From Candidatus Eiseniibacteriota bacterium (GTDB lineage: Bacteria; Eisenbacteria; RBG-16-71-46; SZUA-252): DNA of 64,000 nucleotides. Below are positions 1 through 64,000 of the stretch, one piece after another. How positions within the stretch are numbered: the stretch's first letter is position 1; each line of letters begins with the position of its first letter. The stretch is from assembly GCA_003235575.1 (NCBI GenBank), contig QJVW01000115.1, positions 12,290 through 76,289 of the forward strand. The letters run 5' to 3'. Made by a program: the position numbers and the translations under genes. The notes under the pieces were generated by a model. That model saw only the letters and a list, made by a program, of their open reading frames with translations, did no database searches and was not told the DNA's origin.

Positions 1-490
1 GAACGGCGAGGGCGGTCGCGGCCGGCGAACGGTCGACGGCGACGCCGGTCCATCCCGGCAGCGCTTGGAGCATCGCGATCGCGACGGCCCCCGTCCCGGT
101 CCCAAGGTCGAGCAGCCTCCCCCCGGGCGCCGCGGCGACGGCCCCGAGCGCATCGAGCGCCGCCTCGACCAGTGCTTCGGTTTCCGGACGGGGAATGAAG
201 ACGCCCGGCTCCACGTCGAGCGTGATCTCGTGGAAGTCGACTTCCCCGATCAGGTGCTGAAGCGGAACGCGCCGTTCGCGACGGGTTGCCAGGGATTCCA
301 GCGTGCGAGCCTCCTCGGGCGCGACGGCGGCGCCGGGCTCGCACCAGAACGCGGAGCGGGAGAGACCCAAGCCGTGCAGGAGCAGCGCCTCCGCTTCCAC
401 GGCCGCGGTGGCGATCCCCGCGCGCTCGAAGCGCCCCCGCAGGGCGGCCAGCGCCGCGGCGCGACTGCGCTGCGGAAGCGGCGCGTTCAC
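1..490 (-). CDS. prmC: Release factor glutamine methyltransferase PrmC/HemK, N-terminal part (gene continues beyond the window start)
   Basis: Minus-strand translation gives MNAPLPQRSRAAALAALRGRFERAG...FIPRPETEALVEAALDAL...LLDLGTGTGAIAIAML, matching the HemK N-terminal region and the GTGTG SAM-binding motif. A GTG start at about 490 overlaps the prfA TGA (GTGA overlap). The ORF track does not list it because it runs off the window edge. Confidence 0.8.
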   Translation of the reverse strand, partial: MNAPLPQRSRAAALAALRGRFERAGIATAAVEAEALLLHGLGLSRSAFWCEPGAAVAPEEARTLESLATRRERRVPLQHLIGEVDFHEITLDVEPGVFIPRPETEALVEAALDALGAVAAAPGGRLLDLGTGTGAVAIAMLQALPGWTGVAVDRSPAATALAV

Positions 491-1572
491 GCCGGGCTCC
501 CGGCCCCGCTCGCGGCGAGGCGCTCCGCTTGCTCCGCGGCGAAGAGGGCGTCCACCAATTCGTCCAGATCGCCCTCCATGACGTCCTGGAGCTTGTAGAG
601 GGTGAGCCCGATGCGGTGGTCGGTCACGCGGCCCTGCGGGAAGTTGTACGTGCGGATCTTCGCGCTCCGGTCCCCGGTCGAGACCTGGGACTTCCGTGCG
701 GCCGCCAGCTTTCGCTCCTGCTCCTGGCGCTGCAGATCGAGAAGCCGGGCTCGAAGCACCTTCAGGGCCTTCGTCTTGTTCTTCAGCTGGGAGCGCTCGT
801 CCTGGCACTGGACGACGATCCCCGACGGCAGGTGGCGGATGCGCACGGCCGAGTCGGCGGTGTTCACGCTCTGGCCGCCCGGTCCCGAGGAGCGGAAGAC
901 GTCCACCTGAAGGTCCGACGGCTTGATCTCGATGTCGAGCTCCTCCGCCTCGGGGAGCACCGCGACCGTGACCGCCGACGTGTGGATGCGGCCGCTGGCC
1001 TCCGTCGCCGGCACCCGCTGCACGCGGTGGACGCCGCTTTCGTACTTGAGGCGGCTGTACGCGCCTTCGCCGTGGATCATGAGCACGGCCTCCTTGACGC
1101 CGCCCATGCCGCCCACGGCGCTCAGCTCCATGATCTCCACCTTCCAGGCGTGGCGCTCCGCGTACTTGGTGTAGAGCCGCTGCATCTCGGCGGTGAAGAG
1201 GCCGGCCTCGTCCCCGCCGACGCCGGCGCGGATCTCGACGATCACGTTTCGGTGGTCCAGCGGGTCGGGCGGAAGGAGCAGGCGCGGGAGCTCCGCTTCC
1301 AGCCGCTGTCGCTCCGCCTCCAGCGATTCGAGTTCCGCGTGCGTCATCGCCAGCAGCTCGGGGTCCTTCTCGCTCTTCAGCATCGCCTCGGCGCCCGTAA
1401 TCTGCCCGCGCACGTCCTCGTAGCGCGCGATGGTCGTGACCAGCGTTTCGAGCGCGCTCCGCTCCTTCGAGACGCGCCTCAATTCCGTGGGATTGGAATG
1501 AATCGACGGATCTTCGAGGAGGCGGGTCAGTTCTTGGTAGCGGGCTTTCGCCTTGTCGAGCGCATGTTCCAT
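487..1572 (-). CDS. prfA: Peptide chain release factor 1
   Basis: 361 aa with the GGQ motif (RSSGPGGQSVNTADSAVRIRHLPSGIVVQCQDERSQLKNK) and class-I release factor domains. Conserved prfA-prmC pairing. Confidence 0.95.
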   Translation of the reverse strand: MEHALDKAKARYQELTRLLEDPSIHSNPTELRRVSKERSALETLVTTIARYEDVRGQITGAEAMLKSEKDPELLAMTHAELESLEAERQRLEAELPRLLLPPDPLDHRNVIVEIRAGVGGDEAGLFTAEMQRLYTKYAERHAWKVEIMELSAVGGMGGVKEAVLMIHGEGAYSRLKYESGVHRVQRVPATEASGRIHTSAVTVAVLPEAEELDIEIKPSDLQVDVFRSSGPGGQSVNTADSAVRIRHLPSGIVVQCQDERSQLKNKTKALKVLRARLLDLQRQEQERKLAAARKSQVSTGDRSAKIRTYNFPQGRVTDHRIGLTLYKLQDVMEGDLDELVDALFAAEQAERLAASGAGSPA

Positions 1573-1588
1573 GACGCGGAGGAGACTA

Positions 1589-2470
1589 CTACAGGACGGC
1601 GCGCAGCGCCGCGATCGCGACTTCGAGCATGTCGCGGGACGGCTCGCGCGTGGTCAGGCGCTGCAGCTGCAGGCCCGGCTCGCTCATCCATCGCACCCAC
1701 GGCTTGTCGTAGTGCGCGCCCGCGAAGCGGATGATCTCGAAGGAGATGCCCGCGATCACCGGGATCAGGGCGAAGCGGATGAGGCGATCGACCAGCGTGT
1801 CGGGCCGGCCGAAGAACGCGAACACCACGAAGCTGACGATCACCACCAGGAAGAGGAACGAGGTGCCGCACCGGGGGTGGAACCGGCTCTGGGCGTCCGC
1901 GAATTCCGGCGTCAACTCCTCGCCGGACTCGAGATTGTGAATCGTCTTGTGCTCGGCGCCGTGGTACTGGAAGACGCGCTTCATCTCCCCCCACAGACCG
2001 ATGCTCAGGATGTAGACCAGGAAGAACACGAGGCGGATGCCGCCGTCGATCAGGTTGTAGAAGAACGGATCGCGCACGCCCGTGAGATCGGTGAGCTTGA
2101 GCGGAAGCCAGAAGAAGATGCCGATGCCGAGAATGAAGGAGATCAGCACGGTGAGCCCCATGCCGAGCCCCAGCGTGCCGTACCGGCGTTCGCCCTTCGG
2201 CCGCTCGCTCTCCCCCGCGACCGCGGCGTCCGCGGAGAACGCGAGCGCCGCCACGCCGATGCGCAGCGATTCCACGAGGACGATGGCGCCCCGAAGGATG
2301 GGAAGGCCCAGAAGGGGGAAGCGACGCGACAACGATACGTAGTCGCGCGACTGCACCTGGATGGTGCCGTCGGGAAGGCGCACGGCGGTCGCGATCCGGT
2401 GCGGGGATCGCATCATGACCCCCTCGATCACGGCCTGTCCGCCGATCGGCGCGTACGGCTTGGGCATGGA
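1589..2470 (-). CDS. DUF1385 family protein (YqhQ-like membrane protein), likely starting at the internal [10 protein letters not shown]
   Basis: [22 protein letters not shown]...QYHGAEHK...CGTSF are hallmark DUF1385 motifs. The longer track ORF (to 2623) would overlap rpmE. This family typically sits between rpmE and prfA. Confidence 0.8.
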
Positions 2471-2508
2471 GTGTCCGGAAATTCCGGGGCGAAAGCGGGG
2501 CGGGCGCC

Positions 2509-2739
2509 TTAGGAGGCGGGCGCCGCCGGCTTGGCCTCTTTCATGCCGTACTTCTTGCGGAACCGCTCGATGCGACCGGCGGTATCGACCAGCTTCTGCT
2601 TCCCGGTGAAGAACGGATGACACTGGGAGCAGATTTCGACGTGCATGGCTTCCTTCGTCGTCGCCCGCGTTTCCACGATGTGACCGCAGGCGCAGATGAT
2701 CTGCGTATTGAAGTAGCCGGGGTGAAGGTTCTTCTTCAT
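2509..2739 (-). CDS. rpmE: 50S ribosomal protein L31
   Basis: 76 aa [49 protein letters not shown]; the Zn-ribbon form of L31. Confidence 0.95.
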
Positions 2740-2774
2740 GGGTTGCTCCGCTTCTCCGCGTGGTGGAACGGTGG

Positions 2775-4172
<1,398 letters not shown>

Positions 4173-4337
4173 GACTTGTGCCGAACGGCGGTCCTCTGAG
4201 GGGGTGGCTACGTTTTGAAGGGTTCGCGTTTGTTCCGGTGAGTGTGCTGCCCGGGGTTCGCGGCCCTTAGGGGCATTCGCGCTGGGCTTCGAAGGTCCCC
4301 TTCCGGGCGGGCCTTGTCAGGTTGGTGCGACGAGAGA

Positions 4338-4366
4338 AATCTAGCGGACCAAAGGCGCGGTGTCAA
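4338..4366 (-). promoter_or_regulatory. Candidate sigma70-type promoter for rho (TTGACA-N17-TAGATT on the minus strand), about 160 nt upstream of the rho start
   Basis: The minus strand reads ...gggcTTGACAccgcgcctttggtccgcTAGATTtctctcg. This gives a long leader, consistent with Rho autoregulation. Confidence 0.4.
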
Positions 4367-4369
4367 GCC

Positions 4370-4403
4370 CCGTGGACCGCGGCTGCAAAACAGCCGCGAT
4401 CCA
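4370..4403 (-). other. 12-bp imperfect stem-loop (GTGGA(C/T)CGCGGC / GCCGCG(G/A)TCCAC) immediately 3' of the TPR gene stop and 5' of the rho -35 element
   Basis: Inverted repeat with one mismatch around a tgcaaaaca loop. There is no clear U-tract, so it is not a canonical intrinsic terminator. Confidence 0.3.
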
Positions 4404-4415
4404 CGGTGTTCAATC

Positions 4416-6083
4416 CTACTTGGCCGCGGGCTGGGCGGGGAAGCTGCCCGTGGAGAAGATCTGCCCCCCCATGAACGTCACCGACTTTCCCTTGCCCCAG
4501 TAGAACCAGCTCTCGAAGGACTTCCCATCCTCCCGATGGTTGTAGACCTCGTCCGGATACCCGTCCGCGGCCAGGACCCCGGTCTGCTTGCATCCCTTGC
4601 CAACACGGTTTTCGGCGGAGTCGACCCAGATCTTTAGATCATTTCCCGTCCGCTGCTGGCCGTCCTTCAGGGCCTTGTACATGGCGTATTCGGCGGAGGA
4701 TGCCTCCTTGTTCCCCTTCTTGAGATACGAAAGGAAGAGGAACTGATGCGTTTCCACGTTCTTGGCGTCGATCTCGACGGCGTTTTGCAGGTTCTTGATG
4801 GCGCCGTCGTAGTCCTCGGCGTAGAACTTGGCCTGCCCCGCCAACCCCTGCAAATCCTCGTTCTTGGGGTACTCCAGGAGCCCCTTGTCCAGGATCTGGG
4901 CCGCCTTCTTGTACTGCGACTGATTGCTCGCGATGACCGCGGCGTTGTAGATCGCGGTCTGGCGTTCGTCCTTCGCTTCGGGGGGCGCCAAGTCGTAGAG
5001 GAGACCATAGTTAGCCGAGGCGCTGTCGAAGGCGGCCTTGCGCTCAGGGTTGTCCTTGGCAAGGGGCTCCGCATAGCGCATCCACGACTCGGCGATACGG
5101 TCGAGATAGACGATGCGATTCGTCGTATCGGTCTCCATCGCCGCCCAGTACGCGGGTATCGATTCCTTGTACTTCTTCTCGTTGTAGAGACGGTTGCCAC
5201 GTCCCATCGCCGCGGCGCGGAGGTTCAGGATCAGCTTCTCCTCGTCCTCCTTCTTGGGCTTCAGCGCCAGACCGGCCTTCGCGGCGGCGATGGCGTCGTC
5301 GATGCGCCCCACGCGCTCGTACAGGAACGACAGGTTCATGTGCGCTTCGACGGAGGTCGGATCGACCATGGCCGCCAACTCGAAGTTGTAGACCGACTCC
5401 AGGATTTTCGATGCGCCCTCGTAGTCGGGGAACACGGTCGAATCGGCGACCGCCAACTCGTTCGCCGGATCGCCGCCGAACGGGGTCAGCGACATCTGCG
5501 TCGGTTCGTCTCCTGTCGGCGGGAAGTAATAGGCGGTGTTGTCGTCGAGGTAGTACCAAACCTCGTGCTTGCCGCCGCCCTCGGACCACTTGGCGAAGTC
5601 CGTCGGCGCGCCCTTCTCCGCCTCGAGTTTCGCCTGCGGCGTGCCCTCGGCCATGGTGCGGTCGCTGAGGACCTCGACGTTCCCCGCGCGACTCATCGCC
5701 GCGACGCCCTTGTTGTAGAGCCCGGCCAGCGCCGCGTCGCGATTCTGCTTCATCTCCTTCAGGCGCTTCTTGTCGTCCTGCTCCGTGGCCATCTCGATGC
5801 CGATCTGGAAGGCGGCGCCGGCGGAGCGGTATTGCCGCATTTGGACACGCGCGATCCCGAGCAGGCCGTAGAGCTGCAGGTTGTCCGGCTCTTCCTGACG
5901 CGAACACTCGAGAAAGCGGACCGCCTTGTCCCAGACCTTCTGCTGGACGTACACCTTGCCGCTGGTGAAGCAGAGCCCGGCCATGGCGACGGGAGCCGTA
6001 ACGGCAAGGACCGCAAACAGAGCGGCCGCGGCGAAAAAGACGCGCTTGGGGCGCAGGCTAAGTCGTTGCATTCGTTCCTCCAT
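4416..6083 (-). CDS. Tetratricopeptide-repeat protein with an N-terminal signal peptide
   Basis: 555 aa with signal peptide (RVFFAAAALFAVLAVTAPVAMAG) and multiple TPR-like helical repeats (LQLYGLLGIARVQMRQYRSAGAAFQIGI..., ESIPAYWAAMETD..., AAQILDKGLLEYPKNEDLQGLAGQAKFYAEDYDGAIKNLQNAVEID). Confidence 0.75.
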   Translation of the reverse strand: MEERMQRLSLRPKRVFFAAAALFAVLAVTAPVAMAGLCFTSGKVYVQQKVWDKAVRFLECSRQEEPDNLQLYGLLGIARVQMRQYRSAGAAFQIGIEMATEQDDKKRLKEMKQNRDAALAGLYNKGVAAMSRAGNVEVLSDRTMAEGTPQAKLEAEKGAPTDFAKWSEGGGKHEVWYYLDDNTAYYFPPTGDEPTQMSLTPFGGDPANELAVADSTVFPDYEGASKILESVYNFELAAMVDPTSVEAHMNLSFLYERVGRIDDAIAAAKAGLALKPKKEDEEKLILNLRAAAMGRGNRLYNEKKYKESIPAYWAAMETDTTNRIVYLDRIAESWMRYAEPLAKDNPERKAAFDSASANYGLLYDLAPPEAKDERQTAIYNAAVIASNQSQYKKAAQILDKGLLEYPKNEDLQGLAGQAKFYAEDYDGAIKNLQNAVEIDAKNVETHQFLFLSYLKKGNKEASSAEYAMYKALKDGQQRTGNDLKIWVDSAENRVGKGCKQTGVLAADGYPDEVYNHREDGKSFESWFYWGKGKSVTFMGGQIFSTGSFPAQPAAK

Positions 6084-6218
6084 GAATTGGAATACCCGGA
6101 ACCAGGCCTTCGCGTTCCAGGCTGTTTCGATTCAATCGGTCGGGGGCACCCCTGTCAAGGGCATTCGCCTCGGCCATCCGGGACGAGACGTCCCCATATG
6201 CCATTGTCCGAAAGAGAG

Positions 6219-8252
6219 TTATAGCAGTTGGTGGGGGTCCACGTCGACGGCCCATCGCACGCCGGGAAACCGCTCCTCGCGTAGGCGGGTCAGGGTCCGA
6301 GCAAGCGTTTCACGCAGGGCCGGCCTGGAGACGCTCTTCATCAGGAGATGCCAGCGATGCTCGCCTCGGAGGCGCGCTAGGGGCATCGGAGCGGGGCCTA
6401 GGATCTGGACCGGGCGATCCGCGGCGGCCCGGCTCACCATGCGGCGCACCGCCGCACCGGCGGCTTCCACGCGCTCCAGCGTGCGGCCACGCAGCTCGAT
6501 CTCCACGATGCGGCCGTAGGGGGGATACCTGAGTTCGCGCCGCTCGGCCGCTTCCCGTTCGAAGAACACGGCGTAGTCCTGCGCGGCGGCCGCCCGAAGC
6601 GCCGGACTCGTCGGGTCGAACGACTGCATGATCACCTCCCCCGGAAGATCCCCGCGACCGGCGCGGCCCGCCACCTGCGTCAGCAGCTGAAAGGTCCGCT
6701 CGGCGGAGCGGAAGTCGGGAAGGTAGAGGGACAGGTCGGCCACGATCACGCCGACCAGCGTGACGCCGGGAAAGTCGAACCCCTTCGCGACCATCTGCGT
6801 GCCGAGCAGAAGATCCGTCTCGCGGGCACGAAACGCGCCCAGGATCGCGGACGCGGAGCCGCGTCGGCGAACGGAGTCGAGATCGAGCCGCGCAAGCCGC
6901 GCGGAGGGGAAGAGCGTCGCCACTTCGCGCTCCACCTTCTGGATTCCGAGACCTCCGAACCAGAGATCGACGGCGCCACAGGCGGGGCACCCCGCCGGGA
7001 CCTTTCTCCGAAGTCCGCAATAGTGGCACCGCAGTCCGGCCTCGTCGGCATGGACCGTGAAGGGGACGTCGCAGCGGTCGCAGTGGGCGACGTGACCGCA
7101 GCCGCGGCACTGGAGATACGTCGAGTGACCGCGGCGATTGAGAAATAGGATCCCCTGTTCGCCCCGCTCGAGCGTTCGTCCGATCGCCTCGACGAGGAGC
7201 GGCGTGATGATGCGCGAGACCGTGCTCTTGCCTCCCGCACGCCCGGCCGAGACCGACGAACGCAGATCGGCGAGACGAACCGTCGCCATCGGCCGGCGGT
7301 CCACGCGGTTCGGCAATTCGAGCAGCGCGTAGTCCCCTCGGGTGGCACGCGCGTAGCTTTCGAGGCTGGGCGTGGCGGTGGTCAAGACGACCGCGGAGCG
7401 GCTCCGCTGCGCCCGCACCAGCGCGACGTCGCGCGCGTGATACCGGGGTGATTCGTCCTGCTTGTACGCGCCGTCCTGCTCTTCGTCGATCACGGTCAGG
7501 CGCAGGTCCGGAAACGGAAGGAAGACGGCCGAGCGCGTTCCCACCACCAGATCGAGCGCCCCGTCGGCCGCGGCCCGCCACACGTCGGCGCGCTCGCGCG
7601 CCAGAAGTCCGCTGTGGTAGACCGCCGACCGCTCGAACCCGGCGCGACGAAACGCGTCGAGCGCCTGGGGGGAAAGCGCGATCTCGGGCACGAGGATGAG
7701 CGCCTGGCCGCCGGCCGCGATGGCGTGGCGCGCCGCGTGCAGGTAGACCGCGGTCTTGCCGCTCCCCGTCACCCCGTGGAGCAGGAACGGCGCGAATGAA
7801 GGAGCAGCGATGCCGGCCTCGATCGCCTCCAGCGCGCGGCGCTGATCGTCGTTGAGCGCGGACCGGACTGGCGGCGCCTCGGCGTGCCACCCCTCCTCCT
7901 CGAGGTACGCGGCGCGCGGCGCGCGGCGGCGGAGCCCCGTCGGGGAGGGGGCCGCGGCGTGCAGCACCTCGCCGAGCGAAGCGGCGTAGTAGTCGGCCAC
8001 CCAGCGCGCGAGCGAGAGGATTTCGCCGCTCACGATCAGCCGCGGCTCGGGAATGCCGGCGATGGATCGAATGCGATAGGCGGGGGCGGCGGCGGCCGGT
8101 TCGGCGCCGAGAACCGTGCCCCAGATCTTTCGGGCGCGGACGGGAACGAGGACGCGCAGACCGGGCACAACGGGCTCATCGTCCGGGAGGGCGTACACAA
8201 GGTGCTCGTGGCCGGAGATCGGGACGGGAACGGCGACGCGAACGAGGGGCAT
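6219..8252 (-). CDS. priA: Primosomal protein N' (replication restart helicase PriA)
   Basis: 677 aa with Walker A (GVTGSGKTAVYL), DEEQD helicase motif II, the Cys-rich Zn-binding region (CHYCGLRRKVPAGCPACG) and a C-terminal domain. Confidence 0.95.
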   Translation of the reverse strand: MPLVRVAVPVPISGHEHLVYALPDDEPVVPGLRVLVPVRARKIWGTVLGAEPAAAAPAYRIRSIAGIPEPRLIVSGEILSLARWVADYYAASLGEVLHAAAPSPTGLRRRAPRAAYLEEEGWHAEAPPVRSALNDDQRRALEAIEAGIAAPSFAPFLLHGVTGSGKTAVYLHAARHAIAAGGQALILVPEIALSPQALDAFRRAGFERSAVYHSGLLARERADVWRAAADGALDLVVGTRSAVFLPFPDLRLTVIDEEQDGAYKQDESPRYHARDVALVRAQRSRSAVVLTTATPSLESYARATRGDYALLELPNRVDRRPMATVRLADLRSSVSAGRAGGKSTVSRIITPLLVEAIGRTLERGEQGILFLNRRGHSTYLQCRGCGHVAHCDRCDVPFTVHADEAGLRCHYCGLRRKVPAGCPACGAVDLWFGGLGIQKVEREVATLFPSARLARLDLDSVRRRGSASAILGAFRARETDLLLGTQMVAKGFDFPGVTLVGVIVADLSLYLPDFRSAERTFQLLTQVAGRAGRGDLPGEVIMQSFDPTSPALRAAAAQDYAVFFEREAAERRELRYPPYGRIVEIELRGRTLERVEAAGAAVRRMVSRAAADRPVQILGPAPMPLARLRGEHRWHLLMKSVSRPALRETLARTLTRLREERFPGVRWAVDVDPHQLL

Positions 8253-8287
8253 GGTGCGCGGAGGATAGCACCCTGGCGTCTGCGGTA

Positions 8288-8367
8288 GGCGTGAGGGCGC
8301 GATGAAGGGTTTCGGGGTCCGACAGCGACAGCCATGCCCCCGAAACCCTTCATCGCGCCCTCACGCC
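8288..8367. repeat. Perfect 30-bp inverted repeat (GGCGTGAGGGCGCGATGAAGGGTTTCGGGG ... CCCCGAAACCCTTCATCGCGCCCTCACGCC) separated by a roughly 20-nt loop
   Basis: Read directly from the sequence in the 283-bp spacer between the REC gene stop (8536) and the priA start (8252). The stem is much longer than an intrinsic terminator stem and has no flanking T-tract. Confidence 0.8.
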
Positions 8368-8535
8368 GGCATCGGTGGAGCGACTATTCCGGACACTCGG
8401 ACGCTCCACGACGCCCGTGACGGGAGGAGAATTGTCCCTGCAGGCGATTGTCTGCCGTCGTTAGAGCCGGCGGGGACAATTCTTCTCACGTCCCGCGCGG
8501 GACGTTGGATTGGCTGACGAGGATTGCGGCGGGAA

Positions 8536-8964
8536 CTACGAGGAGGGCGTGGAGCGCTCCGACACCGTCTGTCCCAGGATGGCGTTGATCCGCTCGACCA
8601 GCTTGCGGGGACTGAACGGCTTCGTGATGTAGTCGTCGGCGCCGACGTCAAAGCCCATCTTCTGGTCGACGTTCCTTCCCTTCGCGGAGAGCAGGATCAC
8701 GGGGACGTTTCGCGTTTCCGGGTTCGACTTGACCGCGCGGCAGACTTCGTAGCCGTCCAGCTTCGGCATCATGATGTCGAGGACGATCAGGTCGGGCTTG
8801 TCGCTGCGCACGCGCTCCAGGGCCTGCTCGCCGTCGAGGGCGGTCAGCACTTCGTAGCCTTCCATCCCCAGGCTGAAGTCGAGAATGTGGACGATGTAGA
8901 TTTCGTCGTCCACGACGAGAATCCGCCCCTTCGACATCGGCTCTCCTCCCGGTACGTGTGCCAT
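8536..8964 (-). CDS. Stand-alone response-regulator receiver domain protein (CheY-like), probably starting at the internal MSKGRILVVDD (about 8937)
   Basis: RILVVDDEIYIVHILDFSL...DLIVLDIMMPKLDGYEVCRAVK...VPVILLSAKG...GADDYITKPF are canonical REC motifs (DD, D, T, K). No output domain. Confidence 0.9.
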   Translation of the reverse strand: MAHVPGGEPMSKGRILVVDDEIYIVHILDFSLGMEGYEVLTALDGEQALERVRSDKPDLIVLDIMMPKLDGYEVCRAVKSNPETRNVPVILLSAKGRNVDQKMGFDVGADDYITKPFSPRKLVERINAILGQTVSERSTPSS

Positions 8965-8972
8965 ACCGATAT

Positions 8973-11564
8973 CTATCGGCCCGCTCCGGATGCTTCTGGA
9001 GTCGGAAACGGTGGCCGATCTTGTTGCGGCACAATCAGTTCAACAAGCGTCGCCACCACGGCCTCATCGAACTGCGTCCCGCTGTGGCACCGCAGTTCCG
9101 CCACCGCCTCCTCGTGGCTGATCGGCTGGCGGTACGGCCGCCCCAGCGTCATCGATTCGTAGGCGTCGACGACGGCGATGATCCGTGCGCCCAAGGGAAT
9201 CTGATCGCCGCGCAATCCGCGCGGATAGCCGCGGCCGTCGATACGCTCGTGGTGCGCCAGAATGATTTCGGTCACGTTGGAGTGGAACTCGATCGGTTTC
9301 AGCAATTCGACGCCGCGGGCCGGATGTTCCGCCACGTGCGCCCAGGTATCGGGATCCAGCTCGCCCGGCTCGTGGAGGATGCCCGGCGATACGTGCGCCA
9401 TGCCGACGTCGTGGATTCGGGCCGCGTACGCCAGCACCGAGAGGTCCTGTTCGTTCATGCCCATCTTCCGGCCGATCGCCGTCGCGCGCTCCGCCATCGA
9501 GCCGCCCGTCAGGCGCAGGCGGCTTCGGCGGGTGTGGTCGATGATGGCCGCCAGCGCGTGGGAGGCCTGCTCCGCCCGGTCGGCGGACGCCTCGTGCGCC
9601 GAGGCATGTTCCCAGGCGCGCGCGACCCGATCCGCCAGCGACGTCAGGAGCGCCTCGTCGTCCTGCGTGAACGGGGTGCAGGAGATCTTGTTGTTGATGT
9701 TGATGACGCCCACGACCCGCTCATCCACCTTCACCGGGACGGACAGGAGCGACTTCGTTTCGTACTGGTTGTGGTTTCGTCGTCCGAACCGCTCGTCGTC
9801 TTCGATGTTGGTGATCAGGAGCGGCTGGCCGTGCTTGGCCACCCATCCCGCGATCGAATCGCCGACACGGATCCGCGTGCCGCAAACCACCTCTTCGCGC
9901 AGTCCGCGCGCGGCCTTGATGTAGAGCTCCTCCCGCTCGTCGTCGAGGAGCATGAACGACGCGATCTGGGCGTCCATCACTTCGGCGACCATCTCGACCG
10001 TGAGACGGGTCAGGTGATCGGACACCGAACGCGTCGGGGACCATGTCGCGTGGGTGATCACGTTGGCGTCGCTGGGCGTGGCCGGCAGGGAGACGTGGAA
10101 GCGGGAGCCGTGCCCCGGCTCGCTTTCCGCCGTGATCTCGCCCCCGTGCCACTCGACGATGCTCTTCGCGATCGAAAGCCCGAGCCCGACACCGGGGTAC
10201 TCGCGCGACAGCGAGCCGTCCACCTGGTAGAAGCGGTCGAACACCTTGGCCAGCTCACTCTGCGGAATGCCGATGCCGGTGTCCTCGACCGTCAGGCGCA
10301 CGGTGCTTCCCTCGCCCGCCACGCGGAACGTCGCCGTCCCGCCGCGCGGGGTGAACGTCACCGCGTTCGTTCCCAGGTTCTGCAGCAGCCGGCGAATCAG
10401 ATTCCGGTCCGCCTCGACGATCACCTCCGAGACGTCGATCGCCGCGACGAGCTGGATTCCCTTCGATTCCGCCTGGGGCTTGAGGATCGCGATCTCCTCC
10501 TCGACCAGATCGACCAGGTTCAAGGGCTCGCGGCTCATGCGGAAGCGTCCCGACTCGAGCCGCGTCAGTTCGAGGATCGCCTCGATGAGGCGGGTCAATT
10601 TCCGGGTCTGCTCGTCGATCACGCCCAGGAAGTCGCGCTGCATCGCGGTGTTCTTCGAACCAACGTGCTGTTGCAGCGCCTCGACGTACGCGTGAATGTG
10701 CGTCAGCGGGGTCTTCAACTCGTGCGAGACGGTGGAGACGAACTTGGACTTCATTTCGTTCAGCTCCTCCGCGCGCTCCGTCGCCTCCTCCAGCTGGCCC
10801 ATGCTCTCCTGCAGCCGCTGGACGAGGGCCGCGTTTTCGAGGGCGACCACCGCGTGGGTCGCCAGGATCTCGATCATCTCGACGACCTCGCGCGTGGGAA
10901 GCTTTCGGTCGGCGGGGTCGTCCACCGAGAGATACCCGATCACGGCGCCGTCCTTGCCCGACAGCGGCACGATCAGCACATCCTCTTGGTGCCACTCGCC
11001 GTCGCGCCGGACGCCGAGGTCGGGCGTCCAGCTGTGCGGGTCGTTCTCCCCCCAGAACTTGTGCTCGTGTGGGATGAAGTAGGAGCGGCCGATGCGGAAT
11101 TCCTCGCGCAGCCACGATTCGAACTCGGACGCCGGGACGTCGTAGTTCTCGAGCGCCGTGATCGCGTCGCGCTCCAGCCCCGCGAAGGCCCGCGCCTCGT
11201 AGGTTCCACTTCGAACGTTCAGCACGCGAAGCAGGACGATGCGGTAGCCGACCGCGGAGGTCACGGCGTGCACGATTTCGTGCAGCACCCGATCCAGGCC
11301 CAGGTTCGAGCTGATGGATGTTGCGATTTCCAACACCTTCTGGAGCCTGGTCGCGCGCTGCCGGCTGGTGAGGAGTTGGTCGCGGTAGAGACGCCCCATC
11401 TCCTCGGCGGCCAGCGACAGCTGCTCGTTGCGCTGCATCGCGGCGTCCAGCGAGCCGCGCAGGCGCCGCGCTTCGCGCATGGCGGTCCGACGGCGGCGGA
11501 CGGCCTCGAAGAGAAGGAGCGCCGCGGCCGCGAGCGCCCAGGAGAGCGCGTGGCCGGTCGTCAT
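8973..11564 (-). CDS. Hybrid sensor: TM-GAF-HisKA-HATPase_c-GAF-HD-GYP (histidine kinase fused to a c-di-GMP phosphodiesterase-type domain), paralog 1
   Basis: N-terminal TM segment; H-box VSTVSHELKTPLTHI; N-box RRLLQNLGTNAVTFT; G1 VEDTGIGIP; G2 GVGLGLSIAKSIVEWHGGEI; two GAF-like regions; C-terminal HD-GYP (RIHDVGM ... ILAHHERIDGRGYPRGLRGDQIPLGARIIAVVDAYESM). Confidence 0.9.
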   Translation of the reverse strand: MTTGHALSWALAAAALLLFEAVRRRRTAMREARRLRGSLDAAMQRNEQLSLAAEEMGRLYRDQLLTSRQRATRLQKVLEIATSISSNLGLDRVLHEIVHAVTSAVGYRIVLLRVLNVRSGTYEARAFAGLERDAITALENYDVPASEFESWLREEFRIGRSYFIPHEHKFWGENDPHSWTPDLGVRRDGEWHQEDVLIVPLSGKDGAVIGYLSVDDPADRKLPTREVVEMIEILATHAVVALENAALVQRLQESMGQLEEATERAEELNEMKSKFVSTVSHELKTPLTHIHAYVEALQQHVGSKNTAMQRDFLGVIDEQTRKLTRLIEAILELTRLESGRFRMSREPLNLVDLVEEEIAILKPQAESKGIQLVAAIDVSEVIVEADRNLIRRLLQNLGTNAVTFTPRGGTATFRVAGEGSTVRLTVEDTGIGIPQSELAKVFDRFYQVDGSLSREYPGVGLGLSIAKSIVEWHGGEITAESEPGHGSRFHVSLPATPSDANVITHATWSPTRSVSDHLTRLTVEMVAEVMDAQIASFMLLDDEREELYIKAARGLREEVVCGTRIRVGDSIAGWVAKHGQPLLITNIEDDERFGRRNHNQYETKSLLSVPVKVDERVVGVININNKISCTPFTQDDEALLTSLADRVARAWEHASAHEASADRAEQASHALAAIIDHTRRSRLRLTGGSMAERATAIGRKMGMNEQDLSVLAYAARIHDVGMAHVSPGILHEPGELDPDTWAHVAEHPARGVELLKPIEFHSNVTEIILAHHERIDGRGYPRGLRGDQIPLGARIIAVVDAYESMTLGRPYRQPISHEEAVAELRCHSGTQFDEAVVATLVELIVPQQDRPPFPTPEASGAGR

Positions 11565-13948
11565 GGCGTCACGCCCTCCGTGCGCCCGGTCGGGCGCGCG
11601 GCGCCGGTCGACGGCGGGCGCGCGTCCCCGGCCTCGTCCAGCGCGGCCGCCAGCGCTTCGACGACGTTCGGATCGAACTGCGTCCCGGAGGCGCGGCGGA
11701 GTTCCGCCAGCGCTTCGGCGTCGGAGACGGGATCGCGGTACGGACGTCCCGCGGTCAGCGCCTCGAAGGCATCGACGGCGGCGAGGATGCGCGCCGCCAG
11801 GGGGATTTCCTCCCCGCGCAAGCCGCGTGGATATCCCTCGCCGTCCATCCGCTCGTGATGGGCCAAGATGATCTCGTGCACCTTGGGCGCCGACTCCAAC
11901 GGACGCAGCAGCCGGATGCTCGATTGGGGATGGCTTTCCACGTCACGGCGCTCCCGCTCGCTCCACACCTGGCTGCTGCACCAGGGCGCATTCTCCAAGG
12001 TGAGCATGCCCACGTCGTGCACGCGCGCGATGTAGCCGAGGATGGCGATCTCGTCCTCGGGCAGGGACAGGCGGCGCGCCACGTCGGTGGCCAGCTTGAA
12101 CGAGCGGCGCGTGTTGGGAATCAGCCGCTGACGGCGCGCCCGGATCACCGCCCGGAGGCTGGAGAGGGTCGCGGCGATGTCCGCCTCGGTCGGCTGATGG
12201 TGCAGACGCTCCAGCGCGGCCGAGACGCGCGCCACGATCGCGACCAGCAGCCGGAGGTCGTCCTCGTCGAACGGCAGCCCGTCGGACTTGTTGTTCACGT
12301 TGACGACGCCGACCGTCTCCCCGGCGATGAGGATCGGCGCGGCCAGCAGCGATTTCGTCTCGTACTGCGGGTGGCTCATCTTCCGGAATCGCCGGCTGCT
12401 CTCGATGTCCCGGACCAACAGCGGTTCACCGTGGTGCGCCACCCAGCCCGCGATGGAATCCCCGACGCGCACCTGCGTCCGGGCCACGGTGTCGGGGTCG
12501 AGGCCGTGCGCCGCTTGGACCCGAAGGCTCGTGCCGGTCTCGTCGAGGAACATGAAGGACACAATTCCCGCGTCCATGACCTCGGCGACCATGGTGACGC
12601 ACTGCTGCAGCACGTTCCGGCGCTCCGGCTGAACGAAGAGCGGCTCCAGCGAGCGAATGAGCCTGAGGAAGCCGTGCTGATGGAGCGGCAGTTCGAAGAC
12701 GAACCGCGTTCCTCGGCCGACCTCGCTCTCGACGTGGATCGCGCCTCCATGCAGCTCGACCACGCTCTTCACGATCGCGAGTCCTAGCCCGGTCCCCTCG
12801 GTCCGCGCCCCACCGCCGTCCTCCACGCGGTAGAAGCGCTCGAAGACGTGGGGCAGCTTTTCGGTCGGAATGCCGTGGCCCTGGTCCTCCACCTCGAAGC
12901 GCGCCTGGTCGCCATGCATGGCGACACGCACGAAGATCTCGCGATCCTCCGGCGAGAACTTCGCGGCGTTATGGAGCAGGTTCACGAACACCTGCTTCAG
13001 GAGATCGAAGTCCGCTTCTACCGGCGGCAGGTCGTCCGAGACGGTCACGCGCAGCTGGAGCCGCTTCTGTTGCAGCGTGGGCTCCACCGTGAGGCGCGCG
13101 TCCTCGACGACCGCGGGGATCCCGAGGGGCTCGACGCGAAGACGGCGCCGGCCGGAGTCCATCCGGCTCAAGTCGAGCACATCGTTCACCATGCGGGTGA
13201 GACGGTCCGCCTCTTCATTGATGACGGAGAGGAACTTCTCCTGCATGTCGAAGGACGGCCGACCCAGGTTGTCGAGCAGCGATTCCGTGTAGGCCTTGAT
13301 CGCGGTGAGCGGCGTCCGCATCTCGTGCGAGACGACGGAGATGAGATCCGACTTCGTCTGGTCCATGCGCCGGAGCGCGAGTCGCGCCTCGTCCAGGCTG
13401 CGCGCGGACGCGTGGAGTTCCTCGCGCACGCGAAGGCGATCGACCGCCATGCCGATTTGATCGGCCAGGAACAGTAGGGTGCGGCGGCGGCGGCTGGTCA
13501 CCGGGCGGGCGCGCCGATACCCGACCACCGTCAGGCCCAGGAGGGTCGTGCCGATCCGGAGGGGCATTCCGACCAGCGTCGCGGGGGCGTCCCCGCTCCA
13601 TCCGATCTCGTCGGGTCCCGCCCGCGACGCGTCGGACGCTTCGTGCGCGAGAAACGTCTCGTGGCGAAGCACCTGCCCCAGAAATCCGTCCTGATCGGGC
13701 ACCAGGAGCACGCGGCGCCCGCCCGCGCGATCGCGTTCGTACGCGTAGCCCTCCAGATCGCCCGACTCGTCGTTCAGCAGGAGCAGCGCGAACTGGTCGG
13801 CGCCGGCGATGTCGAGGACGTGCTCCGCCAGGGCGTGAAAGACGGTGTCGGGATCCGTGGCGGCCTGAAGCGCGAAGGAGAGGCTGCCCAGCCGATCAAG
13901 AACGCGGAACGGCGTCGCGGTGCCGCGCGGCGCGTCAGACCCATTCAT
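11561..13948 (-). CDS. Hybrid sensor: GAF-HisKA-HATPase_c-GAF-HD-GYP, paralog 2 (tandem duplicate of the previous gene)
   Basis: H-box VVSHEMRTPLTAI; G1 VEDQGHGIP; G2 GTGLGLAIVKSVVELHGGAI; second GAF; HD-GYP (RVHDVGM ... ILAHHERMDGEGYPRGLRGEEIPLAARILAAVDAFEALT). Its stop overlaps the downstream paralog's start by 4 nt. Confidence 0.9.
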   Translation of the reverse strand: MNGSDAPRGTATPFRVLDRLGSLSFALQAATDPDTVFHALAEHVLDIAGADQFALLLLNDESGDLEGYAYERDRAGGRRVLLVPDQDGFLGQVLRHETFLAHEASDASRAGPDEIGWSGDAPATLVGMPLRIGTTLLGLTVVGYRRARPVTSRRRRTLLFLADQIGMAVDRLRVREELHASARSLDEARLALRRMDQTKSDLISVVSHEMRTPLTAIKAYTESLLDNLGRPSFDMQEKFLSVINEEADRLTRMVNDVLDLSRMDSGRRRLRVEPLGIPAVVEDARLTVEPTLQQKRLQLRVTVSDDLPPVEADFDLLKQVFVNLLHNAAKFSPEDREIFVRVAMHGDQARFEVEDQGHGIPTEKLPHVFERFYRVEDGGGARTEGTGLGLAIVKSVVELHGGAIHVESEVGRGTRFVFELPLHQHGFLRLIRSLEPLFVQPERRNVLQQCVTMVAEVMDAGIVSFMFLDETGTSLRVQAAHGLDPDTVARTQVRVGDSIAGWVAHHGEPLLVRDIESSRRFRKMSHPQYETKSLLAAPILIAGETVGVVNVNNKSDGLPFDEDDLRLLVAIVARVSAALERLHHQPTEADIAATLSSLRAVIRARRQRLIPNTRRSFKLATDVARRLSLPEDEIAILGYIARVHDVGMLTLENAPWCSSQVWSERERRDVESHPQSSIRLLRPLESAPKVHEIILAHHERMDGEGYPRGLRGEEIPLAARILAAVDAFEALTAGRPYRDPVSDAEALAELRRASGTQFDPNVVEALAAALDEAGDARPPSTGAARPTGRTEGVTP

Positions 13949-14955
13949 GCGCGTGGCTCCGTGCGATGCGATTCCCTTGCCGGACCGACAAGCGTCCCGT
14001 CCGACCGGCGATCCGGCACGATGCAGCTGCCGTGGATGGCTTTTCCCAGCTTCTTGAGTTCCCTGACGATGTCGTTGACCTGCGCGCTGTGCTGGATGTC
14101 GCGGCCGACGTTCGTCACGACGGGGATCGTCACCGAGAGAAGACCGAAGTTCTTCACCCCACCCTGACGGTTCGAGAGCACCGTGATGAACCCGCGCTCG
14201 GCGTCTTCCGGGTCGTACTGACTCGCAATGTTGCTGTCGAACTCGCGCTTCACGCAGTCGGCCACCAGGCCCGCCCGATCCGGGACGGTCATGATCACGA
14301 AATCGTCGCCGCCGATGTGGCCGACGAAGTCCCCTCCTCCACCGACCTTCTCCACGGCTCGGCCCAGGAGCTCCGCCGTGAATTGGATCAGCGCATCGCC
14401 CCGTGCGTATCCGTAGTAGTCATTGAACGCCTTGAAATTGTCGAGATCGATATGGAGAAAGGCGAACTTCTCACCCGCTCCGATGCGCCGCGTCAGTTCG
14501 TTTTCGATGAGCACGTTTCCGGGAAGGCCGGTCAGCGCGTTCGACGAGAGCAGCGCGCGGCGGCTCCGGAGCTGGTTGCGAACGCGAAACAGGACCTCCT
14601 CGTTCGCGAACGGTTTGGTCACGTAGTCGTCCCCGAACGCGTTCAGTCCCTCGAGGCGCTCCTCCAGCGATGATCTGGCCGTGAGGAAGATCACGGGAAT
14701 GCGGCTGGTCAGGGGGTTCGCCTTCAGGCGGCGGCAGACTTCGTACCCATCCATGCGCGGCATCGCCACGTCGAGCAGGATGAGATCGGGGGGATCGCGT
14801 CGAACCTCCTCCAGCGCGCTCAGTCCGTCGGCGGCGGTGCGAACGTCGTAGTTCGCGTCCGCCGCTCCGCGCAGTGCCTGCTCCAAGAGGAGGCGAATGT
14901 GCAACTCGTCCTCCACCACCAGAATGCGCCCGCGATCAGCCGGCTGCTCGCTCAC
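13945..14955 (-). CDS. Response regulator REC-GGDEF (diguanylate-cyclase-type domain with the variant motif GGDDF), with a likely GTG start at about 14955
   Basis: REC: RILVVEDELHIRLL...DLILLDVAMPRMDGYEVCRRLK...DDYVTKPF. GGDEF domain: FLHIDLDNFKAFNDYYGYARGD...GHIGGDDFVIM. The track ORF extends to 15201 through an Arg-rich implausible N-terminus. No RxxD I-site precedes GGDDF. Confidence 0.8.
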   Translation of the reverse strand: MSEQPADRGRILVVEDELHIRLLLEQALRGAADANYDVRTAADGLSALEEVRRDPPDLILLDVAMPRMDGYEVCRRLKANPLTSRIPVIFLTARSSLEERLEGLNAFGDDYVTKPFANEEVLFRVRNQLRSRRALLSSNALTGLPGNVLIENELTRRIGAGEKFAFLHIDLDNFKAFNDYYGYARGDALIQFTAELLGRAVEKVGGGGDFVGHIGGDDFVIMTVPDRAGLVADCVKREFDSNIASQYDPEDAERGFITVLSNRQGGVKNFGLLSVTIPVVTNVGRDIQHSAQVNDIVRELKKLGKAIHGSCIVPDRRSDGTLVGPARESHRTEPRA

Positions 14956-15119
14956 GATTTCCCCCGGGGAGATAGTGGAAGTTGCGTTCTCTCCAGGAAT
15001 TAATCGTCCGATCCGGCACCTTCTTGAGTGAAACGAGTGGGGATCGAACCGCGTCGGGACGGGGGGCGCCCGACGGTAACCGATTGCCTTGTAGTGGGTT
15101 GCCGACCTACGACGGCGGG

Positions 15120-16133
15120 CTAGGCGTGGGGAAAGGCGTCGAGGTTCGGAACGACCGACGCCGTCACGGGCGTGACGATGCCGCGACGCCGCGCGTGCCA
15201 CCCGGCGAAGGCGATCATCGCGCCGTTGTCACGGCAAAGGGCCGGCGAGGGAAATACGGCGGGGATGCCGCGTTCGCCCGCGAGCCGGCCGGCCTCGCGG
15301 CGAAGCAAGGTGTTGCAGGCGCAGCCGCCGGCGATGGCGATCGCCTTCGAGGGGTGTCGGTCGAGCGCGAGCGCCAGGCGCTCGATCAGCGCGTTCACCA
15401 CCGCGCGCTCCGTGGCGGCAGCCACATCGCGAATTCGCCCCTCGGACATCGGGCTCTTCTCCCGTTCCACCGCGAGTTTCACGGCGGTCTTGAGCCCGCT
15501 GAAGCTGACGTCCAGGTTGTCGTTGCCGAGCCGCGCCACCGGAAACGCGAACGCGTCGGGGTTTCCCTCGCGCGCGAGCCGGTCGACGTGCGGACCGCCG
15601 GGATACGGCAGGCCGAGCAGCTTCCCGACCTTGTCGAACGCCTCGCCGGCGGCGTCGTCGCGCGTCGATCCCAGGCGCCGGACGGATGCCGCATCCGTGA
15701 CGTGGTAGATCTCGGTATGTCCGCCCGATGCGACCATCCCCAGATATGGAAACGGCAGGTCCTGCTCGATGCCGGGCGAAAGAAGATGCGCCTCGACGTG
15801 GTTCACGCCGACGAAGGGTATGCCGCGCGCTTGGGCGAAGCCCTTCGCGAATTCGAGCCCGACGAGGAGCGAACCGACCAACCCCGGCCCGATCGTCGCG
15901 GCCACGGCGTCGATCGCGGCGATGGGGCGATCCGCCTTCGCGAAGACCTCGGCGATCACGCGAGGAAGGAGCGTCAGATGGGCGCGCGAAGCGAACTCGG
16001 GCACGACGCCGCCGTATTCGAGGTGGATGTCCTGCGAGGCGACGACGTGCGCGAGCAGCCGGCCATCTTCCACGATGCCGGCGGCGGTGTCGTCACAGGA
16101 GGTTTCGATCCCGAGGATGAGCATGGGTATCAA
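15120..16133 (-). CDS. tsaD: tRNA N6-adenosine threonylcarbamoyltransferase TsaD (Kae1/Gcp family)
   Basis: MIPMLILGIETSCDDTAAGIV...HVEAHLL...GGCACNTLLR; metal-binding HxxH and ASKH-fold motifs. TTG start. Confidence 0.9.
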   Translation of the reverse strand: MIPMLILGIETSCDDTAAGIVEDGRLLAHVVASQDIHLEYGGVVPEFASRAHLTLLPRVIAEVFAKADRPIAAIDAVAATIGPGLVGSLLVGLEFAKGFAQARGIPFVGVNHVEAHLLSPGIEQDLPFPYLGMVASGGHTEIYHVTDAASVRRLGSTRDDAAGEAFDKVGKLLGLPYPGGPHVDRLAREGNPDAFAFPVARLGNDNLDVSFSGLKTAVKLAVEREKSPMSEGRIRDVAAATERAVVNALIERLALALDRHPSKAIAIAGGCACNTLLRREAGRLAGERGIPAVFPSPALCRDNGAMIAFAGWHARRRGIVTPVTASVVPNLDAFPHA

Positions 16134-16166
16134 TGGTAGCGCAGGCGATTCGCCAGGTGGGGCGGT

Positions 16167-16730
16167 ATGCTGATGGGACCGATGGCTTCCCGAATGTTCC
16201 CGTTCCTTCCGCCGCTCGCCGCGGCCCTCCTGGCTCTCGGCTCTGCCACGGCGGCATACGCGACGCCGATGCCGCTTCGCTTCGACGGCACCGAGCGTGC
16301 CCGCATCGCGGCGCCCGACGTCGACCGCCGGTCGGTCACGGGCACGCTATCCGGTGCTGCCGGCGACACGGTGCTCCTTCTCGCCGGGCCCCGCGAGCTC
16401 CGAATCCCGGTCCGTCAGGTGGTGCGGTTCGAGCGAAGCCGCGGGATGCGCACGACGCGTAGCCGGGGTGTGGTGACGGGCCTCGTGGTCGGCGCCCTCG
16501 CGGGCATGGCCCTGAGTGCAGGGAAAGCGTCTCGTCCGACGTGGAGTCGTCTCGGTCCCGCCGTGATCTTGCTGGGCGGGGCCGCAGGCGGCGGCATCGT
16601 GGGGGCGCTGGTGGGAGGCGCCCTGACAACGGAGCGCGAAGCGGAGTCATGGGAACGAATACCCTTGGACCGACTCCGAGCCGATTTGGCGTCGCACGCA
16701 GCCGCGGAGGTGATCGATTCCGAGCAGTAG
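16167..16730 (+). CDS. Hypothetical exported/membrane protein (signal peptide plus Gly/Ala-rich hydrophobic C-terminal segments)
   Basis: Signal peptide MASRMFPFLPPLAAALLALGSATAAYA, then VVGALAGMALSAG and LLGGAAGGGIVGALVGGAL. Its amino-acid composition is not antisense-like, and it lies in the divergent tsaD/atpC intergenic region. No recognisable family. Confidence 0.45.
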   Translation: MLMGPMASRMFPFLPPLAAALLALGSATAAYATPMPLRFDGTERARIAAPDVDRRSVTGTLSGAAGDTVLLLAGPRELRIPVRQVVRFERSRGMRTTRSRGVVTGLVVGALAGMALSAGKASRPTWSRLGPAVILLGGAAGGGIVGALVGGALTTEREAESWERIPLDRLRADLASHAAAEVIDSEQ

Positions 16731-16851
16731 AGCGGGGCGCCCGAGGCGCGCGGGATCCAGCGCCATTCGCGCCGTCCGGGAGCGGGGAGCCATCCCCGTC
16801 GGCGCCTGACTCACGAAGCCGGAGGGGATGGCTCCCCGCTTCCGGACCCCG

Positions 16852-17280
16852 CTACGCTCGTTCGCTGATCGCCGCGGCCAGTCGGTTCTTCGCGCGTTCC
16901 AGCGCCCGCATCGCGCGCTCGCGGTCGATGGGTTCGTCGCCGCCGGCGCCGTCGTTCTGCAGCCGCTGCTGGGCCCGTTGGAGCGCCGACTTCGCGCGTT
17001 CCACGTCGATCGCGCCCGCGACCTCGGCCGCATCGGCCAGCACCGTCGCCCGATTTCCCGATACCTCCAGAAAGCCGCCGCTCACGGCGTAGAACGAACG
17101 CTTCCCCTCTTCGTCGCGGACTTCGAGACGGCCGGGGCGGAGCGAGGTGATCAGCGGGGCGTGATGGGCCAGGACTCCCAGGTACCCCTCGGAGCCCGGC
17201 GCCTGCAGCGCGGTCACGGGCGCCTCGAGCAGCAGGCGCTGCGGCGTCACCAGGCGGAACGTGAAGGTCGTCTCGGCCAT
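16852..17280 (-). CDS. atpC: F1Fo ATP synthase epsilon subunit; the real start is the internal MAETTFTF
   Basis: MAETTFTFRLVTPQRLLLEAPVTALQAPGSEGYLGVLAHHAPLITSLRPGRLEVRDEEG...; the N-terminal beta-sandwich plus C-terminal helices of epsilon. Confidence 0.9.
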   Translation of the reverse strand: MAETTFTFRLVTPQRLLLEAPVTALQAPGSEGYLGVLAHHAPLITSLRPGRLEVRDEEGKRSFYAVSGGFLEVSGNRATVLADAAEVAGAIDVERAKSALQRAQQRLQNDGAGGDEPIDRERAMRALERAKNRLAAAISERA

Positions 17281-17303
17281 CGCTGCGTCGCGGGAGGCTC
17301 GGC

Positions 17304-18752
<1,449 letters not shown>

Positions 18753-19604
18753 TTACTTGAGCGCCTCGGCGCCTGCCACGATCTCGACGAGTTCGCGGGT
18801 GATCGTGGCTTGCCGGGTCCGATTCATGTGCAGGGTCAGGTTCTGGATCATTTCGTTCGCGTTCTTCGTCGCCGATCCCATCGCCACCATGCGCGCGCCG
18901 TGCTCCGACGCCGCCGATTCGGCCATCGCCATGTAGAGGCGCATGGCCAGGACGTAGGGGACGAGCCGCTCGAGGATCACCTCCGGCGACGGCTCGTACA
19001 GGTAGTCGCGGGAGACCGCCGGTCCCGTCGCCGTCCGCCCCATCGGAAGGTACGGCTCGACCACGATCGTGCGATTCAGCGCGCTCTTGAAATGCGTGTA
19101 GACGAGGTCCACTTCATCGATCTCGCCGGCCTCGAAGCGCTCCGCCAGCGTGCGGCTCATCTCCTCCGCGAATTTCCACGAGGCCACGCCGCCCATCGAC
19201 GTGTTCGAGGCGAGGATGGTGGCCTTCCGTCGGCGGAAGTAGTCGTATCCCTTCTTGCCGATCAGCACCATCGAGGTAGGCACAGACGCCTCGCGTACGA
19301 TGCCCTCGACCATCTTGTTCAGGTTCACGTTGAAGGCGCCGCAAAGGCCGCGATCCGACGTGACGTGCACGATCGCACGGCGCTTCACGTCCCGGCGCGC
19401 GAACGCCGGGTGCATGATCTCTCCCGACGCGTTGGCCAGGTTCCCCAGCACCTCGCGCAGCTGCTCGCCGTACGGGCGCGCGGACTCCACGGCGGTCTGG
19501 GCGCGGCGCAACTTCGCCGCGGAGACCATCTCCATGGTCTTCGTGATCTGGGCCGTGCTCGCTACGGAGCGGATCCGGCGCCGGATGTCGCGAAGGGTCG
19601 CCAC
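18753..19604 (-). CDS. atpG: F1 ATP synthase gamma subunit
   Basis: MATLRDIRRRIRSVASTAQITKTMEMVSAAKLRRAQ; canonical gamma N- and C-terminal helices. Confidence 0.95.
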   Translation of the reverse strand: MATLRDIRRRIRSVASTAQITKTMEMVSAAKLRRAQTAVESARPYGEQLREVLGNLANASGEIMHPAFARRDVKRRAIVHVTSDRGLCGAFNVNLNKMVEGIVREASVPTSMVLIGKKGYDYFRRRKATILASNTSMGGVASWKFAEEMSRTLAERFEAGEIDEVDLVYTHFKSALNRTIVVEPYLPMGRTATGPAVSRDYLYEPSPEVILERLVPYVLAMRLYMAMAESAASEHGARMVAMGSATKNANEMIQNLTLHMNRTRQATITRELVEIVAGAEALK

Positions 19605-19608
19605 GTCG

Positions 19609-21129
19609 CTAGGCCATTCCCTTCTTCACGAAGGCGGCCTTGAACTGCTCCACGGCCTTCTTCAGCTTCGCCTCGATCGCGTCGGTCATTTCGTACTTGG
19701 CGCGGATGTCGTGCATCATGTCGCCGAATTCCTCGTCGAGGAACGCGAAGAAGCCGGTCTCGAACGCCCGGACCGAGGTCGTCGGCAGATCGTCGAGGTA
19801 GCCGTTCGTTCCGGCGTAGATGATGGCGACCTGTCGCTCCACCGACATCGGCTGGTATTGCCCCTGCTTCAGGAGTTCCACCATGCGCTCTCCGCGCGTC
19901 AGCTGCGCCTGCGTGGCCTTGTCGAGGTCCGAGCCGAACTGCGCGAAGGCCGCCAACTCGCGATACTGCGCGAGGTCGAGCCGGAGGCGTCCGGCGACTT
20001 TCTTCATGGCCTTCGTCTGCGCCTTGCCACCGACGCGCGAAACCGAAATACCGACGTTGATGGCGGGCCGCACGCCCGAGTAGAAGAGGTCGGTTTCCAG
20101 GAAGATCTGCCCGTCCGTGATCGAGATGACGTTCGTCGGAATGTACGCCGACACGTCGCCCGCCTGCGTCTCGATGATCGGAAGCGCGGTCAGCGACCCG
20201 GCGCCCAGCGAATCGTTCAGCTTCGCGGCGCGCTCCAGGAGGCGGGAGTGGAGATAGAACACGTCCCCCGGGAAGGCTTCGCGGCCCGGCGGCCGCCGGA
20301 GCAGCAGCGACAGCTGTCGGTACGACGCGGCGTGCTTCGACAGATCGTCGTAGATCACGAGCGCGTGCCCGCCGCGGTCCCGAACGTCCTCGCCGATGGC
20401 GCAGCCGGTGAAGGGCGCGATGAACTGAAGCGGCGCGGCTTCCGAGGCGCCCGCGTTGACGACCGTCGTGTATTCCATGGCGCCGTGGTCTTCCAGGATC
20501 TTCACGACCTTCGCGATCGTGAAGTCCTTCTGGCCGATGGCCACGTAGATGCAGCGGATGTCCCCGCCCTTCTGGTTGAGGATCGTGTCCACCGCGACCG
20601 CGGTCTTCCCCGTCTGGCGGTCCCCGATGATGAGCTCGCGCTGGCCCCGCCCGATCGGAATCATCGAATCGATGGCCTTCAATCCGGTCTGAACGGGCTG
20701 ATTCACGGGCTGACGATCCACGACGCCCGGAGCGCGGCCTTCGATCGGGTTGTACTTGTCCGTGACGATGGGGCCCTTGCCGTCGATCGGCTGGCCGATC
20801 GCGTTGATCACGCGCCCGGCCATCGCGTCCCCGACGGGCACCGAGGCGAGGCGCCCGGTGCGGCGCACCTCGTCGCCCTGCTTGATCTGTTCGGTGGAGC
20901 CGAAGAGCGCGATCCCGACGTTGTCCTCTTCGAGGTTCAGCACGACGCCGGTGACGTCGCCGGGAAAGAGCACCAACTCGCCGGCCATCGCGTCGTCGAG
21001 GCCCCACACGCGGGCGATCCCGTCGCCCACCTGGAGCACCGTCCCGACGCTCTCCATCTTGAGCCGGGACTCGTACCGCTCGAGCTCCTGCTCCAGTACC
21101 GCGCTGACTTCCTCGGGCTTGAACGCCAT
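19609..21129 (-). CDS. atpA: F1 ATP synthase alpha subunit
   Basis: 506 aa with the P-loop [20 protein letters not shown] and the alpha signature regions. Confidence 0.97.
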
Positions 21130-21132
21130 GCT

Positions 21133-21690
21133 TTAACCCCTGCCGTGTACCCGCGTCTGAAGGAGTTGACGGCGGATCCGCCAGAGCTCCGTCGCGAGGG
21201 TTCCGTCGATGAGCGTGTGATCCATCGCGACGACCGCGCCGCCCACGACGGCGGGGTCGGTCTCGCGCTGGAGGAGAATGCGATAACCCGTGCGCCCGCC
21301 GAGCGCCTTCGCGAGGCGGTCCGCCTGGGCGTCCGTGAACGGAACGGCGCTGCGCACCGTGGCGCGCACGATGCCTTGCGCCCGCTCCGCGATCTGAAAG
21401 AACTCCTGCGCGATGCTGGAGAGGTGATCCAGCCTCCCGCGCCGCAGCAGCAAGATCAGGAGTCCGTACACGCCGGGCCCCATGGAGGGTTTCCACCGGC
21501 GCTCCAGGAACTCCAGCTTCTCCGACCGGGCGATCGAAGGCGTTTCGAAAAACCGCCGGACGCGCACGTCGCGCTCGAATAGCAACCCCATCGCGCGCAG
21601 CTCCTCCTGGGTGCGGTCCAGATCACCCCGGCGCTGCGACAAGGACAGGAGGGCGCGCGCGTAGCGGCGCGAGAGACCGACCGAAATCAC
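21133..21690 (-). CDS. atpH: ATP synthase delta (OSCP) subunit
   Basis: 185 aa MISVGLSRRYARALLSL...; OSCP family pattern. Confidence 0.85.
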   Translation of the reverse strand: MISVGLSRRYARALLSLSQRRGDLDRTQEELRAMGLLFERDVRVRRFFETPSIARSEKLEFLERRWKPSMGPGVYGLLILLLRRGRLDHLSSIAQEFFQIAERAQGIVRATVRSAVPFTDAQADRLAKALGGRTGYRILLQRETDPAVVGGAVVAMDHTLIDGTLATELWRIRRQLLQTRVHGRG

Positions 21691-22178
21691 CCGGCGGCCT
21701 CCACGTCGGCCAGGAACGCATCGACCAGCTTCTTGTGCTTCTCCGCGGTGAGCTCTTCCTGGACCACCTTGCCCGCGATGCCCATGGCGAGGGCCACGAC
21801 CTCGTTGCGAAGCGTCACCTGCGCCTTGTCGCGCTCCATGGCGATATCCTCGCGGGCGCGCGTCAGGATCTCCTGCGCTTCCTTGCGCGCCAGATCGCGC
21901 AGCTCCGTGCCGACCCGCTGCCCTTCGGCGACGGCCGCCTGGATGCGCTCGCGGCTCTCCGCTTCGATCTTCTTCAGATGCGCTTCGTATTCCTGCTTCA
22001 ACCCCGCGACCGCCGCCTTTTCCTGCTCGATCCGGTCGTACTCCGCTTGGATGCGATCACGGCGTTCCTTCATCGGCGGATAGATGATCGCCATGAAGGC
22101 GCCGCGCACCAGGAAGAAGAAGACCGCGAACGAAATCGCGTGGGCGAGGAGCTGATTCCAGTGAACGAATTGATCCAT
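21687..22178 (-). CDS. atpF: ATP synthase Fo subunit b
   Basis: 163 aa with an N-terminal TM helix followed by a long charged coiled coil (EAHLKKIEAESRERIQAAVAEGQ...). Confidence 0.85.
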   Translation of the reverse strand: MDQFVHWNQLLAHAISFAVFFFLVRGAFMAIIYPPMKERRDRIQAEYDRIEQEKAAVAGLKQEYEAHLKKIEAESRERIQAAVAEGQRVGTELRDLARKEAQEILTRAREDIAMERDKAQVTLRNEVVALAMGIAGKVVQEELTAEKHKKLVDAFLADVEAAG

Positions 22179-22237
22179 GTCGTGCCTCGGGCACGGCGCG
22201 CGTCCGACCGCGGGGGCCGGCCGCTATCGCCGCCGCC

Positions 22238-22522
<285 letters not shown>

Positions 22523-23926
22523 TCAATGGGCATGACCGCTCTCCTCGTGTCCGTGCGCCTCGTGCGGCAGCATCATGTAGAGGTAGACGGTCGTCAGAAG
22601 CGCGAAGATCAACGCCTGAACGATGGCGGTCAGGGTCTGAAGCAACATGAACAGCGCCGTGATCCCCGCCATCGGCGGCACGGCCAGCGCGACGAGGCTC
22701 GCCTTCAAGCAAAGCGCCGCCACGCCGACGAAGACGACGATCAACGTGTCCTCGCCGAAGATGTTGCCGAAGAGTCGGCAGGAGAGGCTGACCGGCTTCA
22801 CCAGTTCCCCCAGGATGTGAACGGGGATCATGACCGGGAGCATGGCGAAGCCGACGATGTCGCGGGGCGAACCGGCGAGATGGTCGAGGTAGCCGAGCGG
22901 CCCCAGGTTGATCACGCCGGAGATCTGCACGTAGAGGAACGTCACCAAGGCGAGCGCGAGCGTCACGTCGAGGGTCGAGGTGGACGACTTCAGGCCCGGG
23001 ATGATGCCGATCAGGTTCATCATCAGGATGTAGAAGAAGATCGCCATGATGAATGGAAAATACTTGTGCAGGTGCCTGCCGAGCATGCCGCCGCAGACGT
23101 CCTCCATGCTCTCGATGATCCATTCGATCGCGTTCTGAAGTTGGCCGGGGACCGGCGAGGGCTTGCGCATGCCGATCCACGTCAGCCCCAGGAACAGAAA
23201 GCCCGCGAGCCAGGCGAAGACGAGATACTCGTTGTCGTGCATCCAGCGGACGACCGGCGCGTCGGGGAAGTAGTCGTTCGCGATCGTGACCCAGTTGGGA
23301 AGGTGCTCGCCGCCACCCTCGTGCTCGCCGCCGTCGTGTGCTCCCTCGGCATGCGTCGCGTCCGTGTGGGCGGCCTCGGCCTGCTCGCGTTCGGCGGCCG
23401 CCGGCTCCTCCGTGAGGGGGGCGCCGACTTCGGTGGCCGTCGCGGCATCCCCGGCGCCGTGGTCCTGCGCGAACGCGCGGACGGCGACGGGAAGCGCGAG
23501 GAGTCCCGCGATGAGAATGGTCGCGGCGAGCTTGGCCGAGCTCCGGGCGGGAGCTGCCGTTGTCGTTGCCCGCCGCGATGAATGCGCGTCACCGGCCGAG
23601 AAGGCCAGCATGATCGATTTGAGTACGAGAGCCAGGAGCGGCATCGAAAGCCCAGCGACGAGGGGCAGGAATTCCGCGCCGCGCCACTGCAGTACCGCGA
23701 ACGCGCCCCCGTAGACGATCACGAACTTCGCGGTCCCCACGAGGAACCCCTTCGCGCGCATCCAATCGCCCGTCGTCCGCGTCGGTGCGACCACGGCTCC
23801 TGTGAAGAGTTTCACAAGCCTGGTGAGAAAGAAGAAATTCGCGGCTGCCAAGATCTGCCCCGCGGCGAGCGAGAGCGCTGCGTTCGGATGGCGCGGCAAC
23901 AGAACCGCGACGAGCGCCGCGGCCAT
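22523..23926 (-). CDS. atpB: ATP synthase Fo subunit a, with an in-frame N-terminal AtpI-like module; an internal ATG at about 23611 starts a signal-peptide-like sequence
   Basis: The C-terminal roughly 250 aa are subunit a (LGRHLHKYFPFIMAIFFYILMMNLIGIIPG...CRLFGNIFGEDT...). The N-terminal roughly 105 aa resemble AtpI (4 TM helices). No stop codon separates the two modules. MLAFSAGDAHSSRRATTTAAPARSSAKLAATILIAGLLALPVAVRAFAQD looks like a subunit-a presequence. A His/Glu-rich linker (HTDATHAEGAHDGGEHEGGGEH) follows. Confidence 0.85.
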   Translation of the reverse strand: MAAALVAVLLPRHPNAALSLAAGQILAAANFFFLTRLVKLFTGAVVAPTRTTGDWMRAKGFLVGTAKFVIVYGGAFAVLQWRGAEFLPLVAGLSMPLLALVLKSIMLAFSAGDAHSSRRATTTAAPARSSAKLAATILIAGLLALPVAVRAFAQDHGAGDAATATEVGAPLTEEPAAAEREQAEAAHTDATHAEGAHDGGEHEGGGEHLPNWVTIANDYFPDAPVVRWMHDNEYLVFAWLAGFLFLGLTWIGMRKPSPVPGQLQNAIEWIIESMEDVCGGMLGRHLHKYFPFIMAIFFYILMMNLIGIIPGLKSSTSTLDVTLALALVTFLYVQISGVINLGPLGYLDHLAGSPRDIVGFAMLPVMIPVHILGELVKPVSLSCRLFGNIFGEDTLIVVFVGVAALCLKASLVALAVPPMAGITALFMLLQTLTAIVQALIFALLTTVYLYMMLPHEAHGHEESGHAH

Positions 23927-23993
23927 GAACCACGAAACGCGCAGCGCTCGGGAAAGTAGCGTGGGATTGGATGCGGCGAACCGGCGCAGAACT

Positions 23994-24287
23994 CTAGTCC
24001 TCCCGTTGAGCCATTCTCACGATCTTGACCGTTTCGCGCACTCCGGCGACGAAACCGAGTCCCAGCAGCGTCAGCTGCAGCCAGGGCTCTGTCCGGAACT
24101 TCTTATCGAGATAGTTCCCGAGGAAGTACCCGACGATTGGCGCCAGAGCGAGGATGAACGGGATCGAGGACAAGAGTCCGATTTGCCGCCAATCCGTGAC
24201 CTTGTTGGGTCGCTTCTCGGTCACTTCACGGCCTCCGCGCTGGGCGGCTGGAGCGCGTCCCCCACGAACGCGTTCCGAATTGGACAA
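23994..24287 (-). CDS. atpZ: AtpZ/AtpR-type small membrane protein (ATPase_gene1 family), the first gene of the atp operon
   Basis: WRQIGLLSSIPFILALAPIVGYFLGNYLDKKFRTEPWLQLTLLGLGFVAGVRETVKI is a two-TM hairpin characteristic of the family found upstream of atpI. TTG start. Confidence 0.7.
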   Translation of the reverse strand: MSNSERVRGGRAPAAQRGGREVTEKRPNKVTDWRQIGLLSSIPFILALAPIVGYFLGNYLDKKFRTEPWLQLTLLGLGFVAGVRETVKIVRMAQRED

Positions 24288-24318
24288 CCGGAATCGAGGC
24301 CACGACCTCGAGCCAGGA

Positions 24319-24348
24319 AAAATACGTCAGACGCGTGACTTCGGTCAA
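24319..24348 (-). promoter_or_regulatory. Candidate sigma70-type promoter for the atp operon (TTGACC-N18-TATTTT on the minus strand), about 25 nt upstream of atpZ
   Basis: The minus strand reads ccgTTGACCgaagtcacgcgtctgacgTATTTTtcctgg. A pattern match only. Confidence 0.35.
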
Positions 24349-25039
24349 CGGCAAAGAGGCTGTGGGGCGGATCACCCAGCCCGACACTTGATGCGCTCAA
24401 CATAATAGAGGGGTCCCGCGGAAACCCGCCCGGGCGCTCAACGGCGCCGCGCGGACGAGCCGCAATGGACCCCTAAGTAGATGGCGGGACGCCTCTTCGC
24501 CTCCTCGGCTTCACCACACCACGGCCCCGACTCCGCAGTGCTCTCCCCCAAACAGAGGACGCCCCGCCAAACCTATCGAATCAAGTAACTTACAAACAAC
24601 GCCATCCTGTTCCCTTGGAATCGCATCAACCGTGCCCATGTAGGGCTCCTGGGCTCAATCGGATTAATGTATTGCAAAATATTACGTTATGGATCTTCCA
24701 CGCCCGCCCGATGGGCGGATACGGGGGGAAGCCGTATCCCGGCGGCGACGCTCCAAGGCGCCATGGACGATCGATCGTCCGTAAATGCTTGTAATGAATA
24801 CACTAAGCGACCGTCCACCTCCGGACTCGCCGGCGTCCACGCCGGCTGCGCCTGCCGGATCTCTCGGTCGGGCATCACGGGAATGGCCCGCACCGCGCCC
24901 TTCCCAGTGGGGCCCCGATTCGGCCTGTGTTCCCGGCACAGAACGGTGGCCCGCATGCCGATCTCTGCTGGGGAACCCTACTCGCGCGCGTCTCATACGG
25001 ATCCGCGCGCGGATATCCCTTTGGCTCGGGAACGGTGCT

Positions 25040-25609
25040 ATGACGCGGGGCAATTTCGGAAACCACTGGATGGCCGAGGAGCGTGAGAAGCGGCTTGTGC
25101 TCGCGGCGCAGCAGGGAGACCGACAGGCGTTTCTATCGCTGGTAAAGCACTACCAGCGTCAGGTCTATGGCCTCGCCTACGCGCTGACGCGGGACCACGA
25201 CCACGCCGCGGATCTTGCCCACGACGCGTTTCGTCGCGCTTGGGCGGGCATCAAGGGCATCCCGGAGGGAAAGCGGTTCTTCCCCTGGCTCCTACGCACC
25301 ACGCGCAACCTCTCGCTCACCCACGCGCGGCGCCGCGCGGGCGAGCCGACATCCATGACCGCGCTGGGGCGAATTCCGGTCGCCCCCGAGAGCGAGGACG
25401 CCGACGCCTACCGGCTGATGCTCGAAACGCTCCGAGAGCTTCGTCCCGACGAGCAAATGGCCCTGGCCCTGCGCGTCGTGGAGCGGCTGCCGTACGAGGA
25501 GATCGCACGACTGCTCGACCACTCCGCGGGGATCACGCTGGCGCGTCTGTCGTCGGCGCGCGGCGTCCTGCTCGCGCGGGCGGGCCAAGGTGGTGGGGGG
25601 AGCGTGTGA
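25040..25609 (+). CDS. ECF-type RNA polymerase sigma factor (sigma-70 regions 2 and 4); likely start at MTRGN (25040) or MAEERE (about 25070)
   Basis: LVLAAQQGDRQAFLSLVKHYQRQVYGLAYALTRDHDHAADLAHDAFRRAW (region 2) and LPYEEIARLLDHSAGITLARLSSARGVL (region 4 HTH). The track ORF from 24785 carries an implausible Pro/Arg-rich N-terminus. Confidence 0.85.
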   Translation: MTRGNFGNHWMAEEREKRLVLAAQQGDRQAFLSLVKHYQRQVYGLAYALTRDHDHAADLAHDAFRRAWAGIKGIPEGKRFFPWLLRTTRNLSLTHARRRAGEPTSMTALGRIPVAPESEDADAYRLMLETLRELRPDEQMALALRVVERLPYEEIARLLDHSAGITLARLSSARGVLLARAGQGGGGSV

Positions 25610-27063
25610 TTCACTTGACGCTCCATCAGCTTTCCGCGCACCTCGACGGCGAGCTCGCCGAGGCATCCACGGAACTCGTGCGCCGTCACTTGTCGCAGTG
25701 TTCCGAATGCACGGAGCGCTTCGCGCTCATCGAGGCGCAGGAGGAGATCCTGGAATGCCTCCTGAACCACGACCCCGGCGAAGCGTTCTTCGACTACTTC
25801 GTGGACAACTTCGACTTCAGCAGCCGGAAAAGCGCGCCGCGACGGTGGCCGCGACCGGCCGCGACCCCGATCGACGCTCGCGATCCGGAGGGCGAAGGCG
25901 TCTCCCCCACGGAATCCGCGGAGTCCCCCTTCGCCGCCTCCGCCACGCCGATCGAACACGACCCGGCGCGCTTGATTCCGAATCAGGCAACGCCCGTCGG
26001 CGAGCCGTCGCCGCCACCGCCGTCCATGTCGGAATCGGAGCCCGTTTCCGTCGAGCACCGAAACCCGGCTCCGATCCAAGCGCCCATCGCCGTTCAGGTC
26101 CCGGCCCCGCGCCCGGTGAGCGTCGCCGCACCCGTGCCCGTCGCGCCGCGGGTTGCCGAGTCGGGTCGGCCCGCCTCGCCGACCCTCTACGGCCGCCGCG
26201 CGGAGGATCGGAAGCCGCCGGCCCGATGGCCGATGGCCGCCGGATGGATCGTCGCGGGAATCGTCGGCGTCATCGCGTTGAGCGTCGCCTTCGTGGGCAC
26301 GCGGCAGCGAGTAGCGCCGCTCCCCATTCCGACGGTCGCCACGCCACCGCCGCCCGAGGTCGTGTCGGACGCGCCGGCGGAGCAGGTGGCCACGGTGTCG
26401 CAACCCGAGGAAGCAATCGCGACGGCCCCTGCGGATACGCTTGTCCCGCCCGTGGAGGTCGCCGCCGTCGTGGATGCCGCAGCCGATCCCGAGCCGGCAG
26501 CTCCGTCCGCTCCCACGGTGGAGACGCGCCCAAAGGTGGAGCCGTCCAAGAGCGTCGAGCCGCCCCCCGCGCGGGAACCGGCACGGCGGGCGCCGATCGA
26601 GCCCCCGCCGGCGCCGCGGCCGCCCCGGCACATGGTGCCGGTGAGAACGATCATCACGAAGACGACGACCGCCCCCGAACCATCCGCTCCGACACCCACA
26701 CCGTCGGCGCCCTCTTCGTCGGAGCGAGACCGGCTCCCGTCCCCTTCCGCGGCTACGGTCGCGCGGGAGATGGCCCACGCCAAGGACCTGAGCCTGGTCG
26801 CCGCCCGCACGATGACGGCGCCGGCGTTCGAGTCGGCCGCGGAGGCCTGGGAAACGCTCCTGCCCCGGTTGTCGGAATCCCCTGAGAGCGAAGCGATCGC
26901 CCGCCGGGAGATCGCGCAGGCGCGATTCCAGGCATGGGCTGTCGAGGGGACCCCTGGCCGCAGGGAACTCGCCATCACCGCGGCACGCGCCTACCTCCTC
27001 TATGCCCCGCCGGGCCCCGACCGCGACCAAGGTTGGACCTGGCTGGGCCGCCTCAAGCGGTAG
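25606..27063 (+). CDS. Anti-sigma factor: N-terminal zf-HC2 (HxxxCxxC), single TM helix, and a long Pro-rich extracytoplasmic region with a TPR-like C-terminus
   Basis: The GTG start overlaps the sigma-factor TGA (GTGA overlap). VIHLTLHQLSAHLDGELAEASTELVRRHLSQCSECTERF is the zinc-finger anti-sigma motif. TM segment WPMAAGWIVAGIVGVIALSVAFVG. PAPRPPRHMVP is one of the Pro-rich repeats. Confidence 0.8.
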   Translation: MIHLTLHQLSAHLDGELAEASTELVRRHLSQCSECTERFALIEAQEEILECLLNHDPGEAFFDYFVDNFDFSSRKSAPRRWPRPAATPIDARDPEGEGVSPTESAESPFAASATPIEHDPARLIPNQATPVGEPSPPPPSMSESEPVSVEHRNPAPIQAPIAVQVPAPRPVSVAAPVPVAPRVAESGRPASPTLYGRRAEDRKPPARWPMAAGWIVAGIVGVIALSVAFVGTRQRVAPLPIPTVATPPPPEVVSDAPAEQVATVSQPEEAIATAPADTLVPPVEVAAVVDAAADPEPAAPSAPTVETRPKVEPSKSVEPPPAREPARRAPIEPPPAPRPPRHMVPVRTIITKTTTAPEPSAPTPTPSAPSSSERDRLPSPSAATVAREMAHAKDLSLVAARTMTAPAFESAAEAWETLLPRLSESPESEAIARREIAQARFQAWAVEGTPGRRELAITAARAYLLYAPPGPDRDQGWTWLGRLKR

Positions 27064-27211
27064 GGACCACTTCGGTTCGGGCGGACGGACCGTAGGCCGA
27101 CGCCGCGGAGGCACCCCCTCAAGACCTCAAGAACGCGGTCCTTAGAGCCGATGGATCGTTTCGAGGCACATCCGCATGCAGTCAACTGCAATCACCTGAG
27201 AAGCGAGCGAC

Positions 27212-29623
27212 ATGGGCGTCATGGACGAAGGAATCCTTCGGGAGTTCCTTGCCGAGAGCCTGGAAGGGCTGGGGCAAGTGGAGCGCGATTTGGTTGCGCT
27301 CGAACGCGATCCCGGCGACGTCGCCAAGATCGGCGGCGTCTTTCGCGTGTTCCACACGATCAAGGGAACGTGCGGATTCTTCGGCTTCACGAAACTCGCC
27401 GCGGTAACGCACGCCGGCGAGAGCCTCCTGAGCCGGCTTCGTGGCGGCGAGCGGGCGCTCTCGCCGGAGATCGTGAACGCCCTCCTCGCTTTGGTCGACA
27501 CGGTCCGAGCCATTCTCGGCAGGATCGAATCGTCGAAGGAAGAAGGAGAGGGCAATTTCGCCCGCCTCATCCAAAGGCTCAACCGCCTGGAGGAGGAAGG
27601 CGCCACCGAAGCACCACCGGCCGCTACGGAACCGCCGCCCGCGCCGACGGCTGCGGGCGCCGCGACGGAGCCGCCCGCTCCCGAAGCGGACACGGCGGTC
27701 ATCCCGCGTGACGGCGGGCTCTTCGGACCCCTCATCGCGAGCGGAAGACTCGACCCCGAAGCGGTCGCGATCGCCGCGCAGCAGCAGCGGCTGGGCGACC
27801 CCCGGCGTCTGGGCGAGATCTTGGTGGACCATGGCGCGCTGCAACCCCAGGACATCCTGGACGCGCTCCTCGTGCGGAGCGAAATGGCGGCCAGCACCCT
27901 CGCGGAGTCGAGCATCCGGGTCGACGTTCACCTCCTGGATCTCCTGATGAACCTTGTGGGCGAACTGGTTCTCGCCCGCAACCAGCTGCTTCAAAACGTC
28001 GCCTCGCAGGATCACGCGGATCTACCCGGAACGGTGCAGCGGTTGAATCACATCACGACCGAGCTGCAGGAGCGGATCATGAAGACCCGCATGCAGCCGA
28101 TCGGCAACGTATGCAACAAGCTCCCGCGCTTGGTGCGCGACATCGCGTCCGCCTGCGGGAAGCAGGTCCGGCTGGAGCTGGAGGGGGTCGATACCGAACT
28201 GGACCGCACGATCATCGAGGCGATTCGCGATCCGTTGACGCACCTCATCCGCAACGCCATCGACCACGGCATCGAGACGACGGAAGCGCGCGTCGCGAAC
28301 GGCAAATCGCCCGAAGGTCTGCTCGTGGTTCGCGCCTTCCACGAAGGCGGGAAGGTGCACCTCGAGGTCGAGGACGACGGCGCGGGGCTGTCCCTCGAGT
28401 CCATTCGCGAACGGGCGCTCCGCCAGAACCTCATTCCGGCGGACCGCGCGGCGCGCATGACGGAGCGCGACTGGTACAACGTGATCTTCCTGCCCGGGTT
28501 CACGACCGCCGCGCGCGTGACGAACGTCTCCGGGCGCGGCGTGGGCATGGACGTGGTGAAGACGAACGTCGAGCGGATCGGCGGCGCGATCGACGTCGAC
28601 TCGAGGCCCGGACACGGCACCACGATGCGGATTCGGATTCCCCTCACGCTCGCCATCGTGCCCGCGCTCGTTATCTCGGTGGACGGCGAGCGCTACGCCA
28701 TTCCGCAGGTGAACCTGATCGAGTTGGTCCGCGTGGAGCGCGCCGAGGCGTCCACGCGCCTTGTGACCGCGTACGACGTGCCGGTGCTTCGCTACCGCGA
28801 GCGGCTCCTTCCCCTGCTCGACCTCCGAGCCATTCTCGGCACCGCGCCGACGCCCGCGCGCGCGGATGGCCCGGAGGGTGACGCGATCTCGATCGTCGTG
28901 CTCCACGCCGACGGTCTCACGGTCGGCCTCGTCGTGGACACCATCGAAGCGTCGCAGGAGATCGTGGTGAAGCCACTGGGCGAGCCGCTTCGCCAAATTC
29001 CCGTGTTCGCGGGCGCGACCATCCTCGGCGACGGCGCGGTCGCGCTCATCCTCGACGTCCCCGGGCTGGCCCGCCACGCCAGGATCTCCCGCTCGGACGG
29101 CGAGATCGAGGAGAGCGCGCCGGCGGAGAACGTGGACCGCGGCGCCATGGATCGCCAGACCCTGGTGGTGTGCACGGTCGGCCCGCGCTGGACCGTCGCG
29201 ATCCCGCAGACGCAGATCGCGCGGCTGGAGGAATTCCGCCGGGCGGACGTGGAGCGGTCGGGCGATCGCGCCATCATCCAGTACCGGGGCGGTCTTCTCC
29301 CGCTCGTGTCCCTTGGCGCGCTGCTCGATCTGGGCGGAACGCACGCGGCGACCGACATCGAGTGGATCGGCGACGCCGACCCCCTCCGCGTGGTGGTTCA
29401 CGAGCGCGAGGGACGCGCCGTCGGTCTGATCGTGGAGGCCGTCGTGGAGATCGTCGAAGAGCGCGTGGCGCCGGGAGGCGGCGACGCATCCACCGGGTTC
29501 GCCGGCGCGGTGGTGGTGCGCGGATCGGTCACGGAATTGATCGACCTCGAAGGGTTGCTGCGGCAGGCGGACGTTCATCGCCACAGCGCGCTGGCGGCGT
29601 CGGCGGAAGGGGGCGCCCGATGA
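27212..29623 (+). CDS. cheA: Chemotaxis histidine kinase CheA with two C-terminal CheW-like (P5) domains
   Basis: P1/Hpt FRVFHTIKGTCGFFGF; P3 dimerisation VDVHLLDLLMNLVGELVLARNQL; P4 N-box HLIRNAIDHGIE, G1 VEDDGAGL, G2 GRGVGMDVV, then GTTMRIRIPLTLAI; CheW domain 1 (ISIVVLHADGLTVGLVVD...) and CheW domain 2 (QTLVVCTVGPRWTVAIP...LIVEAVVEIVE). Confidence 0.95.
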   Translation: MGVMDEGILREFLAESLEGLGQVERDLVALERDPGDVAKIGGVFRVFHTIKGTCGFFGFTKLAAVTHAGESLLSRLRGGERALSPEIVNALLALVDTVRAILGRIESSKEEGEGNFARLIQRLNRLEEEGATEAPPAATEPPPAPTAAGAATEPPAPEADTAVIPRDGGLFGPLIASGRLDPEAVAIAAQQQRLGDPRRLGEILVDHGALQPQDILDALLVRSEMAASTLAESSIRVDVHLLDLLMNLVGELVLARNQLLQNVASQDHADLPGTVQRLNHITTELQERIMKTRMQPIGNVCNKLPRLVRDIASACGKQVRLELEGVDTELDRTIIEAIRDPLTHLIRNAIDHGIETTEARVANGKSPEGLLVVRAFHEGGKVHLEVEDDGAGLSLESIRERALRQNLIPADRAARMTERDWYNVIFLPGFTTAARVTNVSGRGVGMDVVKTNVERIGGAIDVDSRPGHGTTMRIRIPLTLAIVPALVISVDGERYAIPQVNLIELVRVERAEASTRLVTAYDVPVLRYRERLLPLLDLRAILGTAPTPARADGPEGDAISIVVLHADGLTVGLVVDTIEASQEIVVKPLGEPLRQIPVFAGATILGDGAVALILDVPGLARHARISRSDGEIEESAPAENVDRGAMDRQTLVVCTVGPRWTVAIPQTQIARLEEFRRADVERSGDRAIIQYRGGLLPLVSLGALLDLGGTHAATDIEWIGDADPLRVVVHEREGRAVGLIVEAVVEIVEERVAPGGGDASTGFAGAVVVRGSVTELIDLEGLLRQADVHRHSALAASAEGGAR

Positions 29624-30057
29624 GCGAGGAACGCGTGCTGTGCACGTTCCGCGTCGCCGAGCATCTCCTCGGGCTCGACATTTCCGTCATCCAGGAGGTG
29701 TTGCGCCAGCAGGAGATCACGAGGCTTCCGCTCGCGGCGCCCGCGGTGCGCGGCGTCATCAATCTGCGCGGGCGGATCGTGCCCGCCCTCGATCTCCGAC
29801 GCTGCCTCGATCTCCCCGTCGCCGAGGGGGGGCGTCACGACGCGAACATCGTGGCGCGCGAACGGGAGGATGCGCCCGTGAGCCTGCTCGTGGACGAAAT
29901 CGGGGACGTCGTCACGGTGCCCCTGGAGTTGTGCGAAGGAGCTCCGGAAACCATGCGCGCCGCGGCGCGCGAGTTGATCCGCGGGGTGTTTCCCGTTCAC
30001 GACCGGCTGCTTCTCGAACTGGACCTGGGAAAGGTCCTGCGGGTGGCCTACGCCTAG
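29620..30057 (+). CDS. cheW: Chemotaxis coupling protein CheW (the ATG overlaps the cheA stop: ATGA)
   Basis: 145 aa [60 protein letters not shown]. The track ORF 29170 reads through from inside cheA. Confidence 0.9.
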
Positions 30058-30106
30058 ACACCGGGAGGCCCGGCACGGCCGGCCGTCACGGAAGGAGCGA
30101 ACTGTC

Positions 30107-31858
30107 ATGGTTCTCACGATTCGTCGCCAACTGGTCGGGAGCGCGCTCTTGGCGCTTCTGGGGTTCGTCATCTTCGGCGTCGTGGCCTGGTTCACGCTGA
30201 ACGAACTCAAGGTCAACGGCCCGCGTTACCACCGCATCGTCCAGGGCAAGGACCTGGTGGCCGACACCGTGCCGCAATCGGCCACCTTGATCGAGTCCTA
30301 CCTGGGCGTCCACCAGATGCTCGGCGAGACCGACCGGCGACGGCTGGACGACCTGATCCGCGAAAGCCAGCAGCTCCGCGTGCAATTCGAGGAGCGTCAC
30401 CAGCACTGGGAGCAAACGCTTCCCCCGGGCCCCCTGCGCCAGGCGCTCCACGAGCGCGCCTATCCCCCCGCGGCGGAGTTCCTGCGGGTGCGCGACGACG
30501 CGTTCATTCCCGCGGTGCGCGGAGGCGACGAGGAAACGGCGCGGCAGATCGCGGAAGGCGTTCTCAAACCGCTGTACGAGCAGCACATGAAGGCCGTCAT
30601 GGAAGTCGTGCAGCTGGCGACCACGCAGACGGAGCACGAGGAGGCCGAGGCGCTGGCGATCGCCCAGCAGCGGTCCACCCTGGTCCCGCTGGTCGGCCTG
30701 CTCCTGGCGGCGATCACGCTCGCCATCGGGCTGATCCTCTCTCGTCGGATCGTGCGCGCCATCGAGCAGATGCGCCGGGTCGCGGAGCGGACCGCCCGCG
30801 GGGACCTCACGTCCCGCGTCCAGTACACGGCGAAGGACGAGCTCGGAGACCTGGCCGCGTCGACGAACGAAATGGTCGAGTCGCTGCGCGAGGTGCTGTC
30901 GCACATCGGCGAGCGCTCGGTGACGCTGGCCACCGCCTCGGAGGAACTCTCCACCGTCTCCACGCAAATGATCGGAAGCGCCGAGGAAACGTCGCGCCAG
31001 GCGAGCACGGCCTCGGCCGGATCGGAGCAGGTGAGCCGCAGCGTGGAGAGCGTCTCGGCGTCCGTGGAGGAGATGATCGCGAGCATTCAGGAGATCTCCA
31101 AGAACACCAGCGAGGCGGCGCGCGTCGCCACGGTGGCTTCGGGAGAGGCGGACGTCACGAACGCCGCCGTGAACAAGCTCGGCACCAGCAGCGCGGAGAT
31201 CGGCAAGGTGGTGCAGGTCATCAACACCATCGCCCAGCAGACCAACCTCCTGGCGCTGAATGCGACGATCGAGGCCGCCCGCGCGGGCGAGGCCGGAAAG
31301 GGATTCGCGGTGGTCGCCAACGAGGTGAAGGAACTCGCCAACGAGACCGCGACCGCGACGAAGGACATCGGCCGGAAGATCGAGGCCATTCAGGCGGACA
31401 CGACGGACGCGATTCAGGCCATCGGGAAGATCAGCGAGACGATTCAGCAGATCACGGATATCTCCAACTCCATCGCGACCGCGCTGGAACAACAGCTTTC
31501 CACGTCGGGTGAGATCGGCCGGAACCTCGCCGAGGCGGCCCGCGGGAGCGCCGAGATCAGCGGCGGCATCGTGGCGGTCGCCGAGATCGCCCGGGATACC
31601 GCCGGCAGCAGCGAAAGCACGCAGAAGGCGGCGGAGGAACTGGCGCGGTTGGCAGCGGAGCTCCGCGGACTCACGCAGCGGTTTCACTACGCCGAACAGG
31701 GCGTCGACGCGCCGGTCCCCGAGGGGCCGTTCGCGGCGACCACGCCGGGCACGGTGGTGGCCTGGGATGCCGGCCGGGCGGCGGCGCAGCGACCTACGAA
31801 CGAGCGGGACGAGAGACGTCGCGCCGAGGACCGGGACACGCTGGCGGATGCCGGTTGA
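30107..31858 (+). CDS. Methyl-accepting chemotaxis protein (2 TM, roughly 150 aa periplasmic four-helix-bundle-like sensor, HAMP, MCP signalling domain)
   Basis: TM1 [19 protein letters not shown]; TM2 [17 protein letters not shown]; HAMP; highly conserved tip [33 protein letters not shown]. Confidence 0.93.
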
Positions 31859-31918
31859 TCTGACGTCCCGACGAAGCGCGCCGGCGCCGGCCGCCGGAGC
31901 ACGCGGAAGAGGAGGAGC

Positions 31919-32305
31919 ATGATGAAGGCCATGGTGGTAGACGACTCGAGCGCGATGCGCGCGATTCTCACGAAGCAGCTCCGGGAACTGGGCTTCGACG
32001 TCGTGCAGGCGTCGAACGGACAGGAGGCGCTTCGCCTGCTTCACGAAGATGGCGTCGTGGATCTCGTCCTCCTCGATTGGAACATGCCGGGGATGGACGG
32101 GGCCGAAGTGCTGTCGCTGTTTCGCTCCGAGCCCGCCTACCGCGAGATGCGGGTGATGATGGTGACGACGGAGAGCGAGATGTCGCAGGTGACGGTGGCG
32201 TTGGAGGCGGGGGCGAACGAATACCTCATGAAGCCGTTCGACCGCGAGTCCCTCGTCGAGAAGCTCATCCTGCTCGGGATGGATCCGAGCGGCCACACCG
32301 TTTAG
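31919..32305 (+). CDS. cheY: Chemotaxis response regulator CheY
   Basis: 128 aa MMKAMVVDDSSAMRAILTKQL...DLVLLDWNMPGMDG...VMMVTTESE...EYLMKPF; single REC domain. Confidence 0.9.
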   Translation: MMKAMVVDDSSAMRAILTKQLRELGFDVVQASNGQEALRLLHEDGVVDLVLLDWNMPGMDGAEVLSLFRSEPAYREMRVMMVTTESEMSQVTVALEAGANEYLMKPFDRESLVEKLILLGMDPSGHTV

Positions 32306-32315
32306 CGAGGGGCGC

Positions 32316-33395
32316 ATGGGCCGGATTCGAATTTTGGTCGTGGACGACGTCGCGATCGTTCGGCGTTTGGTCGTGAACGCGTTGGCGGTGGACGCGGACA
32401 TTCAGGTCGTCGGGACCGCGGCGAACGGCCGCGAGGCGCTGGCGAAGATTCCCCAGGTCCGCCCCGACTTGATCATTCTGGACTACGAGATGCCGGAGAT
32501 GGACGGCCTCGAGACGCTGAAGGAAGTGCGGCGACTGCACCCCGGCATTCGCGTCATCTTCTTCTCCTCGTACACGCGCCAGGGGGCGAAGGTCTCGCTG
32601 GAGGCGCTCTGGCAGGGAGCCGATGACTACGCCGCGAAGGTCACCGCCGACAATCTCGCGGCGGCGACGCTTTGCGTTCAAAACGACCTGTTGCCGAAGA
32701 TCCGAGCCCTCTGCGCACGCATCACGCGCGACGCGCCGGGCCTTCCTGCGGCGCCCGCGCCGGTGGTGGAAGCCGGCGGCGCGCCCTCCCACGCTCCCGC
32801 CGAAATCGTGGCGATCGGCGCCTCCACGGGCGGACCGCGCGCGCTCTCGGCGGTGATCGAGTCGTTGCCGAACGATTTCGCCCTGCCCATTCTCGTCGTG
32901 CAGCACATGCCGCCGTTGTTCACGCGGTCGTTGGCCGAGCGGCTGGCTTCCCGTTCGACGTTTCGCTGCATCGAGGCGGTCGACGGGTGCGTGGTCGAAC
33001 GGGGCACGATCCTGATCGCACCGGGCGACTGGCACCTGGTGGCGGTCCGGGAGGGAGACGTGGTCCGCGCGCACCTGACGGCGGATCCCCCCGAGAATTC
33101 GTGCCGGCCGGCTGTCGATCCGCTCTTCCGCTCGGTGGCCGAGGCCTACGGCGCCGGGGCGATGGGCATCCTCCTGACCGGCATGGGTCAGGACGGGCTG
33201 GCGGGGGCGCGTCGCATCCGCGAGCGGGGCGGCTCCGTGCTGGCGCAGGACGAGGCGAGCAGCGTGGTCTGGGGGATGCCGGGCGCCGTCGCGCGCGCCG
33301 GGCTCGCGAACAAGATCGTGCCGCTTCCGGAAATGGCGAGCGAGATTCTCAAACTCTCGAAGGCGGCGGGGCGCAATCGCGCCGCGGTTTCGTGA
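32316..33395 (+). CDS. cheB: Chemotaxis protein-glutamate methylesterase CheB (REC plus methylesterase)
   Basis: REC: RILVVDDVAIVRRL...DLIILDYEMPEMDG. CheB catalytic domain: IVAIGASTGGPRAL...VVQHMPPLFTRSLAERL...GMGQDGLAG. Confidence 0.95.
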   Translation: MGRIRILVVDDVAIVRRLVVNALAVDADIQVVGTAANGREALAKIPQVRPDLIILDYEMPEMDGLETLKEVRRLHPGIRVIFFSSYTRQGAKVSLEALWQGADDYAAKVTADNLAAATLCVQNDLLPKIRALCARITRDAPGLPAAPAPVVEAGGAPSHAPAEIVAIGASTGGPRALSAVIESLPNDFALPILVVQHMPPLFTRSLAERLASRSTFRCIEAVDGCVVERGTILIAPGDWHLVAVREGDVVRAHLTADPPENSCRPAVDPLFRSVAEAYGAGAMGILLTGMGQDGLAGARRIRERGGSVLAQDEASSVVWGMPGAVARAGLANKIVPLPEMASEILKLSKAAGRNRAAVS

Positions 33396-34279
33396 CCGAC
33401 CAAAGCACGGGACCCCGCGCCGGCGCCGTCGTGCCGCGACCAGACGCGCCCGGAGTCGATCCGGCCGGCTATGCCTACCTGCAGCGGCTGATGCTGGAGG
33501 AGACCGGGACCATTCTCGAGCCGGGCAAGGAGTACCTCGTCGAAGCGCGGCTCCATGCGTTGGCGCAGCGGGAGGGCTGTGCCTCGGCATCGGCCCTTCT
33601 CGAAGCGCTCCAGACGGAGGAGATTCCGGGACGCCTCCATCGATGGGTGATCGAGGCGATGCTGAACGGTGAGACCTCGTTCTTCCGGGATCACTATCCG
33701 TTCGAGGCCTTGCGAACATCCATCCTTCCGGAATTGATGGGACGACGCGCCGCGGTCAAGACGCTCCACGTCTGGAGCGCGGCGACGGCCAGCGGCCAGG
33801 AGGCGTACAGCCTGGCGATGTTGATCCTCGAGTCCGCGCCCGCCTTCCAGGATTGGCGGATCCGGATCCTCGCCACCGACGTCTCGGAATCGATGCTCGA
33901 ACGCGCCCGGGCGGGCGTGTACCGGCAAATCGAAGTGAATCGGGGGCTTCCCGCCCCCTGCCTCGTGAAGTATTTCGAGCGGTCCGGCCAGGACTGGAAG
34001 GTGAAGGAGCACGTGCGCTCGATGGTCGAATTCGACCACGTCAACCTGGCGCGACCCTGGCCGGCGCTTCCCCAGCTGGACGTGATTTTTCTTCGGAACG
34101 TGCTCCTGTACTTCAGTTCACAAGCCCGCAGGACGATCTTAGAGGGTGTCACGCGACATCTCCGCCCCGACGGGTACCTGTTCCTGGGGGGCGGAGAAAC
34201 GGTTCTCGCTCTCGACCGTACGTACGAATCCATCCGGGTCGGCAAGGCGGTCTGCTTTCGCCGCAAGGCGGCGGTTTGA
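33392..34279 (+). CDS. cheR: Chemotaxis protein methyltransferase CheR (the GTG start overlaps the cheB stop)
   Basis: TSFFRDHYPFEAL...LHVWSAATASGQEAYSLAML...IRILATDVSESMLERARAGVY...DVIFLRNVLLYFS; SAM-dependent methyltransferase CheR motifs. Confidence 0.92.
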   Translation: MTDQSTGPRAGAVVPRPDAPGVDPAGYAYLQRLMLEETGTILEPGKEYLVEARLHALAQREGCASASALLEALQTEEIPGRLHRWVIEAMLNGETSFFRDHYPFEALRTSILPELMGRRAAVKTLHVWSAATASGQEAYSLAMLILESAPAFQDWRIRILATDVSESMLERARAGVYRQIEVNRGLPAPCLVKYFERSGQDWKVKEHVRSMVEFDHVNLARPWPALPQLDVIFLRNVLLYFSSQARRTILEGVTRHLRPDGYLFLGGGETVLALDRTYESIRVGKAVCFRRKAAV

Positions 34280-34310
34280 GCCGGAATCGCAGGACCGACG
34301 AGGGAAACCC

Positions 34311-34793
34311 ATGAGCACGGCGACCATCGATCTTCAGGAATGGCTGACCTGCCTCACCGATGTGGCGAACGATTTGGCCACGAACCATCTCCGGTTCGAG
34401 AGCAGCACGGAACAGGCCGACGCCACGATCGGGGCCGGCGTTCATCCGGCCGTCTACGTCGCCATTCTCGGCTCGCGAAACAGCATGCACCTGGGTCTCT
34501 CCGCCACCACGGCGGGATGTCATGCGCTGGCGCGCGCCTTTCTCGGCCTGCGCGGACGCGAGGATCTCACGGAGCGGGAAGTCATCGACGGGATGAGCGA
34601 GATCCTGAACATCCTGGCGGGCAAGGTGAAGTCCCGCATGTCGACGCGCGATGGATCCCTGAAGCTGGGGCTTCCGATGTTCGTGGCCGGCACCGTCGGG
34701 CACGGCGAGGGCGTCGAGAGGGCGGATCACGAGGTGTTCCTGGGACCGGTCCCGTGCCGGCTCCACGTCTTCCGGCAGAGCCGATCGGTGTAA
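34311..34793 (+). CDS. cheX: CheX/CheC-family chemotaxis phosphatase (CheY-P phosphatase)
   Basis: 160 aa; MSEILNILAGKVKSRM is the characteristic CheX motif and AVYVAILGS...MHLGLS fits the fold. The real ATG is internal to track ORF 34146. Confidence 0.7.
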   Translation: MSTATIDLQEWLTCLTDVANDLATNHLRFESSTEQADATIGAGVHPAVYVAILGSRNSMHLGLSATTAGCHALARAFLGLRGREDLTEREVIDGMSEILNILAGKVKSRMSTRDGSLKLGLPMFVAGTVGHGEGVERADHEVFLGPVPCRLHVFRQSRSV

Positions 34794-34807
34794 GGGGGCC
34801 TACGGTC

Positions 34808-36202
34808 ATGAATCGTCGATCACCAATGTTCACGCGACGCGCGATCCTCTTGATCCCCTTCCTCGCGGCGTTGGTGTTCGCGGTCCCCGCAGCCGACCGG
34901 GCGGACGCAAGCCGGGGGCGGAGCAACCTGGTCCTCGCGGGCGGCGTTCCCGGGGAAACCTTCGGATGCTCCGTGGCCTCCGCGGGCGACGTCAACGGCG
35001 ACGGGTATGTGGACGTCATCGTAGGCGCCTACCAGAGCGGAACCGCCGGGAGCCCAACCGGTCGCGCCTACATCTATTACGGCGGTCCCGGCGCCGACGA
35101 GCGGGCGGACGTGATCCTGACGGGAGAAGCCGCCGGGGACGCGTTCGGCGTCAGCGTGGCCGGCGCGGGCGACGTGAACCGGGACGGCTATGCCGACGTC
35201 ATCGTCGGCGCCTATGAGAACGACGGTCGCGGCGCGAACGCCGGCCGCGCGTACATCTATTTCGGCGGACCGAAGATGGATGCCAGCGCCGACGTCGTCC
35301 TGAACGGCGAAGCGGCGGGCGACGCATTCGGGTATTCCGTGGCGGGCGCGGGCGACGTGAACCGTGACGGCTATGCCGACGTTCTGGTGGGAGCGTACGA
35401 GAACAGCGCCGCCGGCCCCGGCGCCGGGCGCGCGTATCTGTACCACGGCGGGCCGAAGCCCGACGCGGTGGCCGACGTGATCCTCACCGGTGAAGCCGCG
35501 GGAGACCGTTTCGGCATCTCGGTGGCGGGCGCGGGCGACGTGAACGGCGATGGATTCGCCGATGTCGTCGTCGGCGCCTACCAGAACGACGCCGGGGGCC
35601 GGGATGCCGGGCGCGCCTACGTGTACTACGGCGCCCCGCGCCTGGGCATGCGACCGAACGCCGTCTTGACGGGATCCGCGGAGGGCGACGCCTTCGGCTT
35701 CGCCGTCGCGGGCGCCGGAGACGTCAACAAGGATGGGTTCGCGGACGTGATCGTCGGCGCCTACCACAACGACGCCGGCGGAAAGGACGCCGGAAGGGCG
35801 TTCGTCTACTTCGGGGGCGCGAACTTCTCGACGAAGGCTGACGCCGTTCTGACCGGCGAGGGCGCGGGCGATGCCTTCGGATACGCCGTCGGCGCCGCCG
35901 GCGACGTGAACGCCGACGGCTACGCCGACCTCTTGGTCGGCGCGTATGGAAACGACGCGGGCGGGTCCGCCGCGGGCCGGGCCTACGTGTTCTACGGGGG
36001 CACGACGCCCCACCTGACCTCCGACTTCAGCCTCACCGGTGGATCGACCCTCGACAACCTCGGCTTCGCGGTCGCGGGATCCGCCGACCTGAACGGCGAC
36101 GGCTACGCGGATATCGTCGTCGGGGCGCCCTACAGCGACTCGGGGCGCGCGCACGTCATCACGACGGTGGGCGCGAACTCCCGCCCCGTCGCCTCGCGCT
36201 AG
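34808..36202 (+). CDS. Secreted FG-GAP repeat (integrin-alpha-like beta-propeller) protein with seven or more repeats
   Basis: Signal peptide MNRRSPMFTRRAILLIPFLAALVFAVPAADRADA. Roughly 60-aa repeats of F/YG.SVA.AGDVNGDGYADVIVGAY...GRAYVYYGG, the FG-GAP/Ca-binding D-x-N-x-D-G signature. It is the last gene of the che operon. Confidence 0.9.
   Translation: MNRRSPMFTRRAILLIPFLAALVFAVPAADRADASRGRSNLVLAGGVPGETFGCSVASAGDVNGDGYVDVIVGAYQSGTAGSPTGRAYIYYGGPGADERADVILTGEAAGDAFGVSVAGAGDVNRDGYADVIVGAYENDGRGANAGRAYIYFGGPKMDASADVVLNGEAAGDAFGYSVAGAGDVNRDGYADVLVGAYENSAAGPGAGRAYLYHGGPKPDAVADVILTGEAAGDRFGISVAGAGDVNGDGFADVVVGAYQNDAGGRDAGRAYVYYGAPRLGMRPNAVLTGSAEGDAFGFAVAGAGDVNKDGFADVIVGAYHNDAGGKDAGRAFVYFGGANFSTKADAVLTGEGAGDAFGYAVGAAGDVNADGYADLLVGAYGNDAGGSAAGRAYVFYGGTTPHLTSDFSLTGGSTLDNLGFAVAGSADLNGDGYADIVVGAPYSDSGRAHVITTVGANSRPVASR
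34930..36190 (+). repeat. Roughly 180-bp periodic coding tandem repeats (FG-GAP units) within the preceding CDS
   Basis: The repeated nucleotide blocks ggcgcgggcgacgtgaac(c/g)g(c/t)gacggctatgccgacgt recur about every 180 bp. Confidence 0.7.
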
Positions 36203-36263
36203 CAGCGATCTCCCGCTCCACCACGCACGACGAATCGCTTCGTAGGTGCCGATTCCGGATGAT

Positions 36264-36282
36264 GCGCGGATTCGTTCCGCGC
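36264..36282. terminator. GC-rich 7-bp hairpin (GCGCGGA ttcgt TCCGCGC) in the 90-bp gap between the convergent FG-GAP gene and the REC-GAF-HD-GYP gene
   Basis: Perfect stem seen in the sequence with no U-tract. It may act as a bidirectional terminator. Confidence 0.25.
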
Positions 36283-36292
36283 GGGGCCGGGC

Positions 36293-37966
36293 CTAGGACG
36301 TGTGCCCGGCTTCCTCGGGGTCAGCCGCTGTGCGCGGGGGCGCCCAGGGCGCCGTGTTCTTCACGACGGGGATGGTGCCTTTGTTGAGGGCTTCCACGAA
36401 CACGGAGACGACTTCCGGCGCGAACTGGGTTCCCGCCTTCTCGGTCATCTGCGCCACCGCCTGTTCCATGGTGAGCCCGGCGCGATAGGGGCGATCCGTG
36501 GTCATGGCGTCGAATGCATCCGCGACGTTCACGATCTTCGCCGCGAGCGTCATCTCCTCGCCCGTCAACCCATCGGGGTATCCCTTTCCGTCCACCCGCT
36601 CATGGTGGTGACGGATCATGTCGATGCAGCGCTCCAGGAAGCGGACGCCGCGGACCATCTCGGCGCCGCGGACGGGATGCATCTTGACCATCCTCCACTC
36701 CTCGTCGGTCAGCGCACCCGGCTTGTGGAGGACCTTGTCCTCGGTGTGTACCTTTCCGATGTCATGCAGGAAGGCGCCGAATTGGATCCGCTGCACCTCC
36801 TCGGGGTCGAACTCCAGCGCCCGCGCGATGCCCACCGAATAGGCCGCGACGCGCTCGGTATGGCCGTGCGTGTACGGATCCTTCTCTTCGATCCGGGAGA
36901 CGAGCAGCCGGACGGTGGAGACGTAGGCCTCCTGGAGATCCTTGAATAGCCGCGCGTTCTCGATGGCGATGCCGGCCGATTCCGAGAGCGCACGAAGCAT
37001 TTCCAGGTCCGCCGCCTGGAACTCCTGGCCGCTGACCTTCTCCCCGATCGCCAGGACGGCGACCAGCCGGTTCTTCATGATGACCGGCGAGACCAGCGTC
37101 AATCCCGCCGCGTAGAGCTGCCCCACCTCGCGCTCGAACCCGCGGTGGTGCTCCACGGAGGCGAGTCGCACCGGGCGCGGGTCCTCGCTCCCGGGTGCGT
37201 GGAGGGAACGAATGAATTCTCCGTTGTAGTCGAGCACGATCGAGCGCGCCTGCTCCTCCTTCATGCCCTTGAAATTGGAGGCGTCCAGGCGCGTCGGGCT
37301 CTCCCGGTCGTCGGTGAGGAAAAGACAGGCGGCGTTGACGCGCAGCTGGCCCATCACGCTGAGGATCAGCGTTCCCAAGAGGCCTTCGAGATCAAGCGAC
37401 GCGTTGAGCTGGTGCGTCAAGCCCATCAGCGTCTCGAGGCTGTAGACCTGGAACCGAAGCTCCTTGTTCCGGACCAGCAGATCCTCGCGGTTTCGCTGCA
37501 CCTCGGATTCCAGCTCCTGGTTCTTTCCCGCCAGGGCGTCGTGCCGCTCCAGCCGCTCGAAGATGCGACGGACCTTGATGAGCAGTTCCTTGGGAGAGAA
37601 CGGCTTCGTCAGGTAGTCGTCCGCGCCGTGCATCAGCCCCTGCAGCCGCGAGTCGACCTCCGCGCTGGCGGACACCATCACGATCGGGATATGCGCGGTG
37701 TCGCGCGTACTCTTCATCGCGGCGCACACTTCGAATCCCGTCTTCTTCGGCAGACGCAGGTCCAGGATCACGAGATGCGGCGGGGTGCGGCGCACGATCT
37801 CCAGCGCATCCTCCCCCGACATCGCGGTCAGGACGCGGTATCCGTTCTGGGTCAGCGAGATCTGAAGCAGCTCGACAACGCGGCGATCGTCGTCCACGAC
37901 GAGGATGGTCCGCTTTCCTTTCGCAGGACCGGCTTCGGTGGCCGGCCGGAGGCTTTCGGTGCTCAC
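36293..37966 (-). CDS. Response regulator REC-(coiled coil)-GAF-HD-GYP (c-di-GMP phosphodiesterase-type output)
   Basis: REC: TILVVDDDRRVVELLQ...HLVILDLRLPKKTGFEVCAAMK...DDYLTKPF. GAF-like middle region. HD-GYP: FLHDIGKVH ... IRHHHERVDGKGYPDGLTGEEMTLAAKIVNVADAFDAMT. Confidence 0.9.
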   Translation of the reverse strand: MSTESLRPATEAGPAKGKRTILVVDDDRRVVELLQISLTQNGYRVLTAMSGEDALEIVRRTPPHLVILDLRLPKKTGFEVCAAMKSTRDTAHIPIVMVSASAEVDSRLQGLMHGADDYLTKPFSPKELLIKVRRIFERLERHDALAGKNQELESEVQRNREDLLVRNKELRFQVYSLETLMGLTHQLNASLDLEGLLGTLILSVMGQLRVNAACLFLTDDRESPTRLDASNFKGMKEEQARSIVLDYNGEFIRSLHAPGSEDPRPVRLASVEHHRGFEREVGQLYAAGLTLVSPVIMKNRLVAVLAIGEKVSGQEFQAADLEMLRALSESAGIAIENARLFKDLQEAYVSTVRLLVSRIEEKDPYTHGHTERVAAYSVGIARALEFDPEEVQRIQFGAFLHDIGKVHTEDKVLHKPGALTDEEWRMVKMHPVRGAEMVRGVRFLERCIDMIRHHHERVDGKGYPDGLTGEEMTLAAKIVNVADAFDAMTTDRPYRAGLTMEQAVAQMTEKAGTQFAPEVVSVFVEALNKGTIPVVKNTAPWAPPRTAADPEEAGHTS

Positions 37967-39666
37967 GAGTTGGTCTCCATGGAAACGGACGTATGGTTTC
38001 CGGTCGCGTCGCGCGCGCCGGCGTGCTGGTCGGAATCGCGGGTCTCGGCGGCGTGACCGCCGTCCGGAATGGTCGCGCCGGCGCCCAGGGGGTCGAGCAC
38101 GGCCCGATCCACGGCATGACCGGAGGCGCGCTCGGCGGCGGCGGCCGACGCCTGTTCGGCCCGGAGGCGGGAACGGCGCTCGGTCTTCTCCAGCACGCCC
38201 AGGAACACCTCCACCATCGAGGGATCGAACGGGGCGCCCCAGTTTTCCGAGATGACCTGTCGCGCCTTGTCGCGCGGCAGGGCCCGCCGATAGGGCCGTT
38301 CGCTGGTCATCGCGACGTACGCGTCGACCAGGGAGACGATGCGGGCGCCGAGGGGAATGTCCTGCCCCTTCAGGCCCGACGGATAGCCCTCGCCGCCCCA
38401 GCGCTCATGGTGATTGCGCACGACCTCCACGACCTCGGGCGAGAAGTCCATCTCCTCGAGGATCTGCGCACCACGCGCCGGATGTTGCTTGATCAGCGAC
38501 CACTCCTCCGCGGAGAGATGCGCCGGATTCTTGAGGATGAGATGACTGACCGCCAGCATGCCGATGTCGCGGAGTGCCGCCCCGTAGATCAACGCCTTCA
38601 CGTCGGCGCGGGGCACTTGGAGGAGCCGCGCCATGGCGGTGACCAGGCGCACCACGCGCTCGGTGGATCCCTTCGCATACACGTCGCGGCTTTCGATGAG
38701 GGACATCATGCCCCGCACCACGCCCAGATTTCGATCTTCCATCTGGCGATGGAACCGGGCATTGGCGATCGCGACGGCGGCCTGGTGCGCCAGAATCGTG
38801 AGCAGGTCCCGCTCGTCCTCCTGGAAACCGCGGTCTCCGCCGCGCGCGCCCAGGAAGAGCATGCCGATCAGTTCGCGACGCACCCACAAGGCGACGCCCC
38901 ATTCGAGTCCGGAGGCGCGGAGCGTGCGCGCGGCGCCCGCGGCGTCGGGGAGCGCCTCGGCTCCGACCATCGGCTCCGCGGCCGCCGTGGGCGCCAGCGC
39001 CAGGGCGTCCTCGAGGGTCGTGAACGTGTCGGCCTCCGCCATGGCCGCGATCGAAGCCGCCGACAGTTTCGTGTCGCGGAATTGGTCCCGCGCGAATCCA
39101 CGAACCTGGCGGGGGATGAGAACGCCCTCGCGGTCCGGGTCGTCGAGAAAGAGCGCCAGGCGCTCGACGCCGAATTGGCCCATGACCGAGAGCCCGAAGA
39201 GGTTGAGCACCTCATCCAGATCGTGGGCGAGGTTCAGCGCCTGCGTGATCTCGAAGAGATTTCTGAACTCGACGATCTTCAGGCGCAGCTTGGTTTGCAG
39301 CGCGGCGTGCTCCGCCACGCTCGGCCCGCCGGGCGGAACCGACGCTTCCTCCGTGGGGGAGTTCGAGGCGTAGATCTGCGCGCCCGATTCGAGGAGCGCC
39401 TCGCGGACGCCGCCGCGAATCCCCCGGACGATGATCCGCCGGGCCGCGCCTTCGTAGGCGCGCGCTTGCCGCTGGATCACGGACACGGCGAGCGCGGAGA
39501 CGTCGCTGACCTCGTCGAAGTCGAGGTGCACTTCCCGCGCGTCCCGGGCCAGACATTGAACCAGGAGTTGATCGAGCGCGCGTGCGCCCGCGGCGTCGAC
39601 GACCCCCCGGAGCGAGAACCGGAACTCGTCGCGCGGTTCGCCGCGGACGAGGTGAAGGCCCTTCAA
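37963..39666 (-). CDS. STAS (anti-sigma-antagonist-like)-GAF-HD-GYP protein; probable TTG start overlapping the upstream stop (TTGA)
   Basis: STAS: LKGLHLVRGEPRDEFRFSLRGVVDAAGARALDQLLVQCLA...EVHLDFDEVSDVSALAVSVI...RIIVRGIRGGVREALLESG. GAF region. HD-GYP: AALRDIGMLAV ... VRNHHERWGGEGYPSGLKGQDIPLGARIVSLVDAYVAMT. The track ORF extends to 40500 through roughly 270 aa of Arg/Gly-rich sequence that overlaps the upstream gene and is implausible. Confidence 0.75.
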   Translation of the reverse strand: MKGLHLVRGEPRDEFRFSLRGVVDAAGARALDQLLVQCLARDAREVHLDFDEVSDVSALAVSVIQRQARAYEGAARRIIVRGIRGGVREALLESGAQIYASNSPTEEASVPPGGPSVAEHAALQTKLRLKIVEFRNLFEITQALNLAHDLDEVLNLFGLSVMGQFGVERLALFLDDPDREGVLIPRQVRGFARDQFRDTKLSAASIAAMAEADTFTTLEDALALAPTAAAEPMVGAEALPDAAGAARTLRASGLEWGVALWVRRELIGMLFLGARGGDRGFQEDERDLLTILAHQAAVAIANARFHRQMEDRNLGVVRGMMSLIESRDVYAKGSTERVVRLVTAMARLLQVPRADVKALIYGAALRDIGMLAVSHLILKNPAHLSAEEWSLIKQHPARGAQILEEMDFSPEVVEVVRNHHERWGGEGYPSGLKGQDIPLGARIVSLVDAYVAMTSERPYRRALPRDKARQVISENWGAPFDPSMVEVFLGVLEKTERRSRLRAEQASAAAAERASGHAVDRAVLDPLGAGATIPDGGHAAETRDSDQHAGARDATGNHTSVSMETNS

Positions 39667-41369
39667 GCGTCCGCTCCTGCCGCCGGCGCGGCGGCGCCGA
39701 TGGCGTCCGGCGTTCCCAGGAGGCGGAGACGGCGCATGACGGCCGCCGGGTGGAGCACCAGCGTCACTTGGTTGTCGACCCCCACGATACCGCCCAGAAC
39801 CTCCTCGACCGGGTAGAGCCGCGGTGGAAGGGGGGAGAGCCGCGCATTCTCGCGCCAGACGATACGGTCGAAGCCCACCGCGCCGGTCTCCTTGCCGGAG
39901 CGAAGGATCGCCAGCGGGCCGTCGGCCGGTTGCGGCGGCGAATCGTCCGCCTGCCCCGGACCGAACAGCGACGCGAGGGGCACGACCCTGGCGCCACCTC
40001 CCCCTCCCGACCAGACCAACTCCTCGCGGGAAGCGTGGATTCGTTCGATGGCGCTCCACGGGAGCGCGATCCGCTGTCCCGAGACTTCGACGATGAGAAA
40101 ACCCCGCAGCGAACGCGCCATGGGAAACTGCATGTGCACGACCGAGGTCCCGGGCTTCCCGCCCTGATGCGTGACGAAGCCGCCTAGCTCTTCGAGCGCG
40201 GATTCCAGCCGCGCGATGGATTCCGAATCGAAGGCGACGCGGCCCTCGATCGCCAACCTCGCCTCCAAGCCCTCGCGCGCGGCGGTGACGCGAAGCTGGC
40301 GCGACGTCTCCCCTTCCGGAGATTCGGCCGTTTCCAGAACGCGATAGATCGACGGCAGGAGCATCGATCCGATTTCGGGCTCGAAGCCGACGCCGCCCGT
40401 GTGCACCGTCAGGACGCTTCGCCGCTCCGCCGTGTCGCGGCGGGCCGCGGCGGCGTAGATCTCGTCCACGAATCGGTCCAGCGGATCCAGGAATTCCCAC
40501 AGCAGGTGTTCATCCAAGTCGCGCGCCCGACGTTCCAGCGAGTACTGAACGCCCAGCAGTTGATGGATGTCGTGGGACAGCGAACGCATCCCGGTCGCGA
40601 CCTCCTCCAGGGTCTGATGCACCTCGATGGCCCGGGCCGTGACGTTTTGGCGGCGCGCGGGCGACGGTTCCGCCGGACCGCGACCGCTCGACGCAGTCTC
40701 GCCGGGAGCCAGACGGTCGGGATCGATGGCCTTCATGAACTGGTCCCACTCCGCCAGCACCCGCTGGACGGATCGGAGCATCGCGCCCAACCCCTCGCTG
40801 ATCGAGCCCATGCGGTCGTTCTGGCTGACGAGCGAGGACTTGATCTCAAAGGTCAGCGCGAGCAGGTTCTCCCGCGGCGCCATGTCCGGCGTCGCCTCGT
40901 CGATCACCCCGCGCGACGCGTTCAGCGCCTGCGCCTTCGCGCGGCTCAGCGAGGAACGCAGGTTGTCGATGGCGTCCCCGACGGAGGAAGCGTGGGCGAG
41001 CAGGGCGGCGAAGCCTTCGGTTCGCAATTGCTGCGCCAGGCGATCCTGCGCCTCGAGCGCCACGCGGCAATGCGCCACCAGCGTCTCGCGCTCCTCGGGG
41101 CGCACGTTGCCGAGCCGCACGAGGCTCTCCTGCAGCTCGCGCGCCAGGGACGCCACGCTCCCGATATCGAGCCAATCCGCGCTTCGCTCCACGAGCCGCA
41201 CGGAGAGTTCGACGATGGGGCCGAGTTCGTGCGATCCGAGATCGGGCTCCTCCGTGTCGAGGAAGGTGCGCACGATGTCGATCTCCTCGCGCATGAGCGC
41301 GCTGAACGTCGCGCTCAACCGAGACATGATTTGCTCGTTGCTGAGGTGTTCCGAAGCGGCGGTGCGCAT
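39663..41369 (-). CDS. CheA-like scaffold protein with degenerate Hpt and ATPase domains (no phospho-acceptor His, no N/G1/G2 boxes) and an intact C-terminal CheW-like domain
   Basis: The P1-like region ELSVRLVERSADWLDIGSVASLAREL aligns with FRVFHTIKGTCGFFGF of the canonical cheA in this window but has E/R where the His should be. The P4-like EFLDPLDRFVDEIYAAAARR lacks the N-box Asn/His, and SVLTVHTGGVGF replaces the DxGxG motif. ...GTSVVHMQFPMARSLRGFLIVEV then the CheW domain (IALPWSAIERI...GPLAILRSGKETGAVGFDRIV). Confidence 0.75.
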   Translation of the reverse strand: MRTAASEHLSNEQIMSRLSATFSALMREEIDIVRTFLDTEEPDLGSHELGPIVELSVRLVERSADWLDIGSVASLARELQESLVRLGNVRPEERETLVAHCRVALEAQDRLAQQLRTEGFAALLAHASSVGDAIDNLRSSLSRAKAQALNASRGVIDEATPDMAPRENLLALTFEIKSSLVSQNDRMGSISEGLGAMLRSVQRVLAEWDQFMKAIDPDRLAPGETASSGRGPAEPSPARRQNVTARAIEVHQTLEEVATGMRSLSHDIHQLLGVQYSLERRARDLDEHLLWEFLDPLDRFVDEIYAAAARRDTAERRSVLTVHTGGVGFEPEIGSMLLPSIYRVLETAESPEGETSRQLRVTAAREGLEARLAIEGRVAFDSESIARLESALEELGGFVTHQGGKPGTSVVHMQFPMARSLRGFLIVEVSGQRIALPWSAIERIHASREELVWSGGGGGARVVPLASLFGPGQADDSPPQPADGPLAILRSGKETGAVGFDRIVWRENARLSPLPPRLYPVEEVLGGIVGVDNQVTLVLHPAAVMRRLRLLGTPDAIGAAAPAAGADA

Positions 41370-41392
41370 GGAGTCGGCTCCCTTCGGCGTGC

Positions 41393-42922
41393 CTACCTGG
41401 GTCCGCCCGGCTGAATTCCCTCGAGCCAGTCGGGGATCTTTGGTTCGATCGGCGCCGTCGACGGGGTCTCGCCCTCCGGCTCGGCCGCGGCCGCGGGCGC
41501 GTCGTTCGCTTCCGGCACCGCGTCGTGAAGCGACGCGGGATCGACGGGGCGCGGCTCCACGTGATCTTTGGGCCCCGCCGGCGTGACGGGTTCGAACGGA
41601 TCGTCGAACGAAGCGTCCGCCGAGGGCGCCTCCGCCGGGGGCTCGAAGCGGCTCACCTCGTCCTCTACGGGAACGCCGTCCGCCGCGGCGCCGTCGGCCG
41701 GGCCTTCCGTGATCGCGGCGTCGTGGTTCTCGTCGATTTCGATCGCACTCATCCGTGACGGTTCGCTCTCCTCGACCCCGACGGGTTCGGCCACCGTCGG
41801 CGGCATCGCCGCTCCCTCTTCGAATTCTTCGATCGACGCACCGAGCCGCTCGCGCAACCCGCGGGTCCGCGCCACCAGCGATTCCAAGGACTCCAGCGCC
41901 GCCGGCGATACCGCCGGCGCGCCGACATCCGCATCGGTGCCGATCGACGCCACCGCGGCCTTCGCGTCCTCGCTGCTCGATTGAATGGAGGCGATGGTGT
42001 CGCCCACCTTGAATTCGATCTCGCTCGAGAGCCGGGAGATCGTGTCGGTGGCCTCGCGCGCGTACTCCGCGAGGCGACGCGTTTCCTCGGCGATCGACGC
42101 GAACGCCTCGCTGCCCGAGCGGGTGGCCTCGAGGGCCGCGTTCAGCGCCAGAAGCGTCGCGCGGTTGGTGACTTTCTCGGCCACGCCGGTCAGTTCGTTC
42201 GCGCGCATCAGCCCCGCGGCCAGATCCTCGATGCCGTCGGCGGCCGTGCGCACCAGCGCGTCGACCATCGCGGCGGGCGACCCGTTGCCGCCGTTCCCCG
42301 CCGGCGTGGAGCCCGACTGAAGCGTCCGCAGGACGGCGGCGAGATCGGTCTCGAGCGAGGCGAGCCCCTCGTCATAGGTCCGAAGCGTACCGACCGCCTT
42401 GCGCCCGACCTCGCGATCGTACGGCGCGGTGGGAGGAACGGCTTCGTCGGAGCCGATCAACTCATCGGCCGCGTACGCGGGACGCGGCTCATGAACCTCC
42501 GGCTCCGTTGGGGAGTCGTCCTGATCCCGGCGCACCTTCTCGAGCTCGAGGAGCGCCATCGCCGAGGCGCGTTGCGCGGCGGCGCTGGACGCGACCTCCC
42601 GGTAGAGCGACTGCCACGGTTCCGTGCGAAACGAGGCCGGCGGCTCGTTCGGCGCTTGGTCGGAAAGCGCGATGTCGAGTAGCGCGGACACCTTCGCGGC
42701 GGGCGCGCCCGCGGCCTGAGCGGCCAGCGCCGTGCAAATGCCGGCGCTGGCGAGGCCGACGACGACCCCGACGGCGACGCCAAGCGTTCCGCCGAGGCCG
42801 AACGCGGCTGCGGCAGCCGCGACGGCGCCGAGGAACGAGACGACGAACACGCCAGCGGACGGCTTGGCGGCGCCCTGCCTATCCGGCGTGTGCTTCCCCG
42901 ATTCGCGAGCGGCATCCGTCAT
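41393..42922 (-). CDS. Short membrane-anchored MCP-like protein (divergent MCP signalling tip, no HAMP, acidic/Pro-rich disordered C-terminal tail of about 200 aa)
   Basis: N-terminal hydrophobic segments VFVVSFLGAVAAAAAAFGLGGTLGVAVGVVVGLASAGICTALAA. MCP tip homolog ELTGVAEKVTNRATLLALNAALEATRSGSEAFASIAEETRRLAEYAREATDTISRLSSEI (compare [33 protein letters not shown] in the canonical MCP). The tail is rich in E/D/P/A. Confidence 0.7.
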   Translation of the reverse strand: MTDAARESGKHTPDRQGAAKPSAGVFVVSFLGAVAAAAAAFGLGGTLGVAVGVVVGLASAGICTALAAQAAGAPAAKVSALLDIALSDQAPNEPPASFRTEPWQSLYREVASSAAAQRASAMALLELEKVRRDQDDSPTEPEVHEPRPAYAADELIGSDEAVPPTAPYDREVGRKAVGTLRTYDEGLASLETDLAAVLRTLQSGSTPAGNGGNGSPAAMVDALVRTAADGIEDLAAGLMRANELTGVAEKVTNRATLLALNAALEATRSGSEAFASIAEETRRLAEYAREATDTISRLSSEIEFKVGDTIASIQSSSEDAKAAVASIGTDADVGAPAVSPAALESLESLVARTRGLRERLGASIEEFEEGAAMPPTVAEPVGVEESEPSRMSAIEIDENHDAAITEGPADGAAADGVPVEDEVSRFEPPAEAPSADASFDDPFEPVTPAGPKDHVEPRPVDPASLHDAVPEANDAPAAAAEPEGETPSTAPIEPKIPDWLEGIQPGGPR

Positions 42923-42938
42923 GACGTGCTCCCTTCCT

Positions 42939-43505
42939 TCATCGACTACCGAGCCCGCTCAGGCGAAAGGCGGCGGGCGGTGCGACCGAATCCATCAACG
43001 ACCAGTAATCCAGATGCCGTGCGTGGCGGCCTTGAACGTCGTACACGGCGAGGACGGCGGGCTCGCCGTCGGCGGGCGCCGCCGTGGCGGAGGCCTCCAA
43101 CTCGGAGAGGTCGGCCACGTCGCCGGCCGCGACGGCCGGAGGAACAGGCTCGGGGTCCGGAACGGCGCACTTCAGTTCCACCACGTCGCGCCCCGGAATC
43201 AGCCGCGGCATGCCACGAACCAGGAGCGCGATCCGATCGGTGCCCCGCTCGAGGACCACGGCATAGGCGGGCGGGCTCGGCGATGCGTCGCCGCCGAGCG
43301 CGGATTCGACGTCGATCGCCGGCACGACGGAGCCGCGAAACGCGACCACGCCGGCCATCGGAGGAACGCGTCCCGGAAGCCGCGCCAGGTGCTCGGCCTC
43401 GAGCAGTCCCGCCACTTCGTCCACGGGGGCGGCGAGAAGTTCGTCGCCGGCCTCGAAGACGACGAGGCCGCGCACGCCGAGCACCGTCCGCCTTGGTTGA
43501 TCCAT
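42939..43505 (-). CDS. CheW-like coupling protein with an acidic C-terminal extension (start at the internal MDQPRR)
   Basis: MDQPRRTVLGVRGLVVFEAGDELLAAPVDEVAGLLEAEHLARLPGRVPPMAGVVAFRGSVVPAIDVESALG...AYAVVLERGTDRIALLVRGMPRLIP is a CheW fold. The track ORF starts 21 codons upstream. Confidence 0.75.
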   Translation of the reverse strand: MDQPRRTVLGVRGLVVFEAGDELLAAPVDEVAGLLEAEHLARLPGRVPPMAGVVAFRGSVVPAIDVESALGGDASPSPPAYAVVLERGTDRIALLVRGMPRLIPGRDVVELKCAVPDPEPVPPAVAAGDVADLSELEASATAAPADGEPAVLAVYDVQGRHARHLDYWSLMDSVAPPAAFRLSGLGSR

Positions 43506-43965
43506 GGAGCCACTCCGTCCTTTGAAGGCGAGCTGAAACCTGTACGAATGAAGAAAGGCAAGTAACATGCCACGAACGACTTCCGCCGAATCACGCTAAC
43601 CCTTTGCCGTGTAGCGGCTTCGTACTCATCCAATCGGCAGGTTCCCGGCGTTGTGGAGGGCTTTTGGTCAGCGGCCGCCGGGCGTGTTGCAATCCTGGCC
43701 GTATTCCGCAATCCCCCACCCATCCGGCGGTAAAACACACCCACCCAGAGGGCTAAATCCGACCAGAGGCTGGGCTGATCGAGCCCTTCGGCGCCGCCGC
43801 GGCGGCGAATCCACTTGCGACCATGTTGTTGTAAATAAATCGCTTACACGTCTGGAGCGACGTTTCCGGCGGCTCGGCACGCGGCGTGCAGTGGCAGGGA
43901 GTCGAAGGCCGCGGAGATCGGAAGCCGCGGCGAGGAGTGGACGGAAAAGAGAGGGGGGCAGGGAC

Positions 43966-44745
43966 ATGGCGGGAACGAGAAAGGCGGTCGCGGGCAAGGC
44001 AGCTCTCCGGAAGATCCGGCCGCACGCCTATGTAGCCATGAATTGCCTTCTTCTTACTCGGGCGGAAGGTACGCCTCAAAACGGTGATCCCTTGCCGCAG
44101 GAGGATGTGAATGCGTACCTCGACGCGTTGCGCGACCAATTGGAAGCCAACGTGCCGCTTCCGCCCGAGCGGACCCGTCTTCTATCTCGGTACGACATCG
44201 CCGCGTGGCGGCGTCTGGCCGGCGCGACCCACGGCTCGCTGAAGTACACGATCTACCGGACCGCGCAAGACCTGCTGCTCGTGTCGGTGGGGATCTTCGA
44301 ACAGAGCGGTCCGTACGTGCCGTCCCGTCGCGAGGGAATGCTGCCCGGCGAGGAAGCCGACATGGGACGGAGTCCGGGCTGGTACCACTTCTCGTACACG
44401 TACGGCGAGCTTCTCGAGAATCCGACGTCGACGTTGGGAACGGTGCTCGAGAAGCTGACCGTGAGCCTGGAGCGGTACCACAAGATGCTCTCGCACATGA
44501 AGGGCGAGTACTGGAGCATGGTGTCGCGGTTCGAGGATGCGCACGTGCTTCGGCTCGAGCGCACGGTGGACGAGGACGCCAGGGAACAGGCGATCCGTGA
44601 AATGCAGGACCGTCTTCTCGACGCCTACGGCGAATGGAAGCGCACCGGGCAACGGAAGCACTTGGACCAAATCCGCGGCATCGCGCGCGAGATCCGCACG
44701 CTTTCGCCCGACTTCACCTTCTCGCTTCCCGCGGGGAATCCCTAG
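43966..44745 (+). CDS. Hypothetical protein (259 aa), divergently transcribed from the Che-like cluster; start at the internal MAGTRK
   Basis: Amino-acid composition is not antisense-like (Y, W, K, E-rich: GWYHFSYTYGELLENPTSTLGTVLEKLTVSLERYHKMLSHMKGEYWSMVSRFE). I recognise no family. The upstream 105 codons of the track ORF are Arg/Gly-rich. Confidence 0.55.
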   Translation: MAGTRKAVAGKAALRKIRPHAYVAMNCLLLTRAEGTPQNGDPLPQEDVNAYLDALRDQLEANVPLPPERTRLLSRYDIAAWRRLAGATHGSLKYTIYRTAQDLLLVSVGIFEQSGPYVPSRREGMLPGEEADMGRSPGWYHFSYTYGELLENPTSTLGTVLEKLTVSLERYHKMLSHMKGEYWSMVSRFEDAHVLRLERTVDEDAREQAIREMQDRLLDAYGEWKRTGQRKHLDQIRGIAREIRTLSPDFTFSLPAGNP

Positions 44746-45006
44746 CGCGAAGCGACCCAGACCCCCCGCGTGGCCTCCGGCCCCCGACCCGATGCAACAC
44801 CCGGAGGCCACGCACCCCCCCTGTGGCAGTGAGGCCGGTCCCGAAAGGGATCGGCCTTCTGCTTGTAGCGACATCGCCCGTTGCCGAGCCGATTCGCTTG
44901 AGCGGGTTGCGGGTGCCGCGGGAACGGAATAATCCCCTTCTGGACGCGAACAGAAAATGCCACGGTCCCGAAGGGGATTATTCCGCGCCCGCGGCGGCGG
45001 CGCGAA

Positions 45007-45456
45007 TCAGCCGGCCGGTCGTTCGTAGAGCGCGTCCGGACATCGCTCCTCGTTCCTGGAACCGTCCCCCCAGGCAATGGCGCGAAAGCCGTGGCGCTCG
45101 TAGAACCGGCGCGCGGGTTGGTTCTCCTGAAACGTGTACAGGCGGATGGGCCGCCCGGCGGCGAGCGCGATTCCCCGTTCGAGGAGCAGCGTTCCCATGC
45201 CGTGTCGGGCATGCGCCGGATCGACGTAGAGCTGATCGATCCAAAAGAATTCGCCGTCGCCGGAATACGCCATCATGGCGACGACGGTTTCGCAGTGGAC
45301 AGCCACAAGGGTGCGATGCGTTGGCACGAGGCGATCACGAATCCACGAACGCACCGCCTCCTCGGAGTGAGCCAGGTGCACGAATGGCATGCCGATACGC
45401 CACGCACGAAGGTACAGGTCGGCGATCGCATCGCAGTCGGTGTGGACCGCGACGCG
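45007..45456 (-). CDS. GNAT family N-acetyltransferase (likely TTG start; the track ORF extends to 45591, overlapping guaB)
   Basis: VAVHTDCDAIADLYLRAW...VAMMAYSGDGEFFWIDQLYVDPAHARHGMGTLLLERGIALAAG...ARRFYERHGFRAI; the GNAT acetyl-CoA-binding motif A (Q/RxxGxG/A). Confidence 0.7.
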   Translation of the reverse strand, partial: RVAVHTDCDAIADLYLRAWRIGMPFVHLAHSEEAVRSWIRDRLVPTHRTLVAVHCETVVAMMAYSGDGEFFWIDQLYVDPAHARHGMGTLLLERGIALAAGRPIRLYTFQENQPARRFYERHGFRAIAWGDGSRNEERCPDALYERPAG

Positions 45457-45466
45457 CAATCGGACG

Positions 45467-47993
<2,527 letters not shown>

Positions 47994-48047
47994 TTTTTTT
48001 CCGCCCGTTTCCCGCCCCCGGTCGGGGCCGCGCCGCGTGGTACGCTC

Positions 48048-49145
48048 GTGGCAATCATGAACGTTCGCCCCAACCCCCGTGACGCCACCTTGGAGCGCCT
48101 GGCCGCCCGCGCCATCGCCGAGGGCGATCTCCTGCCCGACGGCGCCGCTCCTGTCGTGGTCGCCGTTTCGGGCGGCGCCGATTCCATGGCGCTGCTCCAT
48201 TTCCTGCTTTCGTGGGCGCGCGACCAGGGGGCCCCGCGGGCCGTCGTCGCGGCGCACGTGAACCACCGCCTGCGGGGTGGCGCCTCCGACGAGGATGCGT
48301 CGTTCGTGGCGGCGGAGGCATCGGCGTGGGGCGCCGAGGTGGAAATCGTGGACGCGGAGATCCCCGCGCCGGCCCGCGGGCGCGCCGCGATGGGCGCCGC
48401 CATCGAGGCCGAGGCGCGCCGGGCGCGCTATGCGGCGCTGGCCGCCGTCGCCGCCCGGCACGGCGCGGACCGGATCGTGGCCGCGCATACGGCGGACGAC
48501 CAGGCGGAGACGGTGCTGCTCCGGCTGATCCGGGGCGCGGGGCTCCGCGGCCTGGCCGGCATGGCGCCGATGGCGCGGGTCCAGGGCGTGCGCGTGGTTC
48601 GACCCTTCCTTGCGCTGACGCGACGCGACGTCCAGGAATACGCCGCCCGCCATCGAATTCCCTTCCGCGAGGACGCCACGAACGCCGGCACGGCGGCCGC
48701 GCGCAACTTCGTCCGGCATGAAATCCTTCCCCGCATCGAGGCGCGGCTCAATCCAGCCGCGCGTTCGGCGTTGGTCCGGGCGGCGGCCGCGATCCGTGAA
48801 ACGGACGCCTATCTGGAGCGCCGGGCGGCGCGCGCGTATGGGCGCGTCGTGGCGGGCCGGGAGCCGGGGAAGATCATTCTTGATGCCCCCCGCCTGCTCC
48901 ACTACCCTAAGCCCTTGCGGACTTATGTGTTCCGCTGCGCGGTGCGCGAGCTGACGGGGAACCTCCGCGATGTCTCTGCGGTACACCTCCGAGCGCTTCA
49001 TCAGCTGGCCGAATCCCGACGCGGCCGCGAGGCCGACCTCCCGGGAGCATTGCAAGCACGACGCGAACGAAACAGGCTGATTCTGAGCCGCGCGCGCCCG
49101 CGGAAGCACGAACCGGCGGCGCTTCGCGCGCCATCCAAGGCTTGA
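48048..49145 (+). CDS. tilS: tRNA(Ile)-lysidine synthetase
   Basis: The PP-loop VVVAVSGGADSMALLHFLL (SGGxDS) and the TilS N-type ATP pyrophosphatase domain. Confidence 0.9.
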   Translation: MAIMNVRPNPRDATLERLAARAIAEGDLLPDGAAPVVVAVSGGADSMALLHFLLSWARDQGAPRAVVAAHVNHRLRGGASDEDASFVAAEASAWGAEVEIVDAEIPAPARGRAAMGAAIEAEARRARYAALAAVAARHGADRIVAAHTADDQAETVLLRLIRGAGLRGLAGMAPMARVQGVRVVRPFLALTRRDVQEYAARHRIPFREDATNAGTAAARNFVRHEILPRIEARLNPAARSALVRAAAAIRETDAYLERRAARAYGRVVAGREPGKIILDAPRLLHYPKPLRTYVFRCAVRELTGNLRDVSAVHLRALHQLAESRRGREADLPGALQARRERNRLILSRARPRKHEPAALRAPSKA

Positions 49146-49187
49146 GAGCCCGCGGCTTTTGCCGATAACGAAAGGACCAGAAGGCCC

Positions 49188-51314
49188 GTGAACGAAGTCC
49201 CCAACCGAGAGACCGACGTGACCCAACGCACCGATCGTGGCGCACGACTGGAAGCCCGCAAGGCATCGGGCGGCGATCGCCCTTCGCGCCGCCGGCCCGC
49301 GCCCCCTCCGCCGAAGAACCAGCCGCCGCGAAAGCCGTCGCCGTTCGGCCCGGCGCGTCCGCTTCGGACCGCGCTGCTCTGGCTGATCCTCGTTCTCGCG
49401 GTGCTGGTGTTCGTCCAGGTCTACGGCGAGATCAAGTCGAAGGTCCACGAGATCCCCTACAGCGAGTTCCTCACGCAGGTGGACCAGGCGAACCTCAAAT
49501 CGGTCACGATCGTGGGCCGCGAGGTGGTCGGCGAGCTGAAGCAGAGCGCGCTGACGCACGTGGAGGGAAGGCCGGTTTCCTTCGTCTTCTTCAAGGTCTA
49601 CCTCCCCGCCGAAGACAAGGACCTCGGGCGCGCCATCCTCGCCAAGGATGCGGCCACGATGGTGAACTCGAAGCCCGAGGGGATGAACTGGTGGGGGATC
49701 TTGCTCTCGTACCTTCCCTTCATCGCGCTCCTGGTTCTCTGGATGGTGATGATCCGGCAGCTGCAGTCGGGCGGAGCGAACGCGATGAAGTTCGGCAAGA
49801 GCCGCCCCAAGATCGCGCTGGAATCGGCGCCGAAGGTGACGTTCAAGGACGTGGCGGGCGCCGACGAAGCGAAGTTCGAGCTCGAGGAGATCATCGAGTT
49901 CCTGCGCGAGCCGAAGAAGTTCCAGCGTCTGGGCGGACGCCTTCCGAAGGGCGTGCTGCTCCTGGGTCCCCCGGGCACGGGCAAGACCCTGCTGGCGAAG
50001 GCCGTGGCGGGCGAGGCGGGCGTGCCCTTCTACTCGCTGTCGGGCTCCGACTTCGTCGAGATGTTCGTCGGGGTCGGCGCCTCCCGCGTGCGCGACCTGT
50101 TCGACCAGGGAAAGCGGAACGCCCCCTGCATCATCTTCATCGATGAAATCGATGCCGTGGGTCGCCATCGCGGAGCGGGGCTCGGCGGCGGACACGACGA
50201 ACGCGAGCAGACCCTGAACCAGCTGCTGGTGGAAATGGACGGCTTCGAGACGAACGACGGCGTGATCCTGATCGCCGCCACCAACCGTCCCGACGTGCTC
50301 GATCCCGCGCTGCTGCGCCCGGGCCGGTTCGACCGGCAGGTCGTCGTGGATATTCCGGACGTCCGCGGACGCGAGGGGATCCTCCGCGTTCATTCGCGAA
50401 ACATCCCGCTGTCGGACGACGTCGAGCTGTCGGTCCTCGCCAAGGGCACCCCGGGCATGGTGGGCGCCGATCTGGCGAATCTGGTCAACGAAGCGGCCCT
50501 GCTGGCGGCGCGTCGCAACCACAAGAAGGTGTTCCTGGCGGACCTCGAGGACGCGAAGGACAAGGTCATGATGGGCGGCGAGCGCCGGAGCCTGGTGATC
50601 ACCGACGCGGAAAAGAAGGCGACGTCCTACCACGAGGCGGGCCACGCCCTGGTCGCCTATCTGCAGCCGGGGAGCGACAAGGTGCACAAGGTCACCATCA
50701 TCCCGCGCGGGCGCGCGCTTGGGCTCACGTCGTATCTGCCGCAGGAGGAACTGCATTCCTTCTCGCGCGACTACTGGCAGCGCGTTCTGGTGCACATGAT
50801 GGGCGGGCGCGCCGCCGAAGAGATCGTGCTGAACCAGGTCACCACGGGCGCCCAGGACGACATCCGGCGCGCCACGGTGATCGCGCGCCGGATGGTCTGC
50901 GAGTGGGGCATGAGCGAGAAGCTTGGCCCGCTCAATTTCGGCGGCAAGGATGAACTGGTGTTCCTCGGCCGTGAAATCTCACACAGCCGCGACTACAGCG
51001 AGAACACCGCGATCCTGATCGACGAGGAGGTTCGCGCGCTGGTGGAAGGCGCCGATAACCGCGCCAAGAAACTCCTGAGCGATAACGTCGACAAGCTTCA
51101 CGCGATCGCCCTCGCCCTCCTGGAGCGCGAGGTGCTCGACGGCGAGGAAATCGAGAAGCTGCTGCGCGGCGAAACGCTCGAGCCGCTCTCGCCGCGCGGG
51201 CACGGCGGCGACAACGATCCGAAGGCCGCCGCGGAGGCGACGCCGGCCTCGGACTCCGAGCGCGTGGCGCCGTCGCGCGTGACCCCGGCCACGGAGAGCC
51301 CCGGCATCGCCTGA
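49188..51314 (+). CDS. ftsH: ATP-dependent zinc metalloprotease FtsH
   Basis: TM segments; AAA Walker [19 protein letters not shown], Walker [11 protein letters not shown], the SRH; Zn-binding HEAGHAL. The N-terminal roughly 60 aa are basic and Pro-rich, so the true start may be internal. Confidence 0.95.
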
Positions 51315-51374
51315 GGCCGGAGGCATTCCCGGCCTCGCGGCGATCTTCGCCGAGCGCGGGAGGCCCGTTCCACG

Positions 51375-52238
51375 ATGATCTTCACCCACCGCCACGGATC
51401 GTGGGACTGGGAGCAGGACGAACGCGCCCGGCTGGTCGGCATTCTGAACGTCACACCCGATTCCTTCTACGACGGCGGACGCTGGAACGACCCCGATCGC
51501 GCGCTCGAGCACGCCCTTCGCCTGGCGGAGGAGGGCGCCGACGCCGTCGACGTGGGCGGGCAGAGCACGCGGCCGGGAGTCGGCGCGCCGGTCGGGCCGG
51601 AGGAGGAGTGGCGGCGGATCGGCCCCGTGCTCGAGCGTCTCGCGGACCGCCTGTCCGTTCCCGTATCCGTCGACACGTTCCACGCCGAGGTCGCCCGACG
51701 GGCGCTCGCGGCCGGGGCGGCGATCGTGAACGACGTGAGCGGGCTGACCGCCGATCCGGACATGCTCGCGGTCGTCGCGGCGTCCGATGCCGGGCTCGTC
51801 ATCATGCACGCGCTCGGGGCGCCGGGGGACCTGCACGCGCCCCGCGCCTACGGCGACGTCGGGGCGGAAGTCCGTGATTTCCTCGCCGCGCGCGCGGCCG
51901 AAGCGACGGCCGGCGGCATCGCCCCCGAACGAATCGCCCTGGACCCCGGCATCGGCTTCTCGAAGCGGGCGGAGCAGAGCCTGGACGCCCTGCGGGCGCT
52001 TCCGCGCTTGACCGAACTCGGCCGTCCCCTGTACATCGGAGTATCGCGAAAGTCGTTCCTGGCTCCGTTGACGAGCCGCCCCGCCGAAGCGCGGCTCGCG
52101 GCGAGCCTCGGCGCCACCGTGGCCGCGGTGACGCTGGGAGCCCGGATCGTGCGTACCCATGACGTCGCGGCCACGCGCGACGCGCTGCGCGCGGCCGCCG
52201 CGATTCTCCACCCCGAACGCGAGATGAGCCGATCATGA
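51375..52238 (+). CDS. folP: Dihydropteroate synthase
   Basis: LVGILNVTPDSFYDGGRW...VDVGGQSTRPG...; the pterin-binding DHPS fold. Confidence 0.9.
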   Translation: MIFTHRHGSWDWEQDERARLVGILNVTPDSFYDGGRWNDPDRALEHALRLAEEGADAVDVGGQSTRPGVGAPVGPEEEWRRIGPVLERLADRLSVPVSVDTFHAEVARRALAAGAAIVNDVSGLTADPDMLAVVAASDAGLVIMHALGAPGDLHAPRAYGDVGAEVRDFLAARAAEATAGGIAPERIALDPGIGFSKRAEQSLDALRALPRLTELGRPLYIGVSRKSFLAPLTSRPAEARLAASLGATVAAVTLGARIVRTHDVAATRDALRAAAAILHPEREMSRS

Positions 52239-53029
52239 TCGACGTCAGACCACAGCTCCTGCTCGACGTCCTCGACGTGCTGATCGTCGCGTTCCTCTTC
52301 TACCGGCTCTTCGCGATGATCAAGGGCACGCGCGCGTCCCAGATGTTCGTCGGCCTCGTGGTGATCGTGTTCGCCTCGATCGTCGCGCAATGGTTCCGCC
52401 TCAGCGCGCTCAACTGGATCATCGCCAGCCTCAAGACCGTGTGGGTGATTCTGTTCGTCATCCTCTTCCAGCCGGAACTCCGCGCGCTCCTGACGCACAT
52501 CGGACAGAATCGGCTGGTCCGCGCCCTCATCCGCGTCGAGGAGTACGGCGTGGTGAGCGAGGTCATCAAGGCGGTGGAGGAGATGAGCAAGGATCGGCGC
52601 GGCGCCCTGATCGTCTTCGAGCGGGACATGGGCCTGCGCAACTACGTGGAAACCGGAACCCGGCTGGAGGCGACGGTCTCCGCCGAGCTGCTGGAAACCG
52701 TCTTCACGCCGCATTCCCCGCTCCACGACGGCGCCGCGGTCATCCGCGGCGACGAATTGGTCGCGGCGGGGTGCATTCTCCCGTTGAGCCCGACCGAGGG
52801 GCTGTCCCCGCTTCTGGGGACCCGCCATCGGGCGGCGCTGGGACTGGCGGAGGAAACCGACGCGGCGGTGCTGGTCGTGTCGGAGGAAACGGGCGCCATC
52901 TCCATCGCGCATCGCGGCGAGTTGAAGTGGAACCTGGACGAGGGACAGCTTCGCAGCGAACTGGCCGCGATCTTCAATCCGCGCCCCGAGGATGGGCGGG
53001 AAACCGGCGAGGAATCGCAGCCCGCCTAG
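52235..53029 (+). CDS. cdaA: Diadenylate cyclase CdaA (c-di-AMP synthase; three N-terminal TM helices plus DAC domain)
   Basis: N-terminal TM helices. DAC domain: PLHDGAAVIRGDELVAAGCILPLS...GTRHRAALGLAEETDAAVLVVSEETGAISIAHRGEL. The ATG overlaps the folP stop. Typical ftsH-folP-cdaA neighbourhood. Confidence 0.85.
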   Translation: MIDVRPQLLLDVLDVLIVAFLFYRLFAMIKGTRASQMFVGLVVIVFASIVAQWFRLSALNWIIASLKTVWVILFVILFQPELRALLTHIGQNRLVRALIRVEEYGVVSEVIKAVEEMSKDRRGALIVFERDMGLRNYVETGTRLEATVSAELLETVFTPHSPLHDGAAVIRGDELVAAGCILPLSPTEGLSPLLGTRHRAALGLAEETDAAVLVVSEETGAISIAHRGELKWNLDEGQLRSELAAIFNPRPEDGRETGEESQPA

Positions 53030-53979
53030 GGAAGCTCGCGGCGGGCCGAAGCCGGCGGCCCCATTCTTCCGCGCACGTACCCGCCCAGATACGCCGCGTC
53101 ATAGACGACCTTCAGGAACGGCACCAGGAGAAGCGCCTCGAGCGGGGCGATTCTGCCGAGCCCCCGCCGTCCCTGCTGGATCACGAAGAGCGCGACGCCC
53201 AGGGCCAGCGCCCACCACGCCGGACGGAACAGAAATCCCGCGAGAAGCAGCGCGATCGCCGCTCCGTACTTGATCGCGATCGTTCCGTAGAACCACGCCT
53301 GCACGCGCGACTCGCCGTCCCCGAACCCGAACCGCCGGTGCTGCCGGTAGAAGGTTTCCAGGTTGCCGCGCGGACTCCAGCCCACGACCGCGTCGGACGC
53401 GAAAGCGAACCGACATCCCGCCGCCTTGAGCGCCAGCGCAAAGGGCGTGTCCTCGTTGTGGGCCAGCGTCTCGTCGAAGCCGCCCGCCTTCTCCCACGCC
53501 GCCCGGCGGAACGCGATCGATCGCGTGGACGGAAGGAATCGCTCCGGGTTCACCTCCTCGAGCGCGGGGGCGGAGACCACGCCCGCCGCCCGCTCGAACG
53601 GGGTGTGGGCGATGGGTCGGTAGAAACCGGCGACGACATCGATGGCGGCATCCTCCTCGAGCGGGTGGAGGATTCGCTCCAGCCATGTCGGCTCCACTTG
53701 GACGCCAGCGTCCGTGCAGGCGATCACGTCGTGGCGCGCCGCGTCGATGGCGGCGTTCCGCCCCACGGAGCGGTTTCCGGGGGTGAGGAGGACGCGGAGT
53801 CTCGGCTCGACGCGCGCGCGCGCCCGCAGTCGCTCGACGGTGTCGTCGGTGGAGCCTCCGTCCGCGATCACCAGCTCGTCGGGCGCGCGGCTCCCCTGAA
53901 ACAGCGAATCGAGGAGCGCATCGACGCTCCCCGACTCGTTGCGTACGGTGATGATGACGGTGGCGGGTTCGCGACCCAC
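53026..53979 (-). CDS. Family 2 glycosyltransferase with C-terminal TM helices
   Basis: VIITVRNESGSVDALLDSL...ELVIADGGSTDDT...DxD-like DAG. The GT-A fold. Confidence 0.8.
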   Translation of the reverse strand: MGREPATVIITVRNESGSVDALLDSLFQGSRAPDELVIADGGSTDDTVERLRARARVEPRLRVLLTPGNRSVGRNAAIDAARHDVIACTDAGVQVEPTWLERILHPLEEDAAIDVVAGFYRPIAHTPFERAAGVVSAPALEEVNPERFLPSTRSIAFRRAAWEKAGGFDETLAHNEDTPFALALKAAGCRFAFASDAVVGWSPRGNLETFYRQHRRFGFGDGESRVQAWFYGTIAIKYGAAIALLLAGFLFRPAWWALALGVALFVIQQGRRGLGRIAPLEALLLVPFLKVVYDAAYLGGYVRGRMGPPASARRELP

Positions 53980-53998
53980 GAACGTCGCGTGTCCCGGT

Positions 53999-56758
53999 CT
54001 ACCAGCCGCCCGGCCGCGTTTCGCACACGGCGTACGGGCGCTTCCCCGACGTGGGGAATTGGAAGTAACGGAACGCCGCCTGCTGGATGTCGTCGGGGGT
54101 CACGGCGAGGAGTCTCGCGGGAAACGCGGCCACGTAGCCCTCCGGAAGCCCGTAGATCTCCGCGCGCACGTTCTGGAAGGCGCGCCCGGCGCTCGTCGCG
54201 AGGCTCATCTGATACGTCCCGATCGCGTGTTGGCGCGCGTTCTCGTAGTCCTTGGCGTAGAGGTCGATGAGACGGATGCCCGCGGTGGAGCGGAACTGGC
54301 CGAACAGCATCTTCACCGCCTGTTCCTCCTGCAGCGGCCCGTCGACCGAAATGGTCGCGATGATGGTCGTCTCGTCCGCCGCGTGGAACACCTCGGACTT
54401 CGTGTCGACGACGGCAAGACTCTTCTCGCGGACGAAGGTCCTCAGCCAGCCGCGGGGATTCGCATAGAGGGAGTTGATGACGTAGAGCACCGGAACATCC
54501 GCGCTGGTCACCGTCGGTCCGTTGAACGCGAGCGACACGGTGCACTCCTTGCCCTCGCCCAGCTCCCACTCCTCGCGGAATCCATCGAACGGTCCTTCCT
54601 TCGGCACCGGCCCCGGCTCGAAGGGACCGTCGCGGACGTCGCCGAACGCGGCCGCCACGGCGGGAGCGACCTCGCCCGCGTCCACATCTCCGAACACCGC
54701 GACCACGACATTCGGCTTCACGACGAAGGTGTCGTAGAACCGCTGGACCTCGGCGAGCGGCATCGTCGCGAGGGGGACACGCGAACCGAGAAGCGGAAGT
54801 CGGTACCCGCTCACCTTGTACTTCGTTTCGAAGATCAGATGCTGACGCCGCGCCGCGTCATCCGCGAACCATCGGGATTGTTCGTCGAGCGCCAGCAGTC
54901 GCGTCGCGTCCACCGTCACCGAGTCGAGGTCGGGGTGGGCCAGCATGGCGCCCAGCCGCGTGAGCGCGTCCTTCCATCGCTCCGACGGCACCGTCAAGGA
55001 CAGCCCCCACATATCGCGATCCTGGTACGGGAGGAGGCGCCCCAGTTCGGGAAGGGAGAACCGGTATGCCCGGCCGCCGGCCTTCGGATCGGAGGAGGTC
55101 AGAAGCGTCTCCCGCAACAGCCGCGTGATCCCGTTGTTCTTGTCCGTCTCGTACCGAACGCTTCCTTCCAGGAATACCGTGATGGTCGCCAGCGCGGGCC
55201 CGTGATCCTCGCTCGCGAGGACGCGGATCCCGCCGTCGACCGTGGAGCGGGTCACGAAGCCGCGGCCCGCGTCACGAGCCTCCTCCGGCACCGACTCGAG
55301 AGGCTTGTCCACGCGACGGCTGCGTTCCTTGTCGTCGCTCACGGTCGCGAACGGACCCTTGCCTTGGTACGGGGCGTTGGCCAGGGTAAGGCTCTCGAGC
55401 ACCCGCGACTCCAGGCCCTCGAACAGACCAAGGCTGTCGACGACGTCCTTGGGGGCCATGGCTACGACAACGGCCTCCTTCGGATCCAGATACTTGCGCG
55501 CCACGGCGACGAGATCCTCGGGGCGGAGCGCGCGAAGCCGTTCGGCGTAGACCTCGTCGCCGCCGACCGTCCCCTGCATCGCCGCGATGGCCGTCACGCG
55601 CCCGACACCGGCGAAGTCCGTCTGCGCCACGAAGTCGCGCGCCAGGATCGCCTCGATCGTGCTGCGGAATTCCTCGGTGTCGATGGGCGTGAAGCGTGCG
55701 CGCGCGACCTCCGAGAAGAGGACCGACTCCGCCTCATGGATGTCCTCGGGCCGAACGATGATGGAGAACATGACGCTCCCACCGTCGGGCTCGAAGGAGC
55801 GCTGCGCCGAGGCGCCCAGGAAGGGACCCTCGCCGAGGCGCTGCTGAAGGCGCGCTTCGCCGTAGTCCGCCATCAACGCGACCAGGGCGTCGAGCGCCAG
55901 CGCGTCCGCGGTGCCCCACGCGGGAGCGCGAAAACCGATCGTCAGCGCGGCGGCGCCACCGGCGCCCGAAGGATTCATCGCCGCGACCACCTTGGGGCCG
56001 TCCAGCGAACGCTCCTTCACGCGGCGCTGGCGGGGCGGCTTCTTGTTCGGTAGCGGCGCAAACGCCTTCGTGACGATCCGCTCGACGTTCTCGGGATCCA
56101 CGTCCCCCACGACGACGATCATGACGTTCCCGCCGACGAACCACGTTTCGTGGAAGCGCGAGATCAGCGGGGCAGTGAGCGCGGCGATCTCCTGCTCGGG
56201 AACCGTGCGGGGCGAGCCAAGCGCCGTGCCGGGATGGAGCGCGGCCAAGAGCGGGTTGGCGGAAGCCAGCACGGCGTGGCCAAGGTTGTTGCGGGACGTC
56301 GTGCGCGCCGCCGCCTTCGCGTTCTCCACCGCTTCGGAATCGAAGTTCGGACGCGCGATCGCCTCGCCGAGGGCCGTGGCCACCGCTTCGAACTCGTCCG
56401 CGGGGGCGTCGATCTCGAAGAGAATGTGGCCCGTGGCCGCCTCGCCCCAGTACCGCCCGCCGATCAACTGGATCGACTCGTCGAACTCGACCTTCGAGCG
56501 GGTGGCGGTCCCCTCCCAGGGAAGCTGCGCCAGGACCGACGCCGCGCCGCGCTCGGGACGCGTCTCGTCGCGGGTTCCTGCCTGGACCCAGACTTGAAGC
56601 GAAACGACCGGCCGCGTCCGGTTCTCGCGGACGATCAGCGTGGTCTTGTTGGGAAGCGTGCGAACGAGGTGAGGGGCGGCCCCGGCAAAGGAGGCGCCCG
56701 CGAGCAGGACGATCGTGACCGCGAGCGACGCGGCGTATCGACGAATCGGGTGGCGCAT
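53999..56758 (-). CDS. Secreted peptidase M16 (pitrilysin/insulinase) family protein, two tandem M16 units, apparently lacking the HxxEH zinc motif
   Basis: Signal peptide MRHPIRRYAASLAVTIVLLAGASFAGAA. Two repeats of the M16 N- and C-domain architecture. The position normally holding HxxEH reads GAASVLAQLPWEGT in unit 1 and GITRLLRETLLTS in unit 2. Confidence 0.75.
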   Translation of the reverse strand: MRHPIRRYAASLAVTIVLLAGASFAGAAPHLVRTLPNKTTLIVRENRTRPVVSLQVWVQAGTRDETRPERGAASVLAQLPWEGTATRSKVEFDESIQLIGGRYWGEAATGHILFEIDAPADEFEAVATALGEAIARPNFDSEAVENAKAAARTTSRNNLGHAVLASANPLLAALHPGTALGSPRTVPEQEIAALTAPLISRFHETWFVGGNVMIVVVGDVDPENVERIVTKAFAPLPNKKPPRQRRVKERSLDGPKVVAAMNPSGAGGAAALTIGFRAPAWGTADALALDALVALMADYGEARLQQRLGEGPFLGASAQRSFEPDGGSVMFSIIVRPEDIHEAESVLFSEVARARFTPIDTEEFRSTIEAILARDFVAQTDFAGVGRVTAIAAMQGTVGGDEVYAERLRALRPEDLVAVARKYLDPKEAVVVAMAPKDVVDSLGLFEGLESRVLESLTLANAPYQGKGPFATVSDDKERSRRVDKPLESVPEEARDAGRGFVTRSTVDGGIRVLASEDHGPALATITVFLEGSVRYETDKNNGITRLLRETLLTSSDPKAGGRAYRFSLPELGRLLPYQDRDMWGLSLTVPSERWKDALTRLGAMLAHPDLDSVTVDATRLLALDEQSRWFADDAARRQHLIFETKYKVSGYRLPLLGSRVPLATMPLAEVQRFYDTFVVKPNVVVAVFGDVDAGEVAPAVAAAFGDVRDGPFEPGPVPKEGPFDGFREEWELGEGKECTVSLAFNGPTVTSADVPVLYVINSLYANPRGWLRTFVREKSLAVVDTKSEVFHAADETTIIATISVDGPLQEEQAVKMLFGQFRSTAGIRLIDLYAKDYENARQHAIGTYQMSLATSAGRAFQNVRAEIYGLPEGYVAAFPARLLAVTPDDIQQAAFRYFQFPTSGKRPYAVCETRPGGW

Positions 56759-56886
56759 GGATTCAATTCCTCCGGACGTTTCCGCGAAATCGCGGACCTA
56801 TCGAGCCTACCGCATTCCGGGCGAAAACGCGAACCCCGGCGGGGATGCCGCCGGGGTTCCAGGACCGCGAGCGTCGCGGTGCGCCG

Positions 56887-57096
56887 CTAGGAGGCGATCT
56901 TGACGACGTTCGCGGCTTCGCGCGCGCGCCTGCCGATCACCGGTTCGAATTCGACGATTTCACCTTCGTGCAGCGTCCGAAATCCGTCGGACTGAATCGC
57001 CGAGTGGTGGACGAAATACTCCTCGCCGGAATCCATCTGGATAAAGCCGTATCCCTTGGCTTCGCTGAACCACTTCACCGAACCGCGATTCTTCAA
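56887..57096 (-). CDS. Cold-shock protein (CspA family), TTG start preceded by an AAAGGAGG Shine-Dalgarno
   Basis: MKNRGSVKWFSEAKGYGFIQMDSGEEYFVHHSAIQSDGFRTLHEGEIVEFE (RNP1-like KGYGFI, RNP2-like VFVHH). The track ORF to 57396 is an overextension. Confidence 0.88.
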   Translation of the reverse strand: MKNRGSVKWFSEAKGYGFIQMDSGEEYFVHHSAIQSDGFRTLHEGEIVEFEPVIGRRAREAANVVKIAS

Positions 57097-57166
57097 CGGT
57101 GTGAATCCTCCTTTCGGTTCGAAGGGCCCGATGGCGCTGAGAGGCGTGGAGGGGGGTCTTGCCTGA

Positions 57167-57478
57167 CTACCCCCGGGTACTCTTCGAGGATTGGAAACAG
57201 TCGCGACAGTAGACCGGCTTCCCGGGTGTAGGCCGGAAAGGAACCTGCGTCGTCGTGCCGCAGGACGAACAGACCGCCTCGTGAAACTCGCGCGGGCCGC
57301 CGCCCATCGATCCGCCCCCGCCCGTGCCGGCCGACATCTTCTTGGCGTCCCGGCAACGCCGGCACCGCGTCGGCTCGTGTTGGAAGCCGCGCTCACGGTA
57401 AAAGGCCTGTTCCCCCGCCGTGAACACGAATTCCTCGCCGCAATCGCGGCATTTGATTACCTTGTCCACATCAGACAT
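57167..57478 (-). CDS. Small zinc-ribbon protein (two CxxC...CxxC ribbons; zf-trcl-like 'probable zinc-ribbon' family)
   Basis: KCRDCGEEFVFTAGEQAFYRERGFQHEPTRCRRCR and CSSCGTTTQVPFRPTPGKPVYCRDCF, separated by a Gly-rich linker. It lies immediately upstream of csp on the same strand. Confidence 0.7.
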   Translation of the reverse strand: MSDVDKVIKCRDCGEEFVFTAGEQAFYRERGFQHEPTRCRRCRDAKKMSAGTGGGGSMGGGPREFHEAVCSSCGTTTQVPFRPTPGKPVYCRDCFQSSKSTRG

Positions 57479-57675
57479 GAAGCCTCCGAGACGCTCTCGC
57501 CACTGAAAATGAAATTACCCCCGGCAGGCGAGACTGGCCGGGGGTTCGATGGACAGCAATCGAGGGAACCTGGGGGAGCGTTCGGAGATTTGAACCGAGA
57601 CGAAGAGTCACTGCATTCCACTCGTTGCTTCCGGGACTCTGGGGGGGCACGCGGTGCGATGAGCACCCTGAGCGA

Positions 57676-59370
57676 ATGTTAAGTATAGTCGTGAAACCAA
57701 GTTGTGTCAAGAGATTCCTGCACGTCGCCTCGGTTTTCGTCCTGGTCGCCGGGCTGGGAACGGGGGGTGGCGCGGGGTGCGCCGGAGCGGCGACCGAGGG
57801 GTCGGGCGGGGATTCCCTGGTCATCCTCCACACCAACGACGTCCACTCCCAATTCGACCCGCTGGAGATGGACGGGGACCGCCGCCTGGGCGGCGCGGCG
57901 GCGCGGGCCCGGATTCTGGAGCGCCAGCGGGCCCTCGGGGGCCGCGTGATCCTGCTCGACGCGGGCGACCTGGTCCAGGGCACCCCCTACTACAACACGT
58001 TCCGGGGCGAGCCCGATCACCGCCTCCTGGATCTCCTCGGCTACGACGCCATCGCGCTCGGCAATCACGACCTGGACGATGGCCCCGCCGCCTGGCGTGC
58101 GCGTGCCACGGCCACCCGAACGCCGATTCTGAGCGCCAACGTCTTCGCGGACGCCGAAAGCGCGTGGGCGGGCCCCGCCGACCCGCCGGTTCCCGCGGCC
58201 GCTCGCCGTGGCGCCCGATGGGTGGGCGGCGATCGCGTGGCGGACCGCGTGGAGGCGCGCTACCTCGCCGCGCCGTTCGTGATCCTGGAGCGCGGCGGCC
58301 TTCGCATCGCGGTCTTCGGCCTGATGACCGAAGCGCTGACCCGAATCGTGATCCCCTCCCGCAATCATGGAGTGATGGTTGGAGACCCGATCGCGGCGGC
58401 GGCGGAGTTGGTGCCGCGTCTTCGCCGGAACGCGGACGTCGTGGTCGCGCTCACGCACCTCGGCGTGGCGGACGACCGGAGGCTCGCGGAGCGGGTCGCC
58501 GGCATCGACGTGATCATCGGAGGCCACAGCCACACGCCGCTCTTCCGGCCGGCCTCGGCCCGGGGGCCCGGCGCGGCCGCGACGCCGATCGCGCAGGCCG
58601 GGTCGCGCGGCGCGTACGTGGGGCGGACCACCCTCACCTGGCAGACCCCCGACCGGATACGCTGCCGGGGACAGCTGATCGAGGTGCGACCGGAGGAAGG
58701 GGGCGACCCGAAGATCGACGCCTTTCTGGACCGATACCGTCGCGATCTCTCGAAGGGCCTGGAGGCGGTTGTGTTCCACCTTCCGCACCGGGTTTCGTCT
58801 CATGGCCTTCGCCTCGGCGAGTCGCCGCTTGGAAACTTCGTCGCCGACGTGATCCGGCTTCGAACCGGCGCGGACATCGGCGTGATGAACGCGGGCGGAA
58901 TGCGTGCATCGCTGCCGGCGGGCGACGTCACGGTCGGAGACATCATGCGGGTGCTCCCGTTCGAGAATCGTCTGGTGGTCGCTTCCATGAGCGGCACGCA
59001 GGTGCGGGCGCTGCTCGACCGGGCGGCGAGACGGATCGGCAAGGGCGGGTTCGGACACTTCTCCGGAGTCCGTTACGTCGTTCGAGGGGATCGCGCGGCG
59101 GAAATCTACGTCGGCGGAAGACCGGGAGCCGGGGGCGCGCCGCTCGACGCGAATCGGATCTACCGCATCGCGACGATCGATTTCGTCGCCGAGGGGGGGG
59201 ACGGCCTGATGCCCTCCCGGGATTCCATCCTGTTCGAGGAGACCAACACACGGCTCGACGAAGCGGCGAGCGAGTTCTTGCGGGACCACCCCGAGTACCG
59301 ATTCGAGAAGGACGGCCGCGTCGGCTGGCGGGGTGCGACGAAAGCCCTTCGCGACATGGGGGTCCGCTAG
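57676..59370 (+). CDS. Bifunctional metallophosphoesterase/5'-nucleotidase family protein (signal peptide)
   Basis: LVILHTNDVHSQ, GDLVQGTPY, GNHDLD and GGHSHT are calcineurin-like motifs. The C-terminal 5'-nucleotidase substrate domain is also present. Start at the internal MLSIVVKPS. Confidence 0.85.
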   Translation: MLSIVVKPSCVKRFLHVASVFVLVAGLGTGGGAGCAGAATEGSGGDSLVILHTNDVHSQFDPLEMDGDRRLGGAAARARILERQRALGGRVILLDAGDLVQGTPYYNTFRGEPDHRLLDLLGYDAIALGNHDLDDGPAAWRARATATRTPILSANVFADAESAWAGPADPPVPAAARRGARWVGGDRVADRVEARYLAAPFVILERGGLRIAVFGLMTEALTRIVIPSRNHGVMVGDPIAAAAELVPRLRRNADVVVALTHLGVADDRRLAERVAGIDVIIGGHSHTPLFRPASARGPGAAATPIAQAGSRGAYVGRTTLTWQTPDRIRCRGQLIEVRPEEGGDPKIDAFLDRYRRDLSKGLEAVVFHLPHRVSSHGLRLGESPLGNFVADVIRLRTGADIGVMNAGGMRASLPAGDVTVGDIMRVLPFENRLVVASMSGTQVRALLDRAARRIGKGGFGHFSGVRYVVRGDRAAEIYVGGRPGAGGAPLDANRIYRIATIDFVAEGGDGLMPSRDSILFEETNTRLDEAASEFLRDHPEYRFEKDGRVGWRGATKALRDMGVR

Positions 59371-59392
59371 CGCCGGGCGGCAGGCGCCCGCG

Positions 59393-61060
59393 TCACGGTG
59401 AGCGCCGAAGCGCGACGTCGACGCCGCGCGCGTTCGGCGGCAGGTCGATGGGCCCGATCGTCGTTGCTTCGTACCCCTCGGCGGTCACCGTGAGACGGTA
59501 GGCGCCGGGCGGCACGTTGGCGATGGCGTATCCGCCACCCGCGTCGGTGCGGGTCGTCCCGCGGGGCGGTGCGTCCCCCGGCGCCGCCCACTCCGCGCTC
59601 GCGACGTCGCCCACGCGCTCCCAGGCGACGGTCGCTCCGGCGATCACCGCGCCGCGATCGCCGTCGCGAACGATCCCTTCCACGAACGGGAACAGAATCG
59701 CCGCGCGCGCATCCACCATGCCCCACCCGTAGTCGGGCGCGGGGCGATCGGCGCGATCGGCGCTCATCGTGATCGCCTCGCGTACGGCGTCCGGGCTCCA
59801 GTGGGGGTGCGCCTGGATCACCAGCGCCGCCACGCCCGCCACCAGGGGCGCCGAGAAGGATGTGCCCCCGTTCCGCGTGTAGCCTTCCCGCCCGGCGGGA
59901 TCGACGACCAGGACTCCGGCGCCGGGCGCGACCACGTCGGGCTTCACGCGGCCGTCCCCGGTGGGGCCGCGGGAGGAGAACGCGGCCAGCCGGCCCCCGG
60001 TGTCCGTCGCCCCCGCGGCGATGACGTACGGCGCGTCGGCCGGCGCGCCGACGGAGTACGCCGCGGGACCGTAGTTCCCCGCCGCGTTCACGAGGAGAAG
60101 CCCCCGCTCCCAGGCCACGTTCGCCATGCGGGTGGTGACGGCGGTGCGGCCATCGCGCTGGCGCGCCCGATACCAGTCGTCGAACGTGATCGACGTGGTG
60201 ACGATGTCCGCGCCCATCGCTTCGACCCACTCGAGACCGGCGCACCAGAGATCCTCCTCGAACGGCTGCTCCACGTCCGTTCGCTCGGTCTTGGCGAGCA
60301 GAAAGGAGGCGCCGTAGGCCGCGCCCACCATGCGGCCGGGATCGTAGGCCGCCAGCAGGCTCAGCACCTGGGTGCCGTGATCGTGCTGGTGCGGCGGCTC
60401 CCGGGAATCGTTCCGCGTATCGTCGTCCCCCTGGACGAAGTCGTGACGCGCCCGGACATGAATCCGGCGGAACGCCTCGTGTTCGAGCGCGAATCCCGTA
60501 TCGAGGACCCCGATCACGATCCCCTCTCCGTGATAACCGAGGGCGTGCGCTTCGGGAACGCCGATGCGCGCGAGCTGCGGGTAGGAAGGGCCGGCGTCGG
60601 CGACGTCCCCTCCCTCCGGCGGCGAAGCGTCTGCCGCATTGGTGGACCCGAAACGGGCCGGCGTGGGCGAGGCGGCCGCAGGGCCCGCGCGCCGGCCCCT
60701 CGCGACGGGAAACACCTCCGCGACAAACGGCATGGACCGGATCGCGGAGAGCGTCCGCTCGGTCGCCGTCACGCTCACCGCGTTCAACCAGCGCGATTCC
60801 GTCCGGATCGCCGCGCCGGCGGCCGCGACCGCTGCTACGTATCGCGCGGAGGGCGAGCGATCCGTCGCGGCGACCGTCGGGAGCGCGGCGCGGTCGGTGG
60901 CGTCGCCGTGGTCACGGAAGAAGACCCAGTGTCGCACCGGGACGGATGCGGCGCCGTTGACCGTCGGTTCCGGAGCGGGCGATTGCGCGTCCGCGGGACA
61001 TGCCGCGAGCCACGCGGCGGCGATCGCAAGGACGATCGCGAGCGATGGTGTGCGGCGCAC
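59393..61060 (-). CDS. Subtilisin-like serine peptidase (S8 family) with signal peptide/lipobox and a C-terminal carboxypeptidase-regulatory-like domain; start probably at the internal GTG (VRRTPSLAIV)
   Basis: Catalytic triad contexts VIGVLDTGF (Asp), HGTQVLSLLAA (His) and GTSFSAPLVAGVAALV (Ser). Signal peptide LAIVLAIAAAWLAAC. C-terminal VTAEGYEATTIGPIDL. Confidence 0.85.
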   Translation of the reverse strand: MRRTPSLAIVLAIAAAWLAACPADAQSPAPEPTVNGAASVPVRHWVFFRDHGDATDRAALPTVAATDRSPSARYVAAVAAAGAAIRTESRWLNAVSVTATERTLSAIRSMPFVAEVFPVARGRRAGPAAASPTPARFGSTNAADASPPEGGDVADAGPSYPQLARIGVPEAHALGYHGEGIVIGVLDTGFALEHEAFRRIHVRARHDFVQGDDDTRNDSREPPHQHDHGTQVLSLLAAYDPGRMVGAAYGASFLLAKTERTDVEQPFEEDLWCAGLEWVEAMGADIVTTSITFDDWYRARQRDGRTAVTTRMANVAWERGLLLVNAAGNYGPAAYSVGAPADAPYVIAAGATDTGGRLAAFSSRGPTGDGRVKPDVVAPGAGVLVVDPAGREGYTRNGGTSFSAPLVAGVAALVIQAHPHWSPDAVREAITMSADRADRPAPDYGWGMVDARAAILFPFVEGIVRDGDRGAVIAGATVAWERVGDVASAEWAAPGDAPPRGTTRTDAGGGYAIANVPPGAYRLTVTAEGYEATTIGPIDLPPNARGVDVALRRSP

Positions 61061-61068
61061 CGGGAAGC

Positions 61069-62460
61069 CTAGTACGTGTACCGGACGGTGTAGGTCAGCG
61101 TCGTCTCGCCCTTGGCCGGCACGTCCAGATCGAATTCGACGTCCTCGGCGCCTTCGGCGCGAAAGTCGGACGACTTCTCCGTGATCTCCCACGTGCCGTA
61201 GATCGTCTCGGCCACGGTGACGCGTGCCTTGTCGGCACCGGTATTCCGCAGCCGGATCCGATAGCGATCCTCGGTGATGTTCCGCGCCAGGCGGGCATGG
61301 GACATCCGCGTCCGCTCGCCGGTCAGGTCGACGGCGACGCCGCAGGTAAGCCGGACCGGGGAGCCGGGCGGCGTGTGCGGGATCGCGTCCTCACCCACCA
61401 GCGTGGTCACGCCGCTGGGATCGGGGGCGAAGACGCGGACCCGCCCGGCGGGCAGCGGGATGCCGAGCGACGAGGACTTGTCGTTCTCGAAGACGACCAG
61501 CGCCTGGACCCTGGCGCCGTCCCGCGCGCCGTCGTAGCGGTAGGCGCGTCGTGCCGCGACGTCGCGCGCGTCGACGAGCGGAACTTGCAGCGAACCGTCG
61601 GCGGGAAGATCGATCCGGCCGGGGATCGCATAGAGGCGATACGCGAACAGGCCCGATGACGAAGCGGCGTTGCCGGCCGATCCGCTTCCGATCGCCGCGC
61701 CGCCGCGATCCGGGAGTCCGTCCTCCGAATGGAGATCCCCGGCGACGAGCGAAATCTTGCTCCCGGGAAACGAGACACCCGATTGATTCGAGATCGAAGC
61801 CCAACCCGAGAGCGAGAGGAAGCGGTCGTCCTTCGAGAGCGTGGCGACGTACTCCGTGCTCCAGTGGAGGCCCGCCGTCAGATACCGGAGCGTCGCGGAC
61901 CGCTCGCCGGCCTGGTCGCTGCGAACGAGCCAGCGCAGCGAGGGCGTCGCCGCCAGTCCCCACGGGTCGGAGCGGGAGGAGAACTGCATCTCCTGAATCT
62001 GCGACCGGCGCAGCATCAGGAGCGCGTCGGTGGAATCCGCCCGGCGAATGAAGATCTCGTCGCCATCGATGCCGACCAGCACCCCGCTGGTCGATCGGTT
62101 CAGCCACCGAAAGTGGATCGTATCGCCGAGAAACCGCCGGAACAGCTTTTCGCTGCTCCAGAGATCGTATCGGAAGAGTTGTTGCCGCACGTCGAGCCCG
62201 GGGCCAACCAATCGCACGGACGTCGAATCGATCCGCAGGGGTGTTCCCTCGAGGAGAACCTCGTTCTCGCCCTTCGCGAGCACGGCGCGGCGGGGCTCTC
62301 GGATCAACGCGGTGTCGTGTTGGTAGATCACGATTTCCGCAGGTCCATCCGGGCGCAACGGAATCGGGGCGGCGGTGGATTGGGACGAGCCGGCAAGGAC
62401 AAGGGGGCTCAGGAGCGCGAGGAGCAGGGCACGGCGTGGCATGCGGAACCATCGCATCGA
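61069..62460 (-). CDS. DUF4139/DUF4140 family protein (secreted; start at the internal MRWFRMPRRALLL)
   Basis: Signal peptide RALLLALLSPLVLAGSSQSTAA. Family-typical beta-rich sequence ending ...TLTYTVRYTY. Confidence 0.65.
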   Translation of the reverse strand, partial: SMRWFRMPRRALLLALLSPLVLAGSSQSTAAPIPLRPDGPAEIVIYQHDTALIREPRRAVLAKGENEVLLEGTPLRIDSTSVRLVGPGLDVRQQLFRYDLWSSEKLFRRFLGDTIHFRWLNRSTSGVLVGIDGDEIFIRRADSTDALLMLRRSQIQEMQFSSRSDPWGLAATPSLRWLVRSDQAGERSATLRYLTAGLHWSTEYVATLSKDDRFLSLSGWASISNQSGVSFPGSKISLVAGDLHSEDGLPDRGGAAIGSGSAGNAASSSGLFAYRLYAIPGRIDLPADGSLQVPLVDARDVAARRAYRYDGARDGARVQALVVFENDKSSSLGIPLPAGRVRVFAPDPSGVTTLVGEDAIPHTPPGSPVRLTCGVAVDLTGERTRMSHARLARNITEDRYRIRLRNTGADKARVTVAETIYGTWEITEKSSDFRAEGAEDVEFDLDVPAKGETTLTYTVRYTY

Positions 62461-62754
62461 ACGTTCACCTCCGCAGCGTGAAGGACTGGACAGCATGGAA
62501 GATCGACGGTACGCGGGAGTGCGCGAGGGGTCAAACATTCCGTTGACACTTCGCGGGAGGCGCGGCTACCGTTCCACGCGTCCGCAGGGGCTTTTTGGGC
62601 CTCCGTGGATGATCCGCCCGCACGGGAACATCCTCGAAATCAGGCTCGGGCTCGGCGCCCGAGCGGCAGGACGAAACGTGAGACGCAGACCGACGTTGAT
62701 GTACCCTCGATCCACCCCTATTTCCCAACTCTTCATGTGGAGGCTACGGACGCA

Positions 62755-62958
62755 ATGCGCAAGCGTGGAACCGTGAAGTGGTTCAACGAGTCCAAGGGTT
62801 TCGGATTCATCTCCCAGCCGGGGGGCGAAGACGTCTTCGTCCACTACTCGTCCATCCAGGGGGAGGGATTCAAGACCCTCGCCGAAGGCCAGACGGTGGA
62901 ATTCGAAGTCGTCGACGGGCCGAAAGGCAAGCAGGCCTCGAACGTGACGACGGTCTAA
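62755..62958 (+). CDS. Cold-shock protein (CspA family)
   Basis: [68 protein letters not shown] start, preceded by a roughly 200-nt upstream spacer. Confidence 0.92.
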
Positions 62959-63109
62959 CCAGGCTCCGTTACAGCCACTAGACGAGCGAAGATCGACCGC
63001 CCCGGGGGTTCCCTCCGGGGCGTCTTCGCGAGATGGAGCGGCGCCGGTCCTTCGCCGCCCCCGTTCGGGTGGCGCGGAGGTTTCCCGCCCGTTATACTCC
63101 GGCGCTCGT

Positions 63110-64000
63110 ATGCCCGACGACCCGCACCAACCCGACGAACCCGAGCCTCTGCCCTTCCCGGAGCCTCCTCCGGGCGAGTCCGGCGAGTCCGACGAGTCTG
63201 GGGTTCTTCGCTTCTTGCGGCGTGCCTGGGAGCTGATCGTAGGCCCGGCGCGACGGCTCACCGATCCAGCTCTCTTCCACAAGGTTTCCCTCGCGGCCTT
63301 CCTGGCGTGGGTCGGCCTCGGCGCCGACGGTCTGTCGTCGTCGGCCTACGGACCCGAAGCCGCGTTCCTCGCGCTCGGCGAGCACGCGTTCCTGGCCATC
63401 CCGCTCGCGCTCCTCGTGGGTTTCACGGTGCTGATCATTTCGGCGTCGTATATCCGCATCATCGAGCGCTTCCCCGCCGGCGGCGGCGGGTACGTGGTGG
63501 CGTCGAAGCTGCTTGGCCCCAGCGCGGGACTGATTTCCGGGAGCGCGCTGATCATCGACTACATTCTGACGATCACCATCTCCCTCGCCGCGTGCTCGGA
63601 CTCGCTCTTCAGCCTGGCATCGCCGAACCTTCAGCCCTACAAGTTGGCGTTCACCATCGCGCTGCTCATGATCCTGACGATTCTCAACCTGCGCGGGGTC
63701 CGGGAATCGGTGACGATCATCTCGCCGATCTTCCTCATCTTCCTCCTGTCGCACGTCGGCGCCATCGTGGGGGGGATCTTCCTCAACGCGCACCGCGTGC
63801 CGACGGAGTTTCATCACCTGGCGGTGCAGTCGACGGCGGATATCCAGGTCACCGGCTGGCTCCCGCTCGCGATGATCCTGCTACGCGCCTTCACACTCGG
63901 CGGAGGAACGTTCACCGGCATCGAGGCCGTGAGCGAGGGCGTGCCGCTACTGCGCGAACCGAAGGTCGAGACCGCGAAGAAGACGATGCGCTACATGGCC
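63110..64000 (+). CDS. APC-superfamily amino-acid/cation permease, N-terminal part (gene continues past the window end)
   Basis: MPDDPHQPDEP... then TM-rich sequence with ...SSSAYGPEAAFLALGEH...GGGGYVVASKLLGP...IIDYILTITISLAACSD...GIEAVSEGVPLLREPKV, matching APC transporter signatures (a G-rich first TM, the GIEAVSEG motif). Confidence 0.8.
   Translation, partial: MPDDPHQPDEPEPLPFPEPPPGESGESDESGVLRFLRRAWELIVGPARRLTDPALFHKVSLAAFLAWVGLGADGLSSSAYGPEAAFLALGEHAFLAIPLALLVGFTVLIISASYIRIIERFPAGGGGYVVASKLLGPSAGLISGSALIIDYILTITISLAACSDSLFSLASPNLQPYKLAFTIALLMILTILNLRGVRESVTIISPIFLIFLLSHVGAIVGGIFLNAHRVPTEFHHLAVQSTADIQVTGWLPLAMILLRAFTLGGGTFTGIEAVSEGVPLLREPKVETAKKTMRYMA

Follow-up and report, generated by a model that had tools for sequence, protein, structure and literature searches.

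The window, that is, the whole stretch of 64,000 nucleotides analysed here, carries on its minus strand an ATP synthase operon with the gene order atpZ, atpI::atpB, E, F, H, A, G, D, C. The features of this operon outside the fused gene are the following:

23994..24287, minus strand: atpZ-like gene ('ATPase_gene1', small membrane protein), first in the operon (PF09527, 54.1 bits vs 26.6)
23996..23994, minus strand: stop codon of atpZ, TAG
16852..22471, minus strand: rest of the operon, with Pfam matches for atpE, F, H, A, G and D
22238..22471, minus strand: atpE (subunit c), Pfam match
21687..22178, minus strand: atpF (subunit b), Pfam match
21133..21690, minus strand: atpH (subunit delta), Pfam match (OSCP, 130 bits)
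19609..21129, minus strand: atpA, Pfam match
18753..19604, minus strand: atpG, Pfam match
17304..18743, minus strand: atpD, Pfam match
within 16852..17400, minus strand: atpC, read from its translation

An N-ATPase operon (atpDCQRBEFAG), a type that lacks delta, begins with the beta and epsilon genes and has AtpQ/AtpR ahead of a, was considered on account of the atpZ- and atpI-like genes and rejected, as atpH is present and the gene order is that of a canonical F-type operon.

An AtpI module and Fo subunit a in one reading frame

AtpI/UncI (PF03899) is a small membrane protein encoded by the first gene of many F-type ATP synthase operons, with the relatives CGL160 and Atp1 in plants and cyanobacteria. 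Among the products of the atp operon it is the least well understood; it is dispensable in E. coli and required for some c-rings. Normally it is a separate, low-abundance protein, which is not known to be a stoichiometric component of the purified enzyme. A first, sequence-only reading of this DNA had described a single open reading frame joining an AtpI-like module to Fo subunit a with no stop codon in between; the ORF listing and the Pfam matches bear this out, with the correction that the gene lies on the minus strand. Its parts are:

22523..23926, minus strand: fused atpI::atpB ORF, 467 codons from its ATG, no in-frame stop
22523..22525, minus strand: stop codon of the fused gene
23600..23989, minus strand: AtpI module, four transmembrane helices (Pfam PF03899, hhalign, AlphaFold2)
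23531..23599, minus strand: predicted cytoplasmic loop 4, SAGDAHSSRRATTTAAPARSSAK, positively charged, RRA nearly invariant
23468..23530, minus strand: extra helix TM5, LAATILIAGLLALPVAV, with a signal-peptidase-like c-region (RAFA)
23303..23467, minus strand: predicted periplasmic low-complexity linker of 55 residues (154-208), rich in Ala, Gly, Glu, His, Thr and Pro
22526..23302, minus strand: domain of Fo subunit a itself, starting at the invariant LPNW motif and including the C terminus
22775..22777, minus strand: essential stator arginine R384, in SLSCRLFGN
22526..22567, minus strand: C-terminal His/Glu-rich tail, PHEAHGHEESGHAH

Within 22523..23926, a helix resembling a signal peptide and then a linker rich in His, Glu and Ala thus connect the AtpI-like N-module to a complete Fo subunit a. 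When read from ATG 23926, the N-module matched the Pfam model ATP-synt_I over residues 3-94 with 21.6 bits (E 2.9e-4), slightly below the cut-off of 25.1. In hhalign the module matched the stand-alone AtpI of unfused relatives with 96.1% probability (E 3e-9), and the corresponding module of a second, distant clade of fused proteins (clade 2) with 95.8%; Pfam did not detect ATP-synt_I in the clade-2 N-module. AlphaFold2 predicted four confident helices (residues 11-30, 35-66, 71-101 and 107-131 in the extended numbering described below; pLDDT about 81-97), followed by a disordered loop, a further helix, a linker that is again disordered, and the fold of subunit a; the same four hydrophobic segments can be read from the sequence. 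As in AtpI/UncI, four predicted transmembrane helices are encoded immediately upstream of subunit a, at the head of an F1Fo operon. It departs from AtpI/UncI in that, in the window as in 69 of 72 relatives, no stop codon closes the module ahead of subunit a; the polypeptide carries on into that subunit by way of a fifth helix and a linker. No AtpI/UncI homologue was found among solved structures, and AlphaFold2 left the module undocked on subunit a (pTM 0.41), so that this model does not support direct contact between AtpI and a.

In the second module, ATP-synt_A (PF00119) matched residues 236-449 with 171.7 bits (cut-off 33.9), and TIGR01131 scored 128.4 bits (cut-off 102.6). As in other Fo subunits a (AtpB), the domain is full-length, bears the stator arginine in the RLFGN motif of the penultimate long helix (R384 did not vary in alignments of 26 and of 93 sequences) and precedes c, b, delta, alpha, gamma, beta and epsilon in the operon. 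The best Foldseek matches were a subunits (9its_Z, E 6.7e-4, probability 1.00); their low TM-scores of 0.2-0.4 reflect the no more than moderate confidence with which the a domain was modelled. It differs from the family in that about 230 residues (AtpI, TM5 and linker) precede it in the same polypeptide, and in carrying His/Glu-rich segments at both ends. The pattern of its tail, MLPH(E/D)xHxH...HAH, is kept in both fused clades; unfused relatives have a shorter His-rich tail that starts MLPHE or MMPHE and lacks the terminal HAH.

The fusion is not confined to the window. Both modules were present in 113 of the 120 best homologous protein clusters (58-83% identity, 408-527 aa). The comparison of atpI/atpB junctions in related genomes that the sequence-only reading had proposed gave, among GTDB species loci, one stop-to-stop frame with both modules in 69 of the 72 informative species-level genomes, nearly all of which bear the label Candidatus Eisenbacteria. 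These two counts rule out a chance frame of high-G+C DNA. In a neighbour-joining tree built without an outgroup, the fused loci form two deep clades, whose a domains are only ~35-45% identical to one another and whose TM5 regions gave no alignment in hhalign. The first of the options raised by the sequence-only reading, a genuine AtpI-a fusion, is supported by this conservation across two deep clades of Candidatus Eisenbacteria. A single-sequence phmmer search of residues 1-160 against a representative library of 1.8 billion sequences returned only eight matches, which are too few for mapping the fusion beyond Eisenbacteria.

The remaining three relatives (L051, L062 and L064) are distant and unfused, with a stop between atpI and atpB and overlapping stop and start codons. 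The extra helix and signal peptide are missing in all three, subunit a starting 10-35 residues before the LPN motif, and the long linker is missing in L051 and L064. The sequence-only reading had held that a stop between the modules in related genomes would refute the fusion; such stops do exist in these three, but because all of them lack the extra helix and two of them the linker, they represent an unfused architecture and are no evidence of an error here.

Start of translation

Public gene calls begin the fused proteins at an internal ATG (23926 in the window), the start also adopted in the sequence-only reading. Several features upstream of this codon indicate that it is probably not the true start:

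23999..24004, minus strand: Shine-Dalgarno sequence GGGAGG, inside the last codons of atpZ and serving the fused gene
23987..23989, minus strand: probable true start CTG, 9 nt past GGAGG and 21 codons upstream of ATG 23926
23927..23986, minus strand: N-terminal AtpI extension, RRFAASNPTLLSRALRVSWF, encoded ahead of the first canonical start
23924..23926, minus strand: first canonical start ATG, probably an internal Met

All clade-1 relatives examined share GGGAGG with the window, at a duplex energy of ~-10 kcal/mol; no Shine-Dalgarno sequence precedes ATG 23926 (duplex -2.6 kcal/mol). In 18 relatives without an ATG at the corresponding place, CTG is the best-spaced in-frame candidate, 7-10 nt past the Shine-Dalgarno sequence, and the codon before it varies; in ten of the eleven loci L020-L032 an ATG stands 12-13 nt past it, with ATC in L024. 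AtpI homology and peptide conservation both reach upstream to CTG 23989: codon changes in the peptide 'NLLxRSLRxSW' of the extension are synonymous, and the residue aligned with the Met of ATG 23926 is A, F, L, I or V in many relatives. With the extension, the 127-residue N-module matched the entire Pfam model (profile positions 1-99 of 99) with 29.4 bits against the cut-off of 25.1, a whole-profile match shared with AtpI/UncI; inside the full 488-residue protein the score was 24.5 bits, slightly below that cut-off. The hhalign matches to clade 2 and to stand-alone AtpI start within the extension, and AlphaFold2 begins helix 1 at extended residue 11.

Together, these observations suggest that the fused gene probably starts at the conserved CTG (23989..23987), a start codon that is unusual in bacteria. 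The predicted N terminus would then be (M)RRFAASNPTLLSR, whereas a start at ATG 23926 would give MAAALVAVLLPR. Read-through of the atpZ stop into atpI as a requirement for translation was rejected, as the two genes are in different frames in the window. In several relatives atpZ lies in the same frame as atpI, with TAG and one codon between them.

The extra helix, the linker and possible cleavage

The AtpI module is predicted to have both its N and C termini in the cytoplasm. With the end of AtpI on the cytoplasmic side and the start of subunit a on the periplasmic side, joining them takes exactly one helix running from inside to outside, and TM5 is placed to serve as such a topology adaptor or as an internal signal sequence. 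Its uncharged stretch has a median of 21 residues, and AlphaFold2 places the helix at extended residues 150-176. Ahead of it, loop 4 is predicted to be disordered and is positively charged, with 3.8 K+R against 0.3 D+E on average in clade 1 and 2.5 against 0.05 in clade 2; R118, R119 and A120 are conserved in at least 90% of sequences. The His/Glu-rich linker of the sequence-only reading is indeed present behind TM5 at residues 154-208 (pLDDT 29-45). Linker composition across the family is A 28%, G 12%, E 11% and H 9.5%, and the linker is acidic, with means of 5.7 D+E against 1.2 K+R in clade 1 and 6.7 against 1.8 in clade 2. The charges of loop 4 and linker follow the positive-inside pattern. 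In relatives the linker measures 9-68 residues, and its length differences are always in frame.

The end of TM5 resembles a signal peptidase I site. As judged by column conservation, clade 1 has P146 (77/121), A149 (71/121) and A151 (76/121) followed by S or Q, that is, P(-6) A(-3) x A(-1), and clade 2 has G/P(-6) T/S(-3) x A(-1). In the window the layout is RR..R..K, then LAATILIAGLLAL, then P..RAFA, with QD after the putative cut; VAVRAFAQDHGAGD spans this junction, and the N terminus predicted after cleavage would be FAQDHG... or QDHGAGDAATATEVGAPLTEEPAAAER. A positively charged n-region, a hydrophobic h-region, a helix breaker at about -6 and small residues at -3 and -1 are thus all found, as in Sec substrates of signal peptidase I, with chance matches likely: A-x-A-like motifs are fairly often expected by chance because the linker and the TM5 flanks are rich in Ala, Gly and Ser. 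Pro occupies the aligned +1 position in ~16% of clade-1 sequences, which counts against cleavage, and the ~20 uncharged residues of TM5 are sufficient for a stable anchor instead of a cleaved signal. On balance we lean slightly towards cleavage by signal peptidase I after A-x-A, which would yield AtpI-TM5 and a mature subunit a; that AtpI stays tethered to a, uncleaved, we put at somewhat under even chances. A Tat signal (S/T-R-R-x-F-L-K directly before the h-region), considered for the invariant RR, was rejected on spacing: SRRA is nearly invariant, and ~12 polar or charged residues (TTTAAPARSSAK) then lie ahead of the hydrophobic core.

Precedents exist for several of these traits. The Bradyrhizobium FbcH protein, reportedly described by Thony-Meyer et al. 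around 1991, is a common precursor of cytochromes b and c1 and is cleaved at a signal peptide within the chain. Like FbcH, the fused ORF joins a multi-spanning membrane protein, through a signal-like helix that ends in A-x-A, to a second respiratory-chain subunit that needs a periplasmic N terminus; the partners differ, and the cleavage said to have been demonstrated for FbcH is here proposed from motifs. Yeast mitochondrial Atp6 is a subunit a made with a removable N-terminal leader, cut off by Atp23, but that leader is a presequence of 10 residues and no assembly factor. The mycobacterial b-delta fusion is a precedent for neighbouring atp genes fused in an entire lineage; there, both partners are structural subunits of the stator, and no topology adaptor is called for. 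The NCBIfam model PRK13419, a long subunit a of 346 residues, aligns from residue 143 and covers TM5, linker and a, which suggests that long, stand-alone forms of a beginning with a hydrophobic segment occur elsewhere; at 134 bits against a cut-off of 460 the window protein is not a member, and PRK13419 proteins stand alone, without an AtpI module.

Origin and meaning of the fusion

We consider it highly probable that atpI and atpB constitute a single cistron, translated most likely from CTG 23989 into one polypeptide of ~488 aa, and that this is a genuine lineage-wide gene fusion. The sequence-only reading had also proposed that subunit a might be translated from an in-frame ATG inside the frame:

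23609..23611, minus strand: internal in-frame ATG, Met106, at the end of AtpI helix 4

Both this codon (residue 106, 23611..23609) and the peptide quoted with it, MLAFSAGDAHSS...VRAFA, are exactly as described. Of the 'textbook presequence' said to begin there, the h- and c-regions are fair, but the first residues are the end of AtpI helix 4. If functional subunit a were mainly or additionally initiated here, the fusion would be a read-through by-product and the segment a pre-a with a long n-region, in an otherwise real frame. Met106 is the sole in-frame ATG, GTG or TTG between residues 106 and 229, it is kept in 99 of 113 close homologues, Sec-like n-, h- and c-regions follow it, and the PRK13419 alignment agrees with a stand-alone a of this kind. 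Against this, no Shine-Dalgarno sequence precedes the ATG in the window (-1.5 kcal/mol), nor was one seen among 28 relatives (-5.8 to +1.9 kcal/mol); the atpE starts of the same loci, by contrast, have strong ones (mean duplex -12.4 kcal/mol). The residue is L, S, G or A in the other 14 of the 113 homologues, and clade 2 has no Met at all between helix 4 and the a domain. Moreover, Met106 belongs to AtpI, since two of the three stand-alone AtpI proteins (L051, 'GRML', and L062, 'GRMV') have a Met aligned there. Because atpI has no stop codon, ribosomes that initiate upstream necessarily make the fusion in any case, and we regard an internal start for subunit a as improbable.

A degenerate AtpI is less probable still. 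The ORF would then encode subunit a behind a long, meaningless leader, a decaying non-functional remnant, as the weak ATP-synt_I scores (21.6-29.4 bits) and the failure of Pfam to detect the clade-2 module might suggest. The module is, however, well conserved within clades, with K39, T42, K67, Y72, G73 and G92 invariant and N30 in at least 90% of sequences; it is related at profile level across clades and to stand-alone AtpI, and is predicted as a confident four-helix bundle (pLDDT about 90). A remnant would not be expected to stay stop-free and conserved down to ~35% overall identity. As for a sequencing or assembly error, a lost stop or frameshift in the window, the overlapping stop and start codons of L051, L062 and L064 mean that a single-base change could in principle join the genes. 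The conservation of the fused frame leaves this explanation a negligible chance: the frame is uninterrupted in 69 species genomes that were assembled independently and, across different projects, in more than 100 protein clusters, in-frame length changes are the rule in the linker, the helix and linker distinguish fused from unfused forms, and the junction shows no homopolymer or low-quality signature.

Under the fusion reading, translation would initiate at CTG 23989 through the Shine-Dalgarno sequence embedded in the end of atpZ, and the product would run from AtpI with its four transmembrane helices through the positive cytoplasmic loop, TM5 and the acidic, His-rich periplasmic linker to subunit a. 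TM5 would make this arrangement topologically possible and may double as an internal signal that directs export of the long, acidic tail at the N terminus of subunit a. Being fused, AtpI and a would have to be synthesized in a 1:1 ratio, at a low level set by the weak start codon, and inserted side by side. AtpI/UncI has been reported to support c-ring assembly (PMC8904574, PMC4383579), and a role in c-ring/Fo assembly is known for the AtpI of P. modestum and A. woodii (PMC4383579, PMC8904574). Because AtpI/UncI is known as a c-ring assembly factor, we infer that the module may work in cis, the c-ring being built beside the stator subunit against which it runs. More tentatively, and with less likelihood, AtpI in Eisenbacteria could be, instead of a transient helper, a built-in part of the Fo stator precursor, possibly a permanent, covalently tethered extra Fo domain; the tether would keep a c-ring assembly factor beside subunit a, with the His/Glu-rich segments at both ends of a acting as proton or metal antennae at the mouths of the two half-channels.

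Literature searches, including those for Eisenbacteria and ATP synthase, found no paper describing an AtpI-a fusion, and an exact-sequence look-up of the window protein gave no match on record. Public records name such proteins only 'F0F1 ATP synthase subunit A'; this label, together with the internal ATG start, masks both the AtpI module and the probable non-AUG (CTG) start.

In summary, a fusion that spans the uncultured phylum Eisenbacteria provides 'Rosetta-stone' evidence that AtpI acts with subunit a, in a 1:1 ratio and at the same membrane site. It would also be a clean example of membrane proteins with incompatible end topologies fused through one gained adaptor helix, and offers a natural construct for capturing AtpI and its partners by expression and cryo-EM. 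To our knowledge the AtpI-a-c assembly intermediate has never been seen structurally; if AtpI is indeed a tethered part of Fo, this lineage would represent a natural trap of that intermediate.

Conservation of AtpI and subunit a in one reading frame

AtpI and Fo subunit a had been read from the sequence as a single ORF, and this description was correct: the frame runs on the minus strand from the ATG at 23926 to the stop at 22523 (467 codons), and the His/Glu-rich stretch claimed ahead of subunit a is present as quoted. The Pfam profile ATP-synt_A matched residues 236-449 of this ORF (171.7 bits), and the subunit a model TIGR01131 was matched above its cut-off (128.4 bits vs 102.6); subunit a opens with the invariant motif LPNW...NDY.P.NPVV.WM. 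ATP-synt_I matched residues 3-94 with 21.6 bits (E 2.9e-4), slightly below the cut-off of 25.1. The gene belongs to a minus-strand operon of the canonical F-type, in the order atpZ-like, fused gene, atpE, atpF, atpH, atpA, atpG, atpD, atpC; an N-ATPase operon was ruled out because a delta subunit is present.

Upstream of the operon, on the plus strand (24785..32305), an ECF-type sigma factor (Sigma70_r2/r4 profile match) comes before a long ORF rich in Pro/Ala and, as judged by eye, candidate CheA, CheW, methyl-accepting chemotaxis protein and CheY. Two plus-strand antisense ORFs, at 19255..21582 (775 aa, opposite atpA) and 22484..23581 (365 aa, opposite the fused gene), were rejected as genes, their Arg/Gly/Asp/His-rich nonsense translations being typical high-G+C artefacts.

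A search of a 5.8-billion-protein collection returned 630 relatives, and 113 of the best 120 clusters contained both modules, each at >80% coverage, with 58-83% identity to the window protein and lengths of 408-527 aa. Where named, these homologues are called 'F0F1 ATP synthase subunit A' and come from Candidatus Eisenbacteria or mislabelled MAGs. Scanning a single genome for each GTDB species yielded 80 loci (L001-L080), almost all labelled Candidatus Eisenbacteria; all their stop-to-stop frames were translated and screened with HMMs of the AtpI module and the a domain. Both modules shared one uninterrupted frame in 69 loci, were separate genes in 3, and were broken by a contig end in 8. The fused loci form two deep clades, clade 1 (the window and L001-L032) and clade 2 (L033-L080, whose proteins begin with MGLEFLARVRR), with an a-domain identity between them of only about 35-45%. 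The frame was kept in every case despite widely varying linker length. A sequencing error in the window, one of the options raised by the sequence-only reading, is thus excluded, since the same frame recurs in both clades with length changes always in frame, and this conservation supports a genuine AtpI-a fusion.

By profile similarity, the N-terminal module is AtpI. In profile-profile comparisons the clade-1 module matched AtpI as separately encoded in the three unfused relatives with 96.1% probability (E 3e-9) and its clade-2 counterpart with 95.8% (E 8e-9), the alignments starting upstream of ATG 23926; the stand-alone AtpI of one unfused relative, L062, exceeds the ATP-synt_I cut-off alone (28.6 bits).

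Junctions of the sole unfused relatives among the scored loci, and the C-terminal tail in the window:
L051, 2408..2900: unfused atpI/atpB junction
L062, 1000..1500: unfused atpI/atpB junction
L064, 2531..3000: unfused atpI/atpB junction
22526..22567, minus: His/acidic C-terminal tail of subunit a (MLPHEAHGHEESGHAH)

In these three relatives atpB starts with a TTG that overlaps the atpI stop (TTGA-type overlap). The L062 subunit a keeps a His/Glu-rich N-tail (THAEEAHEVVEHAAEHGAEHGGG); an acidic, His-rich tail therefore occurs independently of the fusion. When the C termini of L001-L080 were compared, the pattern MLPH(E/D)xHxH...HAH was found retained in both fused clades, and the tail of the unfused relatives was shorter, His-rich and opened with MLPHE/MMPHE, without the terminal HAH. 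Counting the N-terminal linker, subunit a would carry putative titratable or metal-binding segments at both ends.

Translation starts of the fused protein

Features at the start of the fused gene:
23994..24287, minus: atpZ-like gene (PF09527)
24004..23999, minus: GGGAGG (SD) inside the last codons of atpZ
23996..23994, minus: atpZ stop TAG in the window
23989..23987, minus: CTG, probable start of the fused gene from conservation, 9 nt after GGGAGG

The residue aligned with the methionine of ATG 23926 is frequently A, F, L, I or V in relatives, and the 20 codons ahead of it vary synonymously while keeping the peptide NLLxRSLRxSW. A GGAGG lies within the final codons of atpZ in every clade-1 locus. 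An in-frame CTG 7-10 nt after it is conserved in the window and 18 relatives, and 10 of the 11 L020-L032 loci have instead an ATG at 12-13 nt (ATC in L024); L009 was left out of this scoring, as the script chose a different GGAGG. With the 21 added codons the Pfam score of the isolated AtpI module rose to 29.4 bits, matching the entire profile (1-99), and AlphaFold2 began helix 1 with high confidence at residue 11 counted from the CTG. From the conservation of peptide, SD and CTG/ATG we place the probable start upstream at the CTG, which makes the fused protein about 488 aa long. Such a weak start codon would suit subunit a, whose copy number is low. Public gene calls begin at ATG 23926 and leave out 21 codons of AtpI.

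In L001-L007, L012, L014, L017 and L025, atpZ shares the frame of the fused gene, and only TAG and a single codon separate it from the CTG; in the window an additional base sets the two in different frames. Relatives keep the CTG and the SD, while the codon that separates the CTG from the atpZ stop is variable. The junction would fit coupling by termination and reinitiation better than read-through of the stop.

The internal ATG at 23611 is in frame as residue 106, and the peptide quoted downstream of it is correct; the proposal that it starts subunit a was not supported. No ribosome-binding site precedes it: the preceding 19 nt have an anti-SD duplex energy of -1.5 kcal/mol in the window and of -5.8 to +1.9 in 28 relatives. 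The atpE starts, by contrast, reached -11.4 kcal/mol in the window and a mean of -12.4 over 79 loci, and therefore the lineage does use strong SD sequences. Among 113 close homologues, 14 have L, S, G or A in place of this methionine; in clade 2 the whole stretch from helix 4 to the a domain is free of Met, and in the window ORF residues 106 to 229 offer no further in-frame ATG, GTG or TTG. The stand-alone AtpI of two of the three unfused relatives carries an aligned Met ('...VLKALGRML', '...LLKVVGRMV') and runs ~20 residues further, which makes Met106 part of AtpI helix 4. As atpI lacks a stop, ribosomes starting upstream must read into subunit a, and separate translation from ATG 23611 is unlikely.

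Predicted membrane topology and possible fates of the precursor

After AtpI helix 4 comes loop 4, with a nearly invariant RRA and an excess of basic residues (mean K+R 3.8 vs D+E 0.3 in clade 1, 2.5 vs 0.05 in clade 2), and then an extra hydrophobic helix, TM5 (median 21 uncharged residues in clade 1, 20 in clade 2). It leads into a low-complexity linker (median 38 and 43 aa, respectively; range 9-68) of Ala (28-30%), Gly (12-14%), Glu (11-13%) and His (7-9.5%), with acidic residues in excess (D+E 5.7 vs K+R 1.2 in clade 1, 6.7 vs 1.8 in clade 2). By the charge pattern, the linker would lie in the periplasm and loops 2 and 4, like the N terminus, on the cytoplasmic side. Subunit a of bacterial Fo has a periplasmic N terminus; since the four-helix AtpI ends in the cytoplasm, the fusion requires exactly one in-to-out helix, namely TM5. 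The three unfused relatives have no TM5, the atpI stop overlaps the atpB start, and their a proteins lack a signal peptide and start just 10-35 residues ahead of the LPN motif; this architecture supports TM5 as a topology adaptor.

An AlphaFold2 model built on a 93-sequence alignment of the extended protein gave four AtpI helices (pLDDT 89-97), a disordered loop, TM5 at 150-176 (pLDDT about 70) and the linker (29-45). The best PDB matches of the a fold were a subunits, at low TM-scores, and no docking of AtpI onto a was predicted (overall pTM 0.41). The a domain (22526..23302) had moderate confidence despite good conservation (block means 46-88, with about 95 for the AtpI module), probably due to modelling without the c-ring and b subunits.

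The TM5 ends of both clades fit the signal-peptidase-I rule. In clade 1, numbered from ATG 23926, they read P146 (77/121), A149 (71/121), x, A151 (76/121), then S/Q (PVAVRAFA|QD in the window); clade 2 has G/P near -6, T/S at -3 and A at -1 in 23 of 37 sequences (small residues in 31). In short-linker members such as P0101 (...APAAWA|DEGGMEHLPNW), cleavage would leave a mature N terminus resembling that of an unfused a. On these motifs we lean towards a precursor cut at the TM5 end by signal peptidase I. That AtpI stays permanently tethered to subunit a is nonetheless quite possible: signal-peptidase-like motifs come cheaply in an Ala-rich region, the aligned +1 residue is Pro in some sequences, and about 20 uncharged residues suffice for a stable anchor. 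If the protein is cleaved, the gene encodes a precursor of two proteins, as does Bradyrhizobium FbcH for cytochromes b and c1.

Place among F-type ATP synthases

Taken singly, AtpI and subunit a are ordinary members of their families, and the operon has the canonical F-type layout. The novelty lies in how they are joined, with no stop between AtpI and a and with an added adaptor helix and linker, an arrangement kept across a candidate phylum. Our literature search found no description of an AtpI-a fusion, and no AtpI homologue was found among solved structures. Databases see the fusion implicitly, as precomputed Pfam annotations list PF03899 and PF00119 jointly on some of these proteins, though public names give only 'subunit A'; the alignment to the NCBIfam long-a model PRK13419 runs from TM5 onward and scores far under its cut-off.

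AtpI/UncI is reportedly required to assemble some c-rings and to contact c subunits directly (PMC8904574, citing Brandt 2013; PMC4383579, citing P. modestum work). Cleaved or not, the fusion commits AtpI and a to production in equal amounts and to entering the membrane next to each other, and AtpI may act in cis in this phylum, the c-ring being nucleated or held beside the stator subunit. The relevance of the finding is chiefly to ATP synthase assembly and to the topology of membrane-protein fusions.

Follow-up and report, generated by a model that had tools for sequence, protein, structure and literature searches.

A conventional che operon and a Che-like cluster with a degenerate CheA homologue converge tail-to-tail in Candidatus Eisenbacteria

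We analyzed a 64-kb stretch of DNA (the window) from a member of the Candidatus Eisenbacteria. Open reading frame and Pfam analyses showed that two sets of chemosensory genes meet tail-to-tail in a 16-kb region. A normal che operon on the plus strand (27212 to 36202) has the gene order cheA-cheW-mcp-cheY-cheB-cheR-cheX-FG-GAP, and a Che-like cluster on the minus strand (43505 to 36293) encodes, in this order, a CheW-like protein, a short MCP, a pseudo-CheA, a STAS-GAF protein with a degenerate HD-GYP domain, and a REC-GAF-HD-GYP protein (Table 1). The gene placement in a preliminary description of this DNA was correct to the base for all genes, and so were the coupled starts reported there at 29620 (an ATGA overlap) and 33392 (GTGA) and the gap of exactly 90 bp between the convergent stop codons. 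No convincing intrinsic terminator was found in the 90-bp spacer, which folded no better than shuffled sequence (z about 0.2).

Table 1. Features of the region in which the two gene clusters converge (positions in the window)
Feature	Position	Strand	Remarks	Evidence
ECF sigma factor	24785-25609	+	longest ORF; real start probably near 25085	Pfam Sigma70_r2/r4_2
zf-HC2 anti-sigma factor	about 25606-27063	+	directly upstream of cheA	Pfam zf-HC2
Canonical CheA	27212-29623	+		Pfam Hpt, H-kinase_dim, HATPase_c, two CheW stretches; motif check
CheW	29620-30057	+	start overlaps cheA stop (ATGA)	Pfam CheW, E=8.7e-28
MCP, transmembrane	30107-31858	+	periplasmic region, canonical hairpin tip	Pfam HAMP + MCPsignal
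CheY, single-domain response regulator	31919-32305	+	complete acceptor pocket (DD, D, T, K)	Pfam Response_reg
CheB methylesterase	32316-33395	+		Pfam REC + CheB_methylest
CheR methyltransferase	33392-34279	+	GTG start overlaps cheB stop	Pfam CheR_N + CheR
CheX-type CheY-P phosphatase	34311-34793	+	start refined (RBS)	Pfam CheX, E=1.9e-9
FG-GAP beta-propeller protein, secreted or periplasmic	34808-36202	+	14 bp after cheX	Pfam FG-GAP x7
Spacer between convergent stop codons	36203-36292	.	90 bp	no convincing intrinsic terminator
REC-GAF-HD-GYP (REC-GAF-HD_5), predicted active phosphodiesterase	36293-37966	-		Pfam
STAS-GAF-degenerate HD-GYP (STAS-GAF-HD_5)	37963-39666	-	TTG start overlaps upstream stop	Pfam
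Pseudo-CheA (CheA-like)	39663-41369	-		P1-like, P3-like, degenerate P4, P5 architecture
Short MCP-like protein	41393-42922	-		Pfam MCPsignal, partial, E=3.2e-11
CheW-like coupling protein	42939-43505	-	first gene of the Che-like cluster	Pfam CheW, partial, E=5.1e-15

All core components of the plus-strand operon (CheW, the MCP signalling domain, CheY, CheB and CheR) scored above the Pfam gathering score. The canonical CheA has its phospho-accepting histidine (His48) on P1 and intact N, G1 and G2 boxes in P4, and the motifs FHTIKG, HLIRNAIDHG, DDGAG and GRGVGMD are kept in its orthologues; its P5/CheW domain is duplicated. The motif check further showed that the CheY pocket is complete (D-D-D-T-K). 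CheB keeps the GASTGG, QHMP and GMGxDG motifs in orthologues, CheX carries the D-x3-E-x2-N motif (DGMSEILN; orthologues at 50-63% identity), and the FG-GAP protein combines seven FG-GAP repeats with a signal-like sequence at its N-terminus. The operon is a complete conventional chemotaxis operon, in which MCP would act through CheW on CheA, CheA would phosphorylate CheY for motor output and CheB for adaptation together with CheR, and CheX would strip phosphate from CheY-P. No flagellar genes were found in the window. The nearest che relative with another gene order (locus L040) has a CheA of 51% identity and adjoins fliE-J and motAB. Duplication of the CheW/P5 domain occurs in 99% of F5-class CheAs according to a passage in PMC10782961, and the operon possibly belongs to class F5 of the Wuichet-Zhulin scheme, an assignment made without class-specific models and offered only as a lead.

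At the usual place of P2, the canonical CheA has an MshEN/GSPII-like insert (residues about 168-225, nucleotides about 27713-27886). A profile of residues about 160-235 matched the MshEN/GSPII domains of Thermus thermophilus PilF (6f8l, E=1e-12; 6ejf, 1e-6) and Vibrio cholerae MshE (5htl, E=0.0098). The AF2 model of the segment is a four-helix unit, for which the top Foldseek matches were c-di-GMP-bound MshE (5htl; prob 0.99, TMq 0.61) and the PilF GSPII domains, with weak E-values of at least 0.14. Residues 199-222, the second half-site, fit the published relaxed 24-residue motif. No other match occurred in the 84,388 residues obtained by translating the window in all six frames, and most Eisenbacteria CheA orthologues retain this one, some having no match. 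In the first half-site, where the sequence is GLF or GLL, the R-L-G residues are missing; the spacer has 6 residues and not 5, and Pfam placed no domain in the segment.

The pseudo-CheA of the Che-like cluster conforms to the P1-P3-P4-P5 fold, and its catalytic apparatus is gone. No histidine was found in residues 50-67 (P1 helix B) in any of the 18 aligned family members, and manual alignment placed an invariant Arg58 at the position equivalent to the phospho-histidine. Pfam gave no HATPase_c match; the protein reads DPLDRFVDE where CheA has DPLTHLIRN, and its G1 box reads IEGRV. In the hhalign alignment, the pseudo-CheA from residue 385 on pairs with CheA sequence located beyond the G2 box, so that the lid and the G2 segment are absent. 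P1 and P3 have diverged beyond detection by profile-profile comparison. The short MCP has a two-helix membrane hairpin at its N-terminus and a divergent hairpin-tip region; neither a periplasmic sensor domain nor HAMP was detected by Pfam and sequence inspection, and BLASTP against the canonical MCP covered the tip only, with a 2-residue deletion at the hairpin. We infer that these two proteins and the CheW-like protein may form a receptor-array-like scaffold, consisting of a membrane-anchored sensorless MCP stub, a coupling protein and a kinase-dead CheA.

Output from the Che-like cluster probably comes from the REC-GAF-HD-GYP protein. Its HGHTERV, LHDIGK and HHHERVDGKGYP motifs are invariant in 26 orthologues, as are its acceptor motifs, and its best solved relatives are PmGH (4mcw, E=1.4e-47) and V-cGAP3 (5z7c, E=3.4e-43). 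The protein is predicted to be an active cyclic-dinucleotide phosphodiesterase with c-di-GMP or 3'3'-cGAMP as candidate substrates, and hydrolysis of such a dinucleotide would be what the cluster delivers. In the STAS-GAF protein, the corresponding motifs read KGSTERV (His lost), LRDIGM (HD to RD) and HHERWGGEGYP (DG to GG). The HD-GYP motifs were lost in all 33 orthologues, the first metal-binding His being replaced by S, N, T, G or A. It is a conserved pseudo-enzyme, for which we predict a non-catalytic role in the cluster, either as an adaptor or in sensing a ligand. In all, four GAF-HD-GYP proteins and one REC-GGDEF-like protein are encoded in the window. Two premises of the preliminary description were borne out by these motifs: the plus-strand CheA, which has H48 and undamaged N, G1 and G2 boxes, is the sole catalytically competent CheA in the window, and the REC-GAF-HD-GYP protein, whose phospho-acceptor pocket is complete and whose HD and HHExxDGxGYP motifs are unaltered, is phosphorylatable.

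We then compared the REC domain of this protein with other receivers. It shares 46% identity (E=6e-38) with a stand-alone REC encoded at 8536-9039, compared with 30% for CheY and 32% for the CheB REC. Among solved structures, PleD and PhoP-type receivers matched this REC best (E about 1e-27), while CheY scored 1.8e-14. Two orthodox HisKA-HATPase-GAF-HD-GYP kinases, HK1 and HK2, are encoded at 8973-14419 and carry the same GAF-HD-GYP module; the stand-alone REC adjoins both in the window. HK1 and HK2 are conserved nearby in genomes with and without the che operon, and contigs that carry the pseudo-CheA genes of che-less genomes also carry HK1 orthologues (63-86% identity).

The distribution of the two units was examined in 36 genome loci from Candidatus Eisenbacteria. 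The Che-like cluster was present in all 36, downstream of IMPDH wherever the locus extends that far. The che operon occupied the identical site in 10 genome or assembly loci (L002, L008, L009, L010, L013, L014, L017, L037, L038 and L039) and was absent from it in 11 (L011, L019, L021, L022, L023, L027, L029, L034, L035, L036 and L041). Where che is missing, atpZ/atpB of the ATP synthase operon lies within about 550-850 bp after the REC-HD-GYP gene; in L035 and L036, and only there, the ECF pair comes next. Metagenome contigs gave the che operon at this junction in 9 of 9 informative cases (CheR at least 62% identical). Thus, every Eisenbacteria-type che operon found, in 10 loci and 9 metagenome contigs, is at this junction, with the convergent stops 3-90 bp apart across loci.

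The ECF/anti-sigma pair, which also precedes cheA in L037, L038 and L039, is missing along with che in 9 che-less loci, whereas L035 and L036 retain the pair but not che; it is part of the variable block that contains the che operon. Elsewhere the FG-GAP gene is on the che strand, on the Che-like strand or absent. Since this gene moves between both transcription units (in L037 there is a 4-bp overlap between it and the REC-HD-GYP gene), the junction appears to be shared to some degree. Except for the block of ECF pair, che operon and FG-GAP gene, the neighbourhood in an 817-kb che-less contig is collinear with the window, in the common order FtsH, TilS, IMPDH, Che-like cluster, ATP synthase, TsaD, REC-GGDEF, HK2, HK1, REC, PriA, Rho and RF1. 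We propose that the che operon, the upstream ECF sigma/anti-sigma pair and the variable FG-GAP gene form a 9-12 kb accessory block that is present or absent in Candidatus Eisenbacteria genomes. The block would sit in, or have been deleted from, a slot between the Che-like cluster and the ATP synthase operon, which would account for the tail-to-tail arrangement.

The preliminary description had suggested that the juxtaposition reflects cross-talk from CheA to the REC protein. This was not supported, since 11 loci have no adjacent che operon and REC is equally conserved there. REC identity was 0.86 within the lineages with che, 0.87 within those without and 0.83 between them; no fixed REC differences were found between the two, and neither group shows any variation in the acceptor pocket or the HD-GYP motifs. 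REC also resembles orthodox receivers more closely than it does CheY or CheB, and HisKA kinases are conserved nearby; both points argue against cross-talk. The convergent arrangement, the conservation of which had been put forward as a check, held in every locus with an Eisenbacteria-type che operon (10 plus 9 contigs), but 11 loci have the Che-like cluster only; orthologous loci in which the clusters are unlinked, one part of what had been named beforehand as refuting the proposal, were to this extent found.

We lean toward the reading that the two modules are separate and owe their proximity to history, the Che-like cluster being independent of the adjacent CheA. Gene content, catalytic-site degeneracy, comparative distribution and REC similarities were observed directly, and since about half of the related genomes have no che operon at the site, adjacency is not good evidence of phosphate exchange. 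The Che-like cluster would need no neighbouring CheA, and REC, if phosphorylated, would more likely receive phosphate from HK1 or HK2, as REC similarity and conserved synteny suggest. Some observations count against the two-module reading. All Eisenbacteria-type che operons are at this junction with their closely spaced stops, which is compatible with selection for linkage; the Che-like cluster has no kinase of its own; and the FG-GAP gene moves between both units.

Since the canonical CheA bears an MshEN/GSPII-like domain, which is a c-di-GMP receptor fold, a c-di-GMP link between the clusters is conceivable. The HD-GYP protein of the Che-like cluster and the nearby GAF-HD-GYP proteins would set the c-di-GMP level, and the domain that replaces P2 would read it, tuning CheA kinase activity or phosphotransfer to CheY. 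The profile matches to PilF and MshE, the Foldseek match to c-di-GMP-bound MshE, the single and mostly conserved motif match, and the four GAF-HD-GYP proteins with the REC-GGDEF-like protein in the window all favor this coupling, as do the MshEN fusions to CheA, CheX and HD-GYP listed in PMC5013675 and the PilZ-CheX fusion that ends the related che operon of L040. On the other hand, the first half-site and spacer deviate, no Pfam domain was found, the Foldseek E-values are poor, some Eisenbacteria CheA orthologues have no motif match, and a diffusible messenger needs no gene linkage. We consider this coupling unlikely.

Alternatively, the canonical CheA may donate phosphate to REC-GAF-HD-GYP, so that chemoreceptor input would drive c-di-GMP hydrolysis and the linkage would stem from one pathway. 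The Che-like cluster has no active kinase, yet its REC is fully competent by motifs; each Eisenbacteria-type che operon found occupies this junction; and there is a precedent in Comamonas testosteroni (PMC6391922). However, the cluster occurs in 11 loci without an adjacent che operon, its REC is unchanged there, orthodox receivers being nearer to it than CheY and CheB are, and orthodox kinases are conserved in the neighbourhood with and without che. Moreover, local gene order is conserved over a stretch of about 40 kb, so that the two clusters would be expected to stay adjacent even if nothing selected for it. Donation by CheA therefore seems quite improbable. We give similarly little credence to a single chemotaxis and c-di-GMP circuit, in which a phylum-wide scaffold of dead CheA, CheW and MCP would gate the HD-GYP phosphodiesterase, the MshEN-like domain of CheA would read c-di-GMP, and CheA might phosphorylate REC; if it existed, the second messenger would tune the chemotaxis kinase itself. 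Mixed arrays, in which the pseudo-CheA, CheW-like protein and short MCP would co-assemble with canonical CheA, CheW and MCP, for example through P3 heterodimers or shared P5/CheW rings and the dead kinase would be a dominant modulator, are very improbable, given that the Che-like cluster is conserved in lineages without che at the locus, the short MCP tip is divergent with its hairpin deletion, and P1 and P3 of the pseudo-CheA have diverged beyond profile-profile detection.

Compared with flagellar-type chemotaxis operons (CheA-CheW-MCP-CheY-CheB-CheR with a CheX phosphatase), the plus-strand operon has the same core components with intact catalytic residues, but it has an MshEN/GSPII-like domain instead of P2 and an appended FG-GAP propeller gene. 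The CheA segment is predicted to have the tandem helical-hairpin unit in common with the MshEN c-di-GMP receptor domain of V. cholerae MshE and T. thermophilus PilF GSPII (PMC5013675). It differs in having no Arg-Leu-Gly in the first half-site, a spacer one residue longer and no Pfam match, and c-di-GMP binding is only predicted.

CheA3 of Rhodobacter sphaeroides is phosphorylated in trans by CheA4. A passage in PMC10782961 describes a "CheA3" with degenerate internal domains and an HATPase-like region without Mg2+/ATP-binding residues. The Eisenbacteria pseudo-CheA likewise keeps P1 and P5 with a degenerate kinase region; however, CheA3 retains a phosphorylatable P1 histidine, and since none is present in helix B of the 18 pseudo-CheA sequences, the latter could not be a phospho-relay substrate as CheA3 is. 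As in RpfG-type REC-HD-GYP phosphodiesterases, PmGH and V-cGAP3, the HD and HHExxDGxGYP motifs of REC-GAF-HD-GYP are intact; its REC lies upstream as in RpfG, but it has an extra GAF domain separating REC from HD-GYP. In the Wsp/WspR system of Pseudomonas, the genes for an MCP, CheW and a CheA homologue accompany one for an output protein that contains REC and metabolises c-di-GMP, a pairing that recurs in the Che-like cluster. Here, however, the CheA homologue is dead, CheB and CheR are missing from the cluster, the output is an HD-GYP phosphodiesterase and not a GGDEF cyclase, and a STAS-GAF pseudo-HD-GYP protein is present in addition. In the Che/Flm cross-talk of C. testosteroni (PMC6391922), the motility CheA was shown to phosphorylate the response regulator of a second chemosensory pathway. 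As here, one pathway serves motility and another is Che-like. The abstract of that paper does not describe the second pathway as kinase-less, whereas the Che-like cluster of Candidatus Eisenbacteria has only a dead CheA, and our comparative data, which come from sequence alone, argue against dependence of this cluster on the neighbouring CheA.

We analyzed the 568-aa protein encoded in the minus-strand Che-like cluster against the canonical CheA family. The hhalign comparison aligned only residues 385-554, to CheA 446-629 (probability 85%), which represent the end of P4 and P5, and homology in P1 and P3 was supported from structure only. Helix B (residues 50-67) was devoid of His throughout the family. 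In a manual alignment, H48 was replaced by an invariant Arg58, the N-box Asn by Glu/Asp303 and the G1 box by IEGRV, and the ATP lid and the G2 segment were missing. The protein lacks both the phospho-His and the ATP binding by which CheA membership is judged, and is a CheA in fold only (pseudo-CheA). In contrast, the canonical CheA of the plus-strand che operon had H48 and intact N, G1 and G2 boxes in the motif check, in agreement with a preliminary description that had placed the only catalytically competent CheA of the region on the plus strand.

Features of the chemosensory region and of the conserved signaling block in the window
Feature	Coordinates	Strand	Basis or remark
Stand-alone REC	8536-9039	-	Just downstream of the two hybrid kinases
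HK1, HisKA-HATPase-GAF-HD-GYP kinase	8973-11558	-	Paralogous to HK2 (38% identical)
HK2, second HisKA-HATPase-GAF-HD-GYP kinase	about 11561-14419	-	Paralogous to HK1
REC-GGDEF-like protein	13945-15201	-	Motif reads GGDDF
ECF sigma / zf-HC2 anti-sigma pair	24785-27063		Directly upstream of cheA
CheA	27212-29623	+	Pfam Hpt, H-kinase_dim, HATPase_c, two CheW stretches
MshEN/GSPII-like four-helix segment (CheA residues about 168-225)	27713-27886	+	Profile and fold search
CheW	29620-30057	+	Pfam
MCP	30107-31858	+	Pfam HAMP and MCPsignal
CheY	31919-32305	+	Pfam
CheB	32316-33395	+	Pfam
CheR	33392-34279	+	Pfam
CheX	34311-34793	+	Pfam; start refined
FG-GAP protein	34808-36202	+	Seven repeats, signal-like N-terminus (Pfam, translation)
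REC-GAF-HD_5 (REC-GAF-HD-GYP)	36293-37966	-	Pfam
STAS-GAF-HD_5	37963-39666	-	Pfam
Pseudo-CheA, 568 aa	39663-41369	-	Pfam, only a sub-threshold CheW match
Short MCPsignal protein	41393-42922	-	Pfam
CheW-like protein	42939-43505	-	Pfam

The two HD-GYP proteins of the Che-like cluster were then compared with their orthologues. In REC-GAF-HD-GYP, the acceptor pocket (DDD, D, S/T, K) was complete and the HD and HHExxDGxGYP motifs were intact, all invariant in 26 orthologues, and the nearest solved structures were the HD-GYP enzymes PmGH (4mcw) and V-cGAP3 (5z7c). The protein is therefore predicted to be phosphorylatable, as had been proposed. In all 33 orthologues of the STAS-GAF protein, HD was changed to RD, the first metal His was lost and DG was changed to GG, and the protein is a conserved pseudo-enzyme. 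Neither CheB nor CheR was encoded in the cluster, and in its mode of action the cluster resembles Che-like pathways whose response-regulator output is an enzyme. With conserved pseudo-enzymes making up two of its five proteins (a CheA lacking phospho-His and ATP site and an HD-GYP protein lacking metal ligands), the cluster points to a receptor-array scaffold able to signal in the absence of its own kinase. Literature searches on kinase-dead CheA with HD-GYP output and on Eisenbacteria chemotaxis turned up no account of such a cluster. The interval of approximately 1.9 kb that separates IMPDH from the CheW-like gene (43568-45466) held several overlapping ORFs with no Pfam match; at the same place, a genome with no che operon beside the cluster (L041) had a 259-aa gene on the minus strand, also with no Pfam match.

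A search with pseudo-CheA returned 170 matches (>50% identity among the matches listed) from Candidatus Eisenbacteria MAGs, annotated as hypothetical. When 1.84 billion cluster representatives were searched with a pseudo-CheA profile, only three 50%-identity clusters matched over the full length and all the remaining matches covered only a P5-like region; the family thus appears to be confined to the Eisenbacteria phylum. Scanning genomes with pseudo-CheA gave 36 loci, onto which the proteins of the window were mapped by tblastn (loci compared with the window are designated L002-L060). All Eisenbacteria loci retrieved contained the five-gene Che-like system, in identical order wherever a locus was long enough to include the neighbors, with IMPDH upstream wherever the locus extended that far.

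The canonical che operon, on the other hand, was present beside the cluster in some loci (che+) and absent from others (che-). An operon in convergent orientation occupied this site in L002, L008, L009, L010, L013, L014 and L017, and also in L037, L038 and L039, assemblies reached through CheA orthologues. In nine che- loci (L011, L019, L021, L022, L023, L027, L029, L034 and L041), the ATP synthase operon followed the REC-HD-GYP gene within about 550-850 bp on the same strand, and L035 and L036 kept only the ECF sigma pair. The convergent arrangement was conserved in all 10 loci found to have an Eisenbacteria-type che operon, while 11 loci had the Che-like cluster alone. A che- contig of 817 kb matched the neighborhood in the window gene for gene except for the ECF, che and FG-GAP block (common order: DHPS, FtsH, TilS, IMPDH, Che-like cluster, ATP synthase, TsaD, REC-GGDEF, HK2, HK1, REC, PriA, TPR, Rho, DUF1385, RF1). 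In a rough, midpoint-rooted neighbor-joining tree of the Che-like proteins, the che+ loci fell into three clades and the che- loci into one large clade and the deepest clade, with che- locus L011 nested among che+ relatives. This placement implies that the operon either is old and was lost repeatedly, or was gained once, with later losses.

In a CheR-anchored metagenome scan, all nine informative contigs (CheR at least 62% identical) had the FG-GAP gene, the REC-HD-GYP gene or both directly after cheX. One further metagenome contig (L060, 1-8492) had a related cheY-cheB-cheR-cheX operon (CheY 69% and CheR 54% identical). Downstream of it, convergent genes for Exo_endo_phos and prolyl oligopeptidase took the place of the Che-like cluster, so that the contig could represent an unlinked arrangement. 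In the complete chromosome OY969801.1 (L013), the REC-GAF-HD-GYP and CheR genes appeared split across frames (13431-15046 and 17030-17846), probably through assembly or sequencing errors and not as pseudogenes. A gene for a CdaA-type diadenylate cyclase (c-di-AMP synthase), at 52163-53029 downstream of DHPS and FtsH and also found in L041, is a case of ordinary housekeeping synteny.

The plus-strand operon is an ordinary member of the canonical chemotaxis kind. ORF listing, translation and Pfam recovered every gene named in the preliminary description, together with the coupled starts (an ATGA overlap at 29620 and a GTGA overlap at 33392) and the 90 bp between the convergent stop codons of the two clusters. 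The motif check found complete acceptor pockets in CheY and in the CheB REC, and the GASTGG, QHMP and GMGxDG motifs of CheB. In CheX, DGMSEILN fits the D-x3-E-x2-N phosphatase motif. Since the CheW domain of the canonical CheA is duplicated, the operon possibly belongs to class F5 (PMC10782961).

The 90-bp spacer, scanned and folded on both strands, yielded no convincing terminator: the one candidate was a GC hairpin that lacked a U tract, and the folding energies were no better than those of shuffled sequences. The FG-GAP gene is unstable at this junction. In the window, L002, L008, L009, L014 and L017 it shared the strand of che; in L010, L013, L037 (overlapping the REC-HD-GYP gene by 4 bp) and L050 it shared that of the Che-like cluster; and L038 and L039 lacked it. 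Inverted repeats flanking the gene were considered as a cause of the strand flips, and the search returned nothing beyond matches among the internal FG-GAP repeats. The ECF sigma / zf-HC2 pair, which may regulate the che operon, co-varied with the che cassette, being lost together with it in nine loci and retained alone in L035 and L036.

It was proposed that the convergence of the two clusters may reflect cross-talk, with the plus-strand CheA phosphorylating the REC of the minus-strand cluster. The linkage was perfect among the che+ genomes retrieved, but the cluster and its REC were unchanged where the neighboring operon was absent: che+ lineages had a REC identity of 0.86 among themselves, che- lineages one of 0.87, and the identity across the two groups was 0.83. 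No alignment column told the groups apart, and the alpha-1 region was invariant in both. The REC was also nearer to orthodox receivers: its identity was 46% with the stand-alone REC (E=6e-38), 30% with CheY and 32% with the CheB REC, and its best solved relatives were PleD and PhoP-type receivers, not CheY. The stand-alone REC belongs to a conserved c-di-GMP/two-component block (8536-15201, minus strand), and HK1 orthologues (63-86% identity) shared contigs with pseudo-CheA whether the genome was che+ or che-. Together, this similarity and synteny argue for the orthodox HisKA kinases as better candidates than CheA for the phosphodonor of the REC. Since the region is highly syntenic phylum-wide, adjacency of the che and Che-like clusters is expected from vertical inheritance alone, and the tail-to-tail arrangement is probably historical. 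The cross-talk proposal thus has no more than partial support, whereas the gene arrangement it started from is confirmed. The gene order of the block was identical in che- genome L042. With its two hybrid kinases and the two Che-like cluster proteins, the window had four GAF-HD-GYP proteins within 35 kb; the REC-GGDEF-like protein is possibly degenerate because of its GGDDF motif.

The two clusters could conceivably be coupled instead through c-di-GMP, between the HD-GYP cluster and CheA, which we rated about as likely as direct phosphotransfer. Between P1 and P3 of the canonical CheA, in the usual place of P2, lies a conserved stretch some 60 residues long (GGLFGPLIASGRLDPEAVAIAAQQQ-RLGDPR-RLGEILVDHGALQPQDILDALLVR). 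Pfam gave no match in the P1-P3 linker even at E up to 10, and the MshEN-like assignment was made by PDB profile search and fold search. A profile of nine orthologous segments matched MshEN/GSPII domains, those of T. thermophilus PilF at E=1e-12 (6f8l) and E=1e-6 (6ejf) and that of V. cholerae MshE at E=0.0098 (5htl), as well as PilB N-domains. A small AF2 model of the segment was a four-helix unit (pLDDT 77), for which the top Foldseek matches were c-di-GMP-bound MshE (prob 0.99, TMq 0.61, E=0.14) and PilF GSPII domains. CheA residues 199-222 fit a relaxed form of the 24-residue MshEN motif (Wang et al., PMC5013675); the six-frame translation of the window (84,388 residues) had no other match, and the motif was kept in most Eisenbacteria CheA orthologues. 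However, the first half-site lacks Arg-Leu-Gly and only the second fits the published c-di-GMP-binding motif, so that c-di-GMP binding by the segment is uncertain. In L040 (8945-19453), a related che operon adjoining fliE-J and motAB (CheA 51% identical) carried genes for a globin and a PAS-rich MCP and had at its end a PilZ-CheX fusion, a predicted further c-di-GMP input into such operons. These matches, the PilZ-CheX fusion and the MshEN fusions to CheA, CheX and HD-GYP listed by Wang et al. from sequence analysis only (PMC5013675) make the c-di-GMP link conceivable.

Both the Eisenbacteria-wide cluster with its dead kinase and the CheA with its MshEN-like segment merit experiments; since the phylum is uncultured, their present value lies in testable constructs and not in explaining a known phenotype. 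A link from c-di-GMP to a chemotaxis kinase has so far been noted only bioinformatically (PMC5013675), and if the MshEN-like domain binds c-di-GMP, it would be a direct second-messenger input into such a kinase. For pseudo-CheA, surveys of the CheA family define its functional core by P1, P3, P4 and P5, and a "CheA3" described there is the nearest precedent for a degenerate CheA (PMC10782961). We take this CheA3 to be that of Rhodobacter sphaeroides, which retains the P1 histidine, whereas the Eisenbacteria pseudo-CheA has no phospho-His. A lineage that has retained the CheA fold without its chemistry would reveal what the scaffold can do by itself.

Follow-up and report, generated by a model that had tools for sequence, protein, structure and literature searches.

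A lineage-specific, dispensable FG-GAP propeller gene in a chemosensory/c-di-GMP gene cluster of Candidatus Eisenbacteria

Introduction

The usual picture of a chemosensory gene cluster is that of a signalling kit confined to the cytoplasm or membrane, and chemosensory pathways with c-di-GMP output have been linked to surface behaviour. In E. coli, periplasmic binding proteins act as indirect chemoreceptor ligands, in the pairs MBP-Tar, RBP/GBP-Trg and DppA-Tap, and the V. cholerae matrix adhesins Bap1/RbmC are Ca2+-dependent propellers tied to surface behaviour.

PilY1 likewise has an extracytoplasmic Ca2+-dependent propeller, and is tied to surface behaviour and a c-di-GMP-regulated lifestyle (PMC8833165). 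The Wsp system of Pseudomonas (e.g. PMC9170161, PMC9758175) combines MCP, CheW, CheA, CheB and CheR with a receiver-domain c-di-GMP enzyme. Bacterial seven-bladed FG-GAP/Cage propellers, with a Ca2+ loop per repeat and regular compact loops, have been surveyed by sequence motif, without assignment of genomic context or function (Chouhan et al. 2011, PLoS One, PMC3192720). A literature search for FG-GAP with chemotaxis, chemosensory or HD-GYP returned no described link; the lone co-mention of FG-GAP and a chemosensory system, in a paper on M. xanthus che3 (PMC3147164), is of an incidental neighbouring ORF.

The locus described here, from an uncultured soil bacterium, was analysed within a window of 64,000 nucleotides (the whole stretch of DNA under study), and it resembles each of these systems in part. 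Its propeller shares with those of the Chouhan survey a DxNxDGxxD loop, present in seven of seven repeats with an exact 61-aa period, and differs from them as a stand-alone protein of ~465 aa with a conserved tail, encoded in a chemosensory cluster of Candidatus Eisenbacteria relatives. Compared with the metazoan integrin alpha head (PDB 3V4P, alpha-4; 4WJK, alpha-5), its Ca2+ loops number seven, against three or four in integrins, and it lacks the thigh/calf, C-terminal transmembrane helix and cytoplasmic motif; Pfam finds no vWA or beta-subunit-like partner gene in the cluster, and an integrin alpha subunit of metazoan type is rejected on these grounds.

The gene cluster has the MCP, CheW, CheA, CheB, CheR and receiver-domain c-di-GMP enzyme of Wsp, but the enzyme is an HD-GYP phosphodiesterase rather than a GGDEF cyclase, it lies in a separate convergent operon with its own CheW and MCP and no CheA, and the cluster adds a single-domain CheY, CheX and an exported propeller gene absent from Wsp. 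Like MBP, RBP, GBP and DppA, the propeller is a soluble, exported, predicted ligand-binding protein that is dispensable for the core pathway and could act as an input to an MCP through the latter's periplasmic domain; those are Venus-flytrap proteins of transport operons, whereas this is a propeller of a che operon whose MCP interaction is hypothetical. PilY1 and Bap1/RbmC, unlike the propeller here, are multi-domain products of pilus or matrix loci that associate with pili or with the polysaccharide of the matrix, and no sequence or context relationship to them was found. A conserved, coupled, exported integrin-type propeller inside a chemosensory cluster is not described in the literature searched.

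Results

All features of the locus are listed in Table 1. The contig also occurs in identical form in the JGI soil samples 3300022562, 3300015263 and 3300027985. The sigma/anti-sigma pair lies directly 5' of cheA, a position also kept in five related loci (L084, L086, L092, L094 and L095), and is followed by cheA-W-MCP-Y-B-R-X, facing a convergent operon (36293-43568) of cheW-MCP-unknown-STAS/GAF/HD-GYP-REC/GAF/HD-GYP whose synteny is conserved in relatives. The REC-GAF-HD-GYP protein at the end of the latter has canonical motifs (LHDIG and HHERVDGKGYP), and the output of the two-operon cluster is likely to include c-di-GMP hydrolysis. The MCP of the che operon crosses the membrane at aa 7-34 and 189-217 and matches 4HB_MCP_1 weakly. 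The cheX gene, which adjoins the FG-GAP gene on its 5' side, scores above the Pfam cut-off of 27 bits, and its orthologous products are 48-85% identical.

Table 1. Coordinates of the two convergent operons, their genes and the parts of the propeller gene.
Feature	Coordinates	Strand	Basis or remark
ECF-type sigma factor	about 25040-25609	+	Sigma70_r2/r4_2 in called genes of identical contig L001
zf-HC2 anti-sigma factor	about 25606-27063	+	Pfam zf-HC2 on 25240-27063 ORF; called in L001
cheA	27212-29623	+	Pfam Hpt/H-kinase_dim/HATPase_c/CheW
cheW	29620-30057	+	Pfam CheW
Transmembrane MCP, 4HB-like periplasmic domain	30107-31858	+	Pfam HAMP+MCPsignal
cheY	31919-32305	+	Pfam Response_reg
cheB	32316-33395	+	Pfam CheB_methylest
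cheR	33392-34279	+	Pfam CheR
cheX, CheY-P phosphatase family	34311-34793	+	PF13690, E 9.3e-10, 38.9 bits; TAA stop ends at 34793
cheX/FG-GAP spacer, 14 nt	34794-34807	+	Shine-Dalgarno-like AAGGGGG
FG-GAP / integrin-alpha-type seven-bladed beta-propeller gene	34808-36202	+	464 aa; ATG at 34808; alternative annotated start 34826
Sec-type signal peptide, aa 1-34 (predicted)	34808-34909	+	Hydrophobic segment aa 6-32; predicted cleavage after A-D-A; no lipobox Cys
Seven 61-aa blades, aa 39-452, each with predicted Ca-binding DxNxDGxxD loop	34922-36163	+	183-nt DNA period
Conserved C-terminal tail ending [RK]-P-[VI]-A-x-R-COOH, probably flexible	36164-36199	+	Orthologue alignment
Response regulator-GAF-HD-GYP, c-di-GMP phosphodiesterase type	36293-37966	-	Pfam Response_reg, GAF, HD_5
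STAS-GAF-(degenerate)HD-GYP	37963-39666	-	Pfam, motif check
Unknown 568-aa protein	39663-41369	-	Conserved synteny
Membrane-hairpin MCP	41393-42922	-	Pfam, TM check
CheW of convergent operon	42939-43568	-	Pfam

The propeller reading frame is free of stops throughout. An exact-sequence look-up with its 464-aa product gave no match, because the identical protein as publicly annotated (P0002, 458 aa) begins at Met7. FG-GAP (PF01839) matches the product in seven stretches (E 1e-57, 191.7 bits, against a cut-off of 22.1), and FG-GAP_2 and FG-GAP_3 match as well. TRF gives a period of exactly 183 nt (61 codons), and a DNA repeat search finds six in-register copies spaced by 183 nt and 62-71% identical. 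FG or LG motifs recur at aa 52, 113, 174, 235, 296, 357 and 418, and every one of the seven repeats carries a D-x-N-x-D-G-x-x-D loop. The AlphaFold model contains 28 strands in seven groups of four, a seven-bladed fold that superimposes on integrin alpha heads with a very strong match. An earlier note, made from the sequence alone, had called an FG-GAP beta-propeller with roughly 60-aa repeats and a roughly 180-bp periodicity, and these calls agree with the measured values; of its count of "seven or more" repeats, seven holds and more than seven does not. Dx[DN]xDGxxD loops number seven in 53 of 59 family members and five or six in the remainder, and each blade has its own signature motif, invariant across an alignment of 33 orthologues.

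The N-terminus reads MNRRSPMFTRRAILLIPFLAALVFAVPAADRADA and continues with SRG after the predicted cleavage site. Its hydrophobic segment is the only one in the protein, aa 9-24 form a detached helix in the AlphaFold model, and in all orthologues a hydrophobic stretch at the N-terminus precedes an A-x-A-like site, although the sequence varies; the signal peptide proposed earlier is retained. Sec export is assumed, since the twin-arginine of the window copy (TRRAIL) is not kept in orthologues, and Tat export is accordingly rejected. Lipoprotein sorting is rejected for want of a lipobox or a conserved Cys at the signal-peptide end, and T9SS or PEP-CTERM sorting because neither Pfam nor the orthologue alignment reveals such a motif or domain. 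The protein terminates 12 residues past blade 7, with no Por_Secre_tail or other C-terminal domain detected by Pfam and no C-terminal transmembrane segment. P460 and R464 of the tail are at least 90% conserved among 33 orthologues, its pLDDT is 43-61 in the AlphaFold model, and no known sorting motif was recognised in it.

The 14-nt distance between cheX and the FG-GAP gene is as first described (32 nt from the annotated Met7 start) and is too short for a promoter or terminator. The earlier note had named an intervening terminator or promoter as evidence against its operon assignment, and a site scan between the two genes found no promoter-like or terminator-like site. The eight genes from cheA onwards are all on the forward strand and the next gene 3' is convergent, so the FG-GAP gene is, as had been proposed, the last of the operon. 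In the 22 orthologous loci of this arrangement (A), cheX stop and FG-GAP start are separated by -4, -1 or +8 to +14 nt, and independent public gene calls give spacings of 13, -4, 10, 8 and 9 nt; common strand, uninterrupted junction and conserved tight spacing together mark it as a che operon member. Co-transcription with cheX is strongly implied, because the adjacency, mostly with 4-nt overlaps, recurs in ~20 related loci.

The 90-nt spacer 3' of the FG-GAP gene contains an 8-bp GC hairpin. A terminator or structured RNA in this spacer is rejected, as the fold does not exceed shuffled sequence in stability (z 0.27), and the sole Rfam match is a tRNA-Met elsewhere in the window.

A CheX-anchored scan of metagenomes yielded 31 informative loci. 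The FG-GAP gene is at the junction in 24 of them and cleanly absent from seven (six with duplicates collapsed); in six informative orthologous loci it is on the opposite strand. Where it is absent, the cheX and HD-GYP stops are 7-41 nt apart, with no remnant of the gene and all other cluster genes kept, so the chemosensory system works without the propeller. On the tree these absences occupy two or more separate positions inside the inverted clade, and we infer at least two independent losses. Absence from orthologous che operons, which the earlier note held would count against its reading, is thus found in part; taken with the opposite-strand copies, it makes the propeller gene an optional accessory rather than a fixed part of the operon or a core chemotaxis component shared by every orthologous system.

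The opposite-strand copies form arrangement B (L092-L095, L004 and L119). In this sister clade the inverted gene starts within the REC-GAF-HD-GYP stop, overlapping it by 4 nt, and it therefore still ends an operon of this cluster without a promoter of its own. That a start/stop overlap was regained after inversion is a sign of selection for coupled expression. In every arrangement the gene comes last in its operon, and it has flipped once between the two convergent operons. The outgroup clade (P0068/P0077) keeps the order cheX then FG-GAP, and its downstream gene is a co-directional NtrC-type regulator.

The FG-GAP gene is under purifying selection (dN/dS 0.09-0.15, the same as cheR, cheX and cheB), and its product is 60-80% identical to its relatives, exceeding CheX, CheA and CheR of the same loci. 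Its tree mirrors that of CheR+CheX and its GC3 equals that of the neighbouring genes; recent horizontal insertion is rejected on both counts, and the gene is co-inherited vertically with the che genes. A contig scan with the FG-GAP protein brought up little but unrelated FG-GAP proteins and was used as a negative control: in none of these 79 other loci is cheA, cheR, cheX or an MCP close by. The gene contexts of homologues at 54-55% identity are unrelated to this one, and no orthologue of at least 60% identity was found outside the cluster in 12 retrieved contexts. The flanking ATP synthase and IMPDH genes are syntenic among relatives too, and some of the conservation is therefore due to phylogenetic inertia; all carriers fall in one uncultured candidate phylum. 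The propeller gene is a genuine, lineage-specific, dispensable accessory of the chemosensory/c-di-GMP gene cluster.

Discussion

With moderate confidence, we infer a functional tie between the propeller and the chemosensory/c-di-GMP system; that it works as a co-sensor may be suggested weakly. The best explanation, which we hold tentatively, is that the propeller serves the signalling system as an optional accessory that binds a ligand outside the cytoplasm, in the periplasm. The gene, with no room for a promoter of its own, would be transcribed as the last cistron of the chemosensory operon, probably with translational coupling to the preceding gene in most relatives, and the propeller would be made in signalling-protein amounts. 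The exported product would consist of a signal peptide and one propeller, with a predicted Ca site per blade and a 12-residue tail; it could capture an external ligand (a glycan, a protein or a Ca2+-dependent cue) and offer it to the operon's MCP at the four-helix-bundle domain in the periplasm.

It is possible, if somewhat unlikely, that the gene is a passenger, with a function unrelated to chemosensing, expressed by read-through at a convergent junction and held there by phylogenetic inertia. Its loss at least twice from an otherwise unchanged cluster, its flip between the two operons, the wider synteny (ATP synthase, IMPDH), the restriction of carriers to one candidate phylum and an MCP sensor domain that is not relaxed following gene loss would all fit a passenger. 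Such a gene would not, however, be expected to stay next to cheX in an outgroup clade where the downstream context is another, or to overlap the preceding stop again after inversion, which points to selection for coupled expression; the che linkage in none of 79 other FG-GAP loci, and the lack of an orthologue of at least 60% identity outside the cluster among the 12 contexts, argue the same way.

The earlier note had suggested a link from chemosensing to surface attachment, and the reading that grows out of this idea, a secreted Ca2+-dependent adhesin or matrix protein whose production is tied to chemosensory/c-di-GMP signalling so that attachment follows it, seems to us distinctly unlikely. 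The suggested link keeps circumstantial support in the convergent HD-GYP partner: the cluster encodes a pair of HD-GYP proteins, and the sister clade has the propeller gene in translational coupling with REC-GAF-HD-GYP. Propellers of the FG-GAP/integrin type are as a rule extracellular modules for ligands or adhesion, in keeping with the integrin alpha fold match, and T9SS-tailed surface proteins are the closest non-che relatives; these nearest relatives bear Por_Secre_tail, FlgD_ig or dockerin modules. The propeller itself, however, has no C-terminal sorting domain, secretion tail, lipobox, anchor or additional polymer-binding domain, although an anchoring or sorting domain would be expected of an adhesin. 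A place as the last coupled cistron behind low-abundance cytoplasmic signalling enzymes would be odd for a matrix protein, and implies co-expression with the sensors rather than regulation as a target downstream of the output; identity of 60-80%, dN/dS of about 0.1 and invariant length are likewise unlike most adhesins.

A more specific role, which we regard as improbable, is that of a dedicated extracytoplasmic co-receptor for a chemosensory array with c-di-GMP hydrolysis as output, in which the propeller, integrin-like and Ca2+-loaded, would be capturing a surface- or matrix-derived ligand and docking on the MCP, possibly via the conserved [RK]P[VI]AxR tail. Against any co-sensor role counts the fold, a beta-propeller rather than a type I/II PBP fold and unrelated to known periplasmic binding-protein co-sensors. 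A co-variation test found no relaxed MCP periplasmic domain in propeller-less lineages, where its identity is 57-58%, versus 58-60% in lineages that keep the gene; the domain is equally diverged after gene loss, and there is therefore no sign of a lost binding partner. This absence of relaxation neither supports a co-receptor role nor counts it out. If true, the co-receptor would be a bacterial "integrin-to-second-messenger" module for outside-in signalling and would add a new structural class to the ligand-binding proteins that act indirectly on chemoreceptors.

A contingency locus, in which the 183-bp tandem periodicity would drive repeat gain and loss to give variable surface proteins, as the earlier note had thought the periodicity might do, retains virtually no probability and is already refuted by the comparative data: despite a perfect 183-nt register over six to seven units, the units are far from near-identical at 62-71% (longest exact repeat, 24 nt), length polymorphism is lacking, as each of the 59 family members between 435 and 480 aa long is seven-bladed and the 33-sequence alignment contains no blade-sized indel, the blades carry their own invariant signatures, and a closed seven-bladed propeller is established to tolerate no gain or loss of a unit.

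The preferred reading, an optional ligand-binding accessory, concerns a dispensable gene and an association confined to one uncultured phylum. Within that scope, the locus offers a tidy example of a promoterless terminal gene moving between operons. If the propeller feeds into the pathway or is controlled by it, it would be a new extracellular input or effector for Che-type systems; and a tie to the pathway would give a concrete function to the widespread, functionally obscure integrin-like propellers of bacteria.

The che-linked gene and its product

Features of the window discussed here, with coordinates and strand
Feature	Position	Strand	Remarks
Tandem ~950-990-aa proteins (two)	8973-14419	-	HisKA-HATPase_c-GAF-HD-GYP; histidine kinase fused to HD-GYP
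che operon	27212-36202	+	cheA-cheW-MCP-cheY-cheB-cheR-cheX-FG-GAP; FG-GAP last
CheA residues 199-223	27806-27880	+	Hpt-dimerisation linker
cheX	34311-34793	+	PF13690, 38.9 bits (cut-off 27)
Upstream extension of FG-GAP frame	34340-36202	+	open 468 nt further upstream, through cheX
FG-GAP propeller gene	34808-36202	+	open frame, 464 codons, without interruption
Antisense ORF	34820-36154	-	444 aa, covers whole FG-GAP gene
STAS-GAF-HD-GYP protein	37963-39666	-	LRDIG, HHERWGGEGYP motifs
Conserved 568-aa protein	39663-41369	-	convergent operon; no family assignment
CheW			convergent operon
MCP with membrane hairpin			convergent operon
tRNA-Met (CAT)	47919-47993	+	single Rfam/ARAGORN match in window

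The product of the FG-GAP gene matches PF01839 (FG-GAP) in seven stretches with an E-value of 1e-57, overlapped by FG-GAP_2 and FG-GAP_3 matches. TRF gives a repeat period of 183 nt, and a repeat search finds six in-register DNA copies spaced exactly 183 nt apart with 62-71% identity; the protein consists of seven 61-residue units in exact register, so that the earlier note's 'seven or more' FG-GAP repeats are correct in kind and number exactly seven. FG stands at residues 52, 113, 174, 235, 296, 357 and 418, with LG instead in the last unit, and each unit carries the calcium-loop motif D-x-N-x-D-G-x-x-D. An AlphaFold2 model built from an alignment of 33 orthologue sequences (mean pLDDT 83.1, pTM 0.85) has 28 strands forming seven four-stranded blades, with the N-terminal helix (the signal peptide) detached and the C-terminal tail at low confidence.

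The N-terminus reads MNRRSPMFTRRAILLIPFLAALVFAVPAADRADA/SRG, with an A-x-A cleavage-type site; it lacks a lipobox, and the sole hydrophobic segment of the protein lies there (residues 6-32). Public annotation of the identical protein P0002 begins at Met7 (34826), but the start at 34808 is favoured because of a Shine-Dalgarno-like sequence in the spacer; the signal peptide is kept with either start. The antisense ORF and the upstream extension of the reading frame look like by-products of GC-rich, Gly/Ala/Asp-rich repeats rather than genes, and could mislead gene callers.

These features establish the product as a predicted exported, unanchored propeller of integrin type with Ca2+-loop motifs. 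It fits the account that Chouhan et al. 2011 (PMC3192720) give of bacterial integrin-type propellers, in which each blade has its own Ca2+ site, and adds a member to this known class of bacterial integrin-like FG-GAP propellers. Identity with integrin itself is ruled out, as the chain stops 12 residues past blade 7 and lacks thigh and calf domains, a transmembrane helix and a partner subunit.

Linkage to cheX

The ATG at 34808 follows the cheX stop by 14 nt, with AAGGGGG in the spacer nine nucleotides from the ATG; reading frame, Pfam match and spacing thus confirm the earlier description of a signal-peptide FG-GAP protein closing the che operon. An ECF sigma/anti-sigma pair precedes this operon, which is present in identical form on three JGI soil contigs. 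A terminator or independent promoter after cheX, with uncorrelated expression, had been named as evidence against the proposal; a site scan of the interval found neither a sigma-70-like promoter nor an intrinsic-terminator-like site, which is weak evidence given that the host's promoter types are unknown.

The comparative evidence for operon membership is stronger. Independent gene calls place P0011, P0039 and P0047 (orthologues of 70-79% identity) in the same position, at spacings of +10, +13 and -4 nt from cheX. Among the loci analysed that share the window's order, with FG-GAP behind cheX on one strand (arrangement A), 13 entries have a spacing of -4 nt, one of -1 nt and the remainder of +8 to +14 nt; spacing was measured to the first start codon from the cheX stop onwards, which favours short gaps by design, and the estimates agree with public gene calls. 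Overlaps of four bases, ATGA or GTGA, are a classical signature of translational coupling. This tight spacing or overlap, conserved across relatives, strongly implies that cheX and the FG-GAP gene are co-transcribed.

Conservation, inversion and loss

Metagenome contigs were scanned with a CheX alignment, which avoids anchoring on the FG-GAP gene, and the 37 loci found were classed by tblastn. Absence from orthologous che operons, which the earlier note held would count against its proposal, does occur: the gene is in place in 18 loci, inverted in six (arrangement B) and missing from seven (arrangement C), the other six being too short to tell. In arrangement B, carried by P0078, P0088 and P0051 (62-66% identity) and the Eisenbacteria MAG L004, the gene converges on cheX, and start and stop codons overlap by 4 nt (or 1 nt) where it meets the end of the REC-GAF-HD-GYP gene. 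Arrangement C retains every other cluster gene, with the cheX and HD-GYP stop codons 7-41 nt apart, and has no FG-GAP remnant at E <=10 across the whole locus, including 10 kb on each side in L126. The 3' ends of the FG-GAP and convergent genes overlap by 10-23 nt in several relatives (L086, 11407-11416; L113; L125); these overlaps and the short stop-to-stop distances in C leave essentially no terminator room between the two operons. Wherever present, the FG-GAP gene comes last, as a tightly coupled cistron, in one or other of the two convergent operons of the chemosensory/c-di-GMP cluster.

A bootstrapped neighbour-joining tree of CheR plus CheX recovers the A clade as monophyletic (100%); the basal lineages of its sister group are B, with C nested inside. 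L107 (C) joins L092/L094 (B) at 83%, L121/L122 (C) join L127 (B) at 100%, and L126 (C) is separate. The FG-GAP tree agrees with this topology and puts P0068/P0100 outside both the A and the B clade. Built from about 450 columns, these neighbour-joining trees are indicative rather than definitive. Outgroup loci L135 and L136 keep the cheX-FG-GAP order with a gap of 8-9 nt; in this clade (P0068/P0077; L135 2201-3595, L136 2223-2303) the next gene, in the same direction, encodes an NtrC-type sigma-54 activator that has a receiver domain, and the convergent HD-GYP operon is absent, which hints at a transcriptional output for the same che module in that lineage. The most parsimonious history is an ancestral cheX-FG-GAP order, one inversion that carried the gene, promoterless as it is, to the end of the convergent operon, and at least two clean losses.

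None of cheA, cheR, cheX or an MCP gene lies within 10 kb of 79 other FG-GAP loci in reference genomes (35-56% identity), and homologues of 54-55% identity sit in FG-GAP paralogue arrays with T9SS tails; the che link is therefore specific to a subfamily of about 465 residues and at least 60% identity. This subfamily is under purifying selection, with dN/dS of 0.09-0.15, the same as for cheR, cheX and cheB when these pairs of genomes are compared. GC3 equals that of neighbouring genes, and blade-specific invariant residues and an extreme C-terminus of [RK]-P-[VI]-A-x-R are retained. The gene is vertically inherited and constrained, yet dispensable in some lineages. Repeat-number variation, suggested earlier from the roughly 180-bp periodicity, is ruled out: seven blades are present in each of the 59 family members that are 435-480 aa long, and no exact DNA repeat in the gene of the window is longer than 24 nt, the maximum reached.

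A 721-aa FG-GAP paralogue with a FlgD_ig-type C-terminal domain, P0127, shares a 3.1-Mb contig with P0078; the che-linked protein is therefore not the only FG-GAP protein of these bacteria, which also have surface-type ones.

Neighbouring signalling genes

Downstream lies a second conserved operon, convergent to the che operon, which lacks a CheA gene despite encoding CheW and an MCP. Its 568-aa protein has zero NCBIfam matches and a sub-threshold CheW-like match at the C-terminus (residues 457-547, 17.5 bits). The operon also encodes two HD-GYP proteins. In the REC-GAF-HD-GYP protein the LHDIG and HHERVDGKGYP motifs are canonical, whereas the STAS-GAF-HD-GYP protein departs from the expected LHDIG and HHExxDGxGYP; the latter is, from these motifs, probably catalytically degenerate and may act as a c-di-GMP sensor. 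On the simplest reading, the two operons would make up a single chemosensory system, with c-di-GMP hydrolysis among its outputs.

With the tandem kinase pair and the che cluster's two HD-GYP proteins, the window has an unusually large number of GAF-HD-GYP signalling proteins. The CheA linker contains RLGEILVDHGALQPQDILDALLVRS, resembling the MshEN c-di-GMP-binding motif RLGxxLLxxGLLxxxxLxxxLxxQ; it scores 23.8 bits against NCBIfam NF053729, under the cut-off of 38, and the segment is kept in seven of nine CheA orthologues and missing from two shorter ones. Through this segment c-di-GMP may feed back on the kinase, whose pathway has HD-GYP outputs.

Possible role of the propeller

Our tentative preference, at slightly less than an even chance, is that the propeller is an optional extracytoplasmic accessory functionally tied to the chemosensory/c-di-GMP system. 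An input role is favoured because predicted expression is stoichiometric with the signalling proteins, because the adhesin-type sorting and anchoring modules that its non-che relatives have are missing, because evolution is slow with surface signatures and tail conserved, and because the core pathway could go on working after the loss of an accessory input. Against it, the MCP sensor domain is not more diverged in lineages without the propeller. That the gene is instead a functionally unrelated passenger kept at the operon junction, we consider unlikely. An output or adhesin role is less probable still. As to how an accessory input would work, the propeller might catch a ligand outside the cytoplasm and present it to the MCP encoded in the operon, at that receptor's periplasmic 4HB-like domain (a weak 4HB_MCP_1 match); this co-sensor mechanism is improbable at best.

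The arrangement as a whole, in which an exported propeller is embedded in a Che-type cluster with an HD-GYP receiver protein, resembles Wsp-like pathways in joining a Che-type cluster to a c-di-GMP output, but the type of enzyme, the operon architecture and the propeller itself set it apart. Full-text literature searches turned up no account of an FG-GAP protein belonging to a chemosensory operon, the only co-mention being incidental. The link between propeller and che genes is limited to an uncultured phylum (the relatives carry the name Candidatus Eisenbacteria), where the gene is optional; the che-linked propeller is real, specific and evolutionarily informative.

Follow-up and report, generated by a model that had tools for sequence, protein, structure and literature searches.

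A conserved Eisenbacteria operon that combines chemosensory-array components with HD-GYP proteins

An operon of five genes, g1 to g5, joins parts of a chemosensory array to HD-GYP proteins. It is located on the minus strand at positions 36293-43505 of the window (the whole stretch of DNA analyzed, 64,000 nucleotides), which derives from the Eisenbacteria, an uncultured soil phylum. The domains of g1-g3 on one side and of g4 and g5 on the other support the original prediction of such a combination. The suggestion that this is not a named system also stands, as no name for the five-gene operon and no paper describing it was found in the literature. Judging from domain content, we give about an even chance to the explanation that the operon encodes a chemosensory core complex without phosphotransfer, in which an array scaffold gates HD-GYP activity. 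If this is true, receptor-array parts serve second-messenger control as a phosphorylation-free scaffold.

Operon organization

The five ORFs, all co-oriented, were confirmed where they had been predicted, and their GC3 values (0.81-0.87) are coding-like. The g1 stop and g2 ATG are separated by 16 nucleotides that include GGAAGGGAG, and the g2 stop and g3 ATG by 23 nucleotides that include AAGGGAG, the gap noted originally. The g3/g4 and g4/g5 junctions are overlaps, TTGA (39663-39666) and GTGA (37963-37966), so the predicted tight coupling is borne out. JGI had called genes independently on identical contigs, with matching products of 568, 567 and 557 amino acids. Pfam HMM searches, the check suggested for each ORF, find CheW in g1, MCPsignal in g2, STAS, GAF and HD_5 in g4, and REC, GAF and HD_5 in g5, with a weak CheW-like match in g3.

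The presumed operon promoter is a 460-bp noncoding region (43506-43965, no strand assigned) between g1 and the divergent conserved gene hyp259. A Shine-Dalgarno-like sequence, AAAGGACGGAG, is found upstream of the g1 ATG (43505). Neither a sigma-70 consensus nor an Rfam match was found in this intergenic region.

Coupling protein and minimal receptor

The g1 gene (42939-43505, minus strand) encodes a CheW-like coupling protein of 188 amino acids (Pfam CheW E 5e-15, 55.7 bits), and lies upstream of g2 in every locus that reaches far enough. The Pfam match spans only the N-terminal two-thirds of the model, and mean pairwise identity is 58% in the N-terminal half of the protein and 40% in the C-terminal half. 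Ring formation is not guaranteed, because this match is partial and the P5 domain of g3 scores under the Pfam cut-off.

The g2 gene (41393-42922, minus strand) encodes a membrane-anchored minimal receptor of 509 amino acids. Its MCPsignal match (E 3e-11, 43.8 bits) is partial, covering HMM positions 25-123 of 172. The protein comprises two back-to-back transmembrane helices (amino acids 21-71), a variable linker, a conserved hairpin tip, and a disordered tail rich in Pro, Ala and Glu; a hydrophobic stretch of 40-55 amino acids is present in every full-length ortholog. The tip core (amino acids 215-321; 41960-42280, minus strand) contains LLALNAALEATRSG-SEAFASIAEETRRLAE. Mean pairwise identity over these 107 residues is 91%, with 72 of the 107 columns invariant, versus roughly 34% in the rest of g2. 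Compared with that of the canonical MCP in the window, the tip is shorter by 2 residues, and the conserved hairpin has a core of 107 amino acids versus roughly 250 in a canonical MCP. No HAMP domain, sensor domain or methylation consensus was found in g2. As no input domain is recognizable, the array may only localize proteins.

A CheA-derived pseudokinase

The g3 product (39663-41369, minus strand; 568 amino acids) consists of a P1-like domain, long helices, a P3-like domain, a degenerate P4 and a P5. Profile alignment of the g3 family with 21 canonical CheAs by hhalign (probability 99.5%, E 1.7e-22) is collinear from g3 residues 14-557 to CheA residues 4-632, and the top Foldseek matches are all CheA P3-P5 structures (6s1k_A, E 1.2e-14; 3ja6; 1b3q; 2ch4). 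When 1.84 billion representatives were searched exhaustively, the closest matches outside the family were canonical CheAs, which align only over g3 residues 376-545. Pfam finds no Hpt, H-kinase_dim or HATPase_c domain in g3. A motif scan finds the phospho-acceptor His (HxxKG) and the N, G1, F and G2 motifs in none of the 38 family members, and all five in the window's own CheA.

The individual domains show where these motifs are missing. The P1-like four-helix bundle (amino acids 11-120; 41010-41339, minus strand) has no phospho-acceptor His: profile-profile alignment places the invariant R58 at that position, and helix 2 has no His. The degenerate P4 (amino acids 297-418; 40116-40481, minus strand) keeps the core of the ATP-binding fold, with five strands and three helices in the predicted model, but without the ATP lid. 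The His and Asn of the N box correspond to L345 and E349, IDHGI is deleted, and alignment gaps of 18, 7 and 24 residues stand in place of the G1, F and G2 boxes. The P5, or CheW-like array-docking, domain (amino acids 419-545; 39735-40115, minus strand) has a weak Pfam CheW match below the cut-off (E 0.0034), and a profile search of the PDB matches the C terminus of P4 plus P5 of Thermotoga maritima CheA (E 6e-6). The prediction that g3 lost the His and the N, G1 and G2 boxes is thus borne out, and the retention of the docking domain is supported. By these alignments, g3 is truly a CheA descendant and is predicted to be kinase-dead. Because it has neither an acceptor His nor ATP-binding motifs, a signal through g3 must go by protein-protein contact and not by phosphorylation.

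A degenerate and an intact HD-GYP protein

The g4 and g5 products are paralogs with 32% identity over GAF-HD-GYP. The g4 gene (37963-39666, minus strand), whose TTG start overlaps the g3 stop, encodes a STAS-GAF-pseudo-HD-GYP protein of 567 amino acids (Pfam HD_5 E 5e-32, GAF, STAS_2). The STAS domain (amino acids 8-100; 39367-39645, minus strand) has a STAS_2 match in 16 of 16 orthologs (best E 1.5e-12), and the N terminus of the window's g4, scanned alone, scores 30.4 bits versus a cut-off of 29.2. The candidate phospho-Ser that had been proposed in DVSALAV, S57, does align with the SpoIIAA-type Ser. However, of 34 sequences, 24 have Ser, 9 have Cys and 1 has Ala at this site. Given this variation, and with neither a partner-switch kinase nor a PP2C phosphatase encoded by the operon, a phospho-switch is not a conserved feature of the g4 STAS domain.

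The g4 HD-GYP domain (amino acids 310-500; 38167-38739, minus strand) was aligned with that of PmGH (4mcw). The equivalents of H189, H221 and K225 are S, R (in RDIGM) and M, and DGxGYP is GGEGYP, while H250, H276/H277, D305 and GYP are retained. All of the approximately 32 orthologs have RD[IV]G[MT]I, never with His at the first site, and two metal-ligand histidines (H189 and H221 in PmGH) are missing from all of them, which argues that g4 is a conserved pseudo-enzyme. Mean pairwise identity of this domain is 83%, with 90 of 191 columns invariant. The closest solved relative of g4 is V-cGAP3 (5z7c, E 3.9e-40), with PmGH far behind.

The g5 gene (36293-37966, minus strand), whose GTG start overlaps the g4 stop, encodes a REC-GAF-HD-GYP response regulator of 557 amino acids (Pfam Response_reg E 4e-28, GAF, HD_5 E 3e-39). 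Its HD-GYP domain (amino acids 345-525; 36392-36934, minus strand; 80% identity, 103 of 181 columns invariant) is intact, with equivalents of PmGH H189, H221-D222, K225, H250, H276-H277, GYP and D305, and every true ortholog that covers the domain keeps the catalytic residues. The original prediction of two HD-GYP phosphodiesterases as outputs therefore holds for g5 but not for g4; degeneracy, which would have counted against it, was found in g4 and not in g5. The best PDB matches, PmGH (E 1.4e-47) and V-cGAP3 (E 3.4e-43), include c-di-GMP and cGAMP enzymes; c-di-GMP is the likely substrate of g5, and 3'3'-cGAMP is the alternative.

The g5 receiver (amino acids 19-140; 37547-37912, minus strand) has 85% mean pairwise identity. 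Nearly every true ortholog keeps the DDD, the acceptor Asp (ILDLRLP), the S/T and the K (TKPF); one reads ILDQRLP at the acceptor. Two receivers at 8.5 and 14.6 kb, each next to a HisKA kinase, share 46% and 42% identity with the g5 receiver, and CheY and CheB share about 30%. Because it is nearer to the HisKA-adjacent receivers, signaling from CheA to REC is not the obvious route to g5.

Proposed mechanism

The retained domains suggest that g1, g2 and g3 would form a complex at the membrane that resembles a receptor/CheW/CheA core unit. In this unit, g2 would be a membrane-anchored receptor cut down to the kinase-control tip, and g3, with its P1-like domain, P3, lid-less P4 and P5, would pass the signal by protein-protein contact. 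The output would be the paralogous pair of g4 and g5. The g5 protein is predicted to be an active phosphodiesterase gated by REC and GAF, with its receiver presumably phosphorylated by a kinase encoded elsewhere than in the operon. The g4 protein, catalytically dead and carrying STAS, most likely serves as an adaptor or regulator between the scaffold and g5, possibly as a heterodimer with g5, through STAS docked on g3, or both.

Conservation and alternative explanations

The operon is found in 36 species-level genomes, nearly all from Candidatus Eisenbacteria, and the favored explanation regards it as Eisenbacteria-specific. The loss of catalytic motifs from g3 and g4 and the truncated g2 might suggest that a duplicated che operon is decaying and has no current function, but this idea is effectively refuted. 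The five ORFs are intact, and the g1-g5 order is identical at 42-79% identity in all loci whose contig extends far enough. Moreover, the substitutions are fixed (R58 in g3, an RDIGM-type motif in all g4 orthologs), and the most conserved parts include the "dead" ones: the g2 tip, the g4 pseudo-HD-GYP domain and the g3 P4 (33 of 122 columns invariant). Because gene order is kept and such parts are among the most conserved, the module is functional rather than decaying.

A complete canonical che operon (CheA, CheW, MCP, CheY, CheB, CheR, CheX) lies directly downstream in the window and converges on g5, ending approximately 1.5 kb from it. Thus, the prediction that no CheB or CheR accompanies the cluster is correct inside the operon but not for its surroundings (CheB, 32316-33395; CheR, 33431-34261). 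It is possible, though not probable, that g1 and g3 dock through CheW and P5 into the arrays of this che operon and bring the HD-GYP pair with them, so that the g5 receiver gets its phosphate from the real CheA and chemotactic input sets local cyclic-dinucleotide levels. ParP, CheV and Rhodobacter sphaeroides CheA3 dock in this way. Such an accessory role fits the che operons that converge on the cluster here and in 7 other species-level loci, and also the FG-GAP gene between the two operons, whose strand and operon membership change between lineages. However, CheB and CheR were not found downstream in at least 10 loci having more than 3 kb of downstream sequence, and in locus L003 an F-ATPase operon directly follows the module. 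The adjacency of the che operon is lineage-specific, and therefore the five-gene module stands alone in evolutionary terms. The module also has its own receptor, with a far shorter hairpin than a canonical MCP, and receptors differing in length sort into separate arrays. The low identity of the g5 receiver to CheY and CheB also argues against phosphorylation by CheA.

Another alternative keeps the scaffold and changes the chemistry: the pair might act on 3'3'-cGAMP or in pGpG turnover, or g4 might be the true output as a nucleotide-binding receptor. The cGAMP-specific V-cGAP3 is the best solved relative of g4, matched in two stretches, consistent with its tandem HD-GYP domains, and the H250, H276/H277, D305 and GYP that g4 keeps are strongly constrained. 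We nonetheless find this rather unlikely, because HD-GYP substrate specificity is unreadable from sequence with the tools used, g5 is slightly closer to PmGH than to V-cGAP3 in full-length searches, and the window showed no CD-NTase or DncV-like gene. In line with the favored explanation, c-di-GMP-type signaling proteins are encoded elsewhere in the window, namely two HK-GAF-HD-GYP hybrids and a REC-GGDEF-like protein; the motif of the latter is GGDDF, not GGDEF, so c-di-GMP synthesis in this organism is not evident from the window. A split-kinase phosphorelay like that of R. sphaeroides CheA3/CheA4, in which a real CheA phosphorylates g3 in trans on a noncanonical residue such as H126 and g3 then phosphorylates or dephosphorylates the g5 receiver, is very unlikely. 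Split CheAs are known (PMC6829392), the P1-like bundle is conserved, and H126 is invariant in 30 sequences. However, H126 is on a long fourth helix outside the region confidently aligned with P1, the canonical site is an invariant Arg, HxxKG occurs in none of the 38 family members, the operon encodes no kinase-competent CheA, and the neighboring CheA is not positionally conserved. The phosphorylation-free scaffold remains our preferred explanation.

Relation to known systems

The Wsp system of Pseudomonas (ACF class; PMC8846402) likewise encodes a receptor, CheW-like and CheA-like proteins together with a REC-gated c-di-GMP enzyme, and in both Wsp and, as predicted, the g1-g5 operon the output is a second messenger, not the flagellar motor. 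In contrast, the CheA-REC protein WspE is active as a kinase and phosphorylates WspR, whereas g3 is predicted to bind no ATP and has no phosphate acceptor. The Wsp output enzyme is a GGDEF cyclase instead of an HD-GYP protein, Wsp has CheB and CheR whereas the conserved module has no adaptation enzymes, and the Wsp receptor is full-length and methylatable with a periplasmic domain, whereas g2 is a tip only.

For g5, RpfG-type REC-HD-GYP regulators and PmGH provide the same REC-gated logic and full set of metal ligands, but in g5 a GAF domain is added between REC and HD-GYP, the operon encodes no histidine kinase cognate to it, and it is translationally coupled to a dead paralog. The degenerate HD-GYP domain of V-cGAP3 is regulatory. 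In this Vibrio cholerae protein it is paired with an active domain, as g4 is with g5, but the two are fused in one chain, without STAS, REC or GAF, are 3'3'-cGAMP-specific and have no chemosensory link. The SiaABCD partner switch and STAS genes in che operons (PMC9239204) also associate STAS with a c-di-GMP enzyme and chemosensory genes. Those systems have a separate STAS protein, a dedicated kinase and a PP2C phosphatase, whereas in g4 STAS is fused to GAF-pseudo-HD-GYP, with no kinase or phosphatase and a Ser that is not conserved.

FimL, a Pil-Chp protein, is related to ChpA. It is described as a scaffold (bioRxiv 10.1101/2025.05.21.655318). Like g3, it is a CheA-family descendant without kinase function, used to connect a response regulator with other machinery. 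In contrast to g3, it operates alongside an active ChpA, lacks a receptor or CheW of its own, and feeds type IV pili and cAMP. FimL and g3 have no specific sequence relation beyond the CheA fold. R. sphaeroides CheA3 is also a CheA homolog that has no intrinsic kinase activity and is held in a chemoreceptor cluster via P5, and its kinase partner, CheA4, belongs to the same pathway (PMC6829392), whereas g3 has no kinase partner in the operon. P3 and P4 are missing from CheA3, whose P1 His is phosphorylatable and which has a phosphatase region; g3 has P3, a lid-less P4 and Arg at the His site. The exhaustive search also revealed FimL_2nd-plus-CheW proteins (P0160, P0177) whose P4 is unrecognizable as HATPase_c, which means that kinase-less CheA relatives arose more than once.

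A conserved five-gene operon

The g1 to g5 operon is read on the minus strand from 43505 to 36293, and encodes a CheW coupling protein (g1), a minimal receptor (g2), a predicted pseudo-CheA (g3), a STAS-GAF-pseudo-HD-GYP protein (g4) and a REC-GAF-HD-GYP protein (g5). The GC3 values of these ORFs are 0.81 to 0.87, which is a strong coding signature (the window has a GC content of ~68%). The g1 stop codon (TAG) is followed by 16 nucleotides that contain GGAAGGGAG and then by the ATG of g2, and the g2 stop codon (TAG) by 23 nucleotides that contain AAGGGAG and then by the ATG of g3. Genes g3 and g4 overlap in TTGA, with AGGAG located 7 nucleotides upstream, and g4 and g5 overlap in GTGA, with GGAG upstream. 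Two contigs of identical sequence carry JGI gene calls for the same products (568, 567, and 557 amino acids). Pfam assigns CheW to g1, a partial MCPsignal domain to g2, GAF and HD_5 to g4, and REC, GAF, and HD_5 to g5. The ORFs, coding signature, and junction sequences thus confirm the five-gene cluster as originally described, and its anatomy is secure, with little room for doubt. Scans for promoter and terminator consensus sequences gave nothing informative.

When each GTDB species is represented by one genome, a scan finds 36 loci, nearly all labelled Eisenbacteria, and homolog names place the window in Candidatus Eisenbacteria. Every locus that is long enough has the order g1-g2-g3-g4-g5 on one strand. 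The operon is preceded by IMPDH and a divergent, conserved gene of 259 amino acids (hyp259; 43966 to 44745, plus strand) that matches no Pfam or NCBIfam family. Wherever a locus extends far enough, this gene lies upstream of the cluster, with 71 to 90% identity, which is above that of most operon genes. Synteny around it is also kept generally (IMPDH, OMP, TilS, FtsH), so conservation does not decide whether it belongs to the system.

Coupling protein and minimal receptor

The g1 protein is a CheW whose C-terminal half has diverged. The N-terminus of g2 has a hydrophobic stretch of ~50 residues, consistent with two adjacent transmembrane helices and no periplasmic domain; the stretch is present in all full-length orthologs, but its sequence is unconserved. 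The conserved part is confined to residues 215 to 321, in which mean pairwise identity is 91% and 72 of the 107 columns are invariant, compared with ~34% identity elsewhere. This region corresponds to a receptor hairpin tip (LLALNAALEATRSG-SEAFASIAEETRRLAE) whose turn is two residues shorter than that of the canonical MCP in the window. The MCPsignal match (43.8 bits, cut-off 34.6) is likewise limited to the tip (HMM positions 25 to 123 of 172), so g2 has the MCP signalling domain typical of chemosensory receptors as a tip only. It has no HAMP, sensor domain, or methylation region, and inspection of the conserved core by eye revealed no [EQ][EQ]xxA[ST] site or methylation helix.

The C-terminus of g2 (41393 to 41440; compared in orthologs from loci L005 to L038) has a long, disordered, and non-conserved tail that in many orthologs is followed by a short conserved end motif, which is PKIPDWLEGI.P in close relatives and EGILLIEGLKPG in others. 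The tail is missing entirely from one subclade. This layout resembles the C-terminal tether motif of E. coli receptors, which recruits CheR and CheB.

A kinase-less descendant of CheA

The ancestry of g3 is visible only to profiles and structure prediction. Direct searches find no PDB match (phmmer) and no NCBIfam match, and Pfam gives a sub-threshold CheW-like match at residues 457 to 547 and nothing else. The g3 family comprises 170 close members, which are without exception annotated as hypothetical and which come almost entirely from Eisenbacteria. In an AlphaFold2 model for which 30 homologs were used (pLDDT 77.8), a four-helix bundle is followed by very long helices, then by a small alpha/beta domain, and finally by a C-terminal domain rich in beta structure. 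The best Foldseek matches of this model in the PDB are all to CheA P3-P4-P5 (6s1k_A, E-value 1.2e-14, followed by 3ja6, 1b3q, and 2ch4), and the family profile matches P4-P5 of Thermotoga maritima CheA with an E-value of 6e-6. We treated as decisive a profile-profile alignment (hhalign) of the g3 family with the window's own CheA and 20 canonical CheAs, which has a probability of 99.5%, an E-value of 1.7e-22, and 511 aligned columns, with g3 residues 14 to 557 collinear with CheA residues 4 to 632. Foldseek, hhalign, and the family profile agree that the P3 dimerisation hairpin, P4, and the CheW-like P5 domain are present in this order. Given the structure matches and the collinear alignment, g3 is a full-length CheA descendant composed of a P1-like domain, an extended helical region that replaces P2 and the linkers, P3, P4, and P5.

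The window's canonical CheA has all of the expected kinase motifs: HTIKG (His52), the N box HLIRNAIDHG, G1 DDGAG, F FLPGFT, and G2 GRGVGMD. A motif scan of 38 g3 family sequences finds not one of these patterns, and HATPase_c does not match g3 in Pfam even at an E-value of 0.1. In the hhalign alignment, the phospho-His position of P1 is an invariant arginine (R58), so g3 lacks the phosphorylatable HxxKG histidine of an Hpt domain, and in every homolog helix 2 of the bundle has no histidine. The histidine and asparagine of the N box align with L345 and E349, IDHGI is deleted, and at the G1, F, and G2 boxes the alignment has gaps of 18, 7, and 24 residues. The P4 domain is therefore without its ATP-binding boxes; in the model, the ATP lid is gone and a fold core of five strands and three helices is left. 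By every test applied, g3 lacks the residues for ATP binding and histidine phosphorylation and is predicted to be kinase-dead, as the original prediction had proposed. An invariant histidine elsewhere, H126, was considered as a relocated phosphorylation site and rejected, as it has no HxxKG context and is outside helix 2.

In an exhaustive search with an HMM, which covered 1.84 billion cluster representatives, the g3 family amounts to three full-length clusters at 50% identity, plus fragments. Beyond it, E-values jump from 1e-176 to 5e-13, and further matches are mainly ordinary CheA kinases that align over the end of P4 and P5 only. These clusters, the gap, and the ordinary CheAs beyond it indicate that the family is a narrow, highly diverged offshoot of CheA, as judged from sequence comparison.

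A degenerate and an intact HD-GYP domain

Among solved structures, g4 and g5 are nearest to PmGH (PDB 4mcw), a trinuclear-iron enzyme, and to the cGAMP-specific V-cGAP3 (PDB 5z7c). The substrate of the pair would probably be c-di-GMP, with cGAMP as the alternative. In PmGH numbering, g5 keeps the equivalents of H189, H221-D222, K225, H250, H276-H277, GYP, and D305, and every true ortholog whose sequence includes the domain keeps the metal ligands and GYP. The metal-ligand set is complete, so the active site is predicted to be intact. The receiver of g5 also has the features of a response regulator: the acidic DDD pocket, the acceptor aspartate in ILDLRLP, the serine or threonine, and the lysine in TKPF are kept in nearly all true orthologs. 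Its closest relatives are the receivers at 8.5 and 14.6 kb in the window (46% and 42% identity, versus 30% to CheY and CheB), which adjoin hybrids of a HisKA-type kinase with GAF and HD-GYP domains.

The g4 protein is a paralog of g5, with 32% identity over the GAF-HD-GYP region. In g4, H189 is replaced by serine, H221 by arginine (RDIGM), K225 by methionine, and the aspartate before GYP by glycine. All ~32 orthologs share these substitutions, so g4 lacks the metal-ligand and GYP signature of an HD-GYP phosphodiesterase. Yet its degenerate domain has a mean identity of 83%, with 90 of 191 columns invariant, and equals the intact domain of g5 in conservation. Because active-site residues are lost in all orthologs of so conserved a domain, g4 is predicted to be a conserved pseudo-enzyme and not a second phosphodiesterase. 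The cluster had been proposed to have two HD-GYP outputs; this proposal fails for g4, and only g5 is intact.

With the full g4 protein as query, the match to STAS is borderline, and with the isolated N-terminus it exceeds the cut-off; STAS_2 matches 16 of 16 orthologs (best E-value 1.5e-12). Residue S57, in DVSALAV, aligns with the phosphorylatable serine of SpoIIAA-type proteins. The suggestion of a partner-switch domain with a candidate phospho-Ser therefore stands as to the domain and the alignment of the serine, but this residue is cysteine in nine of 34 orthologs and alanine in one, and neither a GHKL serine kinase nor a PP2C phosphatase is found in the operon or among its conserved neighbors. 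The conserved Ser/Thr, cognate kinase, and PP2C phosphatase of a partner switch are thus absent as a set.

Genomic neighborhood

A complete canonical che operon is convergent with g1 to g5 in the window, an arrangement shared by seven further species-level loci. Here it comprises CheA (27200 to 29623, plus strand) and, on the same strand, CheW (29620 to 30054), an MCP (30104 to 31858), CheY (31922 to 32305), CheB (32316 to 33395), CheR (33431 to 34261; located by tblastn with the CheR of locus L001), and CheX (34311 to 34784). In another locus, L003, an F-type ATPase operon directly follows g5. The same operon lies at 17 to 24 kb in the window, separated from g5 by a block at ~24100 to 36200 that contains the che operon and a sigma-70-family gene (24785 to 25609). 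This block is therefore lineage-specific, having been either inserted here or lost elsewhere, and g1 to g5 are the conserved unit. At least 10 loci whose sequence continues for more than 3 kb past g5 have no CheB or CheR there. The earlier statement that no CheB or CheR accompanies the cluster is correct inside the module, which contains neither these enzymes nor receptor methylation sites, but not for the adjoining operon, which here encodes both.

The canonical CheA has two CheW-like stretches in Pfam, with ~170 residues past the first P5, and a separate CheW gene is next to it. CheX is followed, in the space that separates it from g5, by a gene for an FG-GAP repeat protein (34790 to 36199, plus strand) whose orientation varies by lineage. 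It follows CheX on the che-operon strand in the window and in loci L006, L012, L013, L018, and L021, and is co-directional with g5 in L001 (15086 to 16495) and L014 (15102 to 16448). The gene call in L001 begins 4 nucleotides before the g5 stop codon.

Possible mechanisms and related systems

Chemoreceptor arrays are understood as controlling one enzyme activity, the autophosphorylation of CheA. The operon encodes all three components that a receptor core unit needs: CheW, a receptor tip, and a CheA homolog in which P3 and P5 are kept. The lost motifs of g3 and g4 might suggest genes in decay, but the degenerate parts are under strong purifying selection, and on this evidence we reject a pseudogene reading. 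The central inference of the original prediction, in which a kinase-dead CheA paralog belongs to an array-like module coupled to HD-GYP proteins, is upheld. The g1, g2, and g3 proteins may form a membrane assembly that resembles a core signalling unit. With phosphotransfer predicted to be impossible in g3, this complex would act by contacts, either localising the g4/g5 pair or controlling it allosterically. In such a scaffold, g4 would probably serve as the adaptor; translational coupling links its gene to both g3 and g5. By analogy with V-cGAP3, in which a degenerate and an active HD-GYP domain are paired within one chain, g4 probably heterodimerises with g5. The g2 protein has no input domain, and g5 could also integrate phosphorylation by an outside kinase and a GAF ligand. 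This scaffold mechanism is plausible, with roughly even chances of being correct. A more specific reading, which we consider unlikely, is that the array signals by partner binding instead of phosphotransfer: the receptor state would cause the lid-less, GHKL-fold P4 of g3 to bind or release the STAS domain of g4, and the pseudo-HD-GYP domain, thus freed or captured, would then turn g5 on or off through heterodimerisation. SpoIIAB-type GHKL kinases bind STAS antagonists in a comparable way. If true, receptor arrays would here follow a new signalling logic, with two pseudo-enzymes, a pseudokinase and a pseudo-phosphodiesterase, as the core of the pathway.

In Wsp-type pathways, chemosensory proteins control a REC-gated c-di-GMP enzyme (PMC8846402), and the g1 to g5 operon similarly combines chemosensory proteins with such an enzyme. 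In contrast to Wsp and to chemosensory pathways as usually defined, it has no active CheA as signalling enzyme and no adaptation enzymes of its own. The CheA-REC hybrid kinase that acts on a REC-GGDEF protein in Wsp-like systems also has no counterpart, because g3 lacks REC and kinase motifs and the output is an HD-GYP protein. CheA relatives without a kinase of their own are known; one of them, CheA3 of Rhodobacter sphaeroides, keeps its histidine and depends on CheA4 (PMC6829392). STAS genes occur in che operons, and SiaABCD exemplifies STAS control of a c-di-GMP enzyme (PMC9239204); unlike g4, these precedents have a separate STAS protein together with a kinase and a phosphatase. We class the operon as chemosensory machinery turned to the control of a second messenger, in this case without phosphotransfer. 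Literature on the gene combination, Eisenbacteria chemotaxis, and kinase-dead CheA with c-di-GMP yielded no published description of this combination.

The array-building parts (receptor tip, CheW, P3, and P5) are kept under strong selection in this lineage of Eisenbacteria, while the ATP lid is deleted and the phospho-His replaced. This implies that array architecture would have a use of its own, as a scaffold for allosteric control or for localisation. Wired to a dead/live HD-GYP pair, such a scaffold would be a small system for studying array signalling to non-kinase partners, and the pair also allows the regulation of an active HD-GYP protein by a pseudo-HD-GYP protein to be addressed. Reconstitution in a heterologous host should be feasible, because the operon contains no essential cofactor partners of the five proteins.

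FimL, a relative of CheA-type proteins, works beside an active ChpA. A scaffolding role of FimL is cited in a preprint (bioRxiv 10.1101/2025.05.21.655318). Our exhaustive search also revealed P0160 and P0177 (L041, 587 to 3385), which are proteins of ~900 amino acids from other metagenomes that align with g3 across P3-P4-P5. Pfam assigns them CheW only, with FimL_2nd precomputed for P0177, and HATPase_c does not match their P4. The two proteins seem to form an independent, FimL-like family of kinase-less CheA/ChpA relatives. With this second, unrelated family, kinase-less CheA descendants are not a one-off.

Other features of the window

A second signalling cluster is located at 8536 to 15228 on the minus strand. 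It consists of a stand-alone REC protein (8536 to 9039), two HisKA-HATPase_c-GAF-HD-GYP hybrids (8973 to 11942 and 11561 to 14419), each with HDVGM and HHER.DG.GYP, and a REC-GGDEF-like protein (13945 to 15228) whose signature is GGDDF and not GGDEF. Fusion of a histidine kinase to HD-GYP is an unusual architecture.

Rfam identifies only a tRNA gene, at 47919 to 47990 on the plus strand (RF00005, 67.9 bits), with the OMP/IMPDH genes on one side and TilS on the other. Because this tRNA gene overlaps the beginning of the long ORF taken as TilS (47940 to 49145), TilS itself probably starts downstream of 47940.
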